Source: a virus | IMG/VR virus record: IMGVR_UViG_3300032117_000009 | Location: 32,001-96,000 of that record | Strand: one strand, 5' to 3' | Length of the DNA stretch: 64,000 bases | Shown here: piece after piece, positions 1 through 64,000 of the stretch | How the letters are laid out: every line of letters starts with the position of its first letter | Numbering within the stretch: position 1 is the stretch's first letter | Notes under the pieces: model-generated | The model's database searches: none | Told to the model about the DNA's origin: nothing | The model's input: the letters and a program-made list of their open reading frames with translations, nothing else | Program-made: the position numbers and the translations under genes

Positions 1-435
1 CAATATTTGTCCTGGGGATATTGTTAAGCCGATTAACTGGTCTGCAGCAATACTCTGATAAAAAGCAGAAGAACTGTTTGCCATATCATTCATAAGAATT
101 AAATTGGTTAAAGTGTCCCAAATTCTATCTCTTTCTTCTGAAGACATAGCGAGTATTTCTAAATCAAAAGCACCTTCAAAATAACCATGGCGAACAGATT
201 GCCAAGTCCCATCACTATTTTGAGTTTCTATGTTTGGACTTAAACCAGTATATTGTGTTCTTGTAGGACGAAATTGTACGTATACAGCTGGCCATTCAAT
301 CTCTTGAACAGGATATTCAATAGTAACTGATCTTGGAGATAAATCAATTGTACTATTACTAGATGCTTGGCCAATAGCTGCAAACCCAGCTTGTATGGCT
401 TCAATTAAAGCAATTTTTGCAGCAGTGATAAACAT
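1..435 (-). CDS. Tail completion/terminator-like virion protein (partial, runs off left edge)
   Basis: Hand-translated ORF MFITAAKIALIEAIQAGF...IEYPVQEIEWPAVYVQF...YFEGAFDLEILAMSSEERDRIWD. Its ATG overlaps the TAA of 435..935 (TAATG). Absent from the ORF track because it is truncated. Function inferred from context. Confidence 0.5.
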   Translation of the reverse strand, partial: MFITAAKIALIEAIQAGFAAIGQASSNSTIDLSPRSVTIEYPVQEIEWPAVYVQFRPTRTQYTGLSPNIETQNSDGTWQSVRHGYFEGAFDLEILAMSSEERDRIWDTLTNLILMNDMANSSSAFYQSIAADQLIGLTISPGQIL

Positions 436-935
436 TATTGTCCTAAAATTAGATCTATAACTTCTTCGGCATTTGTCAATTCCAACATTGCTATGATTTG
501 ATTAGAGTCAAGTTGATTTATCCACTCTTCTGCTGCTTGCTCTAAACCATTTTCAATATAATGTAAAGCTTTAAGGCCAGGGTGCCTCCACATTATTTTT
601 GATGTGACTATTCTTCCACCTGCATCACGAGAAGTTATTTTTCTTTTTCCTACATTTTCTGCAGTAGCTTTACGAAAAATTATTTGACCGTTTGGTAAAC
701 GAATTGGTATTGTTTTGCCAATAAGTTCATATTGTATATGAGGCTTTGTTCCAACCTCTTGGTAATACATATATATTACGTCTTCAGGAACTACAATACC
801 GATAGAACCTTCTTCGTTGGTAGAAAGAAGCGCAGCAGCTCCTTTACCAGTTTTTTTTGGTGCGTTTTGTTTTGCTATTTCTAAAGCACGTTTAGATATT
901 CCATACGTAATATCTTTTGGTACAGGGAATAACAT
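435..935 (-). CDS. HK97 gp10-like tail completion protein
   Basis: Motifs AKQNAPKKTG and YMYYQEVGTKPH are typical of the gp10-like family; tail-gene context. Confidence 0.6.
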   Translation of the reverse strand: MLFPVPKDITYGISKRALEIAKQNAPKKTGKGAAALLSTNEEGSIGIVVPEDVIYMYYQEVGTKPHIQYELIGKTIPIRLPNGQIIFRKATAENVGKRKITSRDAGGRIVTSKIMWRHPGLKALHYIENGLEQAAEEWINQLDSNQIIAMLELTNAEEVIDLILGQ

Positions 936-1630
936 TAGGCGTAAGGAACATAAGTTAATGGGTGGTCAGGCCATACATTTTCAAGCGTACATGTCTGAGA
1001 TATAATGTGGATTGGTTCATTAGAAATTGTTGGACCAGTTCTTATTGAATGAGGTATTACGTTTGATACTTGAAATCTTTCTGTTGATAGAACTGGGATA
1101 TCCCCATTCCATTGTGAAACCCGAATTACAAGATCACCTTGTCTAATTATTGGTGTAAAAGACAATTGAATTTGTGGGTTTTCTTTCCAAAATTGACCTG
1201 TGGAAAGTTTTTGACGAACCTGGGGTGAATCAGATGCAAGCATATAAAGATGATAAGCAACAGGTTTAAAGCCACCTGTAAAAGTAGTGCCATAGCAAGT
1301 TGGGCAATACGAATTACCAGATTGACGGTATACTTTAGATGCTCTTACTTGAACAGATTGAGTAGGATCAGTTGGATTAGGGCTATCTTGACAATCTATA
1401 CAATAAGTAACAAGACCCTGAGCAGCATCCTCTGCACGCCATAATAATCTAACTACGCACTTTTCTCCATACCATTGGAGAGCTTCTTCATGCCACTGTT
1501 GTTGGTTAGAATCAGCCCACAATTCTTCTTGTTTTATGACAAGTAATGGATCTACTTCATTATACGGCAAAGTTTGATAAGGTGTTGCTGCTGAAGTATA
1601 TCCATTACCGCTTACACCTATATCAGACAT
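935..1630 (-). CDS. Head-tail joining/neck protein with Zn-finger insert
   Basis: CIDC...CPTCYGTTFTGG motif, position next to the gp10-like gene, TAATG coupling. Confidence 0.45.
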   Translation of the reverse strand: MSDIGVSGNGYTSAATPYQTLPYNEVDPLLVIKQEELWADSNQQQWHEEALQWYGEKCVVRLLWRAEDAAQGLVTYCIDCQDSPNPTDPTQSVQVRASKVYRQSGNSYCPTCYGTTFTGGFKPVAYHLYMLASDSPQVRQKLSTGQFWKENPQIQLSFTPIIRQGDLVIRVSQWNGDIPVLSTERFQVSNVIPHSIRTGPTISNEPIHIISQTCTLENVWPDHPLTYVPYA

Positions 1631-1697
1631 TTATATCTTTTCTGTATTAAACAAATTCTTTCTTAACTTAAGTGATTGCAATAAAAAAATACAATAC

Positions 1698-2963
1698 TTA
1701 GCTCCAATTCAGTTCCCCTGGGATTCTTGGTCCATTTTTTATTGCTACGAGATTAGCTAATACATGAATTATATTGTGAGTTTTATTAAAATCTGATATA
1801 AATATATTTTCTAATCTAGAAATTTGAAATTTACAAGTTAATTCAGGAACGAATTTAGAAAATTGTTCGTTGGTGTAATACCAAAAAGAATTGCTATTAT
1901 AATAAGAAATATGGGTTGGGTCTTGAAATGCCCCTCTACCATCAGTACTTGGAGTAAGCGTTAATAACATTCCCCCATGAGCTAAAACCCTATAAAATTC
2001 ATTGAATATTTTTATTTTTTCTGGAAGATGCTCTAGGAAATCAAAAGCTCTAATTACACCAACACTATTATCTTCTAATTTAGATAATATTTCATATACA
2101 TCGCCAATTAAATCAGCATTATATAAGTCTATACCAATAAAACCCTCAGGTTTACTGTGAGCAGCGCCAAGATCTAAAGCAAGCAAATCATTTTTTTCTG
2201 CCCAAGCTTTTGCATTTCCTTCTATATATTTATCATAAAATATAATAGTTTCTTTTTGAATGCGAGAATTAATTTCAGGTTTTGATTGAGTATTTCCTGG
2301 ATGAATTCTTTGTAAATATAAGCATTCGTCAATATAATAAAATTTCCCATATTGATAAAGTCTGCAAATTAAATCTAAATCGTCTAATATTTCAAGCTCT
2401 GCATTGTAACCACCAACGGCAAAATAAGCTTCTTTTTTTATTGCACGAACATGATTTGGGGCAAACCAAATATATGACATAGATGAGGCAAACATATTCA
2501 TACTATGACAACGTTTTATTTTTAAACCATTTACAATTTCTTCTGAATATTCCCAACCAAATTGAAAAGCAAATTCATCATTATTTGGTGTGCCATTTTC
2601 ATTTATTTGAGCAAAATCAGAATAAACAAATACTGCATCTGGGTTTTGAATAAATTTTATTACTATTGATTGCAAAGCATTGTGCGAAAGAATATCATCA
2701 TGATCTAGCTCAACAAGTATTTCTCCCTGAGCAATATCACAACAAATTTTTTTTGCCTCACCAATACCTTTAATTTTATCAATTTTATGTATTTTAACCC
2801 TGGGGTCTTCAGGAGCTACCCAATCAGGAGAATTATTGTTAAGTAAAATAATCCATTCCCAATTTGTAAAAGTTTGTTTTCTCAAACTTTCGTAAGCATC
2901 ATTTAAAAACTTTGGTTCGTGAGAAGGAGTAAATACAGAAACTTTATTCATGCATGTTTGCAT
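1698..2963 (-). CDS. GT2 glycosyltransferase fused to a SAM-dependent methyltransferase-like domain
   Basis: N-terminal VSVFTPSH...GEILVELDHDD (DxD)...LDDLDLICRL; C-terminal LDLGAAHSKPEGFIGID...FLEHL...EFYRVLAHGG. Confidence 0.8.
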   Translation of the reverse strand: MQTCMNKVSVFTPSHEPKFLNDAYESLRKQTFTNWEWIILLNNNSPDWVAPEDPRVKIHKIDKIKGIGEAKKICCDIAQGEILVELDHDDILSHNALQSIVIKFIQNPDAVFVYSDFAQINENGTPNNDEFAFQFGWEYSEEIVNGLKIKRCHSMNMFASSMSYIWFAPNHVRAIKKEAYFAVGGYNAELEILDDLDLICRLYQYGKFYYIDECLYLQRIHPGNTQSKPEINSRIQKETIIFYDKYIEGNAKAWAEKNDLLALDLGAAHSKPEGFIGIDLYNADLIGDVYEILSKLEDNSVGVIRAFDFLEHLPEKIKIFNEFYRVLAHGGMLLTLTPSTDGRGAFQDPTHISYYNSNSFWYYTNEQFSKFVPELTCKFQISRLENIFISDFNKTHNIIHVLANLVAIKNGPRIPGELNWS

Positions 2964-4262
2964 TTAATAAGGCGCTCCCCAATTCCTTGGTGCCCAAATT
3001 GTTTTATCCCAGGGAAATAAAGATAAATCAAATGGGGAAATAGAACCTCTGCTTTCGAGGTTATTCAAATTTTGATACATATTATAAACATCACCTTGCG
3101 CTGACCATGGATCAACGCCAAAAAATTCTTTTTCAGCAAAACCAGGTTCTGCATTAAAAGCATGAACAAATAAGTTTTTATCTGTTCCCACCATACCATA
3201 AGTTTGGATAGCTTTCAAAATCACTCTTAGAAAAGGTGGGTAAGGGCCAGATGGAGTTAAATCAAGATCACTTGGTAAAGTTGCCCATTGACCTTCCATT
3301 GGTATTTCATCAGAAACTGGCATTGCTGCACCATCACAGCTTAAAGCAGGCCAACATGGTCCTGTTGTTTGATAACGGGTTCCATCTGGGTGGATTGCCT
3401 CTCCAACACTGCTATTGGTAGCACAATTAGAAAATGTAAAAGCAACTGCATGATTTATCTGTTGGTTACGAGCTTCAGATATACCTATAAAACCAAGATG
3501 GTTATGCATCCAAACTGCTGCATCATATCCATACATAAATTGCAATGGATAATTGATATCTGTCCATCCATCTAAACCAATTGGAGCAATCGAAAACCCA
3601 GCCTGAGTTGCAGACCAGGTATTTGTCCCTGTGGACGCTACTTTGTAATACTCTCTAAGAATGCCCGTACCAACGTCAAAAATAGCGGTAGCAGAATCCT
3701 GGCCAGATTGTACGGCGTATTTAGGCGTCAACCATTCTGGCCAAGGAATCATACCATTCAATATTGATTGTGCATAATTGTTTCCTGCTAATGGGTCAAT
3801 ATTGCCAAGATTAGGATTGATTACTGCACTCCCAGAAATTGTCATTTGTTGAAAACTAGCGTTTGGCATTGTAGAGTCTACAACATAACAAGCAATTGGA
3901 CGAGTTCCAGACACAGAAGTGTTAAACGATGTTGGACCAAATCCGCTTCCAGCATTAATATGAGCTTGCATCCAAGCAGCTTGGTTTGCAGAATTACTAT
4001 GTACTGGCATATTAGATACTGAACGAGTTAAAACTGAATTTTGTGCAATATAAGGGTCAAAAGCAGATTGACGAGTCCAAGTAGGATCTGGCAAATTTTG
4101 ATTTGACCATGTTGTTCCATCATATGTTTTTGGAGAAACAGGTTTCCATATATTAGCATTGCTATCATAAATTCTAAACATTGTTCTAGGAACAAGGCCA
4201 ACAGGATTGCCAATCCAATTTTCACTTGCTCTCAAATTTAACAATGTGCTCATGCAGACCAA
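2964..4262 (-). CDS. Virion-associated protein of unknown function (possible tail enzyme); probable start 4253
   Basis: Long ORF in the tail operon with a globular, aromatic-rich composition; ATGA overlap with the upstream gene at 4250-4253. Confidence 0.4.
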   Translation of the reverse strand: MVCMSTLLNLRASENWIGNPVGLVPRTMFRIYDSNANIWKPVSPKTYDGTTWSNQNLPDPTWTRQSAFDPYIAQNSVLTRSVSNMPVHSNSANQAAWMQAHINAGSGFGPTSFNTSVSGTRPIACYVVDSTMPNASFQQMTISGSAVINPNLGNIDPLAGNNYAQSILNGMIPWPEWLTPKYAVQSGQDSATAIFDVGTGILREYYKVASTGTNTWSATQAGFSIAPIGLDGWTDINYPLQFMYGYDAAVWMHNHLGFIGISEARNQQINHAVAFTFSNCATNSSVGEAIHPDGTRYQTTGPCWPALSCDGAAMPVSDEIPMEGQWATLPSDLDLTPSGPYPPFLRVILKAIQTYGMVGTDKNLFVHAFNAEPGFAEKEFFGVDPWSAQGDVYNMYQNLNNLESRGSISPFDLSLFPWDKTIWAPRNWGAPY

Positions 4263-4696
4263 ATTTCATAAACAAATGCTCCAAATGCATCATTGCCGGA
4301 TGCATCGTTTGGCCCCCCATATTTAATGCCAGTAGAGGTAACAGCTGTTTGTACTGCATAAGCTGCATCAAGCGTATGTGATCCAGCAGTTAAACCAGTT
4401 ATTGTAAAAACAGTTTCAACAGCAACCATTGTAGAAGCTGATGGCGCAGTAACCTGGCCCATTGGCACCCCACGACCTCGTACAGTTGATCCTTCAAGAA
4501 TACCAAGAAGAATTGTTGGAACTGATGTTGATCCATGAAGAACTGTTTTTAAACGCACCATTATATTACCTGATGATGGCACAATAACGCCAAGACGTAA
4601 GTTTGTAGTATCAAGAGCTGTCATTGCTATTGTGCTAGATGTACTTTTGATTACAGCTGTTGAAGGATCATAATTTGTACATGAAAGAAGCGACAT
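4250..4696 (-). CDS. Small beta-rich tail/fibre-associated protein
   Basis: Thr/Ser/Val-rich, coupled to neighbours in the tail operon. Confidence 0.45.
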   Translation of the reverse strand: MSLLSCTNYDPSTAVIKSTSSTIAMTALDTTNLRLGVIVPSSGNIMVRLKTVLHGSTSVPTILLGILEGSTVRGRGVPMGQVTAPSASTMVAVETVFTITGLTAGSHTLDAAYAVQTAVTSTGIKYGGPNDASGNDAFGAFVYEIWSA

Positions 4697-6633
4697 TATC
4701 CTCCTAACTTAGTTATAATAACATTATCTATAAATTGAGCACCTGGGACAACTGCTTGACCAGTTGCCGATGTTCCATAATTCGCATTTGCTGTTGCTGT
4801 GTTGACAGGAATTGATAAAGAACCAACTGAAATACTTGATCTGGTAACAAATGTTTGTGTTGAAGAACCTTGCGAAACAACAACGCTAGAACCAGAAGGT
4901 ATTGTTGATGAAGATGAATTTGCTGTTACGGAAAGGGAAGTTACGCTTGCTCCACTTGCAATTGCTGTGCTAAGCGTTCCCATTGAAATAGATCCATTTA
5001 TTACTACTGTAGGCACAGCATAATTAGCATTAGCTGTAGTTACATTTACAGGTATTGTCAATGTTCCTTGTGGAACGTTGGTAGCAACTGTAAAAGTTTG
5101 AGTAGAAGATCCTTGTTGAATTGTAATAGTTGAATTAGCTAAAATACCACCTGCATAAGTGTTTTGAGCAACATTTACATTTGTAACAGAATCTCCTGAT
5201 GAAAAACCAGATGTAATCGTTCCAAAGCTTTGAGAATAATCATGCGTCATGTTTACACCAAAACGTGTTTCTGAAAAACTTAAAGTAGTTGGGAATTTAT
5301 AAACTCCAGCGTTAGAAAGATCATAAACAAGATTTACCCCGTTTGGCTGATAAATAGTAATTGTTGTCCCAACTAATGTAACGGTATATGTTCCAAGGGG
5401 TGGTACGATATTAAGTCCAAATTGAAGATCAATGCTTCCACCCGATACATTGCCTGTTGATATACGAAAACGGTTATACCCATATTGCAATAAAACACCA
5501 CTAAAATTAGATCCATCACTTGCACCAGTAGCTGAGGTAAAACGACGACCAATATTTATTATTAAAGGATCTTGGGTGCTTGGGTTTGTTGGCAAATTTA
5601 ATAAAGTAAACTGCGCTTCTATGTTTTTAGCATTTAAGAATCTAAGAGCAACTTTATTATCTCCTGTAGTATAAGGAGCATAATCCATTGTTTGGTTAAC
5701 AGAAGTAATTTGAAAACTTCCAACACTATTAGCAGAAGTCAAATGCGTTACATCAGTCCCACCCAGGTCGTAAAGCCATTGTTGTGGAGTTCCACCGTTA
5801 GCAACATCTGTATATCTTGCTACTAAAGTATTGACTGCTGCTCCTGTAAAATTATCTGAAGTTATAGTAGATGTAGCAGATGGGTTTGGAAAATCATGAA
5901 CAAAAACTTGTGATGGTGATGATAATATATAACCAGATTGTGCAACAGGTGTTAAAACTACTTCTATTGGAAAAGTACCTATCGCACTATATGTTGCTCC
6001 TTGTGTAAGCGTTTGTCCAGCTCCACCACCACCTGAAGTCCATACATAATCAAGACCAACAATTCCAGAAGGAACGGTAAATTGAGAATTATAATCATTC
6101 CATGTTGGGACTAATGGTTGCACTGGTACAGGTGTTAAAACGCTTGAAGTATCAATCCATACAACTGGTAATGATTGATAAGTAGCTGAACTTGGAGCTT
6201 GTGGGCCATATGTTATAAAAACGTTTGTTGGCACAGAGCCTTGTGGCCCTTGATATCCTTGTGGTCCTTGAATACCAATATTTCCTTGATATCCTTGCGG
6301 TCCTTGTGCCCCTGGTCCATTATTAAGTATTAAAGCATCACTAGTTGCTTGCCAATAATTAACATCTTGCCAATAAACCCTTATATAAAAAAGTGATGCT
6401 TCTGTGCAAGGAATTTGCCAAGCTCCATGAGAACCATATTGAGTACCACTTGTTACAGGGCCAAAATCAGCAGGTAAGCCATCATTTGGTATAGGATCTC
6501 CAAGTTCAGGTGGTGTAGAAAATCTAGAGCTATTCCATAAATCTACTTGTGCGCCATCAATCGGTCCAGTATTGCTTTCTACCAAACCGCTAATTACTAT
6601 AGAAGAAGAAGAGCCTAAAGTAATTTTTAGCAT
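4696..6633 (-). CDS. Tail fibre-like protein with collagen-like segment
   Basis: G-X-Y run GAQGPQGYQGNIGIQGPQGYQGPQG, followed by Thr/Ser-rich beta domains with an internal duplication. Confidence 0.6.
   Translation of the reverse strand: MLKITLGSSSSIVISGLVESNTGPIDGAQVDLWNSSRFSTPPELGDPIPNDGLPADFGPVTSGTQYGSHGAWQIPCTEASLFYIRVYWQDVNYWQATSDALILNNGPGAQGPQGYQGNIGIQGPQGYQGPQGSVPTNVFITYGPQAPSSATYQSLPVVWIDTSSVLTPVPVQPLVPTWNDYNSQFTVPSGIVGLDYVWTSGGGGAGQTLTQGATYSAIGTFPIEVVLTPVAQSGYILSSPSQVFVHDFPNPSATSTITSDNFTGAAVNTLVARYTDVANGGTPQQWLYDLGGTDVTHLTSANSVGSFQITSVNQTMDYAPYTTGDNKVALRFLNAKNIEAQFTLLNLPTNPSTQDPLIINIGRRFTSATGASDGSNFSGVLLQYGYNRFRISTGNVSGGSIDLQFGLNIVPPLGTYTVTLVGTTITIYQPNGVNLVYDLSNAGVYKFPTTLSFSETRFGVNMTHDYSQSFGTITSGFSSGDSVTNVNVAQNTYAGGILANSTITIQQGSSTQTFTVATNVPQGTLTIPVNVTTANANYAVPTVVINGSISMGTLSTAIASGASVTSLSVTANSSSSTIPSGSSVVVSQGSSTQTFVTRSSISVGSLSIPVNTATANANYGTSATGQAVVPGAQFIDNVIITKLGG
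6238..6318 (-). repeat. Collagen-like Gly-X-Y repeat (8 triplets)
   Basis: Visible in translation and as ccttg/ggtcc periodicity in the DNA. Confidence 0.9.
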
Positions 6634-7499
6634 TAAATGCCACCTGCATTTGCTGCTGCGTACATAAAGTGAGGCCGAGCAGGGTTAATAAACATTCTTG
6701 GAATAAGACCACCAGCGACAAGCATAGAACGCTTAGAACCAACCATGTACGCCCTTTTCATTTGACGAAGTTGTTTATCAGCAATTTCTTTTTCAATTTT
6801 ATAAAATTCCATCCAACGGTCATAGTAATCTCTACGATTTAACCAAGCAGCATTCATGCCTTCTGGCGTTGGCTGTTCAATATATTGTCTTGCTACATGT
6901 TTGATAAAATGGGCATATGTTTGAGAAGTCAAAACACCGACCCAATTACCTGGCCATGAAGCATTTGCTGTAATACCAATTTCGTAAGCTGGCTGGAAAA
7001 CTGGTTGAAACTCATAGTTACAATAATCAATTGCTTCTGTTGACATTATAAATGAAACTTGCTCGTATGCATTAAAATTTGATTGTTTCATATTTTGTAG
7101 ATATGGACCACCTTGATCAGAATCAAAAGATGCATCAATTCTTTGAAAAATATTTACTGCAAGCTGTCTTTCATCATAAGTTAAACCTGACCAAAATGGC
7201 ATTTGTTCTGTTACTTCGTATTGATCAGTTGCAGTTCTTGGTGATCCACCTATTGAATAAGACCAGGTAACAAGGTAATTACCCATAATAGATGATTGTT
7301 GGGAATTAAGTGTATATTGATATTTACCAACGTCTTCTTTTGTTGCAACTGTACCAGCAGGAACAACAATAGTATTGCTATCAGTGTTTGTTACTTGTAA
7401 TGTTACTTCATCATTATCAGGATCTGCCAAGGCTCCATTTTGATAAATCATAAGGCCAACAGGCTCTGCAGCAAATTGTGGTACAGGTCTAACTCGCAT
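6633..7499 (-). CDS. Neck/head-tail adaptor-like protein with N-terminal Ig-like domain
   Basis: N-terminal beta domain (GKYQYTL...GNYLVTWSY) and helical C-terminus (RRDYYDRWMEFYKIEKE); structural context. Confidence 0.4.
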   Translation of the reverse strand: MRVRPVPQFAAEPVGLMIYQNGALADPDNDEVTLQVTNTDSNTIVVPAGTVATKEDVGKYQYTLNSQQSSIMGNYLVTWSYSIGGSPRTATDQYEVTEQMPFWSGLTYDERQLAVNIFQRIDASFDSDQGGPYLQNMKQSNFNAYEQVSFIMSTEAIDYCNYEFQPVFQPAYEIGITANASWPGNWVGVLTSQTYAHFIKHVARQYIEQPTPEGMNAAWLNRRDYYDRWMEFYKIEKEIADKQLRQMKRAYMVGSKRSMLVAGGLIPRMFINPARPHFMYAAANAGGI

Positions 7500-7529
7500 T
7501 TTTACCTATATTCTTTCTAACTTTAAAAA

Positions 7530-8339
7530 TTAAAGCTGTTCAGAATTCCAATTGGTTTGTCCAATTGCTTGATAAAAATGCTTTAAACCATTGCTAGCGC
7601 CACGTACATAAACGTGAGTATACTTAGAAGTAACTTCTACAACAGGCGTAGCGTTTGCAAGTAAACCAGTTGGTTGAAAAGAATCTTCTCCCCAAGCCTG
7701 TGTTGCTGAAAGAGGGCCATCTACACCCTGATATTTATGGTGAAAAGTACCTGTGTTGTCTACCCACATTACATGAGTCATTCCATTTTCCTGGTAAACA
7801 GCTGAAGCCATTTCTTCATCTCCTGAAGTAGTCGGCGTAGGTGCCGGTGGTTGATTTGTTTGAGCTAAAATTGTTGGTATTTGATTAAGTATTGGCTGTC
7901 CTGGGCATGCTAAATGATTTCCACCAGCAACCCCTAATTCACCATGACCAATCCAACCAGAACCATTTGGGTCAGTAGTACGAACAAGAGGTATGTTGCT
8001 TGTAGTATTTAACCATTCATAAAGAGCAACATCAGCAGCAATTTGAGCAGTTGTTAATGAGTCGCCAGAATTGCCTTCGTGCTCAATAGAAATTGCAACA
8101 CCATTATAATTAGCTTCTGCCCAAGCTGTCATAGAAGTATCTACATATTGATGCACTGTTCCATCTTTGCCAACCCCAAAATGAGCAGAAACTTGAGCAG
8201 CTGGATTTTGAAACCAATTATCTGTACCAGCTAATGTTCCAGACATAATATGCATTACACCAAGTCTAACTTGACCAATTGGGCCACCTACATTAGGTAC
8301 ATTATCCCCAAGCCATACAGCTCCTGGGTATCTTGCCAT
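7530..8339 (-). CDS. Endolysin, N-acetylmuramoyl-L-alanine amidase (Amidase_2)
   Basis: Zn-amidase motifs VMH, SAHFGVGKDGTVHQYVD, SIEHEG, IGH...NHLACPG; Pro/Thr linker then a putative cell-wall-binding domain. Confidence 0.9.
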   Translation of the reverse strand: MARYPGAVWLGDNVPNVGGPIGQVRLGVMHIMSGTLAGTDNWFQNPAAQVSAHFGVGKDGTVHQYVDTSMTAWAEANYNGVAISIEHEGNSGDSLTTAQIAADVALYEWLNTTSNIPLVRTTDPNGSGWIGHGELGVAGGNHLACPGQPILNQIPTILAQTNQPPAPTPTTSGDEEMASAVYQENGMTHVMWVDNTGTFHHKYQGVDGPLSATQAWGEDSFQPTGLLANATPVVEVTSKYTHVYVRGASNGLKHFYQAIGQTNWNSEQL

Positions 8340-8394
8340 GTTATCTCCCTAAGAATCTTCTATAACTAATATTGAAAAGAACAATGAAATACAT

Positions 8395-10053
8395 CTAGGT
8401 TCCATTTGCAACACCAGCATCTGGAGGATCAAGATTTTCATCTAATGAATAATCAAAATCTGTACTAGTAGGCTCAACAAATTCTTCAGTTTCATTAGCT
8501 TCTGCAAAATCAGTTGGATCTAATTTCTCTGGCAAAGACCAATCATTTGTTATTAATTGTTGTGTATGACTAAACATATCTTGTATTTTTAAGAAAATAT
8601 TTTTGGTAATGTTACGTACATAGTTCAATCTAGAATTTACTTTGATTAAAATTATTTTAATTCTTTGTTTACTATTTGTTATTGAAACTATTGTTGATAT
8701 ATCTATAATAATAGCTTTAAATTTAGAAGCATTAACCATTGTACTTTCTAAAATATTAATTCGTTTTGTTATAGTAGATTTTCTAATTAAATTGTATGTA
8801 TTTGCTGATGCAGATATTATTGATGAAATAAAACTTTTTGCTGTTGGGTTTGATTTTGCTTCAATTGATTGTTTAACGTTACCTGAAACATTTGAATTAG
8901 AAGATTGTTGAGTAGTAAAACCTAATAATGAAGAAATTGATCCTACAACATTAAAAATTATATTGCTTATTGTTATATTATTATCAATTTTAGAAGATAA
9001 TAAAGAGCCATTTAAAGTTGCGTTAGTTTGTGTATTTGTATTTTTTGTTTCTTCATTTGTTGATAAATTTGATGTTATGTTACTAGAACTAATATAATTT
9101 CCAATTATATTTCCAATTATATTTATTGGTTGTCCAACTAAAGCTTGAACACCAGATTCTGCATTATTTACGCTAGAAATAGTTTCTAATATAGTAGCTC
9201 CGGTAACGCTTTCTGTAGTAGTATTGCCTGAGCTTGAATGGCTAGTTGTTAAGCTTGATGTTGTTATAACAATACCAGCACTAGATTCATTTGTATCTGT
9301 ATCAGTTACAGATTCAGATATTGAACCTAAAATAGAAATAGTAGAAGGTAAATAAGATATTTCTATGTAATTTGATGTATAGCTAGAAGAACTCCATGTC
9401 CACTTAGTAATAGCACCAATTCCATCTGTCCCAGATGTTCCAGGCAAATAATAAGCAGCGTTTGCCATTGACGTACCATTTAAAGGACCTGTCCACACAG
9501 ATGGCGTTAAGTTTGACCCAGATCCCCAAGTTGTGCTAGTGGTAGACCCAGCTACCGCAGCTGCTATCAATATTAAACTTGAAGTTTTTGCAGCTGGGGA
9601 AGAGAATCCAGGTGTTGTTAATGGGCTTGATACTCCGTAACCATTAATAACTTGGTCTAGAGGGTTTGAAGAAATACCTTTAAAATGATAAATATATGCA
9701 TATCTATAATTGGCACTTGTTGAAATGCCATTATTATCTGTAAGGTTAAATTGAACTGAGTTGCTGCCACCACCTGCTGAAATACTATTTGTTACATAAG
9801 TTCTCATTATAGCTAAGCCTGGAGCTGCAATAGAAAATACATATGCATCTCTTACCCATGTATTACCAGAAGTATCTGAAGCAGTTTGACAAATTGCTGT
9901 AGAACCACCATTTCTAACAACAGCAATTAATGTATCACCTAAACTTATTTGGGACGCATTGCTATAAGTAGCAGTTATCTGCGTACCAGTACTACTAGGA
10001 GTACCTGATCCAGCAACTTGAACATATGAAATGGGGGTATAAGCGCCCGCCAT
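8395..10053 (-). CDS. Ser/Thr-rich virion (fibre/tail) protein
   Basis: N-terminal GDTLIAVV...SDTSGNTW beta domain, long S/T/N/I-rich region, acidic C-terminus. Confidence 0.45.
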   Translation of the reverse strand: MAGAYTPISYVQVAGSGTPSSTGTQITATYSNASQISLGDTLIAVVRNGGSTAICQTASDTSGNTWVRDAYVFSIAAPGLAIMRTYVTNSISAGGGSNSVQFNLTDNNGISTSANYRYAYIYHFKGISSNPLDQVINGYGVSSPLTTPGFSSPAAKTSSLILIAAAVAGSTTSTTWGSGSNLTPSVWTGPLNGTSMANAAYYLPGTSGTDGIGAITKWTWSSSSYTSNYIEISYLPSTISILGSISESVTDTDTNESSAGIVITTSSLTTSHSSSGNTTTESVTGATILETISSVNNAESGVQALVGQPINIIGNIIGNYISSSNITSNLSTNEETKNTNTQTNATLNGSLLSSKIDNNITISNIIFNVVGSISSLLGFTTQQSSNSNVSGNVKQSIEAKSNPTAKSFISSIISASANTYNLIRKSTITKRINILESTMVNASKFKAIIIDISTIVSITNSKQRIKIILIKVNSRLNYVRNITKNIFLKIQDMFSHTQQLITNDWSLPEKLDPTDFAEANETEEFVEPTSTDFDYSLDENLDPPDAGVANGT

Positions 10054-10057
10054 ATTA

Positions 10058-11053
10058 TTACGACAATGTTACGGTAATGCCAGTGGTAGCTGGAAGGGTG
10101 ATCTGCATACCAGAAGTTAACATTGGTACGTAGTTTGAAAGTGTATTCCAAGCATAAACAGATCCTGCGCCTTGGGTTTGGCTAGAAGCAAGGAAAAAAC
10201 CACAAACATTGCCCCAAGATCCACCAGAAGTTGTAGATCCAGATGGGAAAGTAATAGCTGTTGTATAGTTTGTAGTTGACCCATACGTAGAAGATCCGCT
10301 TGTTGTTATAAATGGTGAAGGTGTTTGTGGAGCAGCAAATGCGCTAGATTGACTGTTTGTCACTGATTGTCTTGCATAGTTATTTGAGCTAGCAACTTCT
10401 GTTGCGTAATAACCTGATGTTGAAGATGCCAATGCAATTGTTGAACCAATGGGAAGAGTAGTTGCAAAAGAAGTAGAAGAAAATGATAACGTTGTAGCGC
10501 CAACATAATTAGAACCACTACCAGAATAAGTTGACCCTGATCCTGATACTGATGGTGTTCCTGTAGTAGTTACGTTCTGGGTAACTGCTCCATTTGGGCT
10601 AGTTATAGTAAGAACTGTGCCTGATGGCAATGCTGTAGTAAGTGGTGTTCCAGTTGCCTGGTTTGTTCCCTGAGCACAAGCAACAGAAGTTAAAGAACCA
10701 GTCCCAGAAGCAGAAGATAAAACACCAATTGTTCCATAAAAATATGGTGTTACTTCTTGCCACCAAGTGGTTGAACTTGTTGCATCCTGAGTTAGAGCAC
10801 CAGCTGTGGTATTAAAAGTGACAGTTCCAGAAGCTGCAGAACCAGACGTTGCTACACAACGATAAAGTTTATTTGTTGCAGCTGTAGAAAAGTTTGAAGG
10901 AATAACAAGATCCCCAACGTTATATGTTTGTGCTGAATAAATGCCTTTTGAAGAAGTAATAAGCCCTACATAATAAGTACTTGGGATACCAGATGTATTA
11001 GAACCAAATAATGCTTGAAGCATTTGCGGTTCTCCATATGAGGTCAAAGGCAT
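10058..11053 (-). CDS. Tail fibre-associated structural protein
   Basis: YYVGLITS...NNYARQSV...AITFP...SWGNVCGFFL motifs recalled from phage fibre-assembly proteins. Confidence 0.5.
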   Translation of the reverse strand: MPLTSYGEPQMLQALFGSNTSGIPSTYYVGLITSSKGIYSAQTYNVGDLVIPSNFSTAATNKLYRCVATSGSAASGTVTFNTTAGALTQDATSSTTWWQEVTPYFYGTIGVLSSASGTGSLTSVACAQGTNQATGTPLTTALPSGTVLTITSPNGAVTQNVTTTGTPSVSGSGSTYSGSGSNYVGATTLSFSSTSFATTLPIGSTIALASSTSGYYATEVASSNNYARQSVTNSQSSAFAAPQTPSPFITTSGSSTYGSTTNYTTAITFPSGSTTSGGSWGNVCGFFLASSQTQGAGSVYAWNTLSNYVPMLTSGMQITLPATTGITVTLS

Positions 11054-11065
11054 AATAATTTTCTC

Positions 11066-11683
11066 CTATTGGAATTGAACATCAATAATAAAATAAATAG
11101 AGTCCCCACTATTTAGTGTAAGACCTGTAAAATCTGCTTTTGCAAATAAACTGCCAGAAACAGATTGAACTACTGTAGAAGCTGCAATTGAACTAAGTGC
11201 TGTTGAACCGTTTACACCACGAGTAACTGTCCAGTTAACACCACTTATAGCTGTAACAGTCATAACTTCTGTTAAAATTTGAATGTTAAATGGAGTAGAT
11301 GGTATCGTACCAATGTTTCCAGAATTAGAAACCTGTATTGATGTTTGCACTGCACTAGTTATTTGAGTAGCAAGCGTTGTTTGGTAAGGTGATGTGGCAG
11401 AATCAAATAAACCAACATTTGTAATTGTTTCAGAAGATCCTGCAGTCAACGTTGCAACAACTTGGTAAGTATCCCCAGATGTTGTAGAAGTTACAGAAGA
11501 AGTAGTTCCTGCAGCTCTTCCATCTGCTATAACTTCATTAAACAATCCTTCATCTGAAGGAGCAGAAGTACCTGAACCTATACCCCATGCAATATATTTT
11601 GGCACAGAAGAAGGTGTAGCATAAGTATTTAATATTCTTTGTACTATGCCAGATCTACCTAATGTTGTAAGTGTAGCAGCCAT
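11066..11683 (-). CDS. Tail collar/fibre-type structural protein
   Basis: TLTTLGR...PKYIAWGIGS...DEGLFNEV...ITNVGLFD pattern typical of tail-collar fibre proteins. Confidence 0.5.
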   Translation of the reverse strand: MAATLTTLGRSGIVQRILNTYATPSSVPKYIAWGIGSGTSAPSDEGLFNEVIADGRAAGTTSSVTSTTSGDTYQVVATLTAGSSETITNVGLFDSATSPYQTTLATQITSAVQTSIQVSNSGNIGTIPSTPFNIQILTEVMTVTAISGVNWTVTRGVNGSTALSSIAASTVVQSVSGSLFAKADFTGLTLNSGDSIYFIIDVQFQ

Positions 11684-11833
11684 TTACTTCTTCTTAAATA
11701 ATTTTTTTATTTTGCCAAGAGTTGTATCAGAGCTAGACTCCCAGGAAGATACTATACCAAAGTCTTCCTGGGAGCCATTAGCCCTAACAATAATTGCTTT
11801 GACGTTAATTTTTTTAACGCCAGATAATTCCAT
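11684..11833 (-). CDS. Small protein (49 aa) MELSGVKKINVKAIIVRANGSQEDFGIV...
   Basis: Hand-translated; exactly fills the gap between 11837..13018 and 11066..11683; below the ORF-track cutoff. Confidence 0.65.
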   Translation of the reverse strand: MELSGVKKINVKAIIVRANGSQEDFGIVSSWESSSDTTLGKIKKLFKKK

Positions 11834-11836
11834 TTA

Positions 11837-13018
11837 CTAACCCTGCCAACGAGTTGTACGGTACTGACCAGTTTGTACTGGAAGAGCACCAACATTAGAA
11901 CCAGTTACAGTAATTGATGTACCAGACGCTGTAGCGTTGAAAGCATTTGTTGTTCCTGGCCAATAAGGAACATTTTGGCCCTGCACAGATGAAAGCACAA
12001 AACTAGTACCAGGAGTAACTGTTCCAACATAAGCATTTGTTGGAATGCCAGTTCCAGTTACAGGCTTGCCAAAATCAGCCCATGTAATGCTTACGTCGGC
12101 AACAGTTCCTGAACCAGAAGTTACAGTAGCCGTATCGGTTCTAGAATAAATTTGTGACTCAACAACTGATGTACGAATTTGGCGAACTTGCGTTTCAGCA
12201 CCATATACAGTAGCACCAGAATAACCAGTAGTTGCATTTGGATTATGAACAAGTGCATCTGTTACATATGTAGGAGCTTGATATGCAGAAAAAGCATTTG
12301 CTGATTCTGGGTAAGCAACGACAGCAGGTGATGACGAATAAGCAGTACCACTTGTTGTGTATGTATTCCATACAAGCGTTGTTGTGCCAGTAGTTGTTTG
12401 CAAAGTTGCATTAGCAGCAGTTGTTCCAACATAAAGGTTGAAAGACGAAGCTGTAGTAGGCTGCAAAACATTTGCAGTTTGATCTGTTATTGCAAACGAA
12501 ATTGAAGCAGATGTTGTTGCTACAGAAATAGATGTAGCTGGGCTTGAGAAAGACTCAACGCCATTACTAACCCTTGTTACGTAATAGTAATACGTAGTTG
12601 CTGAACCTGGGTTAATTCCAGGAGTTGCTGTTATTCCTGAATAAGAACCTGGAGGGGTTACGTTCGTAGTTGCTGCTGAAGAAACTTTGAATGCAGAAGT
12701 TGTAAGACCAGAAGATGAAACGGTAAAAGTACCATTCAAACTAGCAGCTGTTCCAGTAAACCCAGCAACAACTACTGTCTCACCAGCAGTAAATGTATTA
12801 GTAGCAGTAAATGTAAATGTATAATTACCTGAAGAACCAGTAACGCTTGCTGCAGTAATACTAACGCCTGTAGCTGAAGTAGCTGTAGTTGTTACTGAAG
12901 CTGGTGGCTTAAGCAGATAAACACCCTGCTCACCTTCCATAGCAGAAGCGCCACCCTTAGAATTAACTCTAATGGCAAGCTTTTCTGCAGATTCTGTTGC
13001 TACGTTATATGTTGTCAT
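11837..13018 (-). CDS. Thr/Ser/Ala-rich virion structural protein
   Basis: All-beta-like composition with an FN3-like segment TTYYYYVTRV...ESFSSP; structural context. Confidence 0.45.
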   Translation of the reverse strand: MTTYNVATESAEKLAIRVNSKGGASAMEGEQGVYLLKPPASVTTTATSATGVSITAASVTGSSGNYTFTFTATNTFTAGETVVVAGFTGTAASLNGTFTVSSSGLTTSAFKVSSAATTNVTPPGSYSGITATPGINPGSATTYYYYVTRVSNGVESFSSPATSISVATTSASISFAITDQTANVLQPTTASSFNLYVGTTAANATLQTTTGTTTLVWNTYTTSGTAYSSSPAVVAYPESANAFSAYQAPTYVTDALVHNPNATTGYSGATVYGAETQVRQIRTSVVESQIYSRTDTATVTSGSGTVADVSITWADFGKPVTGTGIPTNAYVGTVTPGTSFVLSSVQGQNVPYWPGTTNAFNATASGTSITVTGSNVGALPVQTGQYRTTRWQG

Positions 13019-13653
13019 CAGAAGCCTCTCTGTGTCGTGTTGTATTGACCGTTCTGGAAGACAATAGCCCCAGCCCAGTCCTTAGTGTTTACGTTTGTGT
13101 TCCAGCTGATAAGGTCACCGTTCTGAGCTGTGATCCATGGATTCCACATATTGTAAGCACCACTTATAGTGTTGTTATATGGATAGGCAGTTTCTACAGT
13201 ACCATTTGTAGTTTGACTAACACCATTTTGTGTAGTGTTGTTAATTACAAAAGTCGTATTGTTTGTGATCGAAGCAATTATAAATGTTCCGTTGAATACA
13301 GCAGGGATTGTACCCTGTATTGAAACTGATTGGCCTGCACTAAAAGGATTAGCTGAAGTAGTTGTCACTATCCATGTTGATCCGTTTGCTACAATTCCAG
13401 AAACGGCAATCGATGGAGTGAACTTAAGTGAACCATCTACAGAATCGGCTACAGCTTCCTGAACGGCCTCTACATAATCATCAGAGACTTCATCCTGAGC
13501 GACTTCATCAACTACAACCTCAGCCTCTACTGGAGCTTCAGCCTTTATTTCTTTTTTCTTAGAAGCCTTGGGAGAATCCTTGACTTCTTTTACATCCTTA
13601 GTTGTTTCGTCGCTCATCATTTCTCCTTTAGTAGCGTCGTGAAACTTCCCCAT
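13018..13653 (-). CDS. Virion structural protein; probable start 13620 or 13617
   Basis: GGAGAA Shine-Dalgarno at 13621-13626 precedes MMSDE; acidic/Lys-rich N-terminus plus a beta domain. Confidence 0.45.
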   Translation of the reverse strand: MGKFHDATKGEMMSDETTKDVKEVKDSPKASKKKEIKAEAPVEAEVVVDEVAQDEVSDDYVEAVQEAVADSVDGSLKFTPSIAVSGIVANGSTWIVTTTSANPFSAGQSVSIQGTIPAVFNGTFIIASITNNTTFVINNTTQNGVSQTTNGTVETAYPYNNTISGAYNMWNPWITAQNGDLISWNTNVNTKDWAGAIVFQNGQYNTTQRGF

Positions 13654-14176
13654 TCCAGACTTCTTCTGGAGTTAGGGATTTGCCAATTGGTTCTGCCTCA
13701 TCTGGGAGGTCCTTCTTGTAAAGACCATTTTCTTCAGAAGCATTAGGTCCTAAAAGCTTAGCCATACGATCATTATGATCTTCTACGTTGCTAGGCTCAT
13801 CTGTTAATTCTGGAATCCGCTCAGAAGCTTCTTCCTCTGTTAAAAATCGAATCTTGCCTCTTTGGGCTGCACGAAGAATATAAGGATCTCTTCGTAAATC
13901 TCCCTCTAAGGTCTGTACAGAACCGTGGTAACCATTTGGGGAAAGTAAGAACGATCCTTTGGGGCTATTGAACACTGTTCTGGCTGCAGTAAGGTTTTCA
14001 ATCCATTCTGCAGTCTGTACATCTGAAAAGGCTTTTGCGCTTGGTGGCACAATTGACTTTGCAGCTGCTAAATCTTGTGGGTCTGGCTTGTGATCTACAA
14101 ACTCTCCATCAAGAGAAGGAACTTCAACTGGGGTAGCTTCCCCACCGTCACTTCTTCTGGTAACTTGTCTTGACAT
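13628..14176 (-). CDS. Hypothetical head-module protein downstream of the major capsid gene
   Basis: ORF with SD (AAAGGA), directly after the capsid gene. Confidence 0.5.
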   Translation of the reverse strand: MSRQVTRRSDGGEATPVEVPSLDGEFVDHKPDPQDLAAAKSIVPPSAKAFSDVQTAEWIENLTAARTVFNSPKGSFLLSPNGYHGSVQTLEGDLRRDPYILRAAQRGKIRFLTEEEASERIPELTDEPSNVEDHNDRMAKLLGPNASEENGLYKKDLPDEAEPIGKSLTPEEVWNGEVSRRY

Positions 14177-14239
14177 TTTAATTTTCCTTTGCTTTCAAGG
14201 GATACGATATGTATCCTGAGCTAACTTTAAATACTAAGT

Positions 14240-14281
14240 GTTTGTGAGGGGCTAGAGCCAATCCCTAACCCCATCACAAAC
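14240..14281 (-). terminator. 16-bp stem-loop 3' of the major capsid gene (terminator or mRNA stabiliser)
   Basis: Plus strand GTTTGTGA-GGGGCTAG-[9 nt loop]-CTAACCCC-A-TCACAAAC, intergenic; no U-tract. Confidence 0.65.
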
Positions 14282-14299
14282 GGCAACGCACTCGTAAAA

Positions 14300-15307
14300 C
14301 TAGGCCTTGACGATCTTACCAAGACCACGAGGGTTAAGAACGATCTCAGAAACAAGCTCGTCCATGACCCAACCCTTGTGGAATTTCTCAGGGGTGTGGT
14401 TCTCTTCAACGTCAAGGGAGTACATGACAGGGAAGACACCGAGGAACTCAGGAGCAGGGGTCAGATAGACCGTACCCTGAGGAACCTCAATTGAACGCTG
14501 AACCTGGAAACCACCGAACTGGATGATGCGCTCACCGGCAACAACACGGTCCTTGAAAGCCCAACCAGTCTGGTTAATGTCCCACTTGTAAAGGTCACGG
14601 TAGTCGATTGGGTTCATCAGAAGGCGAGCAGCCTCAAGCTGGTGAACTTCGATCAGACCAACGAGGTCATACAGCGAGTCAGGAGTTACATAACCTGAAA
14701 GCTCATTGACGATGTGGGTTGGTGAAACAACGTGGTTAGGGTCAACAGCGTAGTTATTGATAGCAGCTTCAAGAACTGTGATCAGGCGAGCATCCTCTTG
14801 TTGCATGATAGCCTGCTTCGACATGTCTTGGGCATACTCTACGATGTTAACACGCAAGTACCAGAGGTCTTCCTTCTTAATCTGAGGGAAGGTGGCGATA
14901 CGGAACAAACGGACTGGAACTTTCTTACCTTCGAATGGGGTAACACGAACTTCACCCTCATTACCAGACAGAACGTAAGCCTGACCGTACTCGTCCAGAA
15001 CGTCATAGACAACTGGAACACCAGGGGTCAGTGGGTCCTCAAGAAGGACGTTACGGGTCATACCCTGGTAACGAAGCTTCAGCTGGATAGGACCAATCAT
15101 ACCCTGGCCCAAACGGACCATATAGTTGTCCTTGTCAGCAAGGATCTGCGACAGACGACGTTGCTTCTCTTCACGAGTAGCAGTAACACGGCCTGTAGCC
15201 TCCTTCAGACGACTACGAGCCTCAACAATGTCATTTACATAAGTATCTGACTTGCGAGCTACTCTAGGGCCAATACCGCCCTGATTTGAAGTTAGTGATG
15301 TAGACAT
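14300..15307 (-). CDS. Major capsid protein (HK97 fold, Bxz1/cluster C-like)
   Basis: RLGQGMIGPIQLKLRYQG...RNVLLED...GQAYVL.GNEGEVRVTPFEGK...FRIATFPQIKKEDL closely matches my recollection of the cluster C mycobacteriophage capsid protein; strong SD; strong codon bias. Confidence 0.9.
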   Translation of the reverse strand: MSTSLTSNQGGIGPRVARKSDTYVNDIVEARSRLKEATGRVTATREEKQRRLSQILADKDNYMVRLGQGMIGPIQLKLRYQGMTRNVLLEDPLTPGVPVVYDVLDEYGQAYVLSGNEGEVRVTPFEGKKVPVRLFRIATFPQIKKEDLWYLRVNIVEYAQDMSKQAIMQQEDARLITVLEAAINNYAVDPNHVVSPTHIVNELSGYVTPDSLYDLVGLIEVHQLEAARLLMNPIDYRDLYKWDINQTGWAFKDRVVAGERIIQFGGFQVQRSIEVPQGTVYLTPAPEFLGVFPVMYSLDVEENHTPEKFHKGWVMDELVSEIVLNPRGLGKIVKA

Positions 15308-15332
15308 TATATTTCTCCTTTAAGAAATTAAG

Positions 15333-15884
15333 TTACTGAGCGTTACCAGAAACTGTGCCGAGCGTGCCAATAGGTACAAGACGGATAACAATTTGTGTAG
15401 CGCCAAGAACATCAATAAGCTCAGCAACTGGAACGGCACCTGAAGCTTGGTCAGTGGTAAGCATACCCTTCTTGCTAGTACCAGTACCAGCGTAAAGGTA
15501 CTGACGACCACCATTGTTAGGCACTGTGTAACCAGCTGAAGCAGCTGTATCGAAAGCAGGAGCACCAATGGTGAAGAAGGCATTAGAGCCACCCAACCAT
15601 ACTGCTACTGAGTTCATACCAACCTGTGAAAGGTCATCGATGTTGGCATTACGGTCGAAAGCAGCAAGGCCAAATGGCTTAGCATAGGCTGTGCTTACGT
15701 TTGTAGCACCATCGTAAAGAGCAACCGTGTCAGCACCTGTGCGGTAAACAACCATGCCTGAGTAAATGTTACCAGTCTCGGCTGGGTCCAGGAAGGTGTT
15801 GTACGGGGTAGCCTCGTACTTTTCGTACAATGGTGTGCAAGTTCTGTGTACACCAACATTAGCAACGCTGTTAAGCTGTAGCAT
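15333..15884 (-). CDS. Capsid decoration/cement protein
   Basis: Immediately upstream of the capsid gene, same codon bias; IYSGMVV...KPFGLA...VAVWLGG pattern. Confidence 0.65.
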   Translation of the reverse strand: MLQLNSVANVGVHRTCTPLYEKYEATPYNTFLDPAETGNIYSGMVVYRTGADTVALYDGATNVSTAYAKPFGLAAFDRNANIDDLSQVGMNSVAVWLGGSNAFFTIGAPAFDTAASAGYTVPNNGGRQYLYAGTGTSKKGMLTTDQASGAVPVAELIDVLGATQIVIRLVPIGTLGTVSGNAQ

Positions 15885-15899
15885 GTTTTTCTCCTTTAA

Positions 15900-17522
15900 T
15901 TAAAGTGTGATGAGGTAATCGTCTTTTAATACATCTTGCTTCGAAACCGAAGCGGTTCTTGTGGTACGGCCCATCTCTGGAACACGGTTAGCCTTTGAGT
16001 TAGCAACTCGCATGGTTTGGCGTGTTTTTACCGCTCCGGTTCGCTCCATCGTGTCAAGAGTCATAATTACACCCTCAATCTTTGATGCAGACATTTTTTC
16101 ATACTGAGCAATGTGCTTAGCACGCTCATCTCTGTTAACCATGCCAAGTCGCTCAAGTCGATCTACAAGGTTAACGGCTTTCAGAAGGCCTTCACGATTA
16201 GAAGCAGTCTTTTCTCTTTCTACTTCTTCTTCTTCAGATTCCATCTCACGCTTTGATTCAGCATCAGACTTCTTCTTGTCATCCTTCTTATTATCCTTTT
16301 TCTTGTTCCTTTTAGCAACAGGCTGGTAAGGAGCAAAAGCTGGGTTTGTAGCATCACCAGGCCAAGGAGTCTTGTTCTCGCTTTGCTGCGGTACAAAACC
16401 AGTTGAAGCACCATCGTTGTAGTATGGTGGAACATCGGCAAGCTGAAGTTGGTTAGGCTGAAGGTTAGGTACAACTACATTGTCAATAAAATCAGGTGTC
16501 ATAACTTCTTGACGAGATTCTGTAACATCGTCAAGATCCTGCACTTGTGTTGGACGAGAAGTCTCTTGGTTACCATTAGTAGCCAGCTTGCCTTCTAATT
16601 GATCATGTACAGCCTTTAAATTGTCAATAACATTGGCAATCTTTACAGACTTGCCTTCCTTAAGGTGTTTGAAAATTATACCTAGTCTACGGTCAATAGC
16701 GTAAACTCGCTTGTCATTTTTAGCAGCAGACTTAATAGCATTGTGAGCAGCCCACATAGCCTTATCTACTTCCTCAACGCTACCTCGCTCAGCAAGACCC
16801 TTTGCAGCTTGACGAACAAATTTAGCAGCAGCACGCTCACCAATAGGTTGTTCCTCAGCATAAATATCAGGCTCAGCAACAACACGATTGTCACCAGGTC
16901 CACCCATAACATCCATAGCATCCAAATCTTGCACATTAATGTTGCGTGCAGGCATTACGTCCTTCCATTGTGAAGGCACTGGTGGTGGTGCCATTGATGA
17001 TAGACCTAATGGACCATCAAGGTACATGTTCGATACTTGATCGTACTGAACACCAGGTACCATAGCCTCTCTTTTACGAGGCCGTAGTTCTTTATCAAAC
17101 CGGCTCATATTAGCTCCTTGCCTTTGCTGTGTTACAGCATCTAGTTGTTGCATCCTTTGCAAATCTCTTAACTTAAGTAATTCTTGCTCAAGTTCATTAA
17201 TTCTTGTGCTAGGATCATTTTCCGCAGAACTTACATCAGATGCTTGATCTGCTTCTTGGTCTTCAACAGCTTGCTCTGGGTCTTCCTCTTCTTGTTGTTG
17301 TGGAGGCCCAGCACCTGCAGGCTGCGGTTCATATTGTGGATCACGACCTTTTTTATCAGTATCGGGATTTTGGAAATCTTCTGGTGGAGCTTCATAACCA
17401 CAAGAATCACAAAGCATTCCATCAAATTCGGAACCACATACAGGGCATTGAGATTCATCACGCATTGTGTCAACATCAGCTGGCAAACGCATGATCTCCT
17501 TTGATACCCTTAAATTAGGCAT
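15900..17522 (-). CDS. Capsid scaffolding protein with N-terminal Zn ribbon
   Basis: Lies between protease and capsid genes; CPVC...CDSC, long low-complexity and coiled-coil segments, helical C-terminus, KTAS/RTAS motifs. Confidence 0.7.
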   Translation of the reverse strand: MPNLRVSKEIMRLPADVDTMRDESQCPVCGSEFDGMLCDSCGYEAPPEDFQNPDTDKKGRDPQYEPQPAGAGPPQQQEEEDPEQAVEDQEADQASDVSSAENDPSTRINELEQELLKLRDLQRMQQLDAVTQQRQGANMSRFDKELRPRKREAMVPGVQYDQVSNMYLDGPLGLSSMAPPPVPSQWKDVMPARNINVQDLDAMDVMGGPGDNRVVAEPDIYAEEQPIGERAAAKFVRQAAKGLAERGSVEEVDKAMWAAHNAIKSAAKNDKRVYAIDRRLGIIFKHLKEGKSVKIANVIDNLKAVHDQLEGKLATNGNQETSRPTQVQDLDDVTESRQEVMTPDFIDNVVVPNLQPNQLQLADVPPYYNDGASTGFVPQQSENKTPWPGDATNPAFAPYQPVAKRNKKKDNKKDDKKKSDAESKREMESEEEEVEREKTASNREGLLKAVNLVDRLERLGMVNRDERAKHIAQYEKMSASKIEGVIMTLDTMERTGAVKTRQTMRVANSKANRVPEMGRTTRTASVSKQDVLKDDYLITL

Positions 17523-18174
17523 ATGGAACCATTTTCTTGTCTAGGAACCAGGCACTCTCATCTGCTGGGTCAAAAACACAGCTAAGTTCAAAGAAATTTG
17601 GATTGTGACAATTTTCCCAAACCAAAGCTTCTTTTCTGGAACCGTTCTTATAAATATCTAACCTCATGCCCTTCATATAAGGAAGGTGTTCGCAATAGTC
17701 ACGTTCGGTTTTAGCGTTATTGCCACATGCAGAACACGTAGTAGAGCCTACATCAGCACCCATGCTTACTCCAGGAATTTGACCACTCATAATTGCTTGG
17801 CCAAGTTTTGGAAAAGTATGAGAATCGATTTCCATCAAACAGTACACAGAACCATCTGTGTGCCCTGATGCAAGTCTTGTTTCTTTATAAAGAGCATCAA
17901 GCACAACTCCACGAGCCTCTTTTGGATCACTATTGTTGTGCTCTACAAAAACTGGACGACCTACAAAAGTTTTGTAAGCCTTTTTAAGTTCTCCTACTGG
18001 CCAGCCATCGTAATTAGCATTGACCCTAGAAGATATCGCCCTAGAAACTGCATAGAGATAGCCAGGACGCTCCTGGTAATCAAAATCCTTTAGTGTGATA
18101 GGATGAATTTTGACTTCCTCAGCTTTCTTGAGGAAGCCTCTACGTTCTAGAGTTGGTGCGCCGAATTTTATCAT
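17515..18174 (-). CDS. Prohead (maturation) protease, HK97/herpes assemblin fold, with Zn-finger insert
   Basis: Catalytic His in PVFVEHN, catalytic Ser in GVSMGA, C-terminal FFELSCVFDPA; CSAC...CEH insert. Confidence 0.85.
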   Translation of the reverse strand: MIKFGAPTLERRGFLKKAEEVKIHPITLKDFDYQERPGYLYAVSRAISSRVNANYDGWPVGELKKAYKTFVGRPVFVEHNNSDPKEARGVVLDALYKETRLASGHTDGSVYCLMEIDSHTFPKLGQAIMSGQIPGVSMGADVGSTTCSACGNNAKTERDYCEHLPYMKGMRLDIYKNGSRKEALVWENCHNPNFFELSCVFDPADESAWFLDKKMVPYA

Positions 18175-18235
18175 AATGATCTAACTCTAAATTTGAGTAA
18201 AGAGTTTAAATACATTCTTTTTGCAAAAGAAATAT

Positions 18236-18679
18236 TCAATGTTTATTTAAATTGACAGAATTCAAATGTCGTTCTAAACGATTGTCAATATCAATTATTT
18301 TTTTACTTAATTCTTCAAGTGTTTTGCCACTATTAGCAATAACTGGCATAACATCTGTACGCATAGTATTTACGTCACGATTTACAATTTTTACAGCATC
18401 TTTTAAAGATGAACCGGAATTATCTTGTACTTCATGCTCAAGTTTTTCAAGTGTGCTATCTTGTTTACAAAGGTGTTCCCGTATTTCTGTAAATTGATCA
18501 CGCATTGATGGGTATCCAACTTCTGGGACTCCCATAACTTGATCATGGATAGCTGATTGATTTTTTGCTATTTTAGCTATAGATCTTCCAACCCAAATAA
18601 GCAATGTGCCAAACGCAGTGGCAGTTGCATAAATCAAAATTGTTTCTAAAGTAGTATTGATAGATATAACAGATAACAT
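18236..18679 (-). CDS. Membrane protein (single N-terminal TM helix plus coiled coil; holin-like candidate)
   Basis: Hydrophobic ILIYATATAFGTLLIWVG followed by heptad-like helices. Confidence 0.4.
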   Translation of the reverse strand: MLSVISINTTLETILIYATATAFGTLLIWVGRSIAKIAKNQSAIHDQVMGVPEVGYPSMRDQFTEIREHLCKQDSTLEKLEHEVQDNSGSSLKDAVKIVNRDVNTMRTDVMPVIANSGKTLEELSKKIIDIDNRLERHLNSVNLNKH

Positions 18680-18680
18680 T

Positions 18681-18848
18681 TTAATCTTCGTATATTGAAT
18701 CAGTAAGGTCTAAACGATCAAGATTGCGAGCTGTACCTGATTCTTTTATTACTTCATACTTTTGTATATCAGTAGATAACGAAGTTATACCAGAAGACCT
18801 GGTATTTGCTGTTAACAATCTTGGTTTTGAATCTAATAGTCTGCTCAT
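18681..18848 (-). CDS. Small protein (55 aa) between portal and protease
   Basis: Hand-translated MSRLLDSKPRLLTANT...IKESGTARNLDRLDLTDSIYED with TAAGGA SD. Confidence 0.6.
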   Translation of the reverse strand: MSRLLDSKPRLLTANTRSSGITSLSTDIQKYEVIKESGTARNLDRLDLTDSIYED

Positions 18849-18878
18849 ATCATTCCTTATAATACTTAATAAAAAAAA

Positions 18879-21800
18879 TTACATCTTTCCTTCATCATTT
18901 TGAAAATCTAAACCAGCACCAGTGTTACCATATCCAACTTCACCATCATCAGCAACACCATGCTGCATAGCTTCATTCGCAGCTTCATTATCGCTACCAA
19001 CTGCATTTGCAACACGATAATTTTCTTCAAAATCTTCTAAATTAAACTTTTCGTATTGGCTATCTGTAACAATTTTCATACCTTTTATTATTGTCATTTT
19101 ACGACGAAGTTGCTGCTCTTTAGGAACACCAAAATACATACGACCACCATATTCAGCTACATAACCATCATTATTAGATGCAGTTTTTGTAGAGGCGGTT
19201 TTAAAATCAACAGAATTTCTTTCTCCACAATTAGGGCATGGATTATTTAAAGTTTTCCCAACGAGTGAATCTTTATCAAGATCATCATAATCGCCTAACC
19301 AATCACAGGAAGAGCATTCAACTGGATTATCGTAGATATCAAAATCATAATCGCCATTGTTAAAATCATCATCATATTCATATGAAGAACCAGTTACAGA
19401 AGATTTCTTTGTTTTCTTTGTATCTGTTTTCTTTTTCGTTGGCTTCTTAGGTTGTGATTTCTTTTGATCATCAGATTCTGCTGGGCGCTGCGGTGGAATC
19501 ATACCTGGCATAAGGAACGGGCCTACCATGCTATCTGCATCAGCTTGCGTACCAGGAGTAAGAATATTAGGTGCTGATGGTTGTGATGTTATGTCAGCAA
19601 TGCCTTGTGGTGACATTTGTGCAATCATTTCAGGATTTTCTTGCTGCATATTGTATGCCATGAACTCTTGATAGTATTCAGGAGGAATAGGAAGTTCAAG
19701 AGCAATAAGACGCTCAAAGAGATCTTTTTTAAACCTTTGCTCAGCAACAACAGTTTGAAGTTTTTCTTCTGTCTTAGCTTCAATTTCATCTTTAAATTCA
19801 ATAGGAATATTGATAGCCATAGTTTTAAGAGAAACAGGAAAACCTTGACCAGCAAGCTCCATAACAAATTGACGCTCTACCTGCTCATCTCTTAAGTTCA
19901 TAGATTTAAACTGAACATCAGGGATGGCAAGTTTTGGACGCTCTTCTACGTACTCTTCTCCAGTTTCTTCATTTACAAGAAGAACTGTTTCCATGACAGG
20001 AATTCGAGCATTGCCAACTTTACGATATTCATAATGTCCTTGACGTTCAGCAACAGGACGCATACGTTCTTGAACAAATCTTGCAATCTTCTTCTGGTAT
20101 GTTGTGAGCATGTTAGTAATAAGCTCACGGTTAAGGGCACCAGAGGCATATGGGGCACCGCTCTTACCACCTTGCAGAAGTTCAGCACCAATACCGAACA
20201 CTTGCATAACCTTAGACTCAACACGTAAGAAGTCCTGGTCAAGACGAGGCATAGCTTCTCTACCGAATGCATTCTTAATATCAAGTCCATGGTGATAAGT
20301 CATCAAACGGAAGTCTGAATTGATAGCAAGTGCTAGGTCATCACGAAGTTGTTGAAGCTCAGTAGCGTCAGGAATCCAGGGTCCATCCTCGTCTACGTCT
20401 GGAAGACCAAGGGTAGCAAGAATAAGTGGTGAATATAACCTATCAGCAATAGCGTCTTGAGCAGCATTAAGCGATTCTTCAAGCATAAGCATACGGAAAG
20501 CACGAAGAAGAATTGGGCTACCGTGTTCTGACCATGGGTTAGTATTGTGCGTTACTAACCCAGCAGTTATGTGGGTGTGATAGTCGGCAATACCAATTGC
20601 CATAGTTTCTTCATCTTGTCCTAGCTCAATTTTTATAATTGAATCATAGGGGAAGTTGGATGGACGAGTATTTTTAACCGGAATTTCATCTGGAATGGCT
20701 TTTCTATTGCAAAGGGGTTTAACAAAGCTAGCGAGAATAGACTTTGACTCTTTTTTGCCAACTATTAAGCGATAACCATAGCCAGAATCTGGAGCATAAT
20801 CATATTTTGGAACATCATAGATTCTTGACTCTACGCCTAAGAAAGAAAGAAGTATTTGACAATCTTCAAGCAAAGGACGATTCATACTTGTCCAAACAAC
20901 CATGCCGTTTGAATCTACGTGGCCATCTGTGTCAAAATATCCTGCTAGGAATTCTGACCAAAATTCTTTTCCACCTTCCCAAACAAATGCAGGGACTCTC
21001 TTTGTGTGCGTTGTTTGTCCTCTAACTCCACAATCTACAAGTAGTTGTTTGATTAGATTTGGATTTTTAGTTTTTTCTCCCTGAGAAACAATCCATGAAA
21101 TTTTTGTAGATCCAGCTTGTGAAAGCTTGCAACCATAGGAAGCAACAAACTTATTCATCCAATCAATATTTTCTTGATCTTCATTATGGAACATAATTGT
21201 CTTATGCCCATAACTACCATCGCCAACCATCATTCCAAGGAATCTAGCAATGTCTTTTTCTTCATTGTTGTTTTCTTTATTAGAATAATTGTGTCCAACC
21301 AAAAGGTTTGTTCCAATAGTAAGATCAGAAGCTTCGACCCAACCATTTTCAGTAAGAAATGGGTGCTCTGAGTTAACACCAATCCTTCTACCTTGTTTTG
21401 TTGTAATCCAATAAATTGGCTCTGGATCGTTTATCCCCTGATGACTTACAGTGCTATGTACAATCTTATTGGCAGTCTCATCCCATGCAAGAACTTCATC
21501 GCCAACAGCAAGGTCCTGAGCTTTAATTGGACCAGATGGAGTCATGATATCAGTAGACCCAACAACACATTTAAATTTAATCTGTTTCATAAGAACATCA
21601 GAAACAGGAATTTCTTTATCCTGTCGTGCCCAGGCTACAACATCTGGGTAAAGTTGCATAAGTGCTGCATACTCTGGAGCAGGATCACGAGTATCAATAA
21701 GCTTCTTGATTTCATCAGGCACCTTGATGTGATACTGATAAGTTCTAAGTGCTCTATTCTTAGCTACAATAACGTCATTTGGGTTAATAATCTCGTCATC

Positions 21801-22400
21801 TTCCCAGGCACCAATACCATCGTGCCAAGAACCCATAGCAAAAGCTTCACCTACGGTCCAATGCTCACGGCCAAGGTCAAAAAGGAATTCGTCATAATCA
21901 AGACCATCAAAGAAAAGTTCTTGATAAAAATCAGCAATTTTTGGGTCTTGGTGAGTGAATTCAATATCTAGAAGTGGAAAACGAGTATAGATATCAATAA
22001 GCGAAGGTACGAGATAGTGAGTCGTGTACATAAGACGAGTCCAGTCACGAATCTTCTGAATCTGCTCGTCGGGGTCCTCCATGTTGAACCACCAAGTACG
22101 CTCACGCCAATACTCGAAAGGATCGTGGAGCTTAGGCCATGCCCATTGAGCATCGGTTCCCATAGCAGCACCTGTACGTCTGCCCATACCTTCCATATTG
22201 CGAGCAGATTGCTCATCAAATTGAGAAGATGCAGTTCTACCATCAAGGCGTTTTCTAGCTCTTGATTCAGAAGATTGCTGATTCATCACATCTTGTTTAA
22301 AAGATCCAGGAAGAATGAGCTTTTTAGCAGCAGCTCTTGATGCAGCTGCTTTGCGAATAGGTTCCCTTGGTAGGGTCAAGCCCTCGCCGTTATTAGCCAT
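18879..22400 (-). CDS. Portal protein, intein-containing
   Basis: Portal-like core (YTTHYLVPSLIDIYTRFPL...NPWSEHGSPILLRAFR...AIADRLYSP) upstream of the protease; about 831 aa after removal of the 342-aa intein. Confidence 0.8.
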   Translation of the reverse strand: MANNGEGLTLPREPIRKAAASRAAAKKLILPGSFKQDVMNQQSSESRARKRLDGRTASSQFDEQSARNMEGMGRRTGAAMGTDAQWAWPKLHDPFEYWRERTWWFNMEDPDEQIQKIRDWTRLMYTTHYLVPSLIDIYTRFPLLDIEFTHQDPKIADFYQELFFDGLDYDEFLFDLGREHWTVGEAFAMGSWHDGIGAWEDDEIINPNDVIVAKNRALRTYQYHIKVPDEIKKLIDTRDPAPEYAALMQLYPDVVAWARQDKEIPVSDVLMKQIKFKCVVGSTDIMTPSGPIKAQDLAVGDEVLAWDETANKIVHSTVSHQGINDPEPIYWITTKQGRRIGVNSEHPFLTENGWVEASDLTIGTNLLVGHNYSNKENNNEEKDIARFLGMMVGDGSYGHKTIMFHNEDQENIDWMNKFVASYGCKLSQAGSTKISWIVSQGEKTKNPNLIKQLLVDCGVRGQTTHTKRVPAFVWEGGKEFWSEFLAGYFDTDGHVDSNGMVVWTSMNRPLLEDCQILLSFLGVESRIYDVPKYDYAPDSGYGYRLIVGKKESKSILASFVKPLCNRKAIPDEIPVKNTRPSNFPYDSIIKIELGQDEETMAIGIADYHTHITAGLVTHNTNPWSEHGSPILLRAFRMLMLEESLNAAQDAIADRLYSPLILATLGLPDVDEDGPWIPDATELQQLRDDLALAINSDFRLMTYHHGLDIKNAFGREAMPRLDQDFLRVESKVMQVFGIGAELLQGGKSGAPYASGALNRELITNMLTTYQKKIARFVQERMRPVAERQGHYEYRKVGNARIPVMETVLLVNEETGEEYVEERPKLAIPDVQFKSMNLRDEQVERQFVMELAGQGFPVSLKTMAINIPIEFKDEIEAKTEEKLQTVVAEQRFKKDLFERLIALELPIPPEYYQEFMAYNMQQENPEMIAQMSPQGIADITSQPSAPNILTPGTQADADSMVGPFLMPGMIPPQRPAESDDQKKSQPKKPTKKKTDTKKTKKSSVTGSSYEYDDDFNNGDYDFDIYDNPVECSSCDWLGDYDDLDKDSLVGKTLNNPCPNCGERNSVDFKTASTKTASNNDGYVAEYGGRMYFGVPKEQQLRRKMTIIKGMKIVTDSQYEKFNLEDFEENYRVANAVGSDNEAANEAMQHGVADDGEVGYGNTGAGLDFQNDEGKM
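20544..21569 (-). mobile_element. Intein with LAGLIDADG homing endonuclease (342 aa)
   Basis: Begins with C1 (K|CVVGSTD), block B GVNSEHPFLT, LAGLIDADG motifs FLGMMVGDG and FLAGYFDTDG, ends VTHN|T with a +1 Thr. Confidence 0.95.
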
Positions 22401-22414
22401 GGTCTACTTTCTTA

Positions 22415-22597
22415 TTAGTGATTGCAACTTGGGCAATACCCTTCAGCATACGGTGGGACTTCTGATCCACAATTACCGCACAATGAAGGAGCTCCAGAAA
22501 TGTGGATTCCACCTTCTATTGTATTACCTGAAAGAGTCCAATTTGTTGCTAATTTTCTTTTTGCTGATTGTCTAATATTTTGCTGACGATCTGCCAT
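22415..22597 (-). CDS. Small Zn-ribbon protein
   Basis: CGNC...CPSC; TAATG-coupled to the preceding gene. Confidence 0.6.
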   Translation of the reverse strand: MADRQQNIRQSAKRKLATNWTLSGNTIEGGIHISGAPSLCGNCGSEVPPYAEGYCPSCNH

Positions 22598-23328
22598 TAC
22601 ATTTGACCCCCTGGAGTAAACATCTCTTCAATTTCTGTCTGGTTATAGCCAGTATTACCAGTATTACCAACCCAGCTTGTTTCTCTACCAAATGGCTTGC
22701 TAGAGTTAACAACAAGGTTTGGTTGACCAAGGCGACCATTGACAGCGTTGGCATTAGCAGCCATGCGCTCAGCAGAAAGGTCTACAAACATGTTTGCTAC
22801 TGACCAATCAATAATTCCACCATCATTAGCTGTTGTAGAAGTTAAAGTAGCTTGAAGGCGGTATGAAGGAACCATATAGTCAGATGTTACTTGAAGAATT
22901 GAATCTTTATCTGAAACGCTTACTACTAGAGGGCTGCCAATACTAATCCAGTCATTAGCATCAGAAGCAAATCTTTTAAAAGATCCTTGAAGCTGGACAG
23001 ATGCGGTTCCTACCCAACTTGGTTCTGGATTCAGGTTGATGGTAATAGAGCCAATATCATTACCGCCAGTTCCTGATCCAAGAGAGAACCTGCAAGAAGT
23101 GCTGTAGATCCACTGAGGATTTGTTCCAGCAGTATAATTAAGGAACATTCCAGGGACAACGTTACCCTGTTTAAAAGTTCTTTGTGGGAAAGAACCGCTA
23201 CCAACAGTCAATGTAGAGTTTGGCGCATTGACATTAATAAAATTGTAAGTAGCTCCGTATCCACTATATCCATTTGCTGGTATTCCTGCTATGTAGGCAC
23301 CTTGTCCTACTCCTGAAGCAAATTGCAT
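22597..23328 (-). CDS. Probable virion protein, unknown function
   Basis: Strong SD (AGGAGA), Gly/Ser/Thr-rich beta composition, next to the head module. Confidence 0.45.
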   Translation of the reverse strand: MQFASGVGQGAYIAGIPANGYSGYGATYNFINVNAPNSTLTVGSGSFPQRTFKQGNVVPGMFLNYTAGTNPQWIYSTSCRFSLGSGTGGNDIGSITINLNPEPSWVGTASVQLQGSFKRFASDANDWISIGSPLVVSVSDKDSILQVTSDYMVPSYRLQATLTSTTANDGGIIDWSVANMFVDLSAERMAANANAVNGRLGQPNLVVNSSKPFGRETSWVGNTGNTGYNQTEIEEMFTPGGQM

Positions 23329-23342
23329 AATATTTCTCCTAT

Positions 23343-23918
23343 TTAGACCTCAGCGTTAAATTTGAATTCTCCGCTAAGGACCTTTAACGCATGATTAGCA
23401 AGGTCTTCGTCGGAAAAATCTTTTGAAGATTCTTGTGGTTTAATAATACCATCAAACATTTTATCAAATTGTTGTTCAGATGTTATAACTGGTTTTTCTA
23501 TTACTGGTGGTGCTTGAACTTGAGAAATAATTTCTGGAACTTCAATTTCTGCAACTTCTTCTTTTAATTCTTCAATTATTGAATATAATTGTTGAATTTT
23601 TAAGTTTGTCGTTTTTATATAATTTTTGATAGAATCAAATTCATTCTTACCGTAATATTTTTTTAAATAATCTACGCAAATTTGCCATACAAATGGTAAA
23701 TCTTCTTTTAAACCGTTAAGGTAAATAAGATCACCATCTGGTCTTACTTTAAATTCAAATTCACGGCCCTCGGAATCTAATAAAACTCCAGTAATTTCTT
23801 TTGGCGTTGTTTTGAACTCAACAATGTCAACTATACCGCAAATATTTGCATATTCTTTTTTTGGAATTTCTTCCGTTTTGTTAATTCGTTGGGTTTTTGA
23901 AAACCAGTTGATAATCAC
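23343..23918 (-). CDS. Hypothetical protein
   Basis: ORF in operon with a coiled-coil centre. Confidence 0.5.
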   Translation of the reverse strand: MIINWFSKTQRINKTEEIPKKEYANICGIVDIVEFKTTPKEITGVLLDSEGREFEFKVRPDGDLIYLNGLKEDLPFVWQICVDYLKKYYGKNEFDSIKNYIKTTNLKIQQLYSIIEELKEEVAEIEVPEIISQVQAPPVIEKPVITSEQQFDKMFDGIIKPQESSKDFSDEDLANHALKVLSGEFKFNAEV

Positions 23919-24372
23919 TCTTCTTCTCCATTGAGGCCTTGCGGTCCTCCCAGACTACACAGAATTCTTTTTCTCCAACTACAAGGACAGAACCCTGTAC
24001 TTTGTTACCTTTTTTATTAGCAAAAATAACTTTTGCACCAGCAATTGTTGGAGATTTTGTAGAAGCAACAACGACCATCTGAATATCTTTTCGAGCTTGA
24101 CGCTTACGAAAACCTGAAGCTTGAGCAGCAGTTCTCATATATGGAGCAGTTTGCTGAGCTGGGTTTTCATATGGATTTTCATGCTTATTGCTGTAGTTAT
24201 CACGATCAATTTCAGCAGCCCAAGCAGCACGAGAATCGTCTACAGTTTGACGATTTTGTTGAGCGTCATTTTGTACAGTGTTCATGTAATCATATGGCAT
24301 TGGTGAACCTGGAAGGGCAAAGTCTGCAGCAACATCACCGGCACTAAAGTCTTCTGTTGTGTAGTTATCCAT
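23881..24372 (-). CDS. Hypothetical protein with SH3-like C-terminus
   Basis: Strong SD TAAGGAG; acidic N-terminus, RTAA motif, then GAKVIF...QGSVLVV...FCVVWED. Confidence 0.5.
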   Translation of the reverse strand: MDNYTTEDFSAGDVAADFALPGSPMPYDYMNTVQNDAQQNRQTVDDSRAAWAAEIDRDNYSNKHENPYENPAQQTAPYMRTAAQASGFRKRQARKDIQMVVVASTKSPTIAGAKVIFANKKGNKVQGSVLVVGEKEFCVVWEDRKASMEKKSDYQLVFKNPTN

Positions 24373-24480
24373 GATTATTTCTCCTTAAATAAAATCTATA
24401 CCAAATTGGTTAATCAATGCAATGAATCTATTCATTATTTTGATTGCACTTCTTATATCTATTTCTAGCAATATTAACAG

Positions 24481-25383
24481 TTACCATTCTATTTTATGAC
24501 TTGATACCATTGTACCATGTTCATAATCTGCAACTGGGTGGTCATGATCGCATGCATAAGCTCCATGTTTATGAGCTTCATCATAAACTTTTAAAAGGTC
24601 TTTTTCATTATAACCTTGAAGCCAATTGTTTCTAAATCCATGATGATTAATGAGATGATTTTTCAAACTTTCGTATGAAGCATGTTTATGAGATCTAGGA
24701 TAAATACCATCGCCATTACTATCAAGACCATTAACTTGTTCTCTTGTCATATTTCTTGGTGGTCTAAATGATCTTGGAGCATTTATTATTGTGTGCAAAT
24801 CTTCTGCAACATCTGGGGTTAATGCAGACTGATCGTTTGCTTGAAGCATGCTAGCATCTTCATAAGTATCTTGCGTAGTCATGCCAGGGCTTTTTGCAAT
24901 TTTTAATTTACCTTTATTACAATTAGGACAAGTTTCTCCAACGCCACCAAAAAAATCTGTTTCGTCGTCATCACCAGGATCTAATTCTTCTCCACATTGA
25001 TCACATTCTAAATCTATAGATGGAGCAGCTTTATAAACCCTTGCAGAAACAGAAAAACCATTTTCTTCTCCAAGAATTTCTCCATTATCAGAGCATCTTG
25101 GACAATATATTAAAGTATCGCCACTTTGTGTATGTGGGTACCCTTGCGATGAAGGAAAAGAACTATGGCAACCGGCACAATAAGATGTTGAAGATTCTTT
25201 TTTATTTTTTCTTTCCCAACCCATTCTTTTATAAAGGTCGTCAAGAATAATATCTCTTGTCCTTGGAACATGAACATCATCCTGTTGACCAGGGCAATAT
25301 GTTGTTCCACGACTATCAACCCAGTCTTCATTATCATTTGGGTAAATGCTGTCACCACAATGCCAGCAAATAGCTTTTTCCAT
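24481..25383 (-). CDS. Modular Zn-ribbon protein (putative cargo polyprotein)
   Basis: Three Cys-pair modules plus a His-rich module, separated by KESS, YKAA, KIAK and KHAS. Confidence 0.6.
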   Translation of the reverse strand: MEKAICWHCGDSIYPNDNEDWVDSRGTTYCPGQQDDVHVPRTRDIILDDLYKRMGWERKNKKESSTSYCAGCHSSFPSSQGYPHTQSGDTLIYCPRCSDNGEILGEENGFSVSARVYKAAPSIDLECDQCGEELDPGDDDETDFFGGVGETCPNCNKGKLKIAKSPGMTTQDTYEDASMLQANDQSALTPDVAEDLHTIINAPRSFRPPRNMTREQVNGLDSNGDGIYPRSHKHASYESLKNHLINHHGFRNNWLQGYNEKDLLKVYDEAHKHGAYACDHDHPVADYEHGTMVSSHKIEW

Positions 25384-25385
25384 GT

Positions 25386-26819
25386 TTACGAATTTCTGTA
25401 ATTACGAGACTTACGCTTGCAATCTTCTACAGATGTACAAGGTGTGTCTCCATGCTGACGGTGCCAATCTTCGTGAAGATCATCGTGGAGTTGTGTTTCT
25501 GCTTCTGGCTCACCATTTTCACGCATATTATCCATATTGTCATAACGTGAAGCTTTAGCAGCACAATCTTCTTCTGATGTGCAAGGTGAGTCACCATACA
25601 TAGCATGCCAATCATCGTGGCCTTGATCATGGCGCATTACATCGCTCATATTATGATTGTAAGCTGGGCAACCAATTGAACCGTAATGGTCACCATATGG
25701 GTCTAGTTCTCCACCACATTGTCCACAAGAACCACATGCTCCACAGCCAGCACCATCACAATTAGGGCAATAATCACCATCAGCCATGTGAGCAGTGACC
25801 CAAGTAGAACCATGCTTGCTTTGCATCATAGCACGAAAAGATGCCTCAGCTTTTTCTTTTGAATCATGGTGAGAAAGGACTTTTCCTGTTCCCTTTTGAA
25901 GAATAACCCAGGAATCGCCACGCTTCTCAATGTACTTGTTAGCTGTACGTGAAGATGTGTGCCCCTGCTCGTCTTCCATAGGAGTATGAAATGACCCATC
26001 TGGGCATTGGCCATCTTTTTGACCAAAAATTACACCGCTCTCCCAGTACTTATCGTATGGGTTCCAGTCAATTCTTTGATTACAATTTTTGCAAGAAGAC
26101 CGTTCACCACCGTGGTAACCACCATAATCCCATTCAGATGCTAATTTGCGTGAAGCATCACGTTCCCAATCAAATGGTCGCTTACCTTTTTGAACATCCT
26201 TATGGTCTTCTTCCTTCCAATCATAAGGATTACTTTCTGGTCTTATGTTTTCAACATGACCTTTACCAAACGATGAACCATCTTCATCATTTGAATAATC
26301 ATCGTAATTTTTATTTTTATTTTTTCTGTCAATTAATTTTTGTATGCCATAAGAAGTAGCAGCCATTCCTCCTGCGATAAGATCACCAAGTGGGGTAAGA
26401 TACATTTCAGAAGATTCATGGCGAGAAGCATTCTTGCTTCTGCAAGCTTTGCAAAGTGGTGAATCTGAGTCTAGCTCACCATCAGCGCACTTTTCACAAG
26501 TTGACTTTGCAAACTTACGATTCTTGCCACAATTACAATCCTCGCACTTAGCATGACGAAGTGACCATTCAGTGTGAAGGGCTTTTACAAGCTTTGTCTT
26601 TGAATCTGATACATTGGCAAGGCGTGAAAAAGCAATTTTAGAAATCTGATCATCTACCATCTCACAACGTTGGGCAAATTCACCATCTGTGTGAGCGTTG
26701 AAAAGGAAATCACCAGTAACCTGGAGGGCATCATACTTAGCAGCGATAAGTGACTTACCTGCTGTCTTAGCCTGGAAAACGATCTCTTGTGAATCATCAA
26801 AATCGAACATGGAAGACAT
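25386..26819 (-). CDS. Modular head-associated protein (putative cargo polyprotein)
   Basis: Strong SD; N-terminal helical domain followed by Cys/His modules separated by KTAG, KFAK, KNASRHESS, RDASRKLAS and RTAN. Confidence 0.6.
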   Translation of the reverse strand: MSSMFDFDDSQEIVFQAKTAGKSLIAAKYDALQVTGDFLFNAHTDGEFAQRCEMVDDQISKIAFSRLANVSDSKTKLVKALHTEWSLRHAKCEDCNCGKNRKFAKSTCEKCADGELDSDSPLCKACRSKNASRHESSEMYLTPLGDLIAGGMAATSYGIQKLIDRKNKNKNYDDYSNDEDGSSFGKGHVENIRPESNPYDWKEEDHKDVQKGKRPFDWERDASRKLASEWDYGGYHGGERSSCKNCNQRIDWNPYDKYWESGVIFGQKDGQCPDGSFHTPMEDEQGHTSSRTANKYIEKRGDSWVILQKGTGKVLSHHDSKEKAEASFRAMMQSKHGSTWVTAHMADGDYCPNCDGAGCGACGSCGQCGGELDPYGDHYGSIGCPAYNHNMSDVMRHDQGHDDWHAMYGDSPCTSEEDCAAKASRYDNMDNMRENGEPEAETQLHDDLHEDWHRQHGDTPCTSVEDCKRKSRNYRNS

Positions 26820-26938
26820 TTTATCTCCTTAGGTTAGGTGTAATCTGCCATTGAAGGCGCTGGGCATAGAAACAGAAAAATGCTTCTAGTTTCATCAACT
26901 AAGACGATTCTAGAAGCATAATAAATACATTGTTGGCC

Positions 26939-27367
26939 TTAAAAGTTAAACCCATGCTCTCTGAGCTTTTGTCTTGCGTAAGGAACAACCATTTTCCCCA
27001 TGTTTTTTGTACTATAGTCGCCTTGTTTTTCATCAGAATTATATTTTTCTAATTCATGAACATCAGAAGGGTAATAATCAAATTCTGGGTCTGGATCTTC
27101 TTCTTCAAAACCTTCCAAATATTTTAAAAATTTTTGGTAATAATTACGTATATTTTCACTATCTTGAGGCCCATCAACATCAAAATGTCTTACACCGTCA
27201 TACCATTTTTCATTAGGGATTTCACAAGTCCAATGCTGAGCATCATCAAAATTACTTGAAGCAAATTTAACTATTGGCCAATTTGTTATATGATGAACTG
27301 CCCATGCAAAAGCATCGCAATGTCCATGCTTATAATTAAGTTCATGTGGTTGTACATTATCACTCAT
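26939..27367 (-). CDS. Hypothetical protein (possible papain-like Cys/His: GHCDAFA...HWTCE...DVDG)
   Basis: ORF downstream of the tRNA cluster; C...H...D spacing. Confidence 0.4.
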   Translation of the reverse strand: MSDNVQPHELNYKHGHCDAFAWAVHHITNWPIVKFASSNFDDAQHWTCEIPNEKWYDGVRHFDVDGPQDSENIRNYYQKFLKYLEGFEEEDPDPEFDYYPSDVHELEKYNSDEKQGDYSTKNMGKMVVPYARQKLREHGFNF

Positions 27368-27403
27368 ATTACTATGACCAATCTATAAACAAATTACATA
27401 AAG

Positions 27404-27479
27404 TGGAGCGTGTGAGGATCGAACTCACCTAATAAAGAGATATAAGCTCTTCGGATGCTACCAGCTTACCTTACGCTCC
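27404..27479 (-). tRNA. trnI: tRNA-Ile(UAU)
   Basis: Acceptor GGAGCGT/ACGCTCC, anticodon arm AAGAG-CTTATAT-CTCTT, T arm GTGAG-TTCGATC-CTCAC; D arm imperfect; no encoded CCA. Confidence 0.7.
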
Positions 27480-27494
27480 AAAATTATTATTTTG

Positions 27495-27579
27495 CGGATA
27501 CGGTGTGATTCGAACACACGGTTGCTTTCACAACGCTGGTTTTCAAGACCAGTCCATTAGTCCACTCTGGCACGTATCC
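27495..27579 (-). tRNA. trnS: tRNA-Ser(UGA)
   Basis: Anticodon arm CTGGT-CTTGAAA-ACCAG, long variable arm, G73. Confidence 0.93.
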
Positions 27580-27590
27580 TAAAATTATAG

Positions 27591-27672
27591 TGGAAGCGGT
27601 AGGATTCGAACCTACGAACTCTGAGAGAACAGTTTTACAGACTGCCTGCTTTAGCCACTTGCATACACTTCC
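27591..27672 (-). tRNA. trnY: tRNA-Tyr(GUA)
   Basis: Anticodon arm GCAGT-CTGTAAA-ACTGT, variable arm, TTCGAAT loop. Confidence 0.93.
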
Positions 27673-27673
27673 T

Positions 27674-27749
27674 TGGGGTGACCGATGGGACTTGAACCCA
27701 CAACCGCTCGGGCCACATCCGAGTGCTCTACCAATTGAGCTACGGCCAC
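27674..27749 (-). tRNA. trnH: tRNA-His(GUG)
   Basis: Anticodon arm CTCGG-ATGTGGC-CCGAG, C73 and encoded CCA; position -1 is T, not G. Confidence 0.9.
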
Positions 27750-27753
27750 ATTT

Positions 27754-27811
27754 AGATAGGTCCTGATAGCCACTCCAGGTTGATCTACTATATAGATCGG
27801 CATTACCTACC
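27754..27811 (-). ncRNA. D-armless tRNA-like three-way-junction element
   Basis: GGTAGGT-AATGCC-GATCT-ATATAGT-AGATC-AA-CCTGG-AGTGGCTA-TCAGG-ACCTATC-T: a 7-bp, a 5-bp and a 5-bp stem that fill the spacer between tRNA-Pro and tRNA-His. Confidence 0.5.
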
Positions 27812-27815
27812 ATAG

Positions 27816-27888
27816 TCGGGTTGGAGAGACTCGAACTCTCGGCCTCATGCTCCCAAAGCATGCGATCTACCTACTGATCTACAACCCG
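27816..27888 (-). tRNA. trnP: tRNA-Pro(UGG)
   Basis: Acceptor CGGGTTG/CAACCCG, D stem GATC/GATC, anticodon arm CATGC-TTTGGGA-GCATG. Confidence 0.92.
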
Positions 27889-28353
27889 TAAATAATTTTC
27901 TATTTCTAATTTGTTGTTTTCATACCAACCAAGTCTAATATTGCAACCACAACAAAGTAATCCTCTTACATTACCTGTTACATGATCATGATCAATTGCA
28001 AAGTTTCTTCCAGTAGAACATTTATCTGTCTTGCAGATAGAGCATTTGTTGTTCTGATTCTTCATCATATCATGAAAATCATCTATTGTTAAACCAAATA
28101 GTCTAGTTCTTTCTTTAATATTTAAACATGGTCTACAATATGCTGATTTTTTTACTTTATTGTTTTCTTTACAATAAATACATAAATCAGTAAAGTTCTT
28201 TTTTTGTGATCTAATTGGGTTGTTTGTTATAGCTGCACATTGCTGAGAACAAAACAAACCTGTGCCTTTTTTGATCTGGTACTGATATCTTGTGAATGTG
28301 TTGTTGCAATCTTTGCTTTTGCACGTTTCTTGAATTGAAGTAATTTTATTCAT
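27871..28353 (-). CDS. Endonuclease VII-family (His-Me finger) homing endonuclease
   Basis: NKCSICK...FAIDHDHVTGNVRGLLCCGCNIRLG; the last 18 nt overlap tRNA-Pro. Confidence 0.88.
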   Translation of the reverse strand: MNKITSIQETCKSKDCNNTFTRYQYQIKKGTGLFCSQQCAAITNNPIRSQKKNFTDLCIYCKENNKVKKSAYCRPCLNIKERTRLFGLTIDDFHDMMKNQNNKCSICKTDKCSTGRNFAIDHDHVTGNVRGLLCCGCNIRLGWYENNKLEIENYLRVVDQ

Positions 28354-28400
28354 ACTTATAAACCCTCCTATTACTTTTTTGTTTTCAAGTATGAATTACA

Positions 28401-28423
28401 TTACCAAGCTGCGCCACAACCCG
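28401..28423 (-). pseudogene. Orphan 5' fragment of tRNA-Pro
   Basis: CGGGTTGTGGCGCAGCTTGGTAA has the same acceptor strand as the intact tRNA-Pro plus a canonical D-arm start; no 3' half follows. Confidence 0.7.
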
Positions 28424-28448
28424 TTACTTGATTAACATATCATAAATA

Positions 28449-28637
28449 TTACTCTGTTTCTCCAATATCCCAATCATCATAAGAGCCAAGACGAACCATA
28501 TGAATACAAGGATCATCTCCACGTTCCCAAGCAAGCTCTTCGCTTTCATGCATAGGTCCACCATCATGCGTATTACAAAATTGATCTGTGCAATACCCAT
28601 TATCAATTCCAAATTTCAACCACTCATCAAATGTCAT
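28449..28637 (-). CDS. Small hypothetical Cys/His protein
   Basis: MTFDEWLKFGIDNGYCTDQFCNTHDG...DDPCIHMVRL; phage-like small ORF. Confidence 0.55.
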   Translation of the reverse strand: MTFDEWLKFGIDNGYCTDQFCNTHDGGPMHESEELAWERGDDPCIHMVRLGSYDDWDIGETE

Positions 28638-28666
28638 ACTTTTATCTTTCCACTATGTTTATAAAG

Positions 28667-28740
28667 CTCCCGAGGTAGGACTCGAACCTACAACATCCTG
28701 ATTAACAGTCAGGCGCAACTGCCAATTGTGCTACTCGGGA
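28667..28740 (-). tRNA. trnN: tRNA-Asn(GUU)
   Basis: Acceptor TCCCGAG/CTCGGGA, anticodon arm CCTGA-CTGTTAA-TCAGG. Confidence 0.93.
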
Positions 28741-28750
28741 ATGTTTATTG

Positions 28751-29224
28751 TTAATAAGATTTACCTTCAGCATATCTTTTTTTTCGATATGCCCTTCCAT
28801 TACCTCTATTCTTTCCTTTATATGTTTCTAGAAGCATATCACAATTACCGCAGACTAAACGAACATTTTCCCAAGAGTTATTATATGAATTGCCATCTAT
28901 ATGATCAAGAATTAATGGCATTGGTTTTCCTTGCCACTCAGTCCCTTTACATATTGAGCAAGTGTTACCTTCTGTTGCAAGTCTAGTATTCTTTAATATT
29001 CTAGTTCCAGCTTTTTCATCTAATATTTTTTTAATGCCTCTACAAAAACTAGAACATACATTAGAACCTTTATAAGTTTTATTATCACAAATAACACACT
29101 GAGTAATTTTATTTTTATCTAGTTTAACTCTTTTTGGGTGTAAAGAATTGTTTCTTTTTGTAGAATAAGATCTAGAACAAAATTTTGGATTATTTGTTTC
29201 TTTTTTACAATTTAAACATTCCAT
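28751..29224 (-). CDS. HNH homing endonuclease
   Basis: LILDHIDGNSYNNSWENVRLVCGNCD with upstream Zn fingers. Confidence 0.88.
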   Translation of the reverse strand: MECLNCKKETNNPKFCSRSYSTKRNNSLHPKRVKLDKNKITQCVICDNKTYKGSNVCSSFCRGIKKILDEKAGTRILKNTRLATEGNTCSICKGTEWQGKPMPLILDHIDGNSYNNSWENVRLVCGNCDMLLETYKGKNRGNGRAYRKKRYAEGKSY

Positions 29225-29226
29225 AG

Positions 29227-29301
29227 AGCCAGCACTCGGACTCGAACCGAGGAAACCTCCACTTTACAAGAGTGGCGCTCTACCAACTGAGCTATACTGG
29301 C
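29227..29301 (-). tRNA. trnT: tRNA-Thr(UGU)
   Basis: Acceptor GCCAGTA/TGCTGGC, anticodon arm CCACT-CTTGTAA-AGTGG, U73. Confidence 0.93.
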
Positions 29302-29319
29302 ATTTCTTGCTACAGAGAT

Positions 29320-29328
29320 ACTATAGCA
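29320..29328 (-). promoter_or_regulatory. Extended -10 promoter (TGcTATAGT) for the tRNA cluster
   Basis: TGnTAnnnT about 19 nt upstream of tRNA-Thr, just after a TAGGTA-AAA-TACCTA hairpin. Confidence 0.55.
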
Positions 29329-29347
29329 TGAAATCTAGGTATTTTAC

Positions 29348-29497
29348 CTACTTCTCAATAATATTTACCTTAAGTCCACTAACTTGACTCAGAAGAGAGT
29401 TTCGAAGACCATCAATAGTCTCCTTAATCTCCTGTAGAGGAAGTTCATTGCCCTCTTGATTGTCGTAGGTGATCTTAATTGTAACTGTCTTAGGCAT
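29348..29497 (-). CDS. Small hypothetical protein (49 aa, MPKTVTIKITYD...)
   Basis: TAATG-coupled to the Dps stop; the longer track ORF (to 29551) overlaps dps and is unlikely. Confidence 0.5.
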   Translation of the reverse strand: MPKTVTIKITYDNQEGNELPLQEIKETIDGLRNSLLSQVSGLKVNIIEK

Positions 29498-29976
29498 TAT
29501 CCCTCCGTAACGTTTACTTTTCCTAGAGAAGAACCTAGCTGCCATTGCCACTTCTGATGCATGTCAATTCTTTCTGCAACGAAGTTAGCGACACCTTGTT
29601 CATTCTGCTCGTTTGCTTTTGTGAACAATTGTACCAGATCTTCCAGGACAATTTTATTATCTTCGTAAAGATTTTCAGTTAATGTCTTTGCATCAAACTT
29701 ATTAACGTCACGTTCTTTCAATGATGTTAACTCTAAAAACTCTTTGAGGGTAAATGGAGCTAACCCACCAATCTTACGACAGTTCTCAGCCATAGGATCA
29801 AGAGAATCATAAACATCTAAATAAATAGTTTCAAATAATGCGTGATATTCTTGAAAATCTGTACCTACAAGATTCCAATGATAACCATGTGATTGGTGAT
29901 AGAACACAGCAATATTAGCTACATTCTTCTTTAATGCTTTTAATAGCTCTTGATCCTTGGCTGATAAACTGTACAT
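29497..29976 (-). CDS. dps: Dps family ferritin-like DNA-protection protein
   Basis: HGYHWNLVG.DFQEYHALFE.IY...DPMAENCRKIG ferroxidase signature; C-terminal HQKWQWQL. Confidence 0.9.
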   Translation of the reverse strand: MYSLSAKDQELLKALKKNVANIAVFYHQSHGYHWNLVGTDFQEYHALFETIYLDVYDSLDPMAENCRKIGGLAPFTLKEFLELTSLKERDVNKFDAKTLTENLYEDNKIVLEDLVQLFTKANEQNEQGVANFVAERIDMHQKWQWQLGSSLGKVNVTEG

Positions 29977-29981
29977 AGTTA

Positions 29982-30317
29982 TTACCTTAGTTTTGTACCG
30001 GCTGGGATTTGACCGTTAGCCTTAATGATTGTTTTTTGCACAGACTTCATAGCAATGTTATTAATTAAAGCAGTAACAACACCAGCAACCTGGGTAGCTA
30101 CGCCAGCCCAAACTTGAATGTTGTGCGAAACTGAATTAGGTATAACGACACCAGCTGATGTAAGAACACCGATGATAAATAAAGCAACAGCAACGACATA
30201 AGCAATGTCAGCTGGAATATTTGACCAAGTGACTGGCGGAACTGGTGTAGGTACTGTGTTTTCTTTTTTTGGTGCAATTGTTTTTGCAGTGTTTGTTGTC
30301 TTTCTGGCTTCAGCCAT
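29982..30317 (-). CDS. Two-TM membrane protein (holin-like)
   Basis: Two hydrophobic helices and a basic C-terminus. Confidence 0.5.
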   Translation of the reverse strand: MAEARKTTNTAKTIAPKKENTVPTPVPPVTWSNIPADIAYVVAVALFIIGVLTSAGVVIPNSVSHNIQVWAGVATQVAGVVTALINNIAMKSVQKTIIKANGQIPAGTKLR

Positions 30318-30337
30318 TATTTCTCCTTATTTGTTTG

Positions 30338-32236
30338 TTACCAACTATAATTATCGTCGTAATCATCTTCATCGTCATCATCAGAATCATCATCTTCTGT
30401 ATATGAATCATATTCAGAGTCATCGTATTTTGATGAAGTAAACCAAGATGTTACATCTGGAAGTACAGCCTGCCCTTGTAATGAAGCTGGAAGCTGGGTT
30501 GTGCTTTGTTCGGTGCCTTTTGGTCCTTTTGGTCCTTCTTCAACATCTGCAACATTATTAGAAAGATCTTGTGGACCCATGCCTTCACCAAAAACAGAAC
30601 CTACACCTTCATAGTTTGTGTCTTCTATTTCAGCTAAAAACAACCTTGAAGCAAGTGTATCATGCGTAAAGAAACTATTTCCAGGTATTGTCTCAGAAAC
30701 TTCTTGTGGTTGGTTATCAACATCTTCACCAACTGTTTGGTTTGGAGCATCTACCCCAGAAAACTCTGGCCCAAGCTCTTTTGGTGATAACCTATCTGCA
30801 ATCTTTATATTACCGTTTTCATCAAAAGAATAAACTTTTGCTGTTTTAGTATTGTTATTCATATCGTAAAGATTTTTGTGGACATTTTCGATATCTTTTC
30901 TAGCTTTTTCAAAGCCTTTTTCACGACCTAAAAGACTATAAGCATGAACTGGTATTATATGTTCTTGTTGCCAACTATATCCTAAAATATTAGCATCATT
31001 ATCATATAATGGTTTAACATACCTTTCTGCATGTAAATGGGAAGAATCAGGATCTATAAGACCATTTGACGTATCGTAAAAATTAGTAAAATTATAATCT
31101 GTATCACTATAATCCCTACGCTCTATTTCGTTTTTAGGAATTCCAAATTTGTTTATATGATAATTTATATATTTATCTGCCTGAGCATTAGCTTCTTCTT
31201 CTGTTTTTGATATGCCGGTTATAGTATATAAATTATGTATTTCGTTTGGGTAGCCTTTCCATATCATTGCTTGTAATTTATGACCATTACCTATATTAGC
31301 ACTATGCTGATCTGGACGAGGGTAAAAATTATCCCAAGCTTCATCCCAAGAGCCTCCACGGTGTTCTTCAGCAAAATTTTCTCTATCTTCGTATGTTTTA
31401 TGTAATAATGGTGGATAATAAAAATGATCTCTATCATTCCAATCTGAATAATGAGTACCCCACTCTTCTGGTTCCCATTCACCAGTTATTTTATTGTAGC
31501 TAGCAAATTTATTATTTTTAGAAGAATTTATATCGTATAAATCTTTGTGGACACTTTCAATATCTTTTTTAGCTTGTGAATATAAATCATCTATGTTATT
31601 TAAATAATCCTCATATTTATAATTATAATGTGATTGTTGCCAAGAATAACCAATATGTTTGCCATTATTATCTATTAATGGTTTTATATCCCTAGTTACA
31701 ATTTGCCAACCTGGGTCACTAGGTTTTTTGTTTTTATTGCGAAAATCTCTCATTTTATAATCATCAGGATGAGTGTAATTATCAATATCATATTCACCAT
31801 CATCATTAAAACGAGAATCAATTGGCAAAGTCATATTTCCTTTATCATTTTTTATTTCAATATCCTTATGGTTGATTCCAAATTTATTTAAATGATAATT
31901 TAAATATTTATCTGCTTGAGAATGTGCTTCTTTTTCTGTTTTCCCAATACCATAAATTATATATTGAGATTCTATTCCATCATTATTTTTAAATATTCTT
32001 GCCTGTAATTCATGCCCATTACCTATGCTTACAGATTTTTGTGATGGATCTGGATAAAGATTGTGCATAGCTTTAGTTACATCTTCACGATTATTTTTTT
32101 CATAATCGTGCCAATCGCTATTGTTTTTAAAAATCGCAGGCGGATATAATTTTGTTCTAATATCAAAAGATGAATTGCCCCATTCTTCTGGGTACCATTC
32201 TCCAGTTATTTTGTCATATCCAGATTCTTTATGCAT
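30338..32236 (-). CDS. Modular protein with two copies of a ~200-aa domain plus acidic tail (putative cargo)
   Basis: Y[DN]KITGEW.PEEW...IGNGH.LQA.I...IG[YV]SWQQ.H...KDIE.VHK.LYD.N occurs twice, after KESG and KFAS. Confidence 0.65.
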   Translation of the reverse strand: MHKESGYDKITGEWYPEEWGNSSFDIRTKLYPPAIFKNNSDWHDYEKNNREDVTKAMHNLYPDPSQKSVSIGNGHELQARIFKNNDGIESQYIIYGIGKTEKEAHSQADKYLNYHLNKFGINHKDIEIKNDKGNMTLPIDSRFNDDGEYDIDNYTHPDDYKMRDFRNKNKKPSDPGWQIVTRDIKPLIDNNGKHIGYSWQQSHYNYKYEDYLNNIDDLYSQAKKDIESVHKDLYDINSSKNNKFASYNKITGEWEPEEWGTHYSDWNDRDHFYYPPLLHKTYEDRENFAEEHRGGSWDEAWDNFYPRPDQHSANIGNGHKLQAMIWKGYPNEIHNLYTITGISKTEEEANAQADKYINYHINKFGIPKNEIERRDYSDTDYNFTNFYDTSNGLIDPDSSHLHAERYVKPLYDNDANILGYSWQQEHIIPVHAYSLLGREKGFEKARKDIENVHKNLYDMNNNTKTAKVYSFDENGNIKIADRLSPKELGPEFSGVDAPNQTVGEDVDNQPQEVSETIPGNSFFTHDTLASRLFLAEIEDTNYEGVGSVFGEGMGPQDLSNNVADVEEGPKGPKGTEQSTTQLPASLQGQAVLPDVTSWFTSSKYDDSEYDSYTEDDDSDDDDEDDYDDNYSW

Positions 32237-32711
32237 TTGGACTTAATAATCCTTGGATATACTGGCTACCCTCCCAATCAGAATGAGTAGCTGTATGAGC
32301 ACCACCGGCAGCTCTATGATGATACGTACAGAGCCAACGGAAGTTATCTCCACTCTCTACCCATGCACCAACTTTATCTGGGTCAGATACACCTGGATAA
32401 TCTTTTTCTAATGCTTTAAGAGACACACCATTTGTCAAAGCAAATTCGATATGTGTATGATGAAGTTCTAGTCCTTCTTGCTTAGCTTTTGGATCTTCTG
32501 GCGCAGGAACTGGATTACCTTTTTCATCCTTACAGTCACTAAACCCAACGTGGTCCCCAATGTAGCATCGAGCAGTTGGCCTGGTTCTCTCATGGTATGC
32601 ATTAAAATCTTTGTAATGGGGATCATCCTTCCTTGGACCGTGGGCTGGGTAATGTACAATGTAAGAGTGATTCTCTGTTTGATCATGTGCTGGAGTAATC
32701 TTTTCAGTCAT
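32229..32711 (-). CDS. HNH-like (His-rich) protein
   Basis: CYIG..C...LELHHTHIE...RWLCTYHHR...GAH pattern. Confidence 0.45.
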   Translation of the reverse strand: MTEKITPAHDQTENHSYIVHYPAHGPRKDDPHYKDFNAYHERTRPTARCYIGDHVGFSDCKDEKGNPVPAPEDPKAKQEGLELHHTHIEFALTNGVSLKALEKDYPGVSDPDKVGAWVESGDNFRWLCTYHHRAAGGAHTATHSDWEGSQYIQGLLSPNA

Positions 32712-33042
32712 TGTCAGGTCCTTCTGTCAAATTTGGTATGTCGGGATGATGTTTAATAATATGATGTGATAAATTTGCATTTCTATCTAATTTATCGTGT
32801 AATTTGTTTAATTCTGCTTCTATCCAATAGCGAAGTGGAGGATAAATAAATGATGCTACGATAACAACTATTATCCATTGAACAAATGAAGCAACAAGAT
32901 TTGGTCCAACCCTAGATGAATCAAGAGGCCAAAAATCTATTATAATTCTATTCGCAAACCAATCACTAAATATTGCAATTATAATAAATAAAATAGTAAG
33001 TGATGAAGCTATTAAGAATGCTAATTTTTTCATAATTACCAA
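32704..33042 (-). CDS. Membrane protein (2 TM)
   Basis: Two hydrophobic segments; His-containing tail. Confidence 0.55.
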   Translation of the reverse strand: MVIMKKLAFLIASSLTILFIIIAIFSDWFANRIIIDFWPLDSSRVGPNLVASFVQWIIVVIVASFIYPPLRYWIEAELNKLHDKLDRNANLSHHIIKHHPDIPNLTEGPDND

Positions 33043-34940
33043 TTCTTTTTCTTTGGCGTAAATCTTTCTATGTGAGTTATGCGCTCAGGTGGGATAGGAG
33101 CTTTGGAAACAATTTCTTCTTTACCTATATCGGTAAAACCAGGTCTATCACTATGAAAATTATCTAAATCTACATGGTATAAATCAAATTCTTGCGGAGC
33201 TGGCCTTCCACTTCTTTCATAAGTATGTTGAATATGATGTGCCCATATTTCTTTGTCTTCATCAGTTGGAGACATATATACATTTGCGCCAGGATCGATG
33301 TACCAATTGTGGTGTTCAATACCGAAAGTTTTCAAACCTTCTTGTTCAATTGATTCACGATTATGAGCAGGAGATACATGGTACGGAAGAGCTTCTTTGA
33401 TAGAAGCTTCGACCTGAGGCCCAGTAATATTTGCTTGATCAATTATATATTGAGCGCCTTCAGGATCTTGTGCACCAGGAGCATGTAGATTGCTATCTAC
33501 TGGAGCATCATACCCTTGACCATTTACAGATGCCCAGAATTGCTTAATATGAGTAATCCTATCAGGTGTGATATGACCTTTGTAAACTATTTCGTCAACA
33601 CCCATGTCAGTTTTACGTTTTTCTACCGGAAGACCTTCTGTATTAACATGCCAAAGATCAAAACTATCTGCATCTTGTCGTTCTAAATCTATATCTTCTA
33701 GATCTGGATACCCAATTGGATCATCAGAATTCCATCTATCCATTTCATGTCGTGATTTAATTTCTTGGCTATGTCTTTCATTACCTATTTGATAACCCCA
33801 AAGATCTGCATCTTTATCAGTAGGAGACATATAAACTAATGGTTCTATACTAGATGGCCATTTATTTGATTCTTCAGTTCCTGGCAATAAACCATTTTCT
33901 TCAATAGATTCTCTATGCTCAACTGGGGAAACATGATACGGAATAGCAGTTCTTAAAGAAGCAGTTCTTACATTTGATGGGTGAGTAAGGCCAATTTGAG
34001 TTGGAGTCATGTTTCCTGGGACATAACCAAATTGATCAGGTTCTACTCCAGGAAATTGTTTTGCCCAGCCTCTGCCTTTATAACCATGATTATTAGATTC
34101 ACCATATCTATAAACAGTTACTGGAACATGTGTAAGGCCAAGTTCTTTTGCAGCTATAATTCTATGGTTTCCTTCACCAAGATATGCATATCTGTCATTC
34201 ATATTATAGCTAACTTTTAATGGGTTGATAAAACCATTTTTCAGAAGTGAGCTTTTAATATTGTCTACTGTTGAACGACTATTACCAGTATCATAAATTG
34301 GGTCAAGACGATCAAATTCTCTAATTCTATGAACGTCTTCTAAAGGTACCCATTCAACCTTAACGTGGTTAGCATCACTTTTTTTATTTGCTTTTGTTAA
34401 AGCAATGATATTACTAGTTATATCATTAATAGAAGCATTTTTATTTAAATCTACGTGAAGATTACGAACAGTCTTTGCTTCGGATCTTGTAGATGCACTT
34501 TCTATAAAATAATTATTTAAAATTTTATCCTTGATATCATTTATTGATAAATCTTCTTTGTCAAGAGTAATAACAAAATTATTGCTATCTTGCGGAGAAA
34601 CAATAACAGGATTAAGATTATACCCCTGGAATTGAAGCATCAGGGATTGAATAATTGCTTGTTTGTTTTCTTCAATAATATAAGGAGAAAACTTACAATT
34701 ATATTCTATTTTACCATTATCTTCTGTTTTTATAGTTTTAGGTCCATATCGAACATCATCAGTTCCAAGGCCTTTAATATCCCAAAAATTGCCAGCATTC
34801 TTTTCCATCCACAAATCATGATGTTTTTGTGAACAAAAAACAAGCTCATCTAAACCATTTGAGGCTGTTAACCAATTCCAAGACGTTGAATTAGGATTTT
34901 TGCAATCAATATAATCACAATATATATTGTTAAGTGTCAT
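33036..34940 (-). CDS. Multidomain protein: Zn finger + ParB/Srx-like + two ADP-ribosyltransferase-fold domains
   Basis: ParB-like SLLKNGFINPL...GEGNHRIIAAKELGLTHVPV; two copies of YHVSP...SIE..GL...VYMSP...[LW]..V....EIV...I.P.RI. Confidence 0.72.
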   Translation of the reverse strand: MTLNNIYCDYIDCKNPNSTSWNWLTASNGLDELVFCSQKHHDLWMEKNAGNFWDIKGLGTDDVRYGPKTIKTEDNGKIEYNCKFSPYIIEENKQAIIQSLMLQFQGYNLNPVIVSPQDSNNFVITLDKEDLSINDIKDKILNNYFIESASTRSEAKTVRNLHVDLNKNASINDITSNIIALTKANKKSDANHVKVEWVPLEDVHRIREFDRLDPIYDTGNSRSTVDNIKSSLLKNGFINPLKVSYNMNDRYAYLGEGNHRIIAAKELGLTHVPVTVYRYGESNNHGYKGRGWAKQFPGVEPDQFGYVPGNMTPTQIGLTHPSNVRTASLRTAIPYHVSPVEHRESIEENGLLPGTEESNKWPSSIEPLVYMSPTDKDADLWGYQIGNERHSQEIKSRHEMDRWNSDDPIGYPDLEDIDLERQDADSFDLWHVNTEGLPVEKRKTDMGVDEIVYKGHITPDRITHIKQFWASVNGQGYDAPVDSNLHAPGAQDPEGAQYIIDQANITGPQVEASIKEALPYHVSPAHNRESIEQEGLKTFGIEHHNWYIDPGANVYMSPTDEDKEIWAHHIQHTYERSGRPAPQEFDLYHVDLDNFHSDRPGFTDIGKEEIVSKAPIPPERITHIERFTPKKKNW

Positions 34941-35017
34941 ATTTCCTCAAATTGGTGTGCCCCCTCTTATTTTTATTTAAAGAGTGTTATTACACTATTG
35001 AGCTGATATATTCAACA

Positions 35018-35806
35018 CTAATTAACGTATACAGGCGTTTGGCTTTTAATACAAATTCTATCTCTGCAATATCCACGGCATGTTTGGCATTGATATGTTT
35101 GATAAGCAGTAGTTTTATTATGCTTAATTCCACGTTTTTGCAATTTTTTAGAACCGCATTTTGGGCATCCATCCATTATGCCATTTAATGTAGAAACATT
35201 AGGGTGGTTAGATATCCATGGGAGAAGTTTTTTATAAACCTCTTCAAGCAAAACAACGTCTTGCTTATTATACTTTTTCATCTTATTCCAAGCAGTTTGA
35301 TTACCAGCCATACAATCTTTCCAAAGCTGATAACCGCCTGTTTGTACTTTTTGCCCAATTCCTAAAATTGTTCCGAGATCATTTAATTTGTTAGAATCAA
35401 ATTTGAAATGCTTACGTGCTTCTTTCAAAGTGTCAATTTGTCTATAATTTATAGGAGGGTCAAAACCATGTACTAAAAATCTTGCACTTACCTTTTTTTG
35501 ATCAAAGTTATTTCCATTATGAGCAATAATTATATCAGCTTCATTAAAAAGGTTATGAAGTGTTTTTACAACTTGGTAATCATTTTCAGGATCTTTTTTA
35601 TAATCTTTTTCAAAATCTGTTAATGCGACTACTTTTGTTGTTGGCTCATCAAGCCATTTATATGCAAAGCATAATATGTACCATGGCCTTACAACTTCCA
35701 AAGCTGTTTGCTCATAAACACCCCATGTATGAATTAAATTTGGAGCAGTTTCAATATCATAGAGCAGAATTCTTGCCTGATTATTCTTTGTTGTCGGCAT
35801 CTTCAA
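35018..35806 (-). CDS. DEDD (RNase H-like/YprB-type) 3'-5' exonuclease with C-terminal Zn ribbon
   Basis: YDIET, IAHNGNNFD, IDTL, YNKQDV motifs; CPKC...CQTC. Confidence 0.85.
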   Translation of the reverse strand: MKMPTTKNNQARILLYDIETAPNLIHTWGVYEQTALEVVRPWYILCFAYKWLDEPTTKVVALTDFEKDYKKDPENDYQVVKTLHNLFNEADIIIAHNGNNFDQKKVSARFLVHGFDPPINYRQIDTLKEARKHFKFDSNKLNDLGTILGIGQKVQTGGYQLWKDCMAGNQTAWNKMKKYNKQDVVLLEEVYKKLLPWISNHPNVSTLNGIMDGCPKCGSKKLQKRGIKHNKTTAYQTYQCQTCRGYCRDRICIKSQTPVYVN

Positions 35807-35898
35807 CCTTCTGATCTTGTGAAGAATCTTCTTTCTTCACCTTTTCAGAAACTAGTATAGTACCTTTATCTGGTGTTTTTGAGTATTTGTGCATGTTT

Positions 35899-36252
35899 TT
35901 AAACCTTTGTTTTGCACTTATCTAAATGGTCTTTAACTTTTTTATTAAAGATTTCTAAAATTTGTTTTTTGCTTTTTTCTGGGTTAGAGGCTAATTTGCC
36001 TTGCCAGATTTCATTCTTATCTCCAACTACAATTTTACCAGAGTATCTACCAAAATTTTCAATAACAATAGCTCTTATATTAAAATCGCAATTTGGACAA
36101 GAAATTTTTCTTATCATATTGCCTATATCAGAGGCAATTTCAACGTTTGTTACATTATTGAGAGTAACACCCTCAGGCAATTCAAAATCTAGTTCTGGCA
36201 TAAATTTATTGTGTGATAGCGATTCTTCCAAGCTGTTGAAGATAAACATCAA
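35899..36252 (-). CDS. Hypothetical protein
   Basis: ORF with a CPNC motif. Confidence 0.45.
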   Translation of the reverse strand: MMFIFNSLEESLSHNKFMPELDFELPEGVTLNNVTNVEIASDIGNMIRKISCPNCDFNIRAIVIENFGRYSGKIVVGDKNEIWQGKLASNPEKSKKQILEIFNKKVKDHLDKCKTKV

Positions 36253-36430
36253 CAGGAATTCCTGTTACAATTGACAATGACGATAAAGATGAAAAACTTA
36301 CCCCAACAAGAGCAGACACAACATCTATTATATTATTTTCTTCTATAATATCATAAACTACATCATCTTGTCCAGACATAACTGCCGTAAGAACTGATAC
36401 CGCAAGCTTTATGTTATCACTAGAATCCAT
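36206..36430 (-). CDS. Small hypothetical helical protein
   Basis: ORF in the operon. Confidence 0.5.
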   Translation of the reverse strand: MDSSDNIKLAVSVLTAVMSGQDDVVYDIIEENNIIDVVSALVGVSFSSLSSLSIVTGIPVDVYLQQLGRIAITQ

Positions 36431-36433
36431 ATT

Positions 36434-37777
36434 TTATTTCTTCCAATCGATTTTTATATAATCTCTACAATCTTCACACAGATTATACCAGTCTTTTATT
36501 GGGTTTTTGTTATTATTGAAATATTCTTTGTTCATTGTATCATAATATTGCAATGAGCTTTTGTCACTTGGATGGTTGTAAATTTCTAATGCTTTGTTGA
36601 TAGGCACAGTTGGCTTTTGCTCATCCTCGTGCTCTTTAAGCTGCTCATCATAATCATCAATGTTGTTATTGCAAATTCTACAACGGTGGCGACAATTTTC
36701 ACAATAATCACTTAAAGGATTGCCATACTTATCTTCATGTTCAGAAGCTTTTGCGTAGCTACCATTATCTATGTCTTTGATCTCTTCATCGCAATCTATG
36801 CAATTCTTTCGGTGGCTTTCGCAATACTTTGAATCAGTATAGTCCTGATCTGAAATAGCGTCACCACACGTTTCACAATCTTTTCTGTGGTATTCACAAA
36901 GATCTGGGCCATATGGAAGAGCATCTCTTTCATCTTCTGAAAGCTCATCATAACAATCATTACAACATCTTCTGTGCTCTTCACAATAATCATAATCTGG
37001 GTAATCTTCCTGGTCTTCAATAGAATGGCCACAATCTTGACAATATTTCCTATGATGTTGGCAATATACAGAATCTGGCCAATCCTCGTGGTCTTCAATA
37101 TCTTCATTGCAATCTTCGCACTTTGGACGACAATTTCTGCAAAGATCTGAATTGGTATCGTGCTGATCGTAAACTTCTTTTCCACAATTTTCACAAAGCT
37201 TACGGCAATTTTCACAATGATCAGACTCTGGGTAATCCTCTTGGTCTGCTATCTCATCTCCACATTCTTGACATTCTTTACGGCAATTTTCACAATATTT
37301 AGAATCAGTATCATTCTGATCTGTTATTTCTCTATCGCAATATTCGCAATGTTTACGACAATCTTCACAATATTTAGTACTTGGGTTTTCTTCAATATCA
37401 TGGATTGGTTCATCGCAATAATTGCAGTATTTACGGCAATTCTTGCATTGCTTAGTTTCTGCACCAACATAATATAAATGGCTATCTTCTTTGCCCACAT
37501 CATCTATTAAACCACGGCATTGATCGCAATAAAGCGTATGATCTGGACAACCTTCAGAACCTGGTATAGCATTTTCATTGCAGTACTTACACTTAGAAAT
37601 AACATTTTGTCTACAATCTCTACACATTCCGCTTGAATGGCCAAGATCTGATGTGCTTAATCTATCACCACAATTACTACATGATTCATGATCATTAATA
37701 ATTTTAGGATATGGGTGTTGCCAATTAGGTCTAGCTGTTTTGCTAAAAAATTCTTCTTGCGTCCAAAACTCTTCCAT
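36434..37777 (-). CDS. Tandem Zn-ribbon repeat protein (13 CxxC...Cxx[C/H] units)
   Basis: About 25-aa periodic units counted in the translation; SD AAGGA; begins SKTA, ends IDWKK. Confidence 0.8.
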   Translation of the reverse strand: MEEFWTQEEFFSKTARPNWQHPYPKIINDHESCSNCGDRLSTSDLGHSSGMCRDCRQNVISKCKYCNENAIPGSEGCPDHTLYCDQCRGLIDDVGKEDSHLYYVGAETKQCKNCRKYCNYCDEPIHDIEENPSTKYCEDCRKHCEYCDREITDQNDTDSKYCENCRKECQECGDEIADQEDYPESDHCENCRKLCENCGKEVYDQHDTNSDLCRNCRPKCEDCNEDIEDHEDWPDSVYCQHHRKYCQDCGHSIEDQEDYPDYDYCEEHRRCCNDCYDELSEDERDALPYGPDLCEYHRKDCETCGDAISDQDYTDSKYCESHRKNCIDCDEEIKDIDNGSYAKASEHEDKYGNPLSDYCENCRHRCRICNNNIDDYDEQLKEHEDEQKPTVPINKALEIYNHPSDKSSLQYYDTMNKEYFNNNKNPIKDWYNLCEDCRDYIKIDWKK

Positions 37778-37961
37778 AGTTTTTCCTTTTAAATTCCCTT
37801 ATAACATAGATGAGTTGTTAGATGGTTTAGAAAAAGGTTCATCATAGCTCATGGTAAGCTTAACGAATTCGTTATATTCTTCTGGTTGGATTGGCATCCA
37901 TATTCTACCGCAAAGACTACATATATAACAGCCAGCAAAATCTTGTTCTAAATTATGTTGA

Positions 37962-38537
37962 TCACAAATCATACCATTCTACCTTGTTATACCAACTTGA
38001 TGTTCTATTGCGATTTTTAGCTCTCCAACTAGCGTTTGCTTTTGATTTGGCAACTTTACAAGGATCACATCTGCATCCAGCTTCATAACCAGAAGTTTTC
38101 CCATGCCTTGGGTCATCATCATCTATGCCACGTTGTCTAATTTTCCTAACGCTTTCAACGGCAGCAGCTTGGCAAAGTCCACATCTACAACCAATTCTAT
38201 ATCCATTTGTACTCCCATGTCTTGGGTCTTCAGGATCTAATGCCTTTAATATTGGCAATGGTGTTCTTAACTTATCTTCATCTACACCTGGGGTAATAGG
38301 CCCTTCTTTATCAATACCTTTAAGAGATCTTTGATAATAAGAAGATGCATCCCTGCATTTTCTACAACGACAATTCCCATATGTGTACGCATAAATTTTG
38401 CCATGGTGTGTGCTGTCTACATAAAGTTTGCATTTTGGGCTTGGGCAATTACAATTTTCTCTAATATTAGGGTCTAATTCTTTTCCCCAAAACTCAGGGT
38501 TTTGAAAATTTATTTCAGCAATTTCATTATCGCCCAT
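37962..38537 (-). CDS. Protein with 3 HG-x4-Y-x3/4-CRC-x2-C repeats
   Basis: Repeats visible in translation; ends RTSSWYNKVEWYDL. Confidence 0.7.
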   Translation of the reverse strand: MGDNEIAEINFQNPEFWGKELDPNIRENCNCPSPKCKLYVDSTHHGKIYAYTYGNCRCRKCRDASSYYQRSLKGIDKEGPITPGVDEDKLRTPLPILKALDPEDPRHGSTNGYRIGCRCGLCQAAAVESVRKIRQRGIDDDDPRHGKTSGYEAGCRCDPCKVAKSKANASWRAKNRNRTSSWYNKVEWYDL

Positions 38538-39712
38538 TATTCGTTTCCTGAGTAATCATGAGGCTTTTGAAAAGGTCGAGCCTCTGGGTGGTTAGGGTTT
38601 ATCTGCTGATAGGCCATATCGTTCGCCTGTGACGATATTTCAGAGCATGTGGGGCAATACGAATCCATGCGATTTGAAAGTGGTGTACCGCAACTGAGGC
38701 ACGTTCCACTAGGAGAAGCTAAATGTGTTGAATCTTTATTAGTTCCTAAATGTGTAAATTTATTTGAATTATTAATGTTTGAAAATAAATTTTCAGAAAT
38801 TATTTTTGACGAACTTCTACGTCTTTTTTCATTATCAACATATTGTTGTGCATCATGTTTGACAAAATGTTCTACTTCGTGATGAAATTCATCTTGATTT
38901 GGTTTATAGATTTCTCCATCCCTATCTTGTAAATTAATCAAATCCATAGGGCCATATTTTTTATGATGAAGTTCAATAAATCCACCATCAAAGTATCGGC
39001 CTTCCCAATCGCCTACTTTATGTGATACATATGGCTCATCATTTTCGTCTATCTGGATAGTATGATCAGGGAAACGCTTTTCAAATTCTGATACGGTATG
39101 CAATCGGAGCATAAGTTTTTGTGGGCCAAATATATGATCTATACCTTCCCAAAGATGTTCAGCGATAGCTTTACCAGCTATTTCACTTTGCTCACGCTTA
39201 CTCAAACCAAAATCTTCATCATCAACTGATGCATACCATTTAGAAGCGTTTACAAGGTCCTTGCGCTTACGATATTCACGTTGCCAAGTATTATAAGCTT
39301 TTTTACAAGGATAACAACGACAACCTAGAGTTGTATAAGTAGCTACTTGACCATGGCGATTGTCATCGGCAGGAAGATTGTTTTGCTTTTTGTTTTCAGC
39401 TTCTTGGTATCGAGCACTTTTACAATCATCACAACGGCAATTCCAGTTGTAATAAGCATTTAGAGTTCCGTGGCGCTCGTCGCCTTCAGGGAGTGACAAT
39501 GACTTACGACTATTGTTATATTGTCTTCTAGCATCTTTGCAGTCGTCACAACGACACTTTCCACCTTGATATCCAGGGAGTGTGCCATGCTTTTCAGAAT
39601 CTTTGTCTAAATTACAATTGCGGTTTGAACAACCACAAGCATAACGATCTCTATAGTATGATTCTATAGTAGGAGGTATATCATACCACTCTTGATGATC
39701 GTCAATAGGCAT
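38537..39712 (-). CDS. Modular protein: 3 HG...CRC..C repeats + second domain + Zn ribbon
   Basis: Paralogous N-terminal half to 37962..38537; modules separated by NASKWYAS and RRSSS. Confidence 0.65.
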   Translation of the reverse strand: MPIDDHQEWYDIPPTIESYYRDRYACGCSNRNCNLDKDSEKHGTLPGYQGGKCRCDDCKDARRQYNNSRKSLSLPEGDERHGTLNAYYNWNCRCDDCKSARYQEAENKKQNNLPADDNRHGQVATYTTLGCRCYPCKKAYNTWQREYRKRKDLVNASKWYASVDDEDFGLSKREQSEIAGKAIAEHLWEGIDHIFGPQKLMLRLHTVSEFEKRFPDHTIQIDENDEPYVSHKVGDWEGRYFDGGFIELHHKKYGPMDLINLQDRDGEIYKPNQDEFHHEVEHFVKHDAQQYVDNEKRRRSSSKIISENLFSNINNSNKFTHLGTNKDSTHLASPSGTCLSCGTPLSNRMDSYCPTCSEISSQANDMAYQQINPNHPEARPFQKPHDYSGNE

Positions 39713-39723
39713 GATTTTGAAAA

Positions 39724-40503
39724 TTAATCGAAATCGCTCGCATCATGAGTGTGATTTGTCACAGTACCATTAATGTGATCTCTCTTGTGATCTTCTTCTG
39801 TCCCTGGGTAACCGTGTAGCAATCTCATGTGAGCCTTCAACATGTTTGGTGCTGGCTTACCAAGAACAGGAGTACGAGTTCCCTTAGCAAATGGCTGAGC
39901 AAGCTCATCAAAGTATGTAGTACCAGCAGATTGAATTGTACCCATCACAGGGTTGTGCTCAAGTTCGTGAGCAATTTCTCTATCTTCATTTGTTGGGTGA
40001 GCCTGAAAATCACCGAGGCACCAACCATGGTGTACATAAAGGTGCTTACCTAGATCATTGAAATAATCAAGATCTGGGTCACTAGAATCCATTGAACGAA
40101 GCCGATCAATATCCTCATCGCTTATACGGCTTGGTCCACCTTGAATACCACGTTCGCCAGAACGACTTCCTTTAAAGAAATGCTTCTGGTTTACGTAGTT
40201 ACCAAACCTTCTAATTTTATCTGCTTCTTCTGTAGTAGTAGGGCTATCTTTGTCATATACAAAGCCATTCTCAGAAGATATTTCATCAATAAGTTCTTTT
40301 TCTGTGCGAATGTTTTTAGCAGTAGATGAATCATAATCATCAGGGTTTAACCGAGATGCAAGCCTACTAAAATTTTGAAAAAGCTCTTTTCTATCAACCT
40401 TGCCATACTTATTATTTACTTCGTCTTTAAGGATATCTTTTGGATCTGCTTGGTCAGAGACTCTTCTTAATAAAAAATAAAGATCAACAGGTACGTTATT
40501 CAT
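39724..40503 (-). CDS. Hypothetical acidic/His-rich modular protein
   Basis: ORF; two H-[LM]-x3-HG motifs. Confidence 0.55.
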   Translation of the reverse strand: MNNVPVDLYFLLRRVSDQADPKDILKDEVNNKYGKVDRKELFQNFSRLASRLNPDDYDSSTAKNIRTEKELIDEISSENGFVYDKDSPTTTEEADKIRRFGNYVNQKHFFKGSRSGERGIQGGPSRISDEDIDRLRSMDSSDPDLDYFNDLGKHLYVHHGWCLGDFQAHPTNEDREIAHELEHNPVMGTIQSAGTTYFDELAQPFAKGTRTPVLGKPAPNMLKAHMRLLHGYPGTEEDHKRDHINGTVTNHTHDASDFD

Positions 40504-40892
40504 GCTGGGACCTTTTCTGGAGTTCTTTGTGGAGTAGCTGGCTCGTATGGGCTTGGTTCACGCTCTGGAGCATAAAGTGGCTCTTCATACGGAACTTCTT
40601 CAGGTTCTTCATCAGGCTCTTGTTGAGGCTCTGGTTGGTGAAGTGGCTCTTCCTCAGGAGCTTCGTCTGGCTCTTCTTCAGGCTCTGGTTGCTGAGGGTA
40701 ATAAGGTTCACCTGGCGCTGGTGCTTCAGGTGCTTCAGGTGCTTCAGGAACATCAGGTGTCTCAGGAGTCTTTTCTGGAATTAACAATGGTTCTTGAGTA
40801 GGCTCAGGCTCAGGTATAAGAGGCCTAATTGGTTTATGAATCCTACGACTAGGTATTCTTTTTGTCTGATCTCCCATTTCAATATCAATCAT
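40500..40892 (-). CDS. Pro/Glu-rich low-complexity protein (130 aa)
   Basis: Start reassigned to the ATG at 40892 (ATGATTGA overlap with the upstream stop); PEAPEAPEAP and EPEEEP repeats. Confidence 0.7.
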   Translation of the reverse strand: MIDIEMGDQTKRIPSRRIHKPIRPLIPEPEPTQEPLLIPEKTPETPDVPEAPEAPEAPAPGEPYYPQQPEPEEEPDEAPEEEPLHQPEPQQEPDEEPEEVPYEEPLYAPEREPSPYEPATPQRTPEKVPA

Positions 40893-41691
40893 TGTATCTA
40901 TCCCAGGTATTACCACAATTGAAACATTTACCAAGTCTACCATGTTTGTGACCACGAGGGTTGTTAACAAGACCAAGATCATCACTACCGCAACGTGGGC
41001 ATGGGTGCTCTTCTGGAACATGATCAGGATCTTTATTGGGATCAAGACTCTCAGCAGCAGTCTGACGGTCCCACTCTTTATGCATAACTTGCTCTTTTGG
41101 AAGCCAGTTAGCAAGCTCTGGTTTGCTATCAATAAAATTAGGCCAATTTGGGTTACCAGAATTTGATATAAATTCGTTTGGCACACGCTCTACTTGGACA
41201 CCTAGATCGTTTTTAACTTTTTCTAGCTCATGATCATCTAGTGGAACAGCTGTCCAAATTTTGCTAACTTTACCGTGTGAAGTACGGTAACCAGCGTCAG
41301 TGTAGTCGGTCTTGCCCCTCATGTTTAGTTGAACAAGTGTGTCCATTCTAAAGTTGTCGGAATCGTGAATGTTATTTAATGTTTGTGAGTGAATGCCACA
41401 ATTGCAAGAATCTGGCTCGAATTCATTTGGTCCTGGGATATCATGCCACTTAACGTGTTGGTTGTTACTAGGGTCCTTACGCTTTTCTTCTTGGTACTGA
41501 CAAACTGCAGCTTGGTCTGAACCATAAAATTTAACTCTCCAAGCACCTGTCATGTAGTGGTGGCCACCGAATTCATCATGCACAGGCTTATTAAGCGTCA
41601 TGAACTTGAAAGATGGTATATCATCATCGGTTTCACCAATTGGGACAGTATCATGACCCCACTCTCCCATGTAACGTCCATTAATTATCAT
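40885..41691 (-). CDS. Hypothetical enzyme-like domain (H-x2-P...CxCGIHS...G...GYR) plus C-terminal Zn ribbon
   Basis: Motif pattern recalled from unannotated actinobacterial/phage proteins; CPRC...CFNC. Confidence 0.45.
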   Translation of the reverse strand: MIINGRYMGEWGHDTVPIGETDDDIPSFKFMTLNKPVHDEFGGHHYMTGAWRVKFYGSDQAAVCQYQEEKRKDPSNNQHVKWHDIPGPNEFEPDSCNCGIHSQTLNNIHDSDNFRMDTLVQLNMRGKTDYTDAGYRTSHGKVSKIWTAVPLDDHELEKVKNDLGVQVERVPNEFISNSGNPNWPNFIDSKPELANWLPKEQVMHKEWDRQTAAESLDPNKDPDHVPEEHPCPRCGSDDLGLVNNPRGHKHGRLGKCFNCGNTWDRYND

Positions 41692-41855
41692 TCGGAGTCT
41701 CCTGTGACACCTTTACCAATGATATTCATATTGTCATAGACGCCAAGAATTTTATTTGGTGTAACATCCTTGCGTGTGCTAACAAACCAATGTGGATCAT
41801 TGGCAGAAGCAGATTTCTTAAAATACTTTTTTTCTATTGTATCCCATAACGACAT
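41688..41855 (-). CDS. Small protein (55 aa) MSLWDTIEKKYFKKSAS...
   Basis: Hand-translated; ATGA-coupled to 40885..41691. Confidence 0.55.
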   Translation of the reverse strand: MSLWDTIEKKYFKKSASANDPHWFVSTRKDVTPNKILGVYDNMNIIGKGVTGDSE

Positions 41856-41905
41856 TTTTAGCCCTGGTCCCTTTTCGTTGCCTTAACTTTTAGTATAATA
41901 GTTTG

Positions 41906-42628
41906 TTAGAACCAATTGTACTTATCGCCAATGGCCTTATCAAATTCGTATGATTCTGCATATTCTTTGCGAGCGGTACGAAGAGTTGATTGCTTTGAAG
42001 CTTCAATTACGTTAGCAACTTTTTCTCTGCGACAAATTTCAACATTGTCAAGGAAATTATCGATAACAGCAGCTCTGAAAGAAACATCAAGAAGCGAAGA
42101 AGTCTTGTGTTCTACAAATGAGCAAGCAGCTTCTCTAGTAGCAAGTTGTGATTTTGTAAGCTCAGGAGACTGCTCAAATGTCCATGTCTCAGCGCCAGCA
42201 GTTACAAAATTAGACCAGTCATACTCTCTGATCTCATTCTGTACTTCTTTAGCAGCGGAAAAAAGAAACGAACCATCGTCCTCACCAAGGTCAAACATAC
42301 CATCTTGCACTTTGTAATAAGTAGAAGCTACAGTCCCACCTGGAAGATTTTGTAAATACTCTTCGGTGTCAAAGTCTACATATTCAGTAGCTGTCTTTTG
42401 TAGAAGCTCACGGTCAGACTCAAGGGTAGTAATTTGGTCAGCAATACGTACAAGCTCACCCTCTGTCGTCTGTGGATGTGAAGCAATTACTCTTAGCCCA
42501 CTAAGCATCTCCTGCACTTGCTCAATTCTATCGTAAATTGAAGCAGAAGAGCCATCAAACCATGATGTGTTGCTTGCGAGTTTCTTGCTAGCTGAAATTA
42601 AGAATGATGCATCTGGCTTTTCATTCAT
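41906..42628 (-). CDS. Probable head-associated protein
   Basis: Strong SD TAAGGAG; KKLAS near the N-terminus, LRTARK near the C-terminus; moderate codon bias. Confidence 0.5.
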   Translation of the reverse strand: MNEKPDASFLISASKKLASNTSWFDGSSASIYDRIEQVQEMLSGLRVIASHPQTTEGELVRIADQITTLESDRELLQKTATEYVDFDTEEYLQNLPGGTVASTYYKVQDGMFDLGEDDGSFLFSAAKEVQNEIREYDWSNFVTAGAETWTFEQSPELTKSQLATREAACSFVEHKTSSLLDVSFRAAVIDNFLDNVEICRREKVANVIEASKQSTLRTARKEYAESYEFDKAIGDKYNWF

Positions 42629-42662
42629 GTTATTTCTCCTTATAGGAATTGCTTAAGTTTTT

Positions 42663-44087
42663 TTACGAATTCCAGTCCTTATCGAAAGGATCAAACTCAT
42701 GTGAATTCTCTCCACTTATACCTGTTTCGGAAGGCTTATTACCTTGTCCATGAGAAAAACTTTCATCGCCATAGTGGATATCATCTTTACCATGAAAACC
42801 TTCAGGTATAGCTCCAATGCCACCCATAGCAACTAGTGCAGCAACATTAGAATCGCTTAAATTATTTCTACGTTTGTTTTTACCACCATAGTCTTCATCA
42901 TAATCTTCTTCAACATCATCAGTGTCTCTACCTGCTACACCATGCTCTGGGTCAGTTTCATAACCAGGGTTATCATCATCTCCAACTGATGCATAAAATG
43001 GGTACCAAATCTTTTGTTTATTTGATTCTATAAACTTTTTCTCCCAATCATCATCATCAAAAGCAAATGGATCTTCACCAACAATATCTTTCATATCTAG
43101 TTTTTTATCATGTTTATCTAATGCATCGAAGTCAAGATGTACCTCTTCTGATTTACAGTGAGGACATTTTGCAGGAATGCCAAATTTTTCATATCCACCA
43201 GTTGTAAGACACCCATGGCAGATCAATGGTGGCCCTTGCGGTCTGCTTGCAGCATTTTCTAAAAATGATCCTTGTTTTTGTTGCATTTGGGCTTCACCTT
43301 TATCTACGCATGTTGGGCAATAATATGGAGGAAAACCAGTTCCATCGTTCCACCAACTAGCAAATCTTGGGCTTGATGGCTCTTCTCTTCTTCTACAATT
43401 AGAACAGCGTATATAATCTTTGTCAGAAGGTTTATTTGATATAACAGGAGATCCAATCATACCTTGTGTATTATCCTCATCTGACATAATATTTTGATCC
43501 ATTTTTAATTTATCACCTGATTGTTCAAGAATTTTATTTTCTTGAACAGACCTGCGTTTCATAGACTTTTTAAACTTATTTTCCCAATCTTCATCGTCAA
43601 AACCTTCATGAACTGGAAAATTGCTTACTTCGTTATCCTGCGAACCTGGGTTATGACCACTAAAAAAATCCATAATCATTGAAAGATAATCAGGGTCTTT
43701 TTTACCTTTTTCTAGAACATGTTCAACATATGATTGTGCTTCTGGATTTGTTGTATCACTAAAAATGTTACCATGGTATATCTCATGTTCACCATCTATC
43801 CTGCCAAGCAAATTTGCTGGGTCGCCAGGTCTAGGATCTTCTAAACGTTTGCCAACTTCTTTTTTTAAAGCTGCTTGGGCTTCTTCATAGCTACCATTAT
43901 GTTGGTAATATGTTCTTCTTCCTTCTACAATATTATTTTTGCGATTCATGGGTCCCCTTAAATTTTCTTTGCCCATTTTCATAGTCCTTCTATCTTGTTC
44001 AGGATTGCTTTGTTGTTCATCTTCATGCGGATTTATAGCATCAGGCAGATAATAAAAATTGTCTTCATATCCCTCATAATTATCCAT
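42663..44087 (-). CDS. Acidic modular protein with two Zn ribbons (putative cargo)
   Basis: Repeated FDDxDWExKF-x2-S linker; CSNC..CPTC and CHGC..CPHC. Confidence 0.6.
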   Translation of the reverse strand: MDNYEGYEDNFYYLPDAINPHEDEQQSNPEQDRRTMKMGKENLRGPMNRKNNIVEGRRTYYQHNGSYEEAQAALKKEVGKRLEDPRPGDPANLLGRIDGEHEIYHGNIFSDTTNPEAQSYVEHVLEKGKKDPDYLSMIMDFFSGHNPGSQDNEVSNFPVHEGFDDEDWENKFKKSMKRRSVQENKILEQSGDKLKMDQNIMSDEDNTQGMIGSPVISNKPSDKDYIRCSNCRRREEPSSPRFASWWNDGTGFPPYYCPTCVDKGEAQMQQKQGSFLENAASRPQGPPLICHGCLTTGGYEKFGIPAKCPHCKSEEVHLDFDALDKHDKKLDMKDIVGEDPFAFDDDDWEKKFIESNKQKIWYPFYASVGDDDNPGYETDPEHGVAGRDTDDVEEDYDEDYGGKNKRRNNLSDSNVAALVAMGGIGAIPEGFHGKDDIHYGDESFSHGQGNKPSETGISGENSHEFDPFDKDWNS

Positions 44088-44089
44088 TG

Positions 44090-44728
44090 CTATCCGCCTA
44101 ACAGCTTGATGTAGTCTTCTATACTATTCTTTACAAGATTGCCGTAAGGACCATGTTCATAAAGATGATTATAATATTGCGTTCCTTCAGGATCTGATTC
44201 TCTTCTAAGGTGTGGGCAATGCTTGTTGATCAAATCCATGCAGTGCTCATGGTATGGCAAATGATCACCCAGTACTTCTTTAATAGGACTTCCCATATAA
44301 CGAACAGCTTGGTCGTCATCTTCAAATTTACCACCACACATAAGGCATTTCTTATCACGGTATGATTCTGATGCATCAAGCATAATTGGATCTATGCGAG
44401 ACTTTTTTTCATCTTTTGATAGCTCATCATGGTTTAAAATAGAACGTATATCTTGTACACCTTGGTTTCCAATAAAATCTTTATTAAATTGTGGTATATC
44501 TCCTATAATTTCAAAAGTATTCCAAGGTACAGGAACTTTTTTGTAAAGTCTTCTATCTCCAGGTCTAACATCACCATTATTAGGAATTCGATAAGATTCA
44601 TTATCATAATGCTGCATATCTGGTTCAGTTCTATGATGTGGTCTAGGCAAACCAGATGGGTATTCTTCCCATGGGTCAAATTCAGGTGGCTGCGAAGCTA
44701 CTGCAGAAAATTGATAAATAATACTCAT
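44090..44728 (-). CDS. CxxC...H-x2-C...HCPHL domain protein
   Basis: Paralogous to the N-terminal half of 58148..59326. Confidence 0.6.
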   Translation of the reverse strand: MSIIYQFSAVASQPPEFDPWEEYPSGLPRPHHRTEPDMQHYDNESYRIPNNGDVRPGDRRLYKKVPVPWNTFEIIGDIPQFNKDFIGNQGVQDIRSILNHDELSKDEKKSRIDPIMLDASESYRDKKCLMCGGKFEDDDQAVRYMGSPIKEVLGDHLPYHEHCMDLINKHCPHLRRESDPEGTQYYNHLYEHGPYGNLVKNSIEDYIKLLGG

Positions 44729-44733
44729 TTTTA

Positions 44734-46698
44734 TTATGATTCTAATTCATATTTTGAAGCTATAAATTTTAGGTATTGGGTAACTTGTTTTTTATTAGCA
44801 GTAATTGGTGGAAGGCCTAAGCTTGCTGCGCCTCTTCGATAATCATTTTTTCTTGACCCTGGCAAATCATCCCAAGCAGCTATTACATTTGCAAAAGCTT
44901 CTGGATCATCTTGGTCTTCATGGTTTGTTGTAAGAATATCATGCGTTTTTCTTAAAATATTTTCACTAGGCTTATTAACCCGCCTACCAGCATTTATATT
45001 ATCAACATCTTTTTTAAACTTTCCACCAACTATACAATAATCACATGGTGTATTATCATATTTTGTGTTTTTTCTATCCAAATGGTAAATCAAACCAGAT
45101 GCTCTACCATGTTGATAACCCCTAATATATTTTTTCCTTTGAGAACCTGGCTCATTTTCTAATTCAGATTGATTTTCTGGAGCTGTTGTTTCTTCATGTT
45201 CTTGGTCAGAATTAGGTACAATATTGAAATTATTATAAAAATTATAATTTTGCGGTGAGTTTACATCAACAACTTTTTGTGGCATTACTGTTACCTGATG
45301 ATATGGTAAAGATTTGATTAAACCATTTTCATCTTGTTCTACATTTTCAACGTATGGGTTTCTGTTTACAGGAACTTGTGGAGTATTCCCTGGTGTAGTT
45401 ATTACCCTAGTATTTTGATATCCATTATTAGATCTTTGTTGATTGTTTTTTGGCTCTGTTTCTTTGGAACCCCAAACATCACTGTAATTTGGCAATTTTG
45501 CATCAGGAGTTGATAAAGAGCCATGTAGTTTTTCTATTCTTGATAAGCTTCTTTCTAAATTATTTTTCCATGTTGGATTATCAAAGAAACTTATTCCTGC
45601 TTCGTTTGTTTGATTAACATCTACAACTTTATCTTTTTGCTTTGTTCCACTTGGGGCACCTTTATAAATAAATCTATGCACGCCTTGAACATTATTATAA
45701 CTCCAACCTCTTTTAACAGCATCTTTTACAGAGTTATAAAAACTTTGTTTAAAATCAGCTGCAATAACAACTTTTGGAATATTGCTATGGTTAGCATAAA
45801 ACATACTGTTGATCCAATTATTTTTATAAGCACGCACAACTATCTTTCCACAATGGTCACATGTGAAATCACCAGTGTCTCTGCTTAGGTGTGTTGGGCC
45901 ACCACAGATTGGGCATACAATTACTGAGCTTTGTTTCATTGATTTTTTCCAATCGATTGTACTATATGGGTTGTGATAAGCTGGGCACCGATAATCTGTG
46001 CATCTATTACTTGATGTTAATTCTCCAGTACAGCAGCTACATTTTTGAGAGTTTCTACATTTTTCATTTTGACAATTACCAAATTCATCTACAACGTAAT
46101 TTCCACAATTGTCACATCTATTTGTTTCAGTGCAACGTGGGCATAATGTGTACTGTTCACGCTCAGATAAACAATTTGGGCAATGTTCTTTTTGACAATC
46201 TGGGCAAAGATCTAAATTATCACCGTATGCGTATTCTTTCTTAAGCCAACCTTCTGGCTCTTCATCATAACCTGGTGAATAGCTCGCATAGCAATCTACA
46301 CCATCACAATAAGTTTCATATGTGCGGTAAGCTTTCTTTGGTCTGAAATGAGGGCTTTCTTCGCATTTTGGGTTGCTGCATTCATCATACTGGTCCATGT
46401 ACTCACCACATTTGTCACATTTATAACAATTTCTGCAATCTTCATTGACACAGCAACCACTATCCAAAGGCTCAGCACATTCTCTACAATAGTCCTCTTG
46501 GCAATGTGGGCAAAGGTGATAATTGTCATCCCAGATAGGAGATTTAGATCTTCCTGTTCCTGGGCCATTCATTGAGTTTGTATAACTTTCCGACCAACCT
46601 TGGTATCCTGCGTCATCGTCATAAGCAAATTCATCGCAACCAGGGCCATCGCAATGCAATGTATATATGTCACGAGATAAACGTTTCATTATGACCAC
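44734..46698 (-). CDS. Modular Cys-rich protein (putative cargo polyprotein)
   Basis: Two multi-Zn modules separated by PKKAY, then IDWKKSMKQSS, a Zn ribbon and an Asn/Gln-rich region. Confidence 0.65.
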   Translation of the reverse strand: MVIMKRLSRDIYTLHCDGPGCDEFAYDDDAGYQGWSESYTNSMNGPGTGRSKSPIWDDNYHLCPHCQEDYCRECAEPLDSGCCVNEDCRNCYKCDKCGEYMDQYDECSNPKCEESPHFRPKKAYRTYETYCDGVDCYASYSPGYDEEPEGWLKKEYAYGDNLDLCPDCQKEHCPNCLSEREQYTLCPRCTETNRCDNCGNYVVDEFGNCQNEKCRNSQKCSCCTGELTSSNRCTDYRCPAYHNPYSTIDWKKSMKQSSVIVCPICGGPTHLSRDTGDFTCDHCGKIVVRAYKNNWINSMFYANHSNIPKVVIAADFKQSFYNSVKDAVKRGWSYNNVQGVHRFIYKGAPSGTKQKDKVVDVNQTNEAGISFFDNPTWKNNLERSLSRIEKLHGSLSTPDAKLPNYSDVWGSKETEPKNNQQRSNNGYQNTRVITTPGNTPQVPVNRNPYVENVEQDENGLIKSLPYHQVTVMPQKVVDVNSPQNYNFYNNFNIVPNSDQEHEETTAPENQSELENEPGSQRKKYIRGYQHGRASGLIYHLDRKNTKYDNTPCDYCIVGGKFKKDVDNINAGRRVNKPSENILRKTHDILTTNHEDQDDPEAFANVIAAWDDLPGSRKNDYRRGAASLGLPPITANKKQVTQYLKFIASKYELES

Positions 46699-48302
46699 AA
46701 ACCTTTGTGTGGGTTTATAAAATTACGGCACCGTCTATTATTGCATTTTCCATGAGTTAATAATTGTTCGCAAGAACCACAGTTCTCTCTAGGTATATTT
46801 ACTAATGTACAGTACCCTCCATCGTTTTGGCAAACGCCTTTTTTATTTTTTTCGCCACATTCTGGACATGTATAATATGAATCACATGCCTCATTATTGC
46901 ATCTTCCATAATCATCTTCTGATACTTTGCACTCTGGGCAAATTTGATTAAAATGCTCTTTGCAATAGTGTCTTTCGTTGCCTAGCCAATCATATGCATA
47001 TTTCATTGGTTCATAAACAACTGGATTATCTGGGTATTTTGTTTCTGTGCATCCTGGGTAATCGCAATGTTGAATTGTGAGAGGCTCATCAGGATAATTT
47101 GGATCATCTTCATACGTGTAATGAGCTTTTTTATCAAAACCCCAATTGATATCATCATATGCATTTGGTTTGCATGATTTACATCTACCGCTAGGTGCTA
47201 ATAAACCACCACAACCAGGGTAAATTCTATTATACCCATATGAAGGTTCTATTGTTTCTGTGCAATGAAGCGGTTTGTGTTCTTTGCAATAGTGATAGCG
47301 TTCTCTTTCCCAATCAGACCCACCGCCGTAATAATTATTATAATCATCGTAGTTAACATCAGCTTTTTTGTCGCAACCTTCATGGTCGCATTGAGGAACT
47401 ACATAAGCTATACATTCTGGGTTATAACATTCATGGTGGTCATTATTTCTAGAATTGGTATCACATTGCCTGCAATATTTGCCTCTTTCGCAATAACCAT
47501 CTGAATACTTTTTATCGCCTGATGCATCATAATTTTTTTCATCTAAGCAGTTGCCAAATTTATCAACTTCGCTTCCACAAAAACATTTATTATGCATATA
47601 ACAACTGGGATTATGGCAAACTTGAGAGTCATTGTCGATAAATTCTTGTTTTAGTTCATCATCACGATATGGCTCTTCACATTCATGGCACACAAAATGA
47701 TCCCAGCAATTTTTACAATAATCGGTGGAAGATTCGTCATGTCTGTGATGTTCTCTACGATGCCAACCTTCAGGCATTCGATCATATTTTGGGTTCCAAC
47801 CATCAGCTTCACAATTTGGTGAGCCATCACACGTTACCCAATAATTTTTTGTGGAAATTTTAAGATTTTCTATAGCTCTTGTAGATTCTCCCAAAGAATT
47901 ATATTTAGAACATTCTTTATTTTCACAATAAGCTTTTCCACTATTACTTTGATAATATGGTTCGCCACATTCTCTACAATTGTCATGGTATTCACAATTC
48001 TTATTATCGCATCTTCCACTATCTTCTAAAACTCCATGAAAACATTCCATACAGTTTGTCTTTTGGCAATCTGGGCAGATGTGAAAATCATAAGCATCAT
48101 GATTGTTTCGATGCTCTGGGAAATCAGATGCATCTTTCCAATCAGACTTCCACATATCATCTTCTGAAACTTCTTCTTCATTGCACTCTGGTCCATGAAC
48201 ATCACAAGTATAGCCAATATATGTTGATGCGTACCTAGGCTTATCTAAGCTATCGACAATGAGATTAGGTTGTTCAAAATTTTGTATTTTTTTACGCATC
48301 AA
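46689..48302 (-). CDS. Modular Cys-rich protein (putative cargo polyprotein)
   Basis: Four CD-x2/4-C...W/Y...[HY]C modules; separators RYAS, KIST and INWGFDKKAH. Confidence 0.65.
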   Translation of the reverse strand: MMRKKIQNFEQPNLIVDSLDKPRYASTYIGYTCDVHGPECNEEEVSEDDMWKSDWKDASDFPEHRNNHDAYDFHICPDCQKTNCMECFHGVLEDSGRCDNKNCEYHDNCRECGEPYYQSNSGKAYCENKECSKYNSLGESTRAIENLKISTKNYWVTCDGSPNCEADGWNPKYDRMPEGWHRREHHRHDESSTDYCKNCWDHFVCHECEEPYRDDELKQEFIDNDSQVCHNPSCYMHNKCFCGSEVDKFGNCLDEKNYDASGDKKYSDGYCERGKYCRQCDTNSRNNDHHECYNPECIAYVVPQCDHEGCDKKADVNYDDYNNYYGGGSDWERERYHYCKEHKPLHCTETIEPSYGYNRIYPGCGGLLAPSGRCKSCKPNAYDDINWGFDKKAHYTYEDDPNYPDEPLTIQHCDYPGCTETKYPDNPVVYEPMKYAYDWLGNERHYCKEHFNQICPECKVSEDDYGRCNNEACDSYYTCPECGEKNKKGVCQNDGGYCTLVNIPRENCGSCEQLLTHGKCNNRRCRNFINPHKGLWS

Positions 48303-51300
48303 AATCCCCAGGCGTCATTATATTTTTTCTTATGCTCTTGGTCATCACCTTCGCAGTACTTACATTGATTGTAAAGAGTATCTAATTTAGGCGACCAACA
48401 ATTATGACAAATTTCATCTTTCCAACACTCTGGGCAATAAATTAAACCGTAGCCAAATTTCCAGCCTTTTTTAGCTGCATTTTTTTCGTCACCGTCTACG
48501 CCACCAACATCTAAGCACTCATCGCACCTAAAACGATAATTATCATCATCCCACATAGCTTGTCTTACTGAAGAGTTTTTATCAAAACCCCAAGCTTTAT
48601 TGTAATCCTGCTTTTTTTCTTCTTTTGTTAAAGGTTCGCAATTTAAACAACGGCCTTTATCTTTATCCAATTTAGAACCACAACCATCTTCTGCATATCC
48701 ATAGCAATCATTATATTCTTTATTGTTGAATTTAGCGTATAATCTTTGCTGATATTGGTCAGTGCAATAAAGATTTTTGTGCAATGGGCATACATGAGAT
48801 AATGAGTCTGGGTCACCATTTTGATAATGAACTGTTTCCCAACCAATTGGATGATCCATGTCATAGTCAAGGCCATCTTCATGTTCATTGCAGCCAGGGT
48901 GATCACAGTCAGCTCCGTATGTCATGGTAGCTTTCTTGTCAAATCCCCAAGCCTTATTGTAATTATGTGTAACAAAATCGCAATGTGGGCATATAGTAGA
49001 TGAATTTTCTATCTTCCAACCGCATTTATTACATCTATTAATATCAGTGTGCTTTGGGCAGACAAATTGCTGGTTTTGTATTGTCCAACCATTTTCAATA
49101 GCTTTTTGAACTGGCCTTTCTCTTAAACCAATTTGGAAACTATTATGGCAAATTTCATCATCACCAGTTTTGTGGTTTCCACACTGAATCGATCTATTGG
49201 TTAGATCAGCATTAGATTTTTTTCCAAAACCCCATGCGCTATTATAAAATTTTTTGTCAGATCCTTCACATAATGTGCATTGGCCGAATTTCCCGAGCTT
49301 TTGTCCACAACCGAACGTCATATTTAATGGGTCGTTAATGTTCTCATCTAAGTGTCTTCCTTTTTTGCAAGTTGGGCAAAAATGAAGTTCTTCAGAATCA
49401 TCATAATCTAATCCTGGCGTTTTATCTTTAAAACCATTTAAACTAGCTCTACCCCATTTAGAATTAATATATTGGTCAAAATTAGGATCATGCTCTCCAC
49501 ATCTATCACAAAAAATAACTCTTTCAAATGAAGCTTTTTTGTCAAAACCCCATGCATCGTTATATACTTCTGGCTGTTTGATTGAACATTCATTGCAATA
49601 ATGTGATCCATTACCTGGGTCATATCCCTCATATCTGGGGATCTCTGAATAGCAACTATCACAGAATATTTTTATAAATGCTTCTTTTGAGGCAGCAGAA
49701 GATAAGCCACGCTCATAGTCTTGCATGCTTGGCGCATCTGTTGCCATTCCATCTTTTCCAGGATCTGGGTTCGGAGTAGAGCCAAAGCCTAAACCATCTG
49801 TGTCGCCAGTATCTTGTGCCATTCCTGGCATGATAGCTTCATTGGGTTGGTCTAATGAGAAGTAATTGATAGCTTTCTTCAAACCCCATGCGTTGTCATA
49901 ATTTTTCTTTATGTTTTCGTCTAAACCATCACATACTAGGCATTGACCATATTTGCCTTTTAAATTTGTGCAATTAGGGCAACGTTCTTTTGCATGTTCT
50001 GGGCAATAATCAGAATCTTGTTTACCTAAAAACCAATTTTCAAGCGCATCTTCATCATCATGATAAACTATGTTCTTGCAGCCTTCTTCATCGCAGTGAT
50101 GGAACGTAGAAGCTTTTTTATCAAATCCCCAGGCATCTTTGTAATCTTTTTGATATTCTTCGTTAGATCCATCACAAGTTTCACACTGACCGTACTTTCC
50201 CTCTTTCCATGATTTACATCTAGGGCAGAATGTAGTATCTCCTGCACATGGAGGACATATGTAACAATCATGTTTATCATCCCAATGCATATTAGGGCCT
50301 GGGTGAGTATCTTCACAGTGTCCACATGTATCTTCACCAAGAATATATTCAGAACAATTATCACAATAAAGTGAATCATGGTAACCATGTACATCCCAAG
50401 GATAAATAGGCTGTAGGGTAGTTCCGTATTCATCTACTAGCTTATCGTGTTCAATGTCTTTTCCTGGAAAGCTTTTTTGTATACAGCTTGGACATTTCAC
50501 TCCACCGTCACTAAGAAAACAAAGAAGATCTGGATTATGGCTAGAAGCTTTTTTATCAAAGCCCCAGGCATTAAAATAAGCTTTTGAGTCCTTGCCATCA
50601 CAATCTAAGCATTGTCCAAATATGCCTGCATTTTTTTTATTAAGTTTTTTCCCACAGCCAGTTTTTAATAAATTTCTTCCTTCTTCATCCCATTGGTCTA
50701 TGCAATAAAGTTGAGCATGTTCTGGGCAAAAATCAGCTATATCTTTTTCTCCACCAGCTGTTTGCCCAGCTGTTTGCCAATTCTTATCTATTGCATCTTC
50801 AAGATCTACAATTTTATTGCATAATGGGTGATCGCAATCAATCTCTCCGGTTGAATGCATGCTAGAGTCTTTATTAAATCCCCAAGCGTCTTTGTAATCT
50901 TTTTTAACTTCTTTTTTAATTTGATCGTAACAATCTTTACAGTAAACACAATCCCCATATTTATTCATATTTTTTATATGGTGATCATAGCAACATTTGT
51001 CACATACAAAAGAATTTTCTGAAGCTTTTTTATCAAAACCCCATGCATTTTTATAATTTTCTTCTGTATCTTCTTCTGTTGCCTCGCAATCATCGCAAAG
51101 GCTATACTTATTTAAAAGCTCACCACATCCATGACCAATTTCATCTCTATCTACACAATGTAGTTTTTTGTGCTCTGGGCAGAAATCATAATCTTGTTCT
51201 CCCGATAGCCAATCTCCTAATGTTTCATAGTCATCATGGTAAACAATATTATTGCACCCTTCTTCATCACAATGAAAAAATGTAGATGCTTTTTTATTAA

Positions 51301-52048
51301 ATCCCCAGGCATCGGCATATTCTTTTACCAAGCCATCTTCCGTTTGATTTGAGCACCAAGTGCATTTACCATATGGTCCTAATAACGAACCACAACCGTT
51401 TTTTGTTGTAGTAAGGTGATGATTTGCATCATCTACGCAATGCAGATCTTTATGTTCTGGGCAGAAATGTTCTGTTGCAAAATCGTTGTGCTTAAAGTTT
51501 GATCCTGAGACATTAGCTACGCCCCAATTACCCTGAGCACCATATCCTGATAGTATGCCTGATCGATCAACAACTATTTCATTCTGACAATAACCATTGT
51601 CTCCATAATGATTACATCTTACTCTTGGAATAAACGAAGCTTTTTTATTAAATCCCCAGGAATCGGCATATTCTTTTTCTATTTCTTCTTCTGTTGCTTC
51701 GCAATTGTCGCATTTACCATAATTGTTTAATACCTCACCACATCCATGACCAACTTCATCATTGTCTACACAATGAAGTTTCTTGTGCTTTGGGCAGAAA
51801 TGTTGATCAGAAGCTGTAGCGTTGCCCCATTTATTTTCTTCTAGGGCATAATATTGACGTATTCTTCCTCTATTATCAATGCTTTCATTTTCATTGGGGC
51901 AATAAGTTATTCTGCCACCATCTTCATCCACATGATCACAGATAGCCTTGGTTACAAGCGATGCTTCTTTAGGAGCGATATCATCACAGGAATCATACAT
52001 GGCAATCACAACCGCATGGTGGGCATGAACAATTACCGCCCTTGTCAA
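48299..52048 (-). CDS. 12-module Zn-finger polyprotein with WGF-x-KKAS linkers; probable start 52000
   Basis: 12 W-G-[F/L] motifs at in-frame spacings of 53-145 aa; ATGTATGA overlap at 51993-52000. Confidence 0.8.
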   Translation of the reverse strand: MTRAVIVHAHHAVVIAMYDSCDDIAPKEASLVTKAICDHVDEDGGRITYCPNENESIDNRGRIRQYYALEENKWGNATASDQHFCPKHKKLHCVDNDEVGHGCGEVLNNYGKCDNCEATEEEIEKEYADSWGFNKKASFIPRVRCNHYGDNGYCQNEIVVDRSGILSGYGAQGNWGVANVSGSNFKHNDFATEHFCPEHKDLHCVDDANHHLTTTKNGCGSLLGPYGKCTWCSNQTEDGLVKEYADAWGFNKKASTFFHCDEEGCNNIVYHDDYETLGDWLSGEQDYDFCPEHKKLHCVDRDEIGHGCGELLNKYSLCDDCEATEEDTEENYKNAWGFDKKASENSFVCDKCCYDHHIKNMNKYGDCVYCKDCYDQIKKEVKKDYKDAWGFNKDSSMHSTGEIDCDHPLCNKIVDLEDAIDKNWQTAGQTAGGEKDIADFCPEHAQLYCIDQWDEEGRNLLKTGCGKKLNKKNAGIFGQCLDCDGKDSKAYFNAWGFDKKASSHNPDLLCFLSDGGVKCPSCIQKSFPGKDIEHDKLVDEYGTTLQPIYPWDVHGYHDSLYCDNCSEYILGEDTCGHCEDTHPGPNMHWDDKHDCYICPPCAGDTTFCPRCKSWKEGKYGQCETCDGSNEEYQKDYKDAWGFDKKASTFHHCDEEGCKNIVYHDDEDALENWFLGKQDSDYCPEHAKERCPNCTNLKGKYGQCLVCDGLDENIKKNYDNAWGLKKAINYFSLDQPNEAIMPGMAQDTGDTDGLGFGSTPNPDPGKDGMATDAPSMQDYERGLSSAASKEAFIKIFCDSCYSEIPRYEGYDPGNGSHYCNECSIKQPEVYNDAWGFDKKASFERVIFCDRCGEHDPNFDQYINSKWGRASLNGFKDKTPGLDYDDSEELHFCPTCKKGRHLDENINDPLNMTFGCGQKLGKFGQCTLCEGSDKKFYNSAWGFGKKSNADLTNRSIQCGNHKTGDDEICHNSFQIGLRERPVQKAIENGWTIQNQQFVCPKHTDINRCNKCGWKIENSSTICPHCDFVTHNYNKAWGFDKKATMTYGADCDHPGCNEHEDGLDYDMDHPIGWETVHYQNGDPDSLSHVCPLHKNLYCTDQYQQRLYAKFNNKEYNDCYGYAEDGCGSKLDKDKGRCLNCEPLTKEEKKQDYNKAWGFDKNSSVRQAMWDDDNYRFRCDECLDVGGVDGDEKNAAKKGWKFGYGLIYCPECWKDEICHNCWSPKLDTLYNQCKYCEGDDQEHKKKYNDAWGF

Positions 52049-52745
52049 AGCGGTTACAGCTAGAAAGGTGGTCTATTTCAGGATAATAATCATTGCAATT
52101 ACAATTATGGCATAAATCATATGCACAATCTGGGCAATAGTCCTCAGACCCTTCATTTACCCATTCATTATATGGATCTAAACTGTTATTATTTTTAGCA
52201 CCACATCCATCACAAATAGTTAAAATGTGTAATTGCTTAGACGATTCTCTCCAAGAGTTCTGGTAATCATTGGTAAGCTCTGTACCACCAGGTCCTTCGT
52301 TATCAATGTATCCACCGCAATCGGGGCACTCATTGTACTCATAAGCGTAATCAATGGCTTGCTTAGATATTTGATTCTTATCGCAATGTGGGCAAGTGTA
52401 TGGTTCGCCAGCAGCAATCTTTACAGAAGCTGTATGGGTATCATCATCGTCATCTTTACGTACAATAGTAATTTTAGGCCACTTATGGCCATCAGAAGGC
52501 TTATCTGTGCCTTCAGGCCATTTTTGTGGAGCTGGATTAGGATTAGGAAATACTTCTGACCATGGGCCAGTCATCTTTTCATAATCCTGATCGTCAATAT
52601 CCTTAAGACGATTAATCATATGATCAATTTCAGGATCAAATTGATTTTCTCCAGGGTGTGCTTGATTCATATGATCAGCACGCTCTTGTAACGTATATCC
52701 TGCCCAGTCACAATGGGAGCAGCCTAGCCCAGGCTCATACTCCAC
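51993..52745 (-). CDS. Modular protein: C2H2 finger + two Zn modules
   Basis: CSHC...HMNQAH; separators HTASVKIAA and WRESS. Confidence 0.6.
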   Translation of the reverse strand: MEYEPGLGCSHCDWAGYTLQERADHMNQAHPGENQFDPEIDHMINRLKDIDDQDYEKMTGPWSEVFPNPNPAPQKWPEGTDKPSDGHKWPKITIVRKDDDDDTHTASVKIAAGEPYTCPHCDKNQISKQAIDYAYEYNECPDCGGYIDNEGPGGTELTNDYQNSWRESSKQLHILTICDGCGAKNNNSLDPYNEWVNEGSEDYCPDCAYDLCHNCNCNDYYPEIDHLSSCNRFDKGGNCSCPPCGCDCHV

Positions 52746-52753
52746 TGGGCTGG

Positions 52754-53581
52754 CTATTTTGGGGAATTCCCCCTAAAGTTATTTGGGTAATTAGGGGCGC
52801 TTTTAGGCATTTCATAATGAGTTTGCGAATTAACATCTTGTGGATGTGGTGGTGATGAAACAAGGTTTGGCTCATTATAAAGAAGTCCTTGCTTATAACC
52901 CTGATAGTAATCCATGGAGAGATTAGCCATTCCCTCATCCATTTCTTTACCAGATGTAGCATCGGAATAACCTTTATAAAATACATCGGAGTCAGAAGCT
53001 ATTTTATTCATTGTCTTATAATAGTCTTCTGCTGTCCATTTAGATGCAGTAGAAGTAGGCATTTGTGCTGTTTGTGGCATATTAGCTGTTTCTGGCATGT
53101 CTACGTTTGAAACAGCGGAAGCGCCTTCTTGAACATCTGGAGAAGACATTTCTGGGCTAGGCATTACATCTGCTATTACCCACGAAGAAGCAGATACAAG
53201 AATGCCCTCAGGGTTTTCTTCAGTATCGCTCATCACTGTGCCAGCAATGGGTCCAAGGTCCATGTACATTTCATCATTAGCTGTATCATTTACAGCAAAT
53301 CGGTTATGGTTACCTTGCTCAGAAATCTTTTTGTGCGTATCCCAACAGCAACCACAACCAACTTCCATTGGGCAAACGTGGTCATCATGGAAGTTATCTT
53401 CGGCATCACGACAAGTTACACAAGTATTATCCAGCAATGGATGTGAACTATATGCACAACTCATGCTTGGGTAATTAGTTGGGTCACCACAATGCTGACA
53501 GATAGGACCATCTCCTAAGCTAGCATATGCTTTAAAACTGTCTTGGCCCTCTAGCTCAGACCAGCGTGGCGGTAATGTCAT
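52754..53581 (-). CDS. Modular Cys-rich/acidic protein
   Basis: SD GGAGAA; separators NRFAV, STASKWTAE and NKIAS. Confidence 0.55.
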   Translation of the reverse strand: MTLPPRWSELEGQDSFKAYASLGDGPICQHCGDPTNYPSMSCAYSSHPLLDNTCVTCRDAEDNFHDDHVCPMEVGCGCCWDTHKKISEQGNHNRFAVNDTANDEMYMDLGPIAGTVMSDTEENPEGILVSASSWVIADVMPSPEMSSPDVQEGASAVSNVDMPETANMPQTAQMPTSTASKWTAEDYYKTMNKIASDSDVFYKGYSDATSGKEMDEGMANLSMDYYQGYKQGLLYNEPNLVSSPPHPQDVNSQTHYEMPKSAPNYPNNFRGNSPK

Positions 53582-53683
53582 TCTATTCTCCTTGGACAGG
53601 CAAAAATCTTGGCACCAATGATTTCTATTACAAAGGACGACTTGTTGATAATTTTAGTTGAAATTCGCTTAAAATGCTAGTTT

Positions 53684-54235
53684 CTATGACCAATCAATAT
53701 TATTGTATGGGTTCATGCATTTGATGGCTTGCTTATGGCCTTTAGTTATAGCATCAGGAACTATTTTCTCAACAAACTTATGTTTTTTCATATAAGCGTC
53801 AACAGCTTCAGGGTTATCAATGTTGTTAGGTTGCTCTTGAAGCATTTTGTAATAAAGATTTTTGCTTGCTTTAGAAAGTTCGTGACCTATGTGATCAACC
53901 AGGTGATTACCACTTAATGATTTTCCGTCTAATCCCCATTTATGGTCTTCTGCATATTCAATGTCTTCTGGTGAAAATGAACGTAATATTTCTTCAACGT
54001 CATTGTTATTAATACACCAATTATTATGACATCCATCAAATGGTGTATTACGCCCTAACCCACGTCTTAAATCTATTGGGTTATCACATCTTCCACATGT
54101 TTCTTCATATTTGTGAACAACTCTGCCATGGTAACTATTGTACTCAAATGGCATATCGTCGTAATCACTATCTTTGTAGTTTATACAATTTGGAATTTCA
54201 TTCCATAAACCCATGTTACCAAAGCTCCCCATCAT
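53684..54235 (-). CDS. Hypothetical Zn-ribbon protein
   Basis: CGRC...CHNNWC; ends NIDWS. Confidence 0.5.
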   Translation of the reverse strand: MMGSFGNMGLWNEIPNCINYKDSDYDDMPFEYNSYHGRVVHKYEETCGRCDNPIDLRRGLGRNTPFDGCHNNWCINNNDVEEILRSFSPEDIEYAEDHKWGLDGKSLSGNHLVDHIGHELSKASKNLYYKMLQEQPNNIDNPEAVDAYMKKHKFVEKIVPDAITKGHKQAIKCMNPYNNIDWS

Positions 54236-54734
54236 CAGAAATCTTGAGCTTGTTGAGTCTTCCTCTTGACATATCCCATGGATTGTTATACCCTAGGTCC
54301 CTTTTCTCATTTCTGTCCCATACCATTTTGTTTTCTGGTCTATATGGGTAAACATCATCATGTGGGCTAAAGAATGTATAGTTTTGTTCATTACAGGGTA
54401 TATTCCCACAAACAAACATACCATGTTTACGATGAAATGCTTCTAGCTCATCATTGTCGTTTAAATCTTTGATTTCATGGATATCTTTTGGATGGCTACC
54501 CAGAGAACCACGATAAAAATCATTTATATATTCATTGCGTTCATGTTCGTTATACCCTTGGAAATTATCCTGTTTGTGTGCAATATATTCATCAATTGGC
54601 ACTGGTGATACTGTTGAGCATCCACACTGAGGGCAATTAATCTTTTTACCACTCTCGCTATACCAATTATCTGACCAGTTGCCACCCTGGTTATTAAGCG
54701 CCCAATCGCCAATTTCCATTTTTTGCATGATCAA
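54216..54734 (-). CDS. Hypothetical Zn-ribbon protein
   Basis: CPQC...CGNIPC; ATGA coupling. Confidence 0.5.
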   Translation of the reverse strand: MIMQKMEIGDWALNNQGGNWSDNWYSESGKKINCPQCGCSTVSPVPIDEYIAHKQDNFQGYNEHERNEYINDFYRGSLGSHPKDIHEIKDLNDNDELEAFHRKHGMFVCGNIPCNEQNYTFFSPHDDVYPYRPENKMVWDRNEKRDLGYNNPWDMSRGRLNKLKISDDGELW

Positions 54735-55639
54735 CCTATCCTAAAGTCCATACCAGACCAGTGGGAACAAACATCACAATCGCATTTCTTCCCATGACGA
54801 ATTAAACCAGGTGCATAATCTTGCACATCAAGGATACGCCCATTACTACCAAGAGTATAGATACGCTTCGATTGCTTAAAACGATCTTCCCATATGTTAG
54901 CGTCTTCTGAAAGTTTATTTTCCATATTCTGGTGAGCATGCTCTTTAGTTATGTTGGCGTAATCAATAATTTTGCTCTTAGCCTCTTCTGCACTTGTTGT
55001 ATCATCACCAAGATTAGTCCTAGCAATTGCAGGAGACAATATACCAGCATGCTCTACTCTTGGAAAAAATGTGCAATCAGTTGAGCTAGGATTATTTGCA
55101 TTCTCTGATGGGTGAAAAGTATATGTTGGAGCAAAATTTCCATTGTTATCACCAATTTTCAATGGCTCTTCTTCAAAAATTCCACCACCGAACATTTTTC
55201 CCATATGTTCTTTCCAGCTGTCAAGGGCTTCATCGTTGTCAACAGACTCAGGAAACTTCTGAGTATGCGAGAATTGATAGAAATGGTGATCTCCACCTTC
55301 TTTTTCAGATGGAATAGTGATATGCCATCCTGTGGCTACATTGAATGGCAAGCTACTTGGGCTGAGGTCATGACCATCATGCTCGTCAAAACCAGGTACA
55401 TGAAGCTGCTCAATATTTAATTTTTTATTATTGATCTCTGAATCCATGATTGGGTGTCGGTCAACTGCATGGAAATGAGGGTCATGTATTGCGCCATCGC
55501 ATGAAAAAAATGGCCCACGCTTCTGTTTTAACTCTTCTGGGTCAAGAATTTCTTTTCCGGTCTTTAAATCTCTGTTATTAACTGGTTTGTACGGCTCATA
55601 ATAACTATCATCAGTAGCTGCGATGACGTATTGGCTCAT
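54731..55639 (-). CDS. His-rich domain protein (paralog of 55642..56514)
   Basis: GPFFSC...PHFH.VD.HP...LNI.Q.HVPG.D.HDG...TGWHI shared with the paralog. Confidence 0.6.
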   Translation of the reverse strand: MSQYVIAATDDSYYEPYKPVNNRDLKTGKEILDPEELKQKRGPFFSCDGAIHDPHFHAVDRHPIMDSEINNKKLNIEQLHVPGFDEHDGHDLSPSSLPFNVATGWHITIPSEKEGGDHHFYQFSHTQKFPESVDNDEALDSWKEHMGKMFGGGIFEEEPLKIGDNNGNFAPTYTFHPSENANNPSSTDCTFFPRVEHAGILSPAIARTNLGDDTTSAEEAKSKIIDYANITKEHAHQNMENKLSEDANIWEDRFKQSKRIYTLGSNGRILDVQDYAPGLIRHGKKCDCDVCSHWSGMDFRIG

Positions 55640-55641
55640 TA

Positions 55642-56514
55642 TTAATACCGGCCCTTATTCTTCTTAGAATTCTTATACAGCTCTTCCCAAATGTCAGGGT
55701 TTTCCTCTGACTTTTTGTAATTCTGTATAATACTATTCATATCTAGCTTGTCAGCATAGTTTAACAGAGAATTCTGTGATTCTGAAGAATTATTGTGGCC
55801 TTCAAATATTTTTGTACGTGAGAAAGAAGGACGAATTCTGCTCTTCATTTGTTTAGATGGGTGGAATACGATACTGTAAGCCTTTTCACCTGGCTTTAAA
55901 CCAAAAGGAACTTGTTGCTGTTGCTTTTGTTGCTCTTGTTGCTGTTCTTGCTCTTGTTGCTTTTCTTGCTCTTGTTGCTCTTGTTGCTCTTGCTCTTCTG
56001 GCTCTTGTTCTGGATCTTGTTCTTGCTCTTCACGCTCTTTTGGCTGTTCTTTGCCAGGAAGAAAGTCATAAACAATATCGCTAGGGTCTTTTGCATTATC
56101 AGCTGGACGCTTAATGAATGCACCAGGACCGTGTACGTTAGTACACTCTTCCTTCCACAGGTCTAAAGCTTCATTAGCGTCTGTTGTGGTACTATACTTC
56201 TTTGTGGCTGAGAGTTGAGTGATATGTGAATTTGTATTTGGCTCAATGATGTGCCAACCAGTGATAATGTGGTATGGAGGCATAGTTGAGAAATTAGTTT
56301 TTACGTTGCCATCATGCTGGTCATAACCAGGAACGTGCATTTGACGAATATTCAAACCCTCATTGTTCTCAATGTCTGGGTGACCATCTACTACGTGGAA
56401 GTGTGGGGTTTCCTTTTTCCCATAACAAGAGAAGAAAGGACCTCTCCCACTACTTGCTGGTGCATAAGGCTGTTCATCGCCATCATCAGATGCATATACG
56501 TAATGTAAACTCAT
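55642..56514 (-). CDS. His-rich domain protein with poly-Gln/Glu insert
   Basis: Same domain as 54731..55639 plus an EQ-rich tract. Confidence 0.6.
   Translation of the reverse strand: MSLHYVYASDDGDEQPYAPASSGRGPFFSCYGKKETPHFHVVDGHPDIENNEGLNIRQMHVPGYDQHDGNVKTNFSTMPPYHIITGWHIIEPNTNSHITQLSATKKYSTTTDANEALDLWKEECTNVHGPGAFIKRPADNAKDPSDIVYDFLPGKEQPKEREEQEQDPEQEPEEQEQQEQQEQEKQQEQEQQQEQQKQQQQVPFGLKPGEKAYSIVFHPSKQMKSRIRPSFSRTKIFEGHNNSSESQNSLLNYADKLDMNSIIQNYKKSEENPDIWEELYKNSKKNKGRY
55912..56050 (-). repeat. Imperfect short tandem repeat (cttgttgct-like) encoding a Gln/Glu tract
   Basis: Visible DNA periodicity; translates EQQEQQEQEKQQEQEQQQ. Confidence 0.85.
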
Positions 56515-57011
56515 TGATCATACCATTCTTTTTGAGCTTTTTTAATATTTTTCCATTGAACATCATGAAGTCGGTGGCGAACTTCACCATTTCTTATGTC
56601 TTTTTTAATTTTTTTGATTTTCCACCATTTTAACATCTGATGATGTTTGTTGTCTGGGTCGTCAGGATCTACTGATCTTCCCTTATCTGATAAATCTACG
56701 AGCTTTTCTTTTGAAATAACGTAAATATATCCGTGATAACCGACTTCTTGGAACTTGCCTTTGAACAATCCAGCAGGAAGTTTGCGCCCAGTTTCTTCTT
56801 CCCACTCTCTCACTGCTGCTTGGAACGGGTCTTCACCCTTTTTTACATGCCCACCAGGAAATTCCCATACTCCTGGGCTGTTCAATGGAAGCTCAGAGTG
56901 TGACCTTCTCTTAAGCAATAGAACATTACCAGTGTCCTCTGCTTTTACACAGAGTCCAGCTAGAACATCAGTATCATCAGGTGCTTTGAGTGCGTATCTC
57001 ATATCAATCAA
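56511..57011 (-). CDS. NUDIX hydrolase
   Basis: Nudix box GGHVKKGEDPFQAAVREWEEETG preceded by WEFP. Confidence 0.92.
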   Translation of the reverse strand: MIDMRYALKAPDDTDVLAGLCVKAEDTGNVLLLKRRSHSELPLNSPGVWEFPGGHVKKGEDPFQAAVREWEEETGRKLPAGLFKGKFQEVGYHGYIYVISKEKLVDLSDKGRSVDPDDPDNKHHQMLKWWKIKKIKKDIRNGEVRHRLHDVQWKNIKKAQKEWYDQ

Positions 57012-57378
57012 AAAAATGCTTATATGGGTTTTCTATAAATGGCTCTTCTATATCATCAATATGTACTCTATGTAAGTCTTTATATGGATAAATTGGTAAA
57101 TAGTCGTAATCACTTTCCCATTCGTGATAACGGTAAAGACATGGTTCACAAAAAAAGTGATTTTGTCTTCTCAAAGCTTTATGATTATATTTGTTTTTAT
57201 AATCTTGTCCATATTCACAAGAAGTATCAGCGCCTAAATCACCATAAAGATCGCCTTCTATTCCTTTATAATGGCCATTATACAACGTATCCGTTTTAGA
57301 CACTGGATGAATGTATGAACTATCGCAATTTGGGCAAACAAGAATATGTTCTTCATTGTCATGAGCATGATAAGCCAT
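57004..57378 (-). CDS. Small Zn-ribbon protein
   Basis: CPNC...CEPC. Confidence 0.55.
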   Translation of the reverse strand: MAYHAHDNEEHILVCPNCDSSYIHPVSKTDTLYNGHYKGIEGDLYGDLGADTSCEYGQDYKNKYNHKALRRQNHFFCEPCLYRYHEWESDYDYLPIYPYKDLHRVHIDDIEEPFIENPYKHFFD

Positions 57379-58151
57379 TATATTCTTCCCTTAGTCTCAT
57401 GCCATGGACCCCAATGACCATGATGCTGGATAAGATTTCTTAGCTCTTCCTGCCCATAACGCTTTTCCACAACTGGATTGAAGAAAGCTTCAAATATTTC
57501 TCTTGGAAACGTTTCATCAGTAGTTGGCTCATGAATAGTTCCATCTGAATGTTCTACCCAACCGTGAGCTAATGGTGGGCTTCCCATACCTTGGATAGTG
57601 CCATGAACTAATACTGCTCCTGGGTCACCACCAAATATTGCTCTTCTACCAGAAAGCTGGAAACATCGCCCCATTCTTCCTTCCATCGTTGAATCATCTT
57701 CGTAATTTTCATCATCTTTATCTTCATCCCAATCTTTTGAAGCGCCGTGAAGATTGAACTCAAGCTGATCTGGGTTAGGGCATTCTCCACAGTAACATTT
57801 GTCTGGGTAATTGCATACTTTATCTATGCCTGGGTCTTTAAGAGGCATTATTTTTTGTATTGTCATTTTACTTAAAGGAGCTAGGCCTTTAGGTGGCGAC
57901 CAATATTTATTGTTTGTTTCGTCATACTCACCTTCATACCAATTATCAAAACAATTATGACATGTAAATTGAGGTTCTTGCCTATTTAAATCACCATAAG
58001 CATCTTTATATGCTTTCATACACGCTTCGTCATCTACAAAAATATTTTTCCATTGATACCCATGTGGTTCTATTTGTTCAACATTATCAAAACCACAGTC
58101 TGGGCATGTAAGAATAGCACTTTTTTCTTTAGGATAGCGCATCATAATCAA
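57378..58151 (-). CDS. Zn ribbon + transglutaminase/papain-like (Cys-His-Glu) domain
   Basis: GRCFQLS...LVHGTI...AHGWVEHSDGTIHEPT after the HGAS separator. Confidence 0.55.
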   Translation of the reverse strand: MIMMRYPKEKSAILTCPDCGFDNVEQIEPHGYQWKNIFVDDEACMKAYKDAYGDLNRQEPQFTCHNCFDNWYEGEYDETNNKYWSPPKGLAPLSKMTIQKIMPLKDPGIDKVCNYPDKCYCGECPNPDQLEFNLHGASKDWDEDKDDENYEDDSTMEGRMGRCFQLSGRRAIFGGDPGAVLVHGTIQGMGSPPLAHGWVEHSDGTIHEPTTDETFPREIFEAFFNPVVEKRYGQEELRNLIQHHGHWGPWHETKGRI

Positions 58152-59326
58152 TAAAACTCTCTCGAAGAAGATTTCCAGTCAATTTCACTGTATGGGTTGT
58201 ACCCAGGAGCGCACTTGTACATATTGGCTTTTGTATTGAGCAAAGTCTTATTTACGTCTTCTACACTAAAATCATCTTTGGTAAGTGCAAGGTTTGTAAT
58301 GTCATTAGCAAAATGGTATGCTTCATGATCGTTTAAATCGTATTTGCCTGAGTAATCTTCGTAATGATTAGCAATTCCACTAGCTACGTATCGTGCATCT
58401 TTATCATGAGCTTTTAAAACGTCATCATGAGTAACAACAGGCCCTCTAGCATATGCATAGTCACCTACATTAATTCCTTTATCATGGGCATCTAAAATTT
58501 CATTTTTATTAAGATTAGAATTTTTGGCATATGCATAATCACTTAAATCAATACCTTTATTATGAGCTTCTAAAAGTTCATTATGATTAATATCAGAGTC
58601 TCTAGCATGTACATAATCATATAAATTAACACCATTATAATGAGCTGCTAAAATTTCTGCGTTACTAGGCTTAGTATATATTGGGGTTTCTTCCAAAGGA
58701 TTGTTCTCCGAGTTTGGTATTACTTTTTCAGAAGCTTCAAAATACCATGGTGTGTTTATTTTTACATTATCTATCAAAGAACTATAATTACCTTCTACAA
58801 ATTGATCATCAGATATTTGACGTAGGTGTGGGCAATGTATTCTTACTAAACGCATGCATTCTTTATGATATGGCAATGTATCGCTTCCAAACTCACCAGA
58901 TCCAGCTGATCCATAATAGTCTTCTTTATCTGGTTGCCAAGCTACTGCTTTATCATTGTCTTCAAATCTATCACCGCACATAGGGCAACATCTTTTATCT
59001 ATGGATTGCATAACTGAATTATCTAGTTCGTCTTTGGCAAAATTTGGTATATCTTGTGCATCAACTCTTGTGCTATTCCATGGCATTGGAATTCTTTTAA
59101 ATAATTTGCGGTCACCTATCTCATAACCCATTCCTTCATTTTTGGGTGTTAAGCGATCATATATTTGATTTTTTTCACGAGTCTTCACGTAAGGCCTTGG
59201 CAAGCCTATTACTTCTGGACCTTTTGGACTAAATTCTTGTGCTTTAGCTGCAATATGCAACATGTGACTAGGACCACTACAAAATAAGCAATCTGAGTAT
59301 GTAGCTGATTCATGGTACCATGCCAT
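58148..59326 (-). CDS. Modular protein: HCPHL domain + ~26-aa helical repeats
   Basis: N-terminal paralog of 44090..44728; repeats E[IL]L.AH..G[IV].[LV].DY..A[RK]. Confidence 0.6.
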   Translation of the reverse strand: MAWYHESATYSDCLFCSGPSHMLHIAAKAQEFSPKGPEVIGLPRPYVKTREKNQIYDRLTPKNEGMGYEIGDRKLFKRIPMPWNSTRVDAQDIPNFAKDELDNSVMQSIDKRCCPMCGDRFEDNDKAVAWQPDKEDYYGSAGSGEFGSDTLPYHKECMRLVRIHCPHLRQISDDQFVEGNYSSLIDNVKINTPWYFEASEKVIPNSENNPLEETPIYTKPSNAEILAAHYNGVNLYDYVHARDSDINHNELLEAHNKGIDLSDYAYAKNSNLNKNEILDAHDKGINVGDYAYARGPVVTHDDVLKAHDKDARYVASGIANHYEDYSGKYDLNDHEAYHFANDITNLALTKDDFSVEDVNKTLLNTKANMYKCAPGYNPYSEIDWKSSSREFY

Positions 59327-59329
59327 TAG

Positions 59330-60370
59330 TTATCTATCATACCAATTCTTAGATGAGAACATAGGCTTTTGTCCACCAAGAGTATTATTATTTCTGTCAT
59401 AAAGGAATTTATGCATATGTTCTATATGTTTTTTGACAGTATCAACATCATTTTCACCTTCTACATAATCAATGGGTAAAAAATGAGCTTGTGACCAAGA
59501 AACACCTATTTGATTCCCATGTTTATCGTTAATTGGTTCATGATGAAAAACTACATGCCCGTTATCATATGAAGCATGATACGTTGCATTATGCAAATCT
59601 TCATATTTTTTTGCTTCTGTTTTAGCTTCATCTAAATTTTTTGATCTTCCATATATGTCATACATACCCGTAAAATTATCTGTTCTCCCCTCTGGGTGTT
59701 CATGCTCTATGTGTCCAGAAAAAAGATGACCTTTCCCAATATTTGTAGCACTATTAGGTTCAGTTACATTAATAGAATTATCAATGCCATTTTCATTATA
59801 TGGTGGATAATTCATAAAAGATATTTCATGATATGGTTCATGTGACCATTCTTCTGGCTTCCATTCGCCAGTTGTTTTATTGTATGCAGCTTCATGATAC
59901 CAATTCATTGATGACTCTTTTTCTTTACCATACTTTCCGCCACGCTTCTTGTATTCTTTAACAACCCAAGCATTAGCTACGGCAGAAGGATATACATCAA
60001 ACTTTTGCTTGGCCTCAGACTTAACTTTAGAATATAATTCTTTGTCTGTTGGGTCGCCCTTACGATGTTTGATGATATGATCGTAATCTTTTTTGTTTTT
60101 ACCAGAATATTTACCTATACTGCCTTGATAAAGATCACAATCACAATGTTTACACTCTGACCAACCATCATCTAACGTAGTATGGTCCTCGTCATCGTGA
60201 CCACATCCACATAGGCCACAAGCATGGAACTCAGTATCTGGGTGATACTCAGTACCACAATGATTACATGCTATGTCGCCATTACCTTTGAGTCTAAATT
60301 GATTTGATAGATCATTAAAAAGATGTTCTGAAAAATCATGATTGTCCTTATCAGCGTAGTAATAACCCAT
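59330..60370 (-). CDS. Modular protein: Zn module + basic helical module + copy of the 30338 domain
   Basis: KESSMNWYHEAA precedes YNKTTGEWKPEEW. Confidence 0.6.
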   Translation of the reverse strand: MGYYYADKDNHDFSEHLFNDLSNQFRLKGNGDIACNHCGTEYHPDTEFHACGLCGCGHDDEDHTTLDDGWSECKHCDCDLYQGSIGKYSGKNKKDYDHIIKHRKGDPTDKELYSKVKSEAKQKFDVYPSAVANAWVVKEYKKRGGKYGKEKESSMNWYHEAAYNKTTGEWKPEEWSHEPYHEISFMNYPPYNENGIDNSINVTEPNSATNIGKGHLFSGHIEHEHPEGRTDNFTGMYDIYGRSKNLDEAKTEAKKYEDLHNATYHASYDNGHVVFHHEPINDKHGNQIGVSWSQAHFLPIDYVEGENDVDTVKKHIEHMHKFLYDRNNNTLGGQKPMFSSKNWYDR

Positions 60371-60372
60371 TA

Positions 60373-61107
60373 CTAGCCCTTAAGCTTTTGTATGTCAGCT
60401 TGAAGGTCGGATAGACGGAAATTGCGTAGCTTTCCAGCCTCTACAGCCTCAGGAGTGATTATTGCCCATGTCTCTTCGAGGTAGCACTGAAACCACTGCT
60501 TTGTTACAGCTTGGATCTCTCCCCAGGTTACAACATAAAAGTACTTTTCATCATAACCAACGATGATGACACAGTGGCCACCTTCAATCTGCTGGTCAGC
60601 TGGAGTACCAGTAAGTGCCCATGGCTTGCCCTCTTGGAACTGCTGCATGCAAGGGGCAGGGACAAGAATACCGATGTAACAGAAGCCAAAGGCATTGACT
60701 ACTGACTTGATCTCATCGAAGTCCTTGTGGTCAGTAGGAGCGTAAGCAGCGATCTTTGATCCAAATAGACCCTCTGATTCCCAATGGGCGAGAAGATCAG
60801 CTTCAATAGCACCTTGGTCGGCACCATTGGTATACTGGAGGTAAGCGTTAACTACGTCTTGGTCGTTAAGAAGCTTTTCTTTAACGCCATCGAGCTGAGC
60901 TACCGCCATCTTAGCGTGGTAAGCTCCAGCGAATGTGCAGTCGCCATACTTATCATTACCAAGCATGTACCAATCTGGTACAGCAGGAGCACCAAGAGTG
61001 GCAGGGGCTTTTGGAAGAGGATTTTCCTGGTAATAAGCTAACATGTGTAGACCATCTGGCCTAACAGCTGGCTTACGACCTAAACGACCTGCAATACGCT
61101 CTGACAT
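60373..61107 (-). CDS. Papain-like cysteine peptidase (C1-like)
   Basis: MLGNDKYGDCTFAG (catalytic Cys); GGHCVIIVGYD...VVTWG (catalytic His). Confidence 0.8.
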   Translation of the reverse strand: MSERIAGRLGRKPAVRPDGLHMLAYYQENPLPKAPATLGAPAVPDWYMLGNDKYGDCTFAGAYHAKMAVAQLDGVKEKLLNDQDVVNAYLQYTNGADQGAIEADLLAHWESEGLFGSKIAAYAPTDHKDFDEIKSVVNAFGFCYIGILVPAPCMQQFQEGKPWALTGTPADQQIEGGHCVIIVGYDEKYFYVVTWGEIQAVTKQWFQCYLEETWAIITPEAVEAGKLRNFRLSDLQADIQKLKG

Positions 61108-61329
61108 TTTTTATCCTCTCGACAGTGATACAAAGGGTTCTCCCTATGTATTGTGAGAGCGTTCAATAAATAAATGCCTAGTTATGCCTTTATCGCATAA
61201 TATGGCTCATGGTTTTCACACATGCAAGTTCCTTCATCAAGAACTCGCTGTACTCTACTTGCTTCTGACCTAATATTGTAAGTTTTTGAAATCCAGCGAC
61301 CACATTTTACTTGCCAAACTTTATTTTTT

Positions 61330-61587
61330 TCACTTGTCTTGTGGAATATCATTATAATCTACTATCTTTAGCTTTTCGTTTTCATCAATCAAAGAGTTTA
61401 ATACCTGCAATGATTGGTATTCTTTGCACCTGGATATAAGTTTTAAACACTTACATTGCTTTGGCGTCTTGTATTCAGACTCAACTGGGTAATGCTGCTC
61501 TTTTATTACGTTAATGAGACTACGTGCAGCTACGTATTGGCTAGCTGTTATCAGAACGCCACGATATTTTTTTTCTTGATCTTCCAT
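61330..61587 (-). CDS. Small hypothetical early-type protein
   Basis: ORF track; operon context. Confidence 0.45.
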   Translation of the reverse strand: MEDQEKKYRGVLITASQYVAARSLINVIKEQHYPVESEYKTPKQCKCLKLISRCKEYQSLQVLNSLIDENEKLKIVDYNDIPQDK

Positions 61588-61591
61588 TATA

Positions 61592-61819
61592 TCAAGATGA
61601 CAGAAGTGTATTGTTCTCTAATGCTCGGTAAAGCTTGATGAACTTCGCAACATCTTCCTCATAAATTGGAGTCATATGGCCAGACTCAAGCCAATCAACA
61701 ACAGGTGAAGCAACTTTCACAAGCTCAGCAGATTTCTCTACAAACTTATCTTGATTTGCACGCTTGTTGATATAACTCTTCATATCAGTCGTCATTGTCT
61801 GACTCCATTTCATCCTCAT
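61592..61819 (-). CDS. Small hypothetical protein
   Basis: ORF track; probable start at MTTD. Confidence 0.5.
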   Translation of the reverse strand: MRMKWSQTMTTDMKSYINKRANQDKFVEKSAELVKVASPVVDWLESGHMTPIYEEDVAKFIKLYRALENNTLLSS

Positions 61820-62066
61820 TGTTAACTTCCAAATCGTTCTTGAAATCTTCGATGATATCAGTCATGATCTCAGACTCAATAAGAACTTCACGCTGAATTG
61901 CCTGCATCATCAAGTTCATGTCAGATTTCAGCTCTTCCAAAGTTTCACCAAATGGTGAGCATTCATCAGTCCAGCCTTCAATCTTCTTGTTTTCATCATA
62001 AAATACCTCACGGATATTGAAGTGTCCATCTTCATTTACCATGATTCGGTAGTTCCAGGTCTTCAT
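61785..62066 (-). CDS. Conserved small phage protein (WNYRIM...IREVFYD...GETLEEL)
   Basis: Motif common among phage hypotheticals; GGAGA SD. Confidence 0.65.
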   Translation of the reverse strand: MKTWNYRIMVNEDGHFNIREVFYDENKKIEGWTDECSPFGETLEELKSDMNLMMQAIQREVLIESEIMTDIIEDFKNDLEVNNEDEMESDNDD

Positions 62067-62130
62067 TACAATCTCCCCATCCGTGGCTATTTTAGCTCAG
62101 GATCAATTATACACCAATATGTAGGTATAT

Positions 62131-62451
62131 TTACTGATCTTCCTTTACAACTTCCCAGACACGATTAGGCTTCTTGTGAGCTACAGGACGAATCGACTCT
62201 CTAGTGCGATTGGTGCTATTGATGTAATTATCTCGCTTGAACTCTCGAATGATTGGGCCTAGAGCACTAAGATTATGAGTCGTGACAGTTTGATTGTCAA
62301 GGTAATCCCTAATATCATCAGCTGTGAACTCATCATTGTTTGCAATCACATAGTGGATTGCTTCCCTAGCAACGTTCTTCCACTCATCATTTGCGTTGTC
62401 ATATGAGCGTTGGATAGCTGCCTCAGTCATATCAAATGTAAGCTGTTCCAT
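62131..62451 (-). CDS. Hypothetical protein (winged-helix-like)
   Basis: FTADDI...ALGPII...RVW pattern; SD AAAGGA. Confidence 0.5.
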   Translation of the reverse strand: MEQLTFDMTEAAIQRSYDNANDEWKNVAREAIHYVIANNDEFTADDIRDYLDNQTVTTHNLSALGPIIREFKRDNYINSTNRTRESIRPVAHKKPNRVWEVVKEDQ

Positions 62452-62535
62452 GTTTTTCCTTTACTTTTTTATCAACCTGGGACTTCCAGGTGCTCAATGC
62501 TTTTTGTCACCTTCACAGGTTATGTCACATTATAA

Positions 62536-62919
62536 TCACCACCAACTGTCGTAATAAACTTCCATGTCCTGAGACATTGCCTCACGAGCCTTCTTGACAA
62601 ACTCAAGATCACGCTCATCTTCCTCAGGACGAGAATGCCCAAAGAAGAATCCATCAGTGTAAGGGAGCTTCTCACCCTTCACAGCATCCTCAAGCTCCTG
62701 GAGATCCTTGAACGTCAAGCGAACAGGAACACAATTGAACTCTCCCTTACCGCCCTTAGAACGGAAAAGGCTCTCCATCCAACCATGCATGTTAGGGTGC
62801 TTGCGCCAATAAAAGATCTCTGAGTAATTCTCAGGGTTATTGTCCTGGCACCAAACAAAGTTGGTATCAGTATTGTCCTTACTAGGCATCACTGCGTATG
62901 CGTACTGGTCAAGTCCCAT
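62536..62919 (-). CDS. Conserved phage hypothetical (MGLDQY...YWRKHPNMHGWM...YYDSWW)
   Basis: Well-known phage family motif; SD AAGGAG. Confidence 0.75.
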   Translation of the reverse strand: MGLDQYAYAVMPSKDNTDTNFVWCQDNNPENYSEIFYWRKHPNMHGWMESLFRSKGGKGEFNCVPVRLTFKDLQELEDAVKGEKLPYTDGFFFGHSRPEEDERDLEFVKKAREAMSQDMEVYYDSWW

Positions 62920-62973
62920 TTCTACTCCTTTGGTTTGTTTACTGATAACACTCTAGCATACAAATTAGTTGGT

Positions 62974-63189
62974 TTAATCGATTTTCTTAAACCATTTTTG
63001 CCAAGTATTCCATTTGTTCCCATTTTCAGCAACAATAATAAAATACCTATCATCAACAATAGATTCTACTGTCCATGGAATACCTGGGGCACTTTTCCAA
63101 GTTACCTTATCTCCTGGAGCAAATTCACTATCATAGACAGCTTGAACATCAATCTGGTTCTGCCCAATGTAACCTTGTGCCATCAGCAC
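62974..63189 (-). CDS. Small SH3-like protein
   Basis: FAPGDKVTW...WTVESI pattern. Confidence 0.5.
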   Translation of the reverse strand: MLMAQGYIGQNQIDVQAVYDSEFAPGDKVTWKSAPGIPWTVESIVDDRYFIIVAENGNKWNTWQKWFKKID

Positions 63190-63521
63190 ATACCATCGGG
63201 GTCGAAGTCATCGTTTAAAACATTTTCAATCTTTTCTTGCTCTTCCATAAGAATAAGCGCAATTATCGCATAAGATGCTAAATCAATTAATGAATCTCTT
63301 GCTGACTCATTCTCAAGCTTTCCCTTTACAAGAAGAGACTGAAGGCGAATGATCTTATCATTAGCTCTGATCATTGTCCCAACCCAAGCAGGGATTCCCC
63401 AATTCTCTGAAGCTCTTACGTTAGCAAGAAAATCACTATTTGTTCCATAATCAGCAGATTTCTTTTGATGTGTAGCTTTTAGCTCATCAAGGATAGCTAA
63501 AAACCTTGGATCACCTGTCAT
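63183..63521 (-). CDS. Nucleotide-modification-associated domain 1 / DUF1599-like (MazG-like) protein
   Basis: KKSADYG...IRANDKIIRL...ESARDSLIDLASYAIIAL. Confidence 0.75.
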   Translation of the reverse strand: MTGDPRFLAILDELKATHQKKSADYGTNSDFLANVRASENWGIPAWVGTMIRANDKIIRLQSLLVKGKLENESARDSLIDLASYAIIALILMEEQEKIENVLNDDFDPDGMC

Positions 63522-63522
63522 A

Positions 63523-63711
63523 TTACTCCTTTATACCATTGTCAATAGTTACAAGGCCTTCTTCAATCAATGAAGCAGCTGTTCTTCCATAATGACCCTG
63601 AAGACTCCATGCCATTCCATTATCAACAAGGCCCTGGAACAACTTAATTACACCATCGTAATCAAGCTCTCCATTCTCATATTTCATCATTTGTTCAAAT
63701 AAATTAAACAA
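63523..63711 (-). CDS. Conserved small phage protein (YENGEL...LFQGLVDNGMAWSLQGHYGR)
   Basis: Recognisable phage family motif. Confidence 0.7.
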   Translation of the reverse strand: MFNLFEQMMKYENGELDYDGVIKLFQGLVDNGMAWSLQGHYGRTAASLIEEGLVTIDNGIKE

Positions 63712-63834
63712 TGGTTATTCTTTCTAGTCTCTCTTGCGCTCACTACCACCGACGATTGCCATTGCCATAAAAGCTATGAATAATACTATCACAAATGTAA
63801 TCATTTTAATTTCCTTTCGTAAACTATTTTTTTT

Positions 63835-63843
63835 ATTATATCA
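63835..63843 (-). promoter_or_regulatory. Extended -10 sigma70-type promoter (TGaTATAAT)
   Basis: Perfect TGnTATAAT in an AT-rich gap, with TTGCAA 19 nt upstream and an AAAGGA SD plus a small ORF downstream. Confidence 0.65.
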
Positions 63844-64000
63844 TAGTTTATTTAGGATTTTGCAAAAAGTTTACTTTTATGTCACTTGAACTTATTTTTC
63901 TTTTCTTTATCTTCATCAAGAATAAGAGCAGCAATAAGAGAGCTAATGCTTCCAATGAGTGAAAAAATAGCTCCCCATACAAATCCCCATGCAAAACTAT

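Follow-up and report, generated by a model that had tools for sequence, protein, structure and literature searches.

Prohead proteases of T4, HK97 and herpesviruses are known to act inside procapsids. The T4 protease gp21 recognizes [L/I]-x-Glu and cuts after the Glu, and the cut made by assemblin in herpesviruses releases the scaffold from the capsid protein. T4 also holds small internal proteins that are kept in the head and injected (PMC9026906, PMC3012670). In systems of the phiKZ/SPN3US type (gp175, gp245), a single motif with Ser preferred at P1' directs the cutting of many head and ejection proteins, and the head maturation proteases of jumbo phages process many internal head proteins (PMC10052503). 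The polyvalent proteins, in turn, are strings of unrelated, rapidly shuffled modules; their genes adjoin those of the head, and the proteins are predicted to accompany the DNA (Iyer et al. 2017, PMC5512222).

The locus described here belongs to an uncultured freshwater phage with a complete genome of 124.7 kb (IMG/VR record IMGVR_UViG_3300032117_000009). The window, that is, the whole stretch of 64,000 nt analysed (positions 32,001 to 96,000 of the record), encodes the head proteins and, upstream of the portal gene, a block that includes about 20 fast-evolving multi-module proteins rich in zinc fingers. A short peptide, [Lys/Arg]-x-Ala/Ser-Ser, recurs in both, and there is roughly an even chance that it marks prohead-protease sites on polyproteins that would be packaged in the head, cut and injected.

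With the internal proteins of T4 (IPI-III, Alt) and gp21, the locus shares the protease fold and a short consensus on structural as well as internal proteins, and by analogy its products would also be small proteins retained in the head and injected. Nevertheless, the consensus is [L/I]-x-Glu in T4 and [K/R]-x-Ala/Ser-Ser here, and T4 cargo consists of single-domain proteins with an N-terminal targeting leader, while here multi-module chains are found, with no common leader and with a C-terminal Trp tail. The jumbo-phage head maturation proteases, including those of the phiKZ/SPN3US type, belong to a related family (tblastn, 25-30% identity), but in the phiKZ/SPN3US type the motif is A-x-E with the cut following the Glu, most cuts take off N-terminal propeptides instead of separating tandem modules, and the phages carry virion RNA polymerases and inner bodies, none of which were seen here. 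Herpes assemblins resemble this system in fold, in the Ala-Ser core and in a site near the scaffold C-terminus that precedes a conserved tail, like the M-site. By contrast, the herpes consensus has a hydrophobic P3 where the predicted cut would place Lys/Arg here, and herpesviruses lack cargo polyproteins. The likeness to polyvalent proteins lies in the string-like, shuffled architecture beside head genes and in a repertoire that includes a ParB-like module. The differences are that the load is spread here over about 20 genes and made mostly of small Cys/His modules without a database family, that it is punctuated by a single explicit linker code, also found on the scaffold and portal, and that no protease domain is found inside the polypeptides. 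The literature search found no virion proteome or biochemistry for this phage or, within that search, for its protease clade.

The Prohead Protease

The genes follow the order portal, small ORF, protease, scaffold, cement and capsid protein, and the scaffold-like gene overlaps the protease stop by 8 nt (Table 1). The AlphaFold model of the protease has a pLDDT of 85, and its top 30 Foldseek matches in the PDB are T4 gp21 (5jbl) and herpes proteases, with weak E-values and uniform matches. The best is 5jbl (probability 1.0, E 7e-3), followed by the KSHV, HCMV and PrV proteases. The protein models as a T4 gp21/herpes assemblin fold, in agreement with the initial annotation, which had assigned it the fold of the assemblins. 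His79 (VEHNN) and Ser137 (VSMGAD), a putative catalytic pair by sequence, are invariant across 28 aligned sequences, as is a Cys/His cluster (C147, C150, C161, H163).

Members of the same family are found in Gordonia phage Stormageddon, mycobacteriophage Phabba and Bacillus phage G, and cluster C actinophages have the protease and the scaffold-like protein in one fused chain. The Stormageddon portal holds 5 sites (1.3 expected), the Phabba scaffold KVAS1162 and RTAS1190, and gp19 of phage G KVAS248 and KIAS274. The sites of these three phages lie at portal or scaffold termini or directly after the protease domain.

Table 1. Features of the locus, in window coordinates.
Feature	Position	Strand	Basis or remark
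Major capsid protein, 335 aa	14300..15307	-	phrog_2522 at 5e-108
Scaffold-like protein, 540 aa	15900..17522	-	alignment to fused proteins of relatives
RTAS, scaffold residues 522-525	15948..15959	-	T-A-S conserved at this position in relatives
KTAS, scaffold residues 438-441	16200..16211	-	
Prohead serine protease, 219 aa	17515..18174	-	phrog_2774 at 7e-68, phrog_18299; alignment; structure model
RLAS, protease residues 100-103, candidate self-cleavage site	17866..17877	-	conservation and model
Portal protein, 1173 aa	18879..22400	-	phrog_2833 at 9e-153
Zn-ribbon cassette, ~65 aa, inserted in portal C-tail	19203..19397	-	
KKSS, portal residues 998-1001, after Lys-rich stretch	19398..19409	-	
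RTAS, portal N-terminal extension, residues 55-58	22227..22238	-	
Conserved head-region protein, 163 aa	23881..24372	-	
Two Cys-rich multi-module proteins, 300 and 477 aa	24481..26819	-	5 strict sites between them
632-aa protein, two copies of a domain also at 59330-60370	30338..32236	-	
634-aa protein	33036..34940	-	ParB PHROG and Pfam matches
DNA polymerase exonuclease subunit	35018..35806	-	phrog_403 at 4e-85
Block genes with strict sites and/or Trp tails: 36434, 37962, 38537, 39724, 40885, 41688, 41906, 42663	36434..44087	-	
Two Cys-rich proteins, 654 and 537 aa, related to polyprotein modules	44734..48302	-	
Beads-on-a-string protein, 1233 aa, ~12 Cys/His modules of 50-190 aa	48299..52000	-	
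Upstream part of block; sites and/or Trp tails in 51993, 52754, 53684, 54216, 56511, 58148, 59330	51993..60370	-	
Papain-fold (C1-like) cysteine protease, 244 aa, first block gene	60373..61107	-	model and conservation

Enrichment of the Motif

Motif counts were compared with 500 within-protein shuffles, separately for the tail genes, head genes, upstream block and early genes. The strict form [KR]xAS occurs 23 times in the block (4.0 expected, z 9.4) and 8 times in the head genes (1.5 expected), while it stays at chance level in the tail genes (2 against 1.7), with 1 against 0.4 in the early genes. The broad form [KRH]x[AS][AS] follows the same pattern in the block (54 against 23.2, z 6.7), the head genes (19 against 7.0, z 4.9) and the tail genes (7 against 8.5). 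The counts bear out the initial annotation, which had described by eye a motif that recurs in head and putative cargo proteins and is scarce in tail genes. However, the looser variants that it had included (with His, A-A, YAS or LKKA) are mostly noise, and several are fold elements instead of linkers: HRAA is part of an HNH-like motif and KIAA lies inside the papain-fold enzyme, while LKKA at the protease N-terminus is unconserved in relatives.

Across the complete genome, the sole peak of motif density corresponds to 16-56 kb of the window. When all 3-of-4 residue patterns were scanned without bias, K.AS and R.AS came out as the top non-cysteine patterns, also when the 1249-aa repeat protein was removed (24 against ~5). 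The same residues in other orders gave 3-15 against ~5 without the repeat protein, and 4-16 with it. As only the [KR]-x-A-S order is enriched, amino-acid composition is ruled out as the cause of the excess. A strict site is present in only 19 of the 41 block ORFs, about half of them being devoid of it.

Most of 71 related IMG/VR loci show a 3-5-fold motif excess around the protease, which is absent from the two most distant loci. The sequences of relatives (individual ones are given below as L002, L003/G006, L006, L007, G001 and G002) are non-independent samples. By ortholog group, the excess amounts to 15.5x for the 23881 homologue, 9.9x for the scaffold, 9.2x for the protease, 4.5x for the capsid protein and 3.4x for the portal, with none for the cement protein (0.8x) and the 13628 homologue (0.3x). 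ORFs directly upstream of the portal in relatives reach only 1.5-fold, which counts against the polyprotein reading. The code is loose, since orthologous positions at times lack the basic residue or the Ser.

Sites in Head Proteins

The canonical substrates of a prohead protease, namely the scaffold C-terminus, the portal tails, the protease itself and the capsid protein N-terminus, hold sites that are conserved in 30-48 distinct relatives. The scaffold-like protein, without a Pfam or PHROG match, aligns with the C-terminal part of fused proteins of 1089-1236 aa in relatives. Its RTAS, with 15 residues remaining to the C-terminus, directly precedes a conserved DD[YW]L[IM]TL tail, and a strict site falls within the last 70 residues in 33 of 37 distinct relatives. 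In the protease, [KR]LAS is retained by 36 of 44 relatives, and in the model the RLAS sits in a turn between predicted strands 89-100 and 106-117.

The portal protein holds an intein and a LAGLIDADG domain (Pfam matches), and its terminal extensions carry the sites. An equivalent of its KKSS (K[KT][AS]S) is found in 38 of 40 distinct relatives, while the N-terminal RTAS is retained solely in the closest ones; the portal of phage G has KMAS at residue 55. The Zn-ribbon cassette of the portal is delimited by this KKSS on one side and by KTAS-T-KTAS (19176-19202) on the other, and is present in the window and in L003/G006 but missing from L002, L006 and L007. The major capsid protein, 63% identical to those of cluster C and Rhodococcus E3, shows KEAT at residues 35-38 (15194-15205), aligned with the conserved [KR]TA[TS] of relatives. 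The 23881..24372 protein carries W-E-D-RKAS (site residues 144-147, 23932-23943), 16 residues from its C-terminus and retained in 29 of 30 distinct relatives; in G006 its homologue is fused to that of 24481-25383.

The Upstream Block

The block is rich in Cys (3.8%) and His (4.2%), and CPxC is found 34 times where 1.3 would be expected. Profile searches recognized only the ParB-like and DUF5872 domains, most modules having no Pfam or PHROG match. The translational coupling ascribed to most of these genes is supported, with 21 of 31 junctions overlapping or no more than 5 nt apart. On the contrary, a uniform cargo is contradicted by the mixed contents of the block, which also includes tRNAs, HNH/EndoVII-type genes (homing nucleases), several genes at 51993..60370 with neither site nor Trp tail, and an ordinary replication gene, the polymerase exonuclease subunit, which lacks both features and is 82% identical in G006, compared with 25-60% for its neighbours. 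As for the proposed scale of the cargo, the large Cys-rich expansion does exist, but it is confined to this phage and the relative nearest to it, and the big polyprotein was not found in relatives at ~60% protease identity.

That the sites fall at domain boundaries, as first noticed by eye, was also corroborated: 22 of 94 homology breakpoints lie at most 8 residues from a site, where chance would give 6.2 +/- 2.4. Comparison of the window with G006 shows modules permuted, split and fused, with several unrelated, shuffled domains sharing a polypeptide near the head genes. A gene fission in G006 falls exactly at KQSS/KESS, the KQSS being residues 255-258 (45925-45936) of the first 44734..48302 protein. 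The 33036..34940 protein consists of a Zn module, KNAS (34431-34442), the ParB-like module, RTAS (33957-33968) and two repeated ~150-aa modules, ending in ...KKNW; in G006 the ParB-like module keeps flanking sites (KQSS, RIAS) while the module order is permuted. In the 30338..32236 protein, whose G006 counterpart has 1030 aa and more domain copies, the second domain copy begins directly after KFAS (31499-31510). One of the two 24481..26819 proteins has a C-terminal Trp tail, and an HTSS of this pair aligns with RTAS in G001.

The 48299..52000 protein repeats the linker Y..AWGF[DN]KKAS and ends exactly in ...AWGF. Its family has only 9 members among 5.8 billion proteins, of which most keep WG[FL]xKKAS-type linkers and 6 terminate with ..WGF, ..WGL or a closely similar ending. 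The N-termini of the block proteins showed no common capsid-targeting leader like that of T4. Some of these proteins begin with a short peptide ending in a site, at residues 11-14 (taking the ATG at 52000 as the start; 27-30 in 1249-aa ORF numbering), 16-19 or 23-26.

A C-terminal tryptophan tail, newly recognized here, is present on about one third of the block proteins, and Trp or Phe stands a short distance upstream of 18 of 35 block sites (5.3 expected), while upstream Trp occurs at only 1 of 9 head-gene sites.

Proposed Mechanism and Alternatives

The occurrence of the same short peptide on scaffold, portal and module junctions, but only at chance in tail proteins, suggests that the modules are probably loaded in the head and cut by the capsid protease. 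The gp21/assemblin-fold enzyme would recognize [K/R]-x-[A/S]-[S/T], and the scissile bond would probably be Ala|Ser by analogy with assemblins. In the procapsid, it would remove the last 15 residues of the scaffold, a tail that presumably holds the capsid protein, trim the N- and C-extensions of the portal and the N-terminus of the capsid protein, and cut itself. As the site peptide also joins the modules of the ~20 proteins encoded upstream of the portal, these may enter the procapsid during its assembly as polyproteins and yield some 50-60 small products on cleavage. Most of the products would be Cys/His-rich modules that probably bind zinc, and a few would be enzymes, the ParB-like module being one example; they would remain in the head until they leave together with the DNA. 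Counting against this reading are the block ORFs devoid of a strict site, among which at least one serves replication, the missing T4-type leader, the looseness of the code and the second protease encoded at the head of the block.

A bolder extension, which is regarded as rather unlikely, is a two-part address code in which the Trp tail loads unrelated modules into the procapsid and the assemblin-like [K/R]-x-A|S site frees them, so that site-delimited cassettes, even in the portal tail, are shuffled into ~50-60 injected zinc-binding mini-proteins and enzymes taking up about a quarter of the genome. The tail would be analogous to the cargo-loading peptides of encapsulins, which are short C-terminal tags on unrelated proteins entering an HK97-fold shell, although it has no sequence similarity to them. 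Instead, it may be the P-side part of the cleavage signal.

If head packaging and cutting at this motif are confirmed, this would be a third cleavage code of phage head proteases, beside the x-x-Glu of T4 and the phiKZ group, and its likeness to the Ala-Ser sites of herpesviruses would strengthen the link between phages and herpesviruses in terms of substrate logic. A further consequence would be that a mid-sized phage of ~125 kb, and not jumbo phages alone, can set aside about a quarter of its genome for injected cargo in site-bounded cassettes. The motif offers a simple rule to predict virion cargo in a large group of uncultured freshwater phages and in cultured relatives (cluster C mycobacteriophages, Gordonia phages and Bacillus phage G), for which existing samples would allow it to be tested.

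It is improbable that the motif has a non-proteolytic role, as an inter-module linker, N-cap or Ser modification site in multi-module proteins that stay intact. Such a role would fit a free-standing gene of G006 that keeps the motif directly after its start codon (M-KESS), with no upstream module to remove, and the strongly conserved stretch around the 23881 site, which could be a folded element. Nevertheless, it leaves aside that the motif appears on unrelated modules and on structural proteins exactly where prohead proteases usually cut, that it is absent from tail proteins, and that proteins end just before the expected motif, as in ...AWGF followed by a stop codon.

A low probability is likewise given to a reading in which cutting at the motif does occur but the block proteins are never packaged, being middle or late cytoplasmic polyproteins for host take-over or anti-defence that are fused for compact expression. 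The location of the block between the replication/early region and the head genes, its polymerase subunit, HNH-like genes and tRNAs, and the missing leader are in line with this view. Against it stand the action of known prohead proteases within procapsids, the same motif on scaffold and portal, and the site-flanked Zn cassette fused to the portal tail.

The Papain-Fold Protease

A second protease, missed in the initial annotation, heads the block. The 60373..61107 product is predicted to be a papain-like (C1) cysteine peptidase by its fold (pLDDT 93; Xylellain 3ois at E 1e-8, then cathepsins) and its Cys57/His178 dyad, invariant in 30 sequences. It has 140 homologues within the phage lineage, of which it is a conserved core gene, adjoining the block in G001 and G002.

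That this enzyme cuts the linkers, in the cytoplasm or the head, and that the prohead protease has a different specificity, is likewise improbable. The confident model, the invariant dyad and the conserved position are compatible with it, as is the frequent Trp/Phe upstream of block sites, since a bulky hydrophobic residue at P2, here the Phe of W-G-F-[D/N], would be suitable for an enzyme of the papain type. However, the upstream Trp is rare at head sites, and Stormageddon, Phabba and phage G carry K/R-x-A-S sites on scaffold, portal and protease too, while tblastn found no homologue of the enzyme in these three phages or in cluster C phages. The enzyme might just as well be a cargo effector or a lysin.

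Genome organization and head genes

The virus record comprises 124,688 bp (37% G+C), of which the window covers bases 32001-96000, and ends in an exact 127-bp terminal repeat (G000:C1:1-127 = 124562-124688, G000 being the full genome), which indicates that the assembly closes on itself at about 124.56 kb and that the genome is complete. The minus strand holds 153 of the 164 ORFs. Tail genes are located downstream, in the first 1-14 kb of the window, while the DnaE/DnaB/DnaG replication module sits apart, at 112-121 kb of the genome. The ~37 kb that run from the early region to the portal gene (24.4-61.1 kb, here referred to as the upstream block) encode almost no protein with a Pfam or PHROG match. 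The portals of relatives have either ~780 aa without an intein or 1127-1520 aa with insertions.

Main features of the window discussed in the text
Feature	Position	Strand	Remarks
Major capsid protein	14300-15307	-	63% identical to those of cluster C mycobacteriophages, Gordonia phages and Rhodococcus phage E3
KEAT of the capsid protein	15194-15205	-	
Cement protein	15333-15884		Head module
Scaffold-like protein	15900-17522	-	540 aa
Prohead protease	17515-18174	-	
Portal protein with intein	18879-22400	-	
Intein with LAGLIDADG homing endonuclease, in portal	20544-21569	-	Residues ~278-619
Seven tRNA genes (Ile, Ser, Tyr, His, Pro, Asn, Thr)	27403-29301	-	Interleaved with small nuclease-like ORFs, between block and head genes
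tRNA-Asn	28666-28740		
DNA polymerase exonuclease subunit	35018-35806	-	
Cys-rich protein	36434-37777	-	447 aa
Tandem-array protein	48299-52000		
Papain-fold protein	60373-61107	-	

Enrichment of the motif

Counts of the motif were compared with those expected from within-protein shuffles. The strict form, [KR]xAS, appears 23 times in the block against 4.0 expected (z 9.4) and 8 times in the head genes against 1.5, but only twice in the tail genes, where 1.7 are expected. The broad form, [KRH]x[AS][AS], agrees with it (block, 54 vs 23.2; head, 19 vs 7.0; tail, 7 vs 8.5), so that the motif proposed in the initial annotation is real, concentrated in the head genes and the upstream block, and at chance level in the tail. 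Along the whole genome, motif density rises only at 16-56 kb of the window, alongside Cys and His content, and a blind scan of all three-residue patterns within four positions returned K.AS and R.AS as the top non-cysteine patterns, also when the tandem-repeat protein was excluded. In the same proteins, K/R, A and S occur 31 times in the forward order, while 11 other orders or spacings of these residues are found 3-15 times without the repeat protein and 4-16 times with it, against ~5 expected. The order control, the whole-genome profile and the blind scan together show that the signal is specific to residue order and region.

An artefact of composition is ruled out, because the other residue orders are near expectation and the tail genes show no excess over chance. 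Nor does the enrichment originate from the tandem-repeat protein alone, since 24 sites against ~5 remain once this protein is removed. Some of the looser variants originally included are false positives, such as HRAA within an HNH-type motif and KIAA, which is part of a folded enzyme; LKKA at the N-terminus of the protease is not conserved. The strict site is absent from 22 of the 41 block ORFs.

Location of the sites at module boundaries

The proposal that sites fall at the boundaries between modules or domains holds for a tandem array, a gene fission, a permutation, the start of a paralogue, a portal cassette and the statistics of homology breakpoints. The tandem-array protein consists of a chain of ~12 Cys/His modules joined by linkers of the type Y..AWGF[DN]KKAS, and its C-terminus is exactly ...AWGF. 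Only nine proteins among 5.8 billion belong to this family; at ~30% identity, most of them keep WG[FL]xKKAS-type linkers, and in six members the C-terminus coincides with a WGF/WGL-like motif or lies just past it.

Gene fission and permutation are observed in comparison with G006, a relative of 51.6 kb whose head proteins are 78-97% identical to those of the window, while its block proteins are only 25-60% identical and show rearrangements. The window protein 44734-46698 reads ...IDWKKSM-KQSS-VIVCPICGG, and in G006 the gene is split at the same site, one gene ending in ...AWGFGDSQ and the next starting with M-KESS-AVICPICGG. Similarly, the ParB-like module of 33036-34940 is flanked by KNAS and RTAS; in G006 its flanking sites are KQSS and RIAS, and another module has moved in front of it. 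In 30338-32236, a domain is repeated; its second copy begins directly after KFAS, and the paralogue of this domain in 59330-60370 begins at an aligned HEAA, a few residues past KESS. The C-terminal tail of the portal holds a Zn-ribbon cassette of ~65 residues between KKSS and KTAS-T-KTAS, which is absent from close relatives. Overall, 22 of 94 internal homology breakpoints lie at most eight residues from a strict site, against 6.2 +/- 2.4 for random positions. The junction of the G006 gene that fuses the homologues of 24481 and 23881 carries no site.

The prohead protease and sites in head proteins

The structure of the prohead protease modelled from 28 homologues (pLDDT 85) has T4 gp21 as its best PDB match, followed by a series of herpesvirus proteases, and His79 and Ser137 are invariant. 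Related sequences include fused protease-scaffold proteins from cluster C phages as well as annotated jumbo-phage head maturation proteases. At residues 147-163, a Cys-x2-Cys...Cys-x-His cluster is invariant and probably binds zinc, and in most relatives K-Y-A-S, itself a match to the motif, fills the loop within this cluster.

The scaffold, the portal, the capsid protein and the protease itself are classical substrates of prohead proteases. In relatives, the scaffold holds a conserved K-V-A-S, as well as a T-A-S ~15 residues from the C-terminus, ahead of DD[YW]L[IM]TL, and a strict site is found within its last 70 residues in 33 of 37 distinct relatives. K-T-A-S behind a Lys-rich stretch is present in 38 of 40 distinct portals, and W-D-D-[RK]-T-A-S in 29 of 30 distinct homologues of 23881. 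In the protease, K-L-A-S occupies a predicted hairpin turn and is conserved among distinct relatives. Capsid proteins of relatives show a conserved [KR]-T-A-[TS] near residue 35-45, with which KEAT of the window aligns; the capsid protein may lose ~37-45 N-terminal residues despite having no long delta domain. Summed over relatives, [KR]xAS is 3-15-fold above expectation in the scaffold, portal, 23881 homologue, capsid protein and protease, ratios that reflect retention rather than independent events, as these sequences share kinship; in the cement and neck proteins it is at or below expectation.

A different processing enzyme could be the product of 60373-61107, which can be predicted with confidence to be a papain-fold cysteine protease (model pLDDT 93; best match Xylellain, E 1e-8; Cys57 and His178 invariant). 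This protein is encoded by a core gene of the phage lineage, annotated nowhere. However, cluster C phages have no homologue, nor do Gordonia phage Stormageddon and Bacillus phage G, and most of these phages nevertheless hold the motif at the termini of their head proteins. Stormageddon has five sites in the portal (1.3 expected) and six in the protease-scaffold protein (1.6 expected). In phage G, KVAS and KIAS follow immediately past the protease domain, and, besides KMAS at residue 55, the portal shows two C-terminal sites. The scaffold of Phabba holds KVAS and RTAS within its last 50 residues, although its enrichment is weak (three vs 0.9 in the protease-scaffold protein, none in the portal), and Tonenili shows no enrichment, indicating that the code is not uniform among cluster C phages. 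The persistence of sites where the papain-fold enzyme has no homologue favours the prohead protease as the enzyme predicted to cut them.

The most likely mechanism is processing of head-packaged polyproteins by the predicted prohead protease at an assemblin-like site, a reading to which sequence and structural models lend about an even chance. The motif, the boundary positions, the protease fold and the conserved head sites support this part of the initial annotation, while its view of the block as uniform cargo was not sustained. Head proteases of T4 and the phiKZ/SPN3US group cut after Glu (PMC10052503), whereas the candidate site here is [K/R]-x-[A/S]-S; the polyvalent proteins of Iyer et al. 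are a further known comparator (PMC5512222). The literature searched yielded no paper on the specificity of this protease clade, no virion proteomes with cleavage mapping, and no description of the [KR]-x-A-[SA] code, the Trp tail or the zinc-module arrays.

Tryptophan tails and linker grammar

Trp lies within the last four residues of 13 of 41 block proteins (3.1 expected), in tails of the form ...[D/N]-W plus 0-4 residues (e.g., 53684, 42663, 41906, 36434, 33036, 30338 and 24481), and the same tails exist in G006. This Trp is also found ahead of many internal sites, at most eight residues upstream of 18 of 35 block sites (5.3 expected). Both positions define the grammar module - [D/N]-W - 0 to 5 residues - [K/R]-x-[A/S]-S - module, in which genes stop where the linker would start. 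The Trp tail may belong to the recognition signal, on its P side, or act as a tag for loading. The tails are not a by-product of a Shine-Dalgarno sequence for the next gene, as their codons do not form GGAG and they also precede long intergenic gaps.

Mixed content and rapid change of the block

Besides the seven tRNA genes, the block also includes membrane proteins and genes of HNH- and EndoVII-like type. The large Cys-rich expansion is found only in this phage and G006, and in relatives at ~60% protease identity the conserved core upstream of the portal is smaller and the large polyprotein is missing. A search of viral contigs by peptide patterns found nothing resembling the 1249-aa tandem-array protein, which was not found in five relatives of 110-133 kb either. 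The Cys-rich protein 36434-37777 (10.7% Cys) is built of ~12 tandem C..C(R/D)..C..C units and ends in ...IDWKK; it has no database match and no strict site. A DNA polymerase exonuclease subunit embedded in the block is well conserved and has neither site nor tail marks; its versions in the window and G006 share 82% identity, against 25-60% for the flanking block genes, showing that the block evolves much faster than this housekeeping gene.

Follow-up and report, generated by a model that had tools for sequence, protein, structure and literature searches.

Does a phage gene that strings a dozen small modules together on one recurring linker encode a single multidomain protein, or the precursor of many? 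The question is raised by a gene of a 124.7-kb complete phage genome of lake-water origin, of which a window of 64,000 nucleotides, the whole stretch of DNA analysed here, was investigated. Judging from sequence patterns, we assign a probability of about 45% to the possibility that the gene product, hereafter called the concatemer, is a polyprotein that is cut by the head protease of the phage into about 12 acidic mini-proteins.

Twelve modules are encoded by one open reading frame

The minus-strand open reading frame 48299-52048 is uninterrupted. Its likely start codon (52000-51998) overlaps the stop of the upstream gene by 8 nt and gives a protein of 1,233 aa plus stop, the length also found for the database copy of the concatemer (P0003), while the stop codon overlaps the ATG of the next gene.

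48299-52000, minus strand: concatemer gene, ATG at 52000, TGA at 48301-48299
46689-48299, minus strand: next gene, ~536 aa, 9% Cys, paralogous protein of predicted Zn modules with one internal linker

The initial annotation had described twelve modules that are each closed by a WGF-like motif, and this layout was confirmed. The expression YxxxWG[FL] matched the translation exactly 12 times, each module ends in Y-x2-[AS]-W-G-[FL], and the Trp codons lie at the positions given before (51656, 51305, 51041, 50882, 50564, 50129, 49886, 49550, 49232, 48947, 48590 and 48308), with module lengths of 53-145 aa. In 11 of the 12 cases the tail is followed by [DNGK]-K-[KDN]-[AS]; as had been pointed out, the last module stops directly after WGF and the KKAS part is absent. 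For a protein of this size ~0.1 WG[FL] would be expected by chance, and AW.[FL].KK occurs seven times in the concatemer with an expectation of 0.02 for the rest of the proteome, which excludes chance. An extra WGV at 51524 is located within a module and is not a linker. The thirteenth copy reported for the next gene, INWGFDKKAH, is present there with its Trp codon at 47142-47144, and the leader of that gene product (24 aa) ends P-R-Y-A then S.

No family was assigned to the concatemer in Pfam, PHROG or NCBIfam even at permissive E-values, no sequence match was obtained in the PDB, and a tblastn search of 50,697 phage records yielded nothing. The best score in the protein atlas was 0.76, under the lead threshold. 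Among 1.84 billion proteins, relatives were represented by 16 sequences only; a scan of viral contigs found zero relatives with the single protein as query and one with the family alignment. The sequencing runs that hold the stretch are lake-water DNA, with no RNA runs listed. Contigs from four runs were identical to the window and no module-level variants were seen; a loose contig end at 51023 was rejected as a variant, being an artefact that corresponds to the contig of the linker copy in the next gene.

Most modules carry predicted zinc sites

The leader and the modules were delimited on the translation as follows.

51962-52000, minus strand: N-terminal leader, 13 aa, ends P-K-E-A then S; candidate propeptide or targeting leader
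51638-51961, minus strand: module 1 (to aa 121), canonical 2-Zn type (predicted), end YADSWGFNKKA
51287-51637, minus strand: module 2 (aa 122-238), canonical type
51023-51286, minus strand: module 3 (aa 239-326), canonical type, similar to module 7 in its N-terminal half and to module 1 in its C-terminal half; modelled with AlphaFold2
50864-51022, minus strand: module 4 (aa 327-379), 53-aa mini-module with 6 Cys, orthologues in 6 relatives
50546-50863, minus strand: module 5 (aa 380-485), canonical type
50111-50545, minus strand: module 6 (aa 486-630), 145 aa, 14 Cys
49871-50110, minus strand: module 7 (aa 631-710), end AWGLKKA
49532-49870, minus strand: module 8 (aa 711-823), Cys-free conserved segment, then a 4-Cys mini-module
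49214-49531, minus strand: module 9 (aa 824-929), most conserved predicted Zn module
48929-49213, minus strand: module 10 (aa 930-1024)
48572-48928, minus strand: module 11 (aa 1025-1143), canonical type
48302-48571, minus strand: module 12 (aa 1144-1233), AWGF then stop directly

That nearly all modules bind zinc, as had been claimed, can reasonably be read from the Cys/His patterns: there are 4-14 Cys per module, and 11 of the 12 modules carry predicted zinc sites. A CDH..C / W / FCPEH / GCG / C..C profile matched eight modules over the full length (module 10 weakly) and three partially. The first part of module 8 is the Cys-free hallmark of the family (INYFSLDQPNEAIMPGMAQ ... MQDYERGLSSAAS), a single copy of which is present in each protein and in the genome, and which is predicted to be disordered.

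AlphaFold2 models were generated for modules 3 and 9. For module 9 the Zn core was predicted confidently (pLDDT 79-92) and the values of its tail and linker were below 50, and in module 3 the residues G-F-N-K-K-A-S-T formed a coil. The pTM of both models was low (0.38-0.48), as beads on a string would give, and confidence in them is modest. Foldseek gave no match for either model at E <= 0.001 (best rows E ~1, probability 0.28), and the best VIA-align hit, to the Pygo PHD finger among the PHD/RING/ZZ-type cross-brace zinc fingers (Z 2.8, rmsd 3.4 over 55 residues), was not significant. The initial annotation had named, as an observation that would speak against processing, a WGF motif that packs as an integral part of a continuous repeat fold. 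The models argue weakly against such packing, the linker being predicted as flexible and the WGF tail as flexible in one model.

The main rival of the polyprotein reading is an uncut, flexible beads-on-a-string multi-zinc-finger protein, in which the linker is structural (helix cap, spacing) or a repeated docking motif and the array as a whole binds host or phage molecules polyvalently. By established knowledge, uncut zinc-finger arrays as a rule consist of tandem Zn modules whose linker is conserved; in the module 3 model the tail Tyr and Trp are spaced by four residues along a predicted helix, as a packing face would have them; and polyvalent phage proteins can work unprocessed, for example the N4 virion RNA polymerase (PMC5512222). 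Against this, the core of module 9 was predicted confidently without its tail, and the linker and head-protein data given below speak in the same direction; we consider an uncut array rather unlikely, though less so than the other alternatives.

The conserved element of the linker is [KR]-x-A

The KKAS consensus proposed at first proved too narrow, as the residue after Ala varies (S, I, T, Y, L, H, G, M) and Ser is dispensable. Among ~65 genuine internal linkers from 16 family proteins, 50 contain [KR]-x-A, with Lys at P2 in 42 of these, and 15 contain [KRQ]-x-[STG]. The distance from Trp to Lys is anywhere between 1 and 7 residues, and in relatives F[LM]P, WAP, WK or WT can stand in place of WGF, so that K-x-A is the invariant element. 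Identical cores are found behind different versions of the site: SFE[KR]VIFCD is preceded by KKA, KRA, KKS or VQA across the family, and MWD[DE]DNY, the core of module 12 (here MWDDDNY), by R-Q-A in this phage and by K-K-A in relatives. Leaders of 7-24 aa that end in [KR]-x-A were found in 12 of 18 family proteins (in relatives as MTDPWEEL..KQA then T). Eight family proteins terminate at the Trp tail, two of them with ...WGFNA or ...WDFNA, which resembles a product of cutting.

Several of these features argue against an uncut array. The modules vary in size (53-145 aa) and type and occur in any order, so the linker is independent of a specific neighbour; the leader has the same K-x-A with no module before it; proteins terminate at WGF without KKA; and K-x-A is better kept than the aromatic part. 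The arrays of C2H2 fingers joined by TGEKP linkers are similar in having repeated Zn modules and a short conserved linker, but here the modules are 53-145 aa long, of several types and with two predicted Zn sites each, and the linker also ends the leader. Such arrays are uncut and linker conservation alone is no proof of cleavage, which counts against cutting by the head protease.

The proteome was also scanned with an extended linker matrix trained on relatives. The sole strong extra match was the thirteenth copy, weak matches numbered 7 (2.4 expected), and a strong site was not found in head proteins, which indicates that the whole WGF-KKA element is private to the concatemer family and is no general site. 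A Glu-type motif as in T4 and phiKZ was, by eye, not conserved in the concatemer linkers.

Modules are exchanged as units

Comparison among relatives, which had been recommended at the outset, revealed that module order and content differ and that modules are shuffled as units, BLAST segments between relatives starting and stopping at linkers. In a phage whose capsid protein is 97% identical, the concatemer is just ~32% identical and reshuffled. This divergence points to a fast-evolving host-interaction locus, in which a search for new anti-defence proteins is worthwhile, and the rapid shuffling suggests that the products meet variable host targets.

Since module order and content differ even between close relatives, and the longest exact DNA repeat of the gene (22 nt) spans two linkers, the linker might mainly be a recombination joint for module swapping with no role in the protein. 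However, the linker peptide is kept over relatives that are only ~30% identical, whereas its DNA is not: in agreement with the earlier remark on synonymous positions, 39% of the codons that encode identical residues vary from one linker copy to another. This indicates selection on the peptide, and a mere recombination joint is very improbable.

A head maturation protease and candidate sites in head proteins

If the linkers are cut, the phage itself encodes a candidate enzyme.

17515-18174, minus strand: head maturation serine protease, 219 aa, phrog_18299 match; candidate processing enzyme
17518-17556, minus strand: C-terminal tail of the protease, SAWFLDKKMVPYA; only AW.[FL].KK outside the concatemer (0.02 expected)
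15194-15205, minus strand: K-E-A-T, major capsid protein residues 35-38; candidate maturation site

The protein matched the head maturation protease family phrog_18299 (4.5e-27), His79 and Ser137 are invariant in 28 sequences, and the gene is located between the portal and the scaffold/capsid genes. By homology, the His and Ser residues and gene position it is thus predicted to be a serine protease of the T4 gp21/assemblin type. The head proteases of this group of uncultured freshwater phages have >100 close homologues, and homologues in jumbo phages are annotated as head maturation proteases; a protease profile gave nothing against PDB sequences. The tail, which resembles the module tails, is kept in homologues as ESAW[LF]L.KK.

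[KR]-x-A-[ST] motifs were counted and compared with 300 per-protein shuffles. Head genes contained 17 (3.8 expected) and the next block 12 (3.7 expected), an enrichment of 3-4 fold, and these numbers were reached in the head genes by 0 of 300 shuffles and in the next block likewise by 0 of 300. No enrichment was obtained for tail genes (11 vs 9.6 expected) or the replication region (5 vs 7.0 expected). The motif is short, and its enrichment could partly reflect composition or structure. Many of the sites lie 15-55 residues from the N-terminus or near the C-terminus (capsid 35, portal 55 and 1067/1072, scaffold 438 and 522), and for most of them a second phage has a site at the equivalent position. 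The L-K-x-A of the capsid N-arm is kept in the closest clade. An enrichment in head proteins is a further point against an uncut array.

In mycobacteriophage Myrna, with a capsid protein of 63% identity, conservation of the capsid site was not seen, and a comparison of the Myrna capsid and protease-region proteins did not reveal clear site conservation. The Myrna capsid and the lack of an extended-linker site in head proteins count against cutting by the head protease.

Proposed processing and comparison with known systems

In the polyprotein reading, the gene would encode a precursor of twelve independently folding modules (6-17 kDa, mostly acidic) joined by a two-part linker, of which Y-x3-W-G-[FL] would form the C-terminal tail of a module and [KR]-x-A the cleavage site. 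The head maturation serine protease would cut the linkers, with the cut predicted after Ala, and the same site closes the short leader. We infer that the precursor may enter the prohead and yield ~12 different mini-proteins that would be delivered with the DNA. The original proposal of KKAS as a processing site, and of about a dozen different Zn modules released from a single gene, is partly supported by these patterns, namely the invariant [KR]-x-A, the leaders, the Trp-tail ends, the enrichment in head proteins and the shuffling of units.

The C-terminal segment of the T4 and jumbo-phage proteases is thought to target the prohead (PMC7411985, PMC10052503). A more specific version of the model, which we put forward tentatively and consider doubtful as a whole, is that module tails copy the targeting tail of the protease and mediate prohead uptake, that cutting occurs at [KR]-x-A, that zinc mini-proteins are injected against host defences and that the segment in module 8 acts as a common anchor or signal. 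If this holds true, the locus would be a trans-processed, capsid-delivered effector library and the enzyme an Ala-specific phage protease of the assemblin type.

The T4 and SPN3US head proteases remove propeptides of 10-254 aa, and some of the cargo is cut at multiple sites (PMC7411985, PMC10052503). Like T4 IPI-III and Alt and the cargo of phiKZ and SPN3US, the family has short leaders ending in the candidate motif, the motif is common to capsid, portal, scaffold and cargo, and the protease is homologous to the head maturation proteases of jumbo phages; the motif would then be a cleavage site. In contrast to those cargo genes, which encode one mature protein and a discarded propeptide, the concatemer would be a chain of a dozen different modules that are all retained. 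In the known motifs the final residue is Glu (L/I-x-E, A-x-E), while the candidate here is [KR]-x-A. That the related jumbo-phage proteases studied cut after Glu and not after Ala (PMC10052503) counts against the head protease as the cutting enzyme. Phage head proteases have the assemblin-type Ser/His mechanism in common (PMC7411985).

Polyvalent proteins of phages and conjugative elements comprise 2-15 domains that are shuffled, and co-delivery with DNA and proteolytic release against varied host defences have been proposed for them (Iyer, Burroughs, Anand, de Souza, Aravind 2017, PMC5512222). The presence of numerous different domains within a single phage polypeptide, and a variable architecture, are shared features, with 12 modules here. 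Polyvalent proteins, however, contain enzyme and anti-restriction domains, in many cases along with an embedded zincin-like peptidase. As judged from the Pfam, PHROG and NCBIfam searches, such domains were not detected in the concatemer, which has small, mostly Zn-type modules (predicted), uniform linkers and a candidate protease in trans. Multi-core precursors (cyanobactin PatE-like, fungal Kex2 repeats) likewise give several products per gene and have recognition repeats that are more conserved than the cores, but their cores are 6-20 residues long and are served by dedicated tailoring enzymes, whereas here folded zinc domains are predicted in a phage late-gene context.

The maturation and release sites of herpesvirus assemblin read (V/L)-x-A then S. 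The candidate site likewise has Ala at P1 and mostly Ser at P1', but P3 is basic instead of aliphatic and the substrates have no sequence homology, so this is a resemblance only.

Cutting of the linkers would allow compact encoding and co-delivery of many small proteins in equal amounts, as units that are easily swapped. It would widen the concept of head-protease cargo, a single protein with a single propeptide, to a polyprotein library and would imply a new cleavage specificity, basic-x-Ala, in a large and uncultured group of freshwater phages. Being uniform, linker and tail could be used as a tag that directs foreign proteins into capsids.

Gene neighbourhood and cleavage outside the capsid

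The concatemer gene lies ~26 kb upstream of the portal gene, on the same strand and in one long gene array with neighbours of mixed type, and its synteny is kept in 6 loci. The block also holds a NUDIX hydrolase and an HNH endonuclease (PHROG matches), as well as a gene with a YDIET motif which, by eye, suggests a DnaQ-like exonuclease. The distance from the portal, and block enzymes that are not expected in virions, count against cutting by the head protease.

Alternatively, the polyprotein might be cut outside the capsid by another protease, either the protein encoded at 60373-61107 or a host enzyme, and the modules would act in the producing cell without being packaged. The location among non-structural genes would fit, and the 60373-61107 protein (244 aa) is conserved, being 85% identical in a relative. 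With regard to its earlier designation as a peptidase, it had a weak Peptidase_C39_2 match below the curated threshold (E 0.007, 17.4 bits vs a cut-off of 24), and NCBIfam gave nothing. C39 peptidases moreover cut after Gly-Gly, which is absent from the linkers, and cutting outside the capsid leaves both the motif enrichment in capsid, portal and scaffold and the match between module tails and the tail of the head protease unexplained; we regard it as improbable.

A C-terminal Trp was considered as a block-wide signal and rejected as too weak (15/37 proteins in the block, 10/45 in the tail block, 1/13 in the head and 10/45 beyond 60.4 kb).

Concatemer gene and proposed reading

From its sequence, the concatemer of twelve zinc modules may be a polyprotein, the best-supported reading, to which we give a probability of about 0.45: the head protease would cut it in trans at [KR]-x-A, cutting would yield about 12 acidic zinc mini-proteins, and these would travel inside the capsid. 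The virus record that holds the window is complete (124,688 bp, direct terminal repeats) and the stretch was found in lake-water metagenomes. The features concerned are:

ATG at 52000, TGA at 48301-48299, minus strand: concatemer gene, single
49706-49870, minus strand: hallmark segment (first part of module 8), Cys-free, predicted disordered
46689-48299, minus strand: next gene, a Zn-module paralogue with one internal linker

The ATG of the concatemer shares 8 nt with the stop of the upstream gene and its TGA overlaps the start codon of the gene that follows; judging by these overlaps, the three genes look translationally coupled. Gene order near the concatemer is kept in six metagenomic loci. 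The product has 1,233 aa (140 kDa, pI 4.9), of which 90 are Cys and 54 are His. Splitting at WG[FL] gave 12 modules of 53-145 aa, and the Trp coordinates of the initial annotation were all correct. After eleven of the module tails comes x-K-K-[AS]; the twelfth tail runs straight into the stop codon. Selection on the linker peptide, as proposed earlier, was borne out: linker copies differ at 39% of their synonymous codon positions and no exact DNA repeat within the gene exceeds 22 nt, which argues that the repeated peptide is maintained at the protein level and does not stem from recent duplication.

Relatives and variability

Searches of Pfam, PHROG, NCBIfam and PDB sequences with the concatemer gave no match, nor did a comparison with 50,697 phage records. 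Only 16 relatives were obtained in an exhaustive search of 1.84 billion representative proteins. Their architecture is common and their module order different, with orthologous modules recognisable, and BLAST segments between relatives start and stop at linkers. The differing module order would suit a linker with a purely recombinational role, which we consider very improbable beside the selection on its peptide. When compared with a second, partly recovered phage, the capsid protein (97% identity), protease (93%), intein-bearing portal (90%) and scaffold (78%) are far closer than the next gene (36%) or the concatemer (about 32%, different module set), indicating that the concatemer locus is hypervariable within an almost constant head.

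Modules and predicted structure

A profile built from five modules (C-D-H..C / W / F-C-P-E-H / G-C-G / C..C) was matched full-length by eight modules (module 10 weakly) and in the C-terminal part by three more. Module 3 is a chimera, its N-half resembling module 7 and its C-half module 1. Module 8 departs from the type in that its first part consists of the Cys-free segment INYFSLDQPNEAIMPGMAQ, a Pro/Gly-rich spacer and MQDYERGLSSAAS. This hallmark segment is the best-conserved part of the whole family (invariant alignment columns), invariant at both ends, and occurs once per family protein and once in the genome. It also heads two non-concatemer relatives (P0018 and P0019), right behind a short leader whose last residues are K-E-A or K-T-A, and could serve for anchoring or as a signal for packaging. 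A 654-aa protein of the block has a zinc ribbon (C-P-I-C-G-G-P-T-H ... C-G-K-I-V-V-R-A) in common with P0018 and P0019.

AlphaFold2 was run on module 3 plus flanks (21 aligned modules) and on modules 8-9 (15 sequences). The module 3 model (mean pLDDT 70, pTM 0.48) has a helix in the acidic stretch ending Y..AW, coil at G-F-N-K-K-A-S-T and a core of small hairpins. In the second model the hallmark segment is disordered except for one short helix; the core of module 9 is confident (pLDDT 79-92), its tail and linker fall below 50. Neither model had a significant fold match in Foldseek or VIA, the best rows being PHD, ZZ and RING-like fingers (VIA Z <=2.8 or Foldseek probability <=0.28). In these models of limited confidence each module looks like a small two-zinc domain of its own, strung flexibly to the next, without a continuous repeat fold.

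Linkers and leaders

About 65 genuine internal linkers were collected from 16 family proteins. [KR]-x-A is present in 50, with Lys at P2 in 42 of these, and [KRQ]-x-[STG] in 15. The Ala is followed by S (23), I (7), T (5), and also by Y, L, H, G or M, and the distance between the aromatic and the basic residue is variable. Some relatives carry F-[LM]-P, W-A-P, W-K or W-T in place of WGF and retain K-x-A. The core MWD[DE]DNY is preceded by R-Q-A or K-K-A, and the core SFE[KR]VIFCD by KKA, KRA, KKS or VQA. An N-terminal leader of 7-24 aa ending [KR]-x-A, often M-T-D-P-W-E-E-L-x2-K-Q-A, is found in 12 of 18 family proteins, and eight terminate exactly at the Trp tail. K-x-A thus stands wherever something precedes a module and is absent at the true C-terminus, the distribution predicted for a cleavage site. 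The main rival, an uncut multi-finger protein with a structural linker as in C2H2 arrays, would fit the flexible string and is somewhat less likely in view of this distribution. Two observations count against the polyprotein: the [KR]-x-A motif is short, and the full WGF-KKA linker is confined to the concatemer family.

The product of 52754-53581 (minus strand) begins M-T-L-P-P-R-W-S-E-L-E ... K-A-Y-A-S, like the family leader M-T-D-P-W-E-E-L..K-Q-A-T; this N-terminus is kept in relatives and hints at a leader type common to the block. Two further genes of the block, 44734-46698 and 58148-59326 (both minus strand), have another kind of junction with Trp, N-P-Y-S-x-I-D-W-K-[KS]-S; one of their products is the 654-aa protein with the zinc ribbon.

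Head genes and head protease

The head genes are:

14300-15307: capsid protein, PHROG match
15900-17522: scaffold, between protease and capsid genes, read from position and composition without a clear match
17515-18174, minus strand: head maturation protease, PHROG match
18879-22400, minus strand: portal with intein, phrog_2833 (8.8e-153)

The intein matches Pfam Intein_splicing and LAGLIDADG_3, the latter for a homing endonuclease of the LAGLIDADG type within it. The nearest named relatives of the head genes are in cluster C mycobacteriophages and in Rhodococcus and Gordonia phages. Protease relatives, with His79 and Ser137 invariant, also occur in Bacillus phage G and in jumbo phages whose homologue bears the annotation head maturation protease. 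Cluster C mycobacteriophages are reported to have the protease homologue within very large proteins (phrog_2774 profile length 1,263); in mycobacteriophage Myrna (gp96-gp97), gp97 is annotated 'tape measure' yet sits between portal and capsid genes, and this annotation looks doubtful.

Counts of [KR]-x-A-[ST] tested against per-protein shuffles
Region: observed; expected; shuffles reaching the observed count
Head genes: 17; 3.8; 0/300
Following block: 12; 3.7; 0/300
Tail genes: 11; 9.6
Replication region: 5; 7.0

Many of the sites lie close to protein ends, and the second phage has most of them at identical positions. The capsid N-arm carries an L-K-x-A that is kept in the closest clade and not conserved in more distant capsids. 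At residues 12-18 the protease has R-G-F-L-K-K-A|E, which only its closest relatives share and which may be a site of autoprocessing. Its C-terminal tail (residues 206-219) carries E-S-A-W-[LF]-L-x-K-K in nearly all of 28 homologues; it is similar to the tails of the modules and may act as a targeting signal. Outside the concatemer AW.[FL].KK occurs in the genome only in this tail (0.02 expected), a likeness noticed post hoc. A C-terminal segment of the SPN3US protease is thought to direct it into the prohead (PMC7411985); the tails of the modules may, by analogy, have such a targeting role.

Some 26 kb separate the concatemer from the head genes, and its neighbours are of mixed type; both points count against the polyprotein reading. 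Cutting outside the capsid by a different protease would agree with such neighbours; beside the enrichment of the motif in the head genes it appears improbable.

Comparison with known systems

Among known systems, the processed internal or ejection proteins of T4 and phiKZ/SPN3US-like phages come closest (PMC10052503, PMC7411985); for the concatemer we infer cleavage and packaging. Conceptually alike are the polyvalent proteins described by Iyer et al. (PMC5512222). Unlike both, the concatemer strings together many small modules, all retained and uniformly linked, without known domains or an embedded peptidase. The residue proposed for P1 is Ala, as at herpesvirus assemblin sites, and not Glu.

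Other genes of the block

The label 'peptidase' previously given to 60373-61107 (minus strand, 244 aa) is unproven, as its Peptidase_C39_2 match is sub-threshold only; the protein matches phrog_19005 (3.4e-27, function unknown) and has 85% identity in a relative. The 447-aa product of 36434-37777 (minus strand; 10.7% Cys, no family match) has about nine short tandem C-x2-C-R-K-x-C-x2-C units with acidic spacers between them and the C-terminus I-D-W-K-K. With its motif L-L-Y-D-I-E-T-A-P-N, the 262-aa product of 35018-35806 (minus strand) resembles an exonuclease of the DnaQ or PolB type, and its gene is among the most conserved of the block (82-84% identity in relatives). A NUDIX hydrolase (phrog_1198, 8.4e-15) is encoded at 56511-57011 (minus strand), with 79% identity in a relative.
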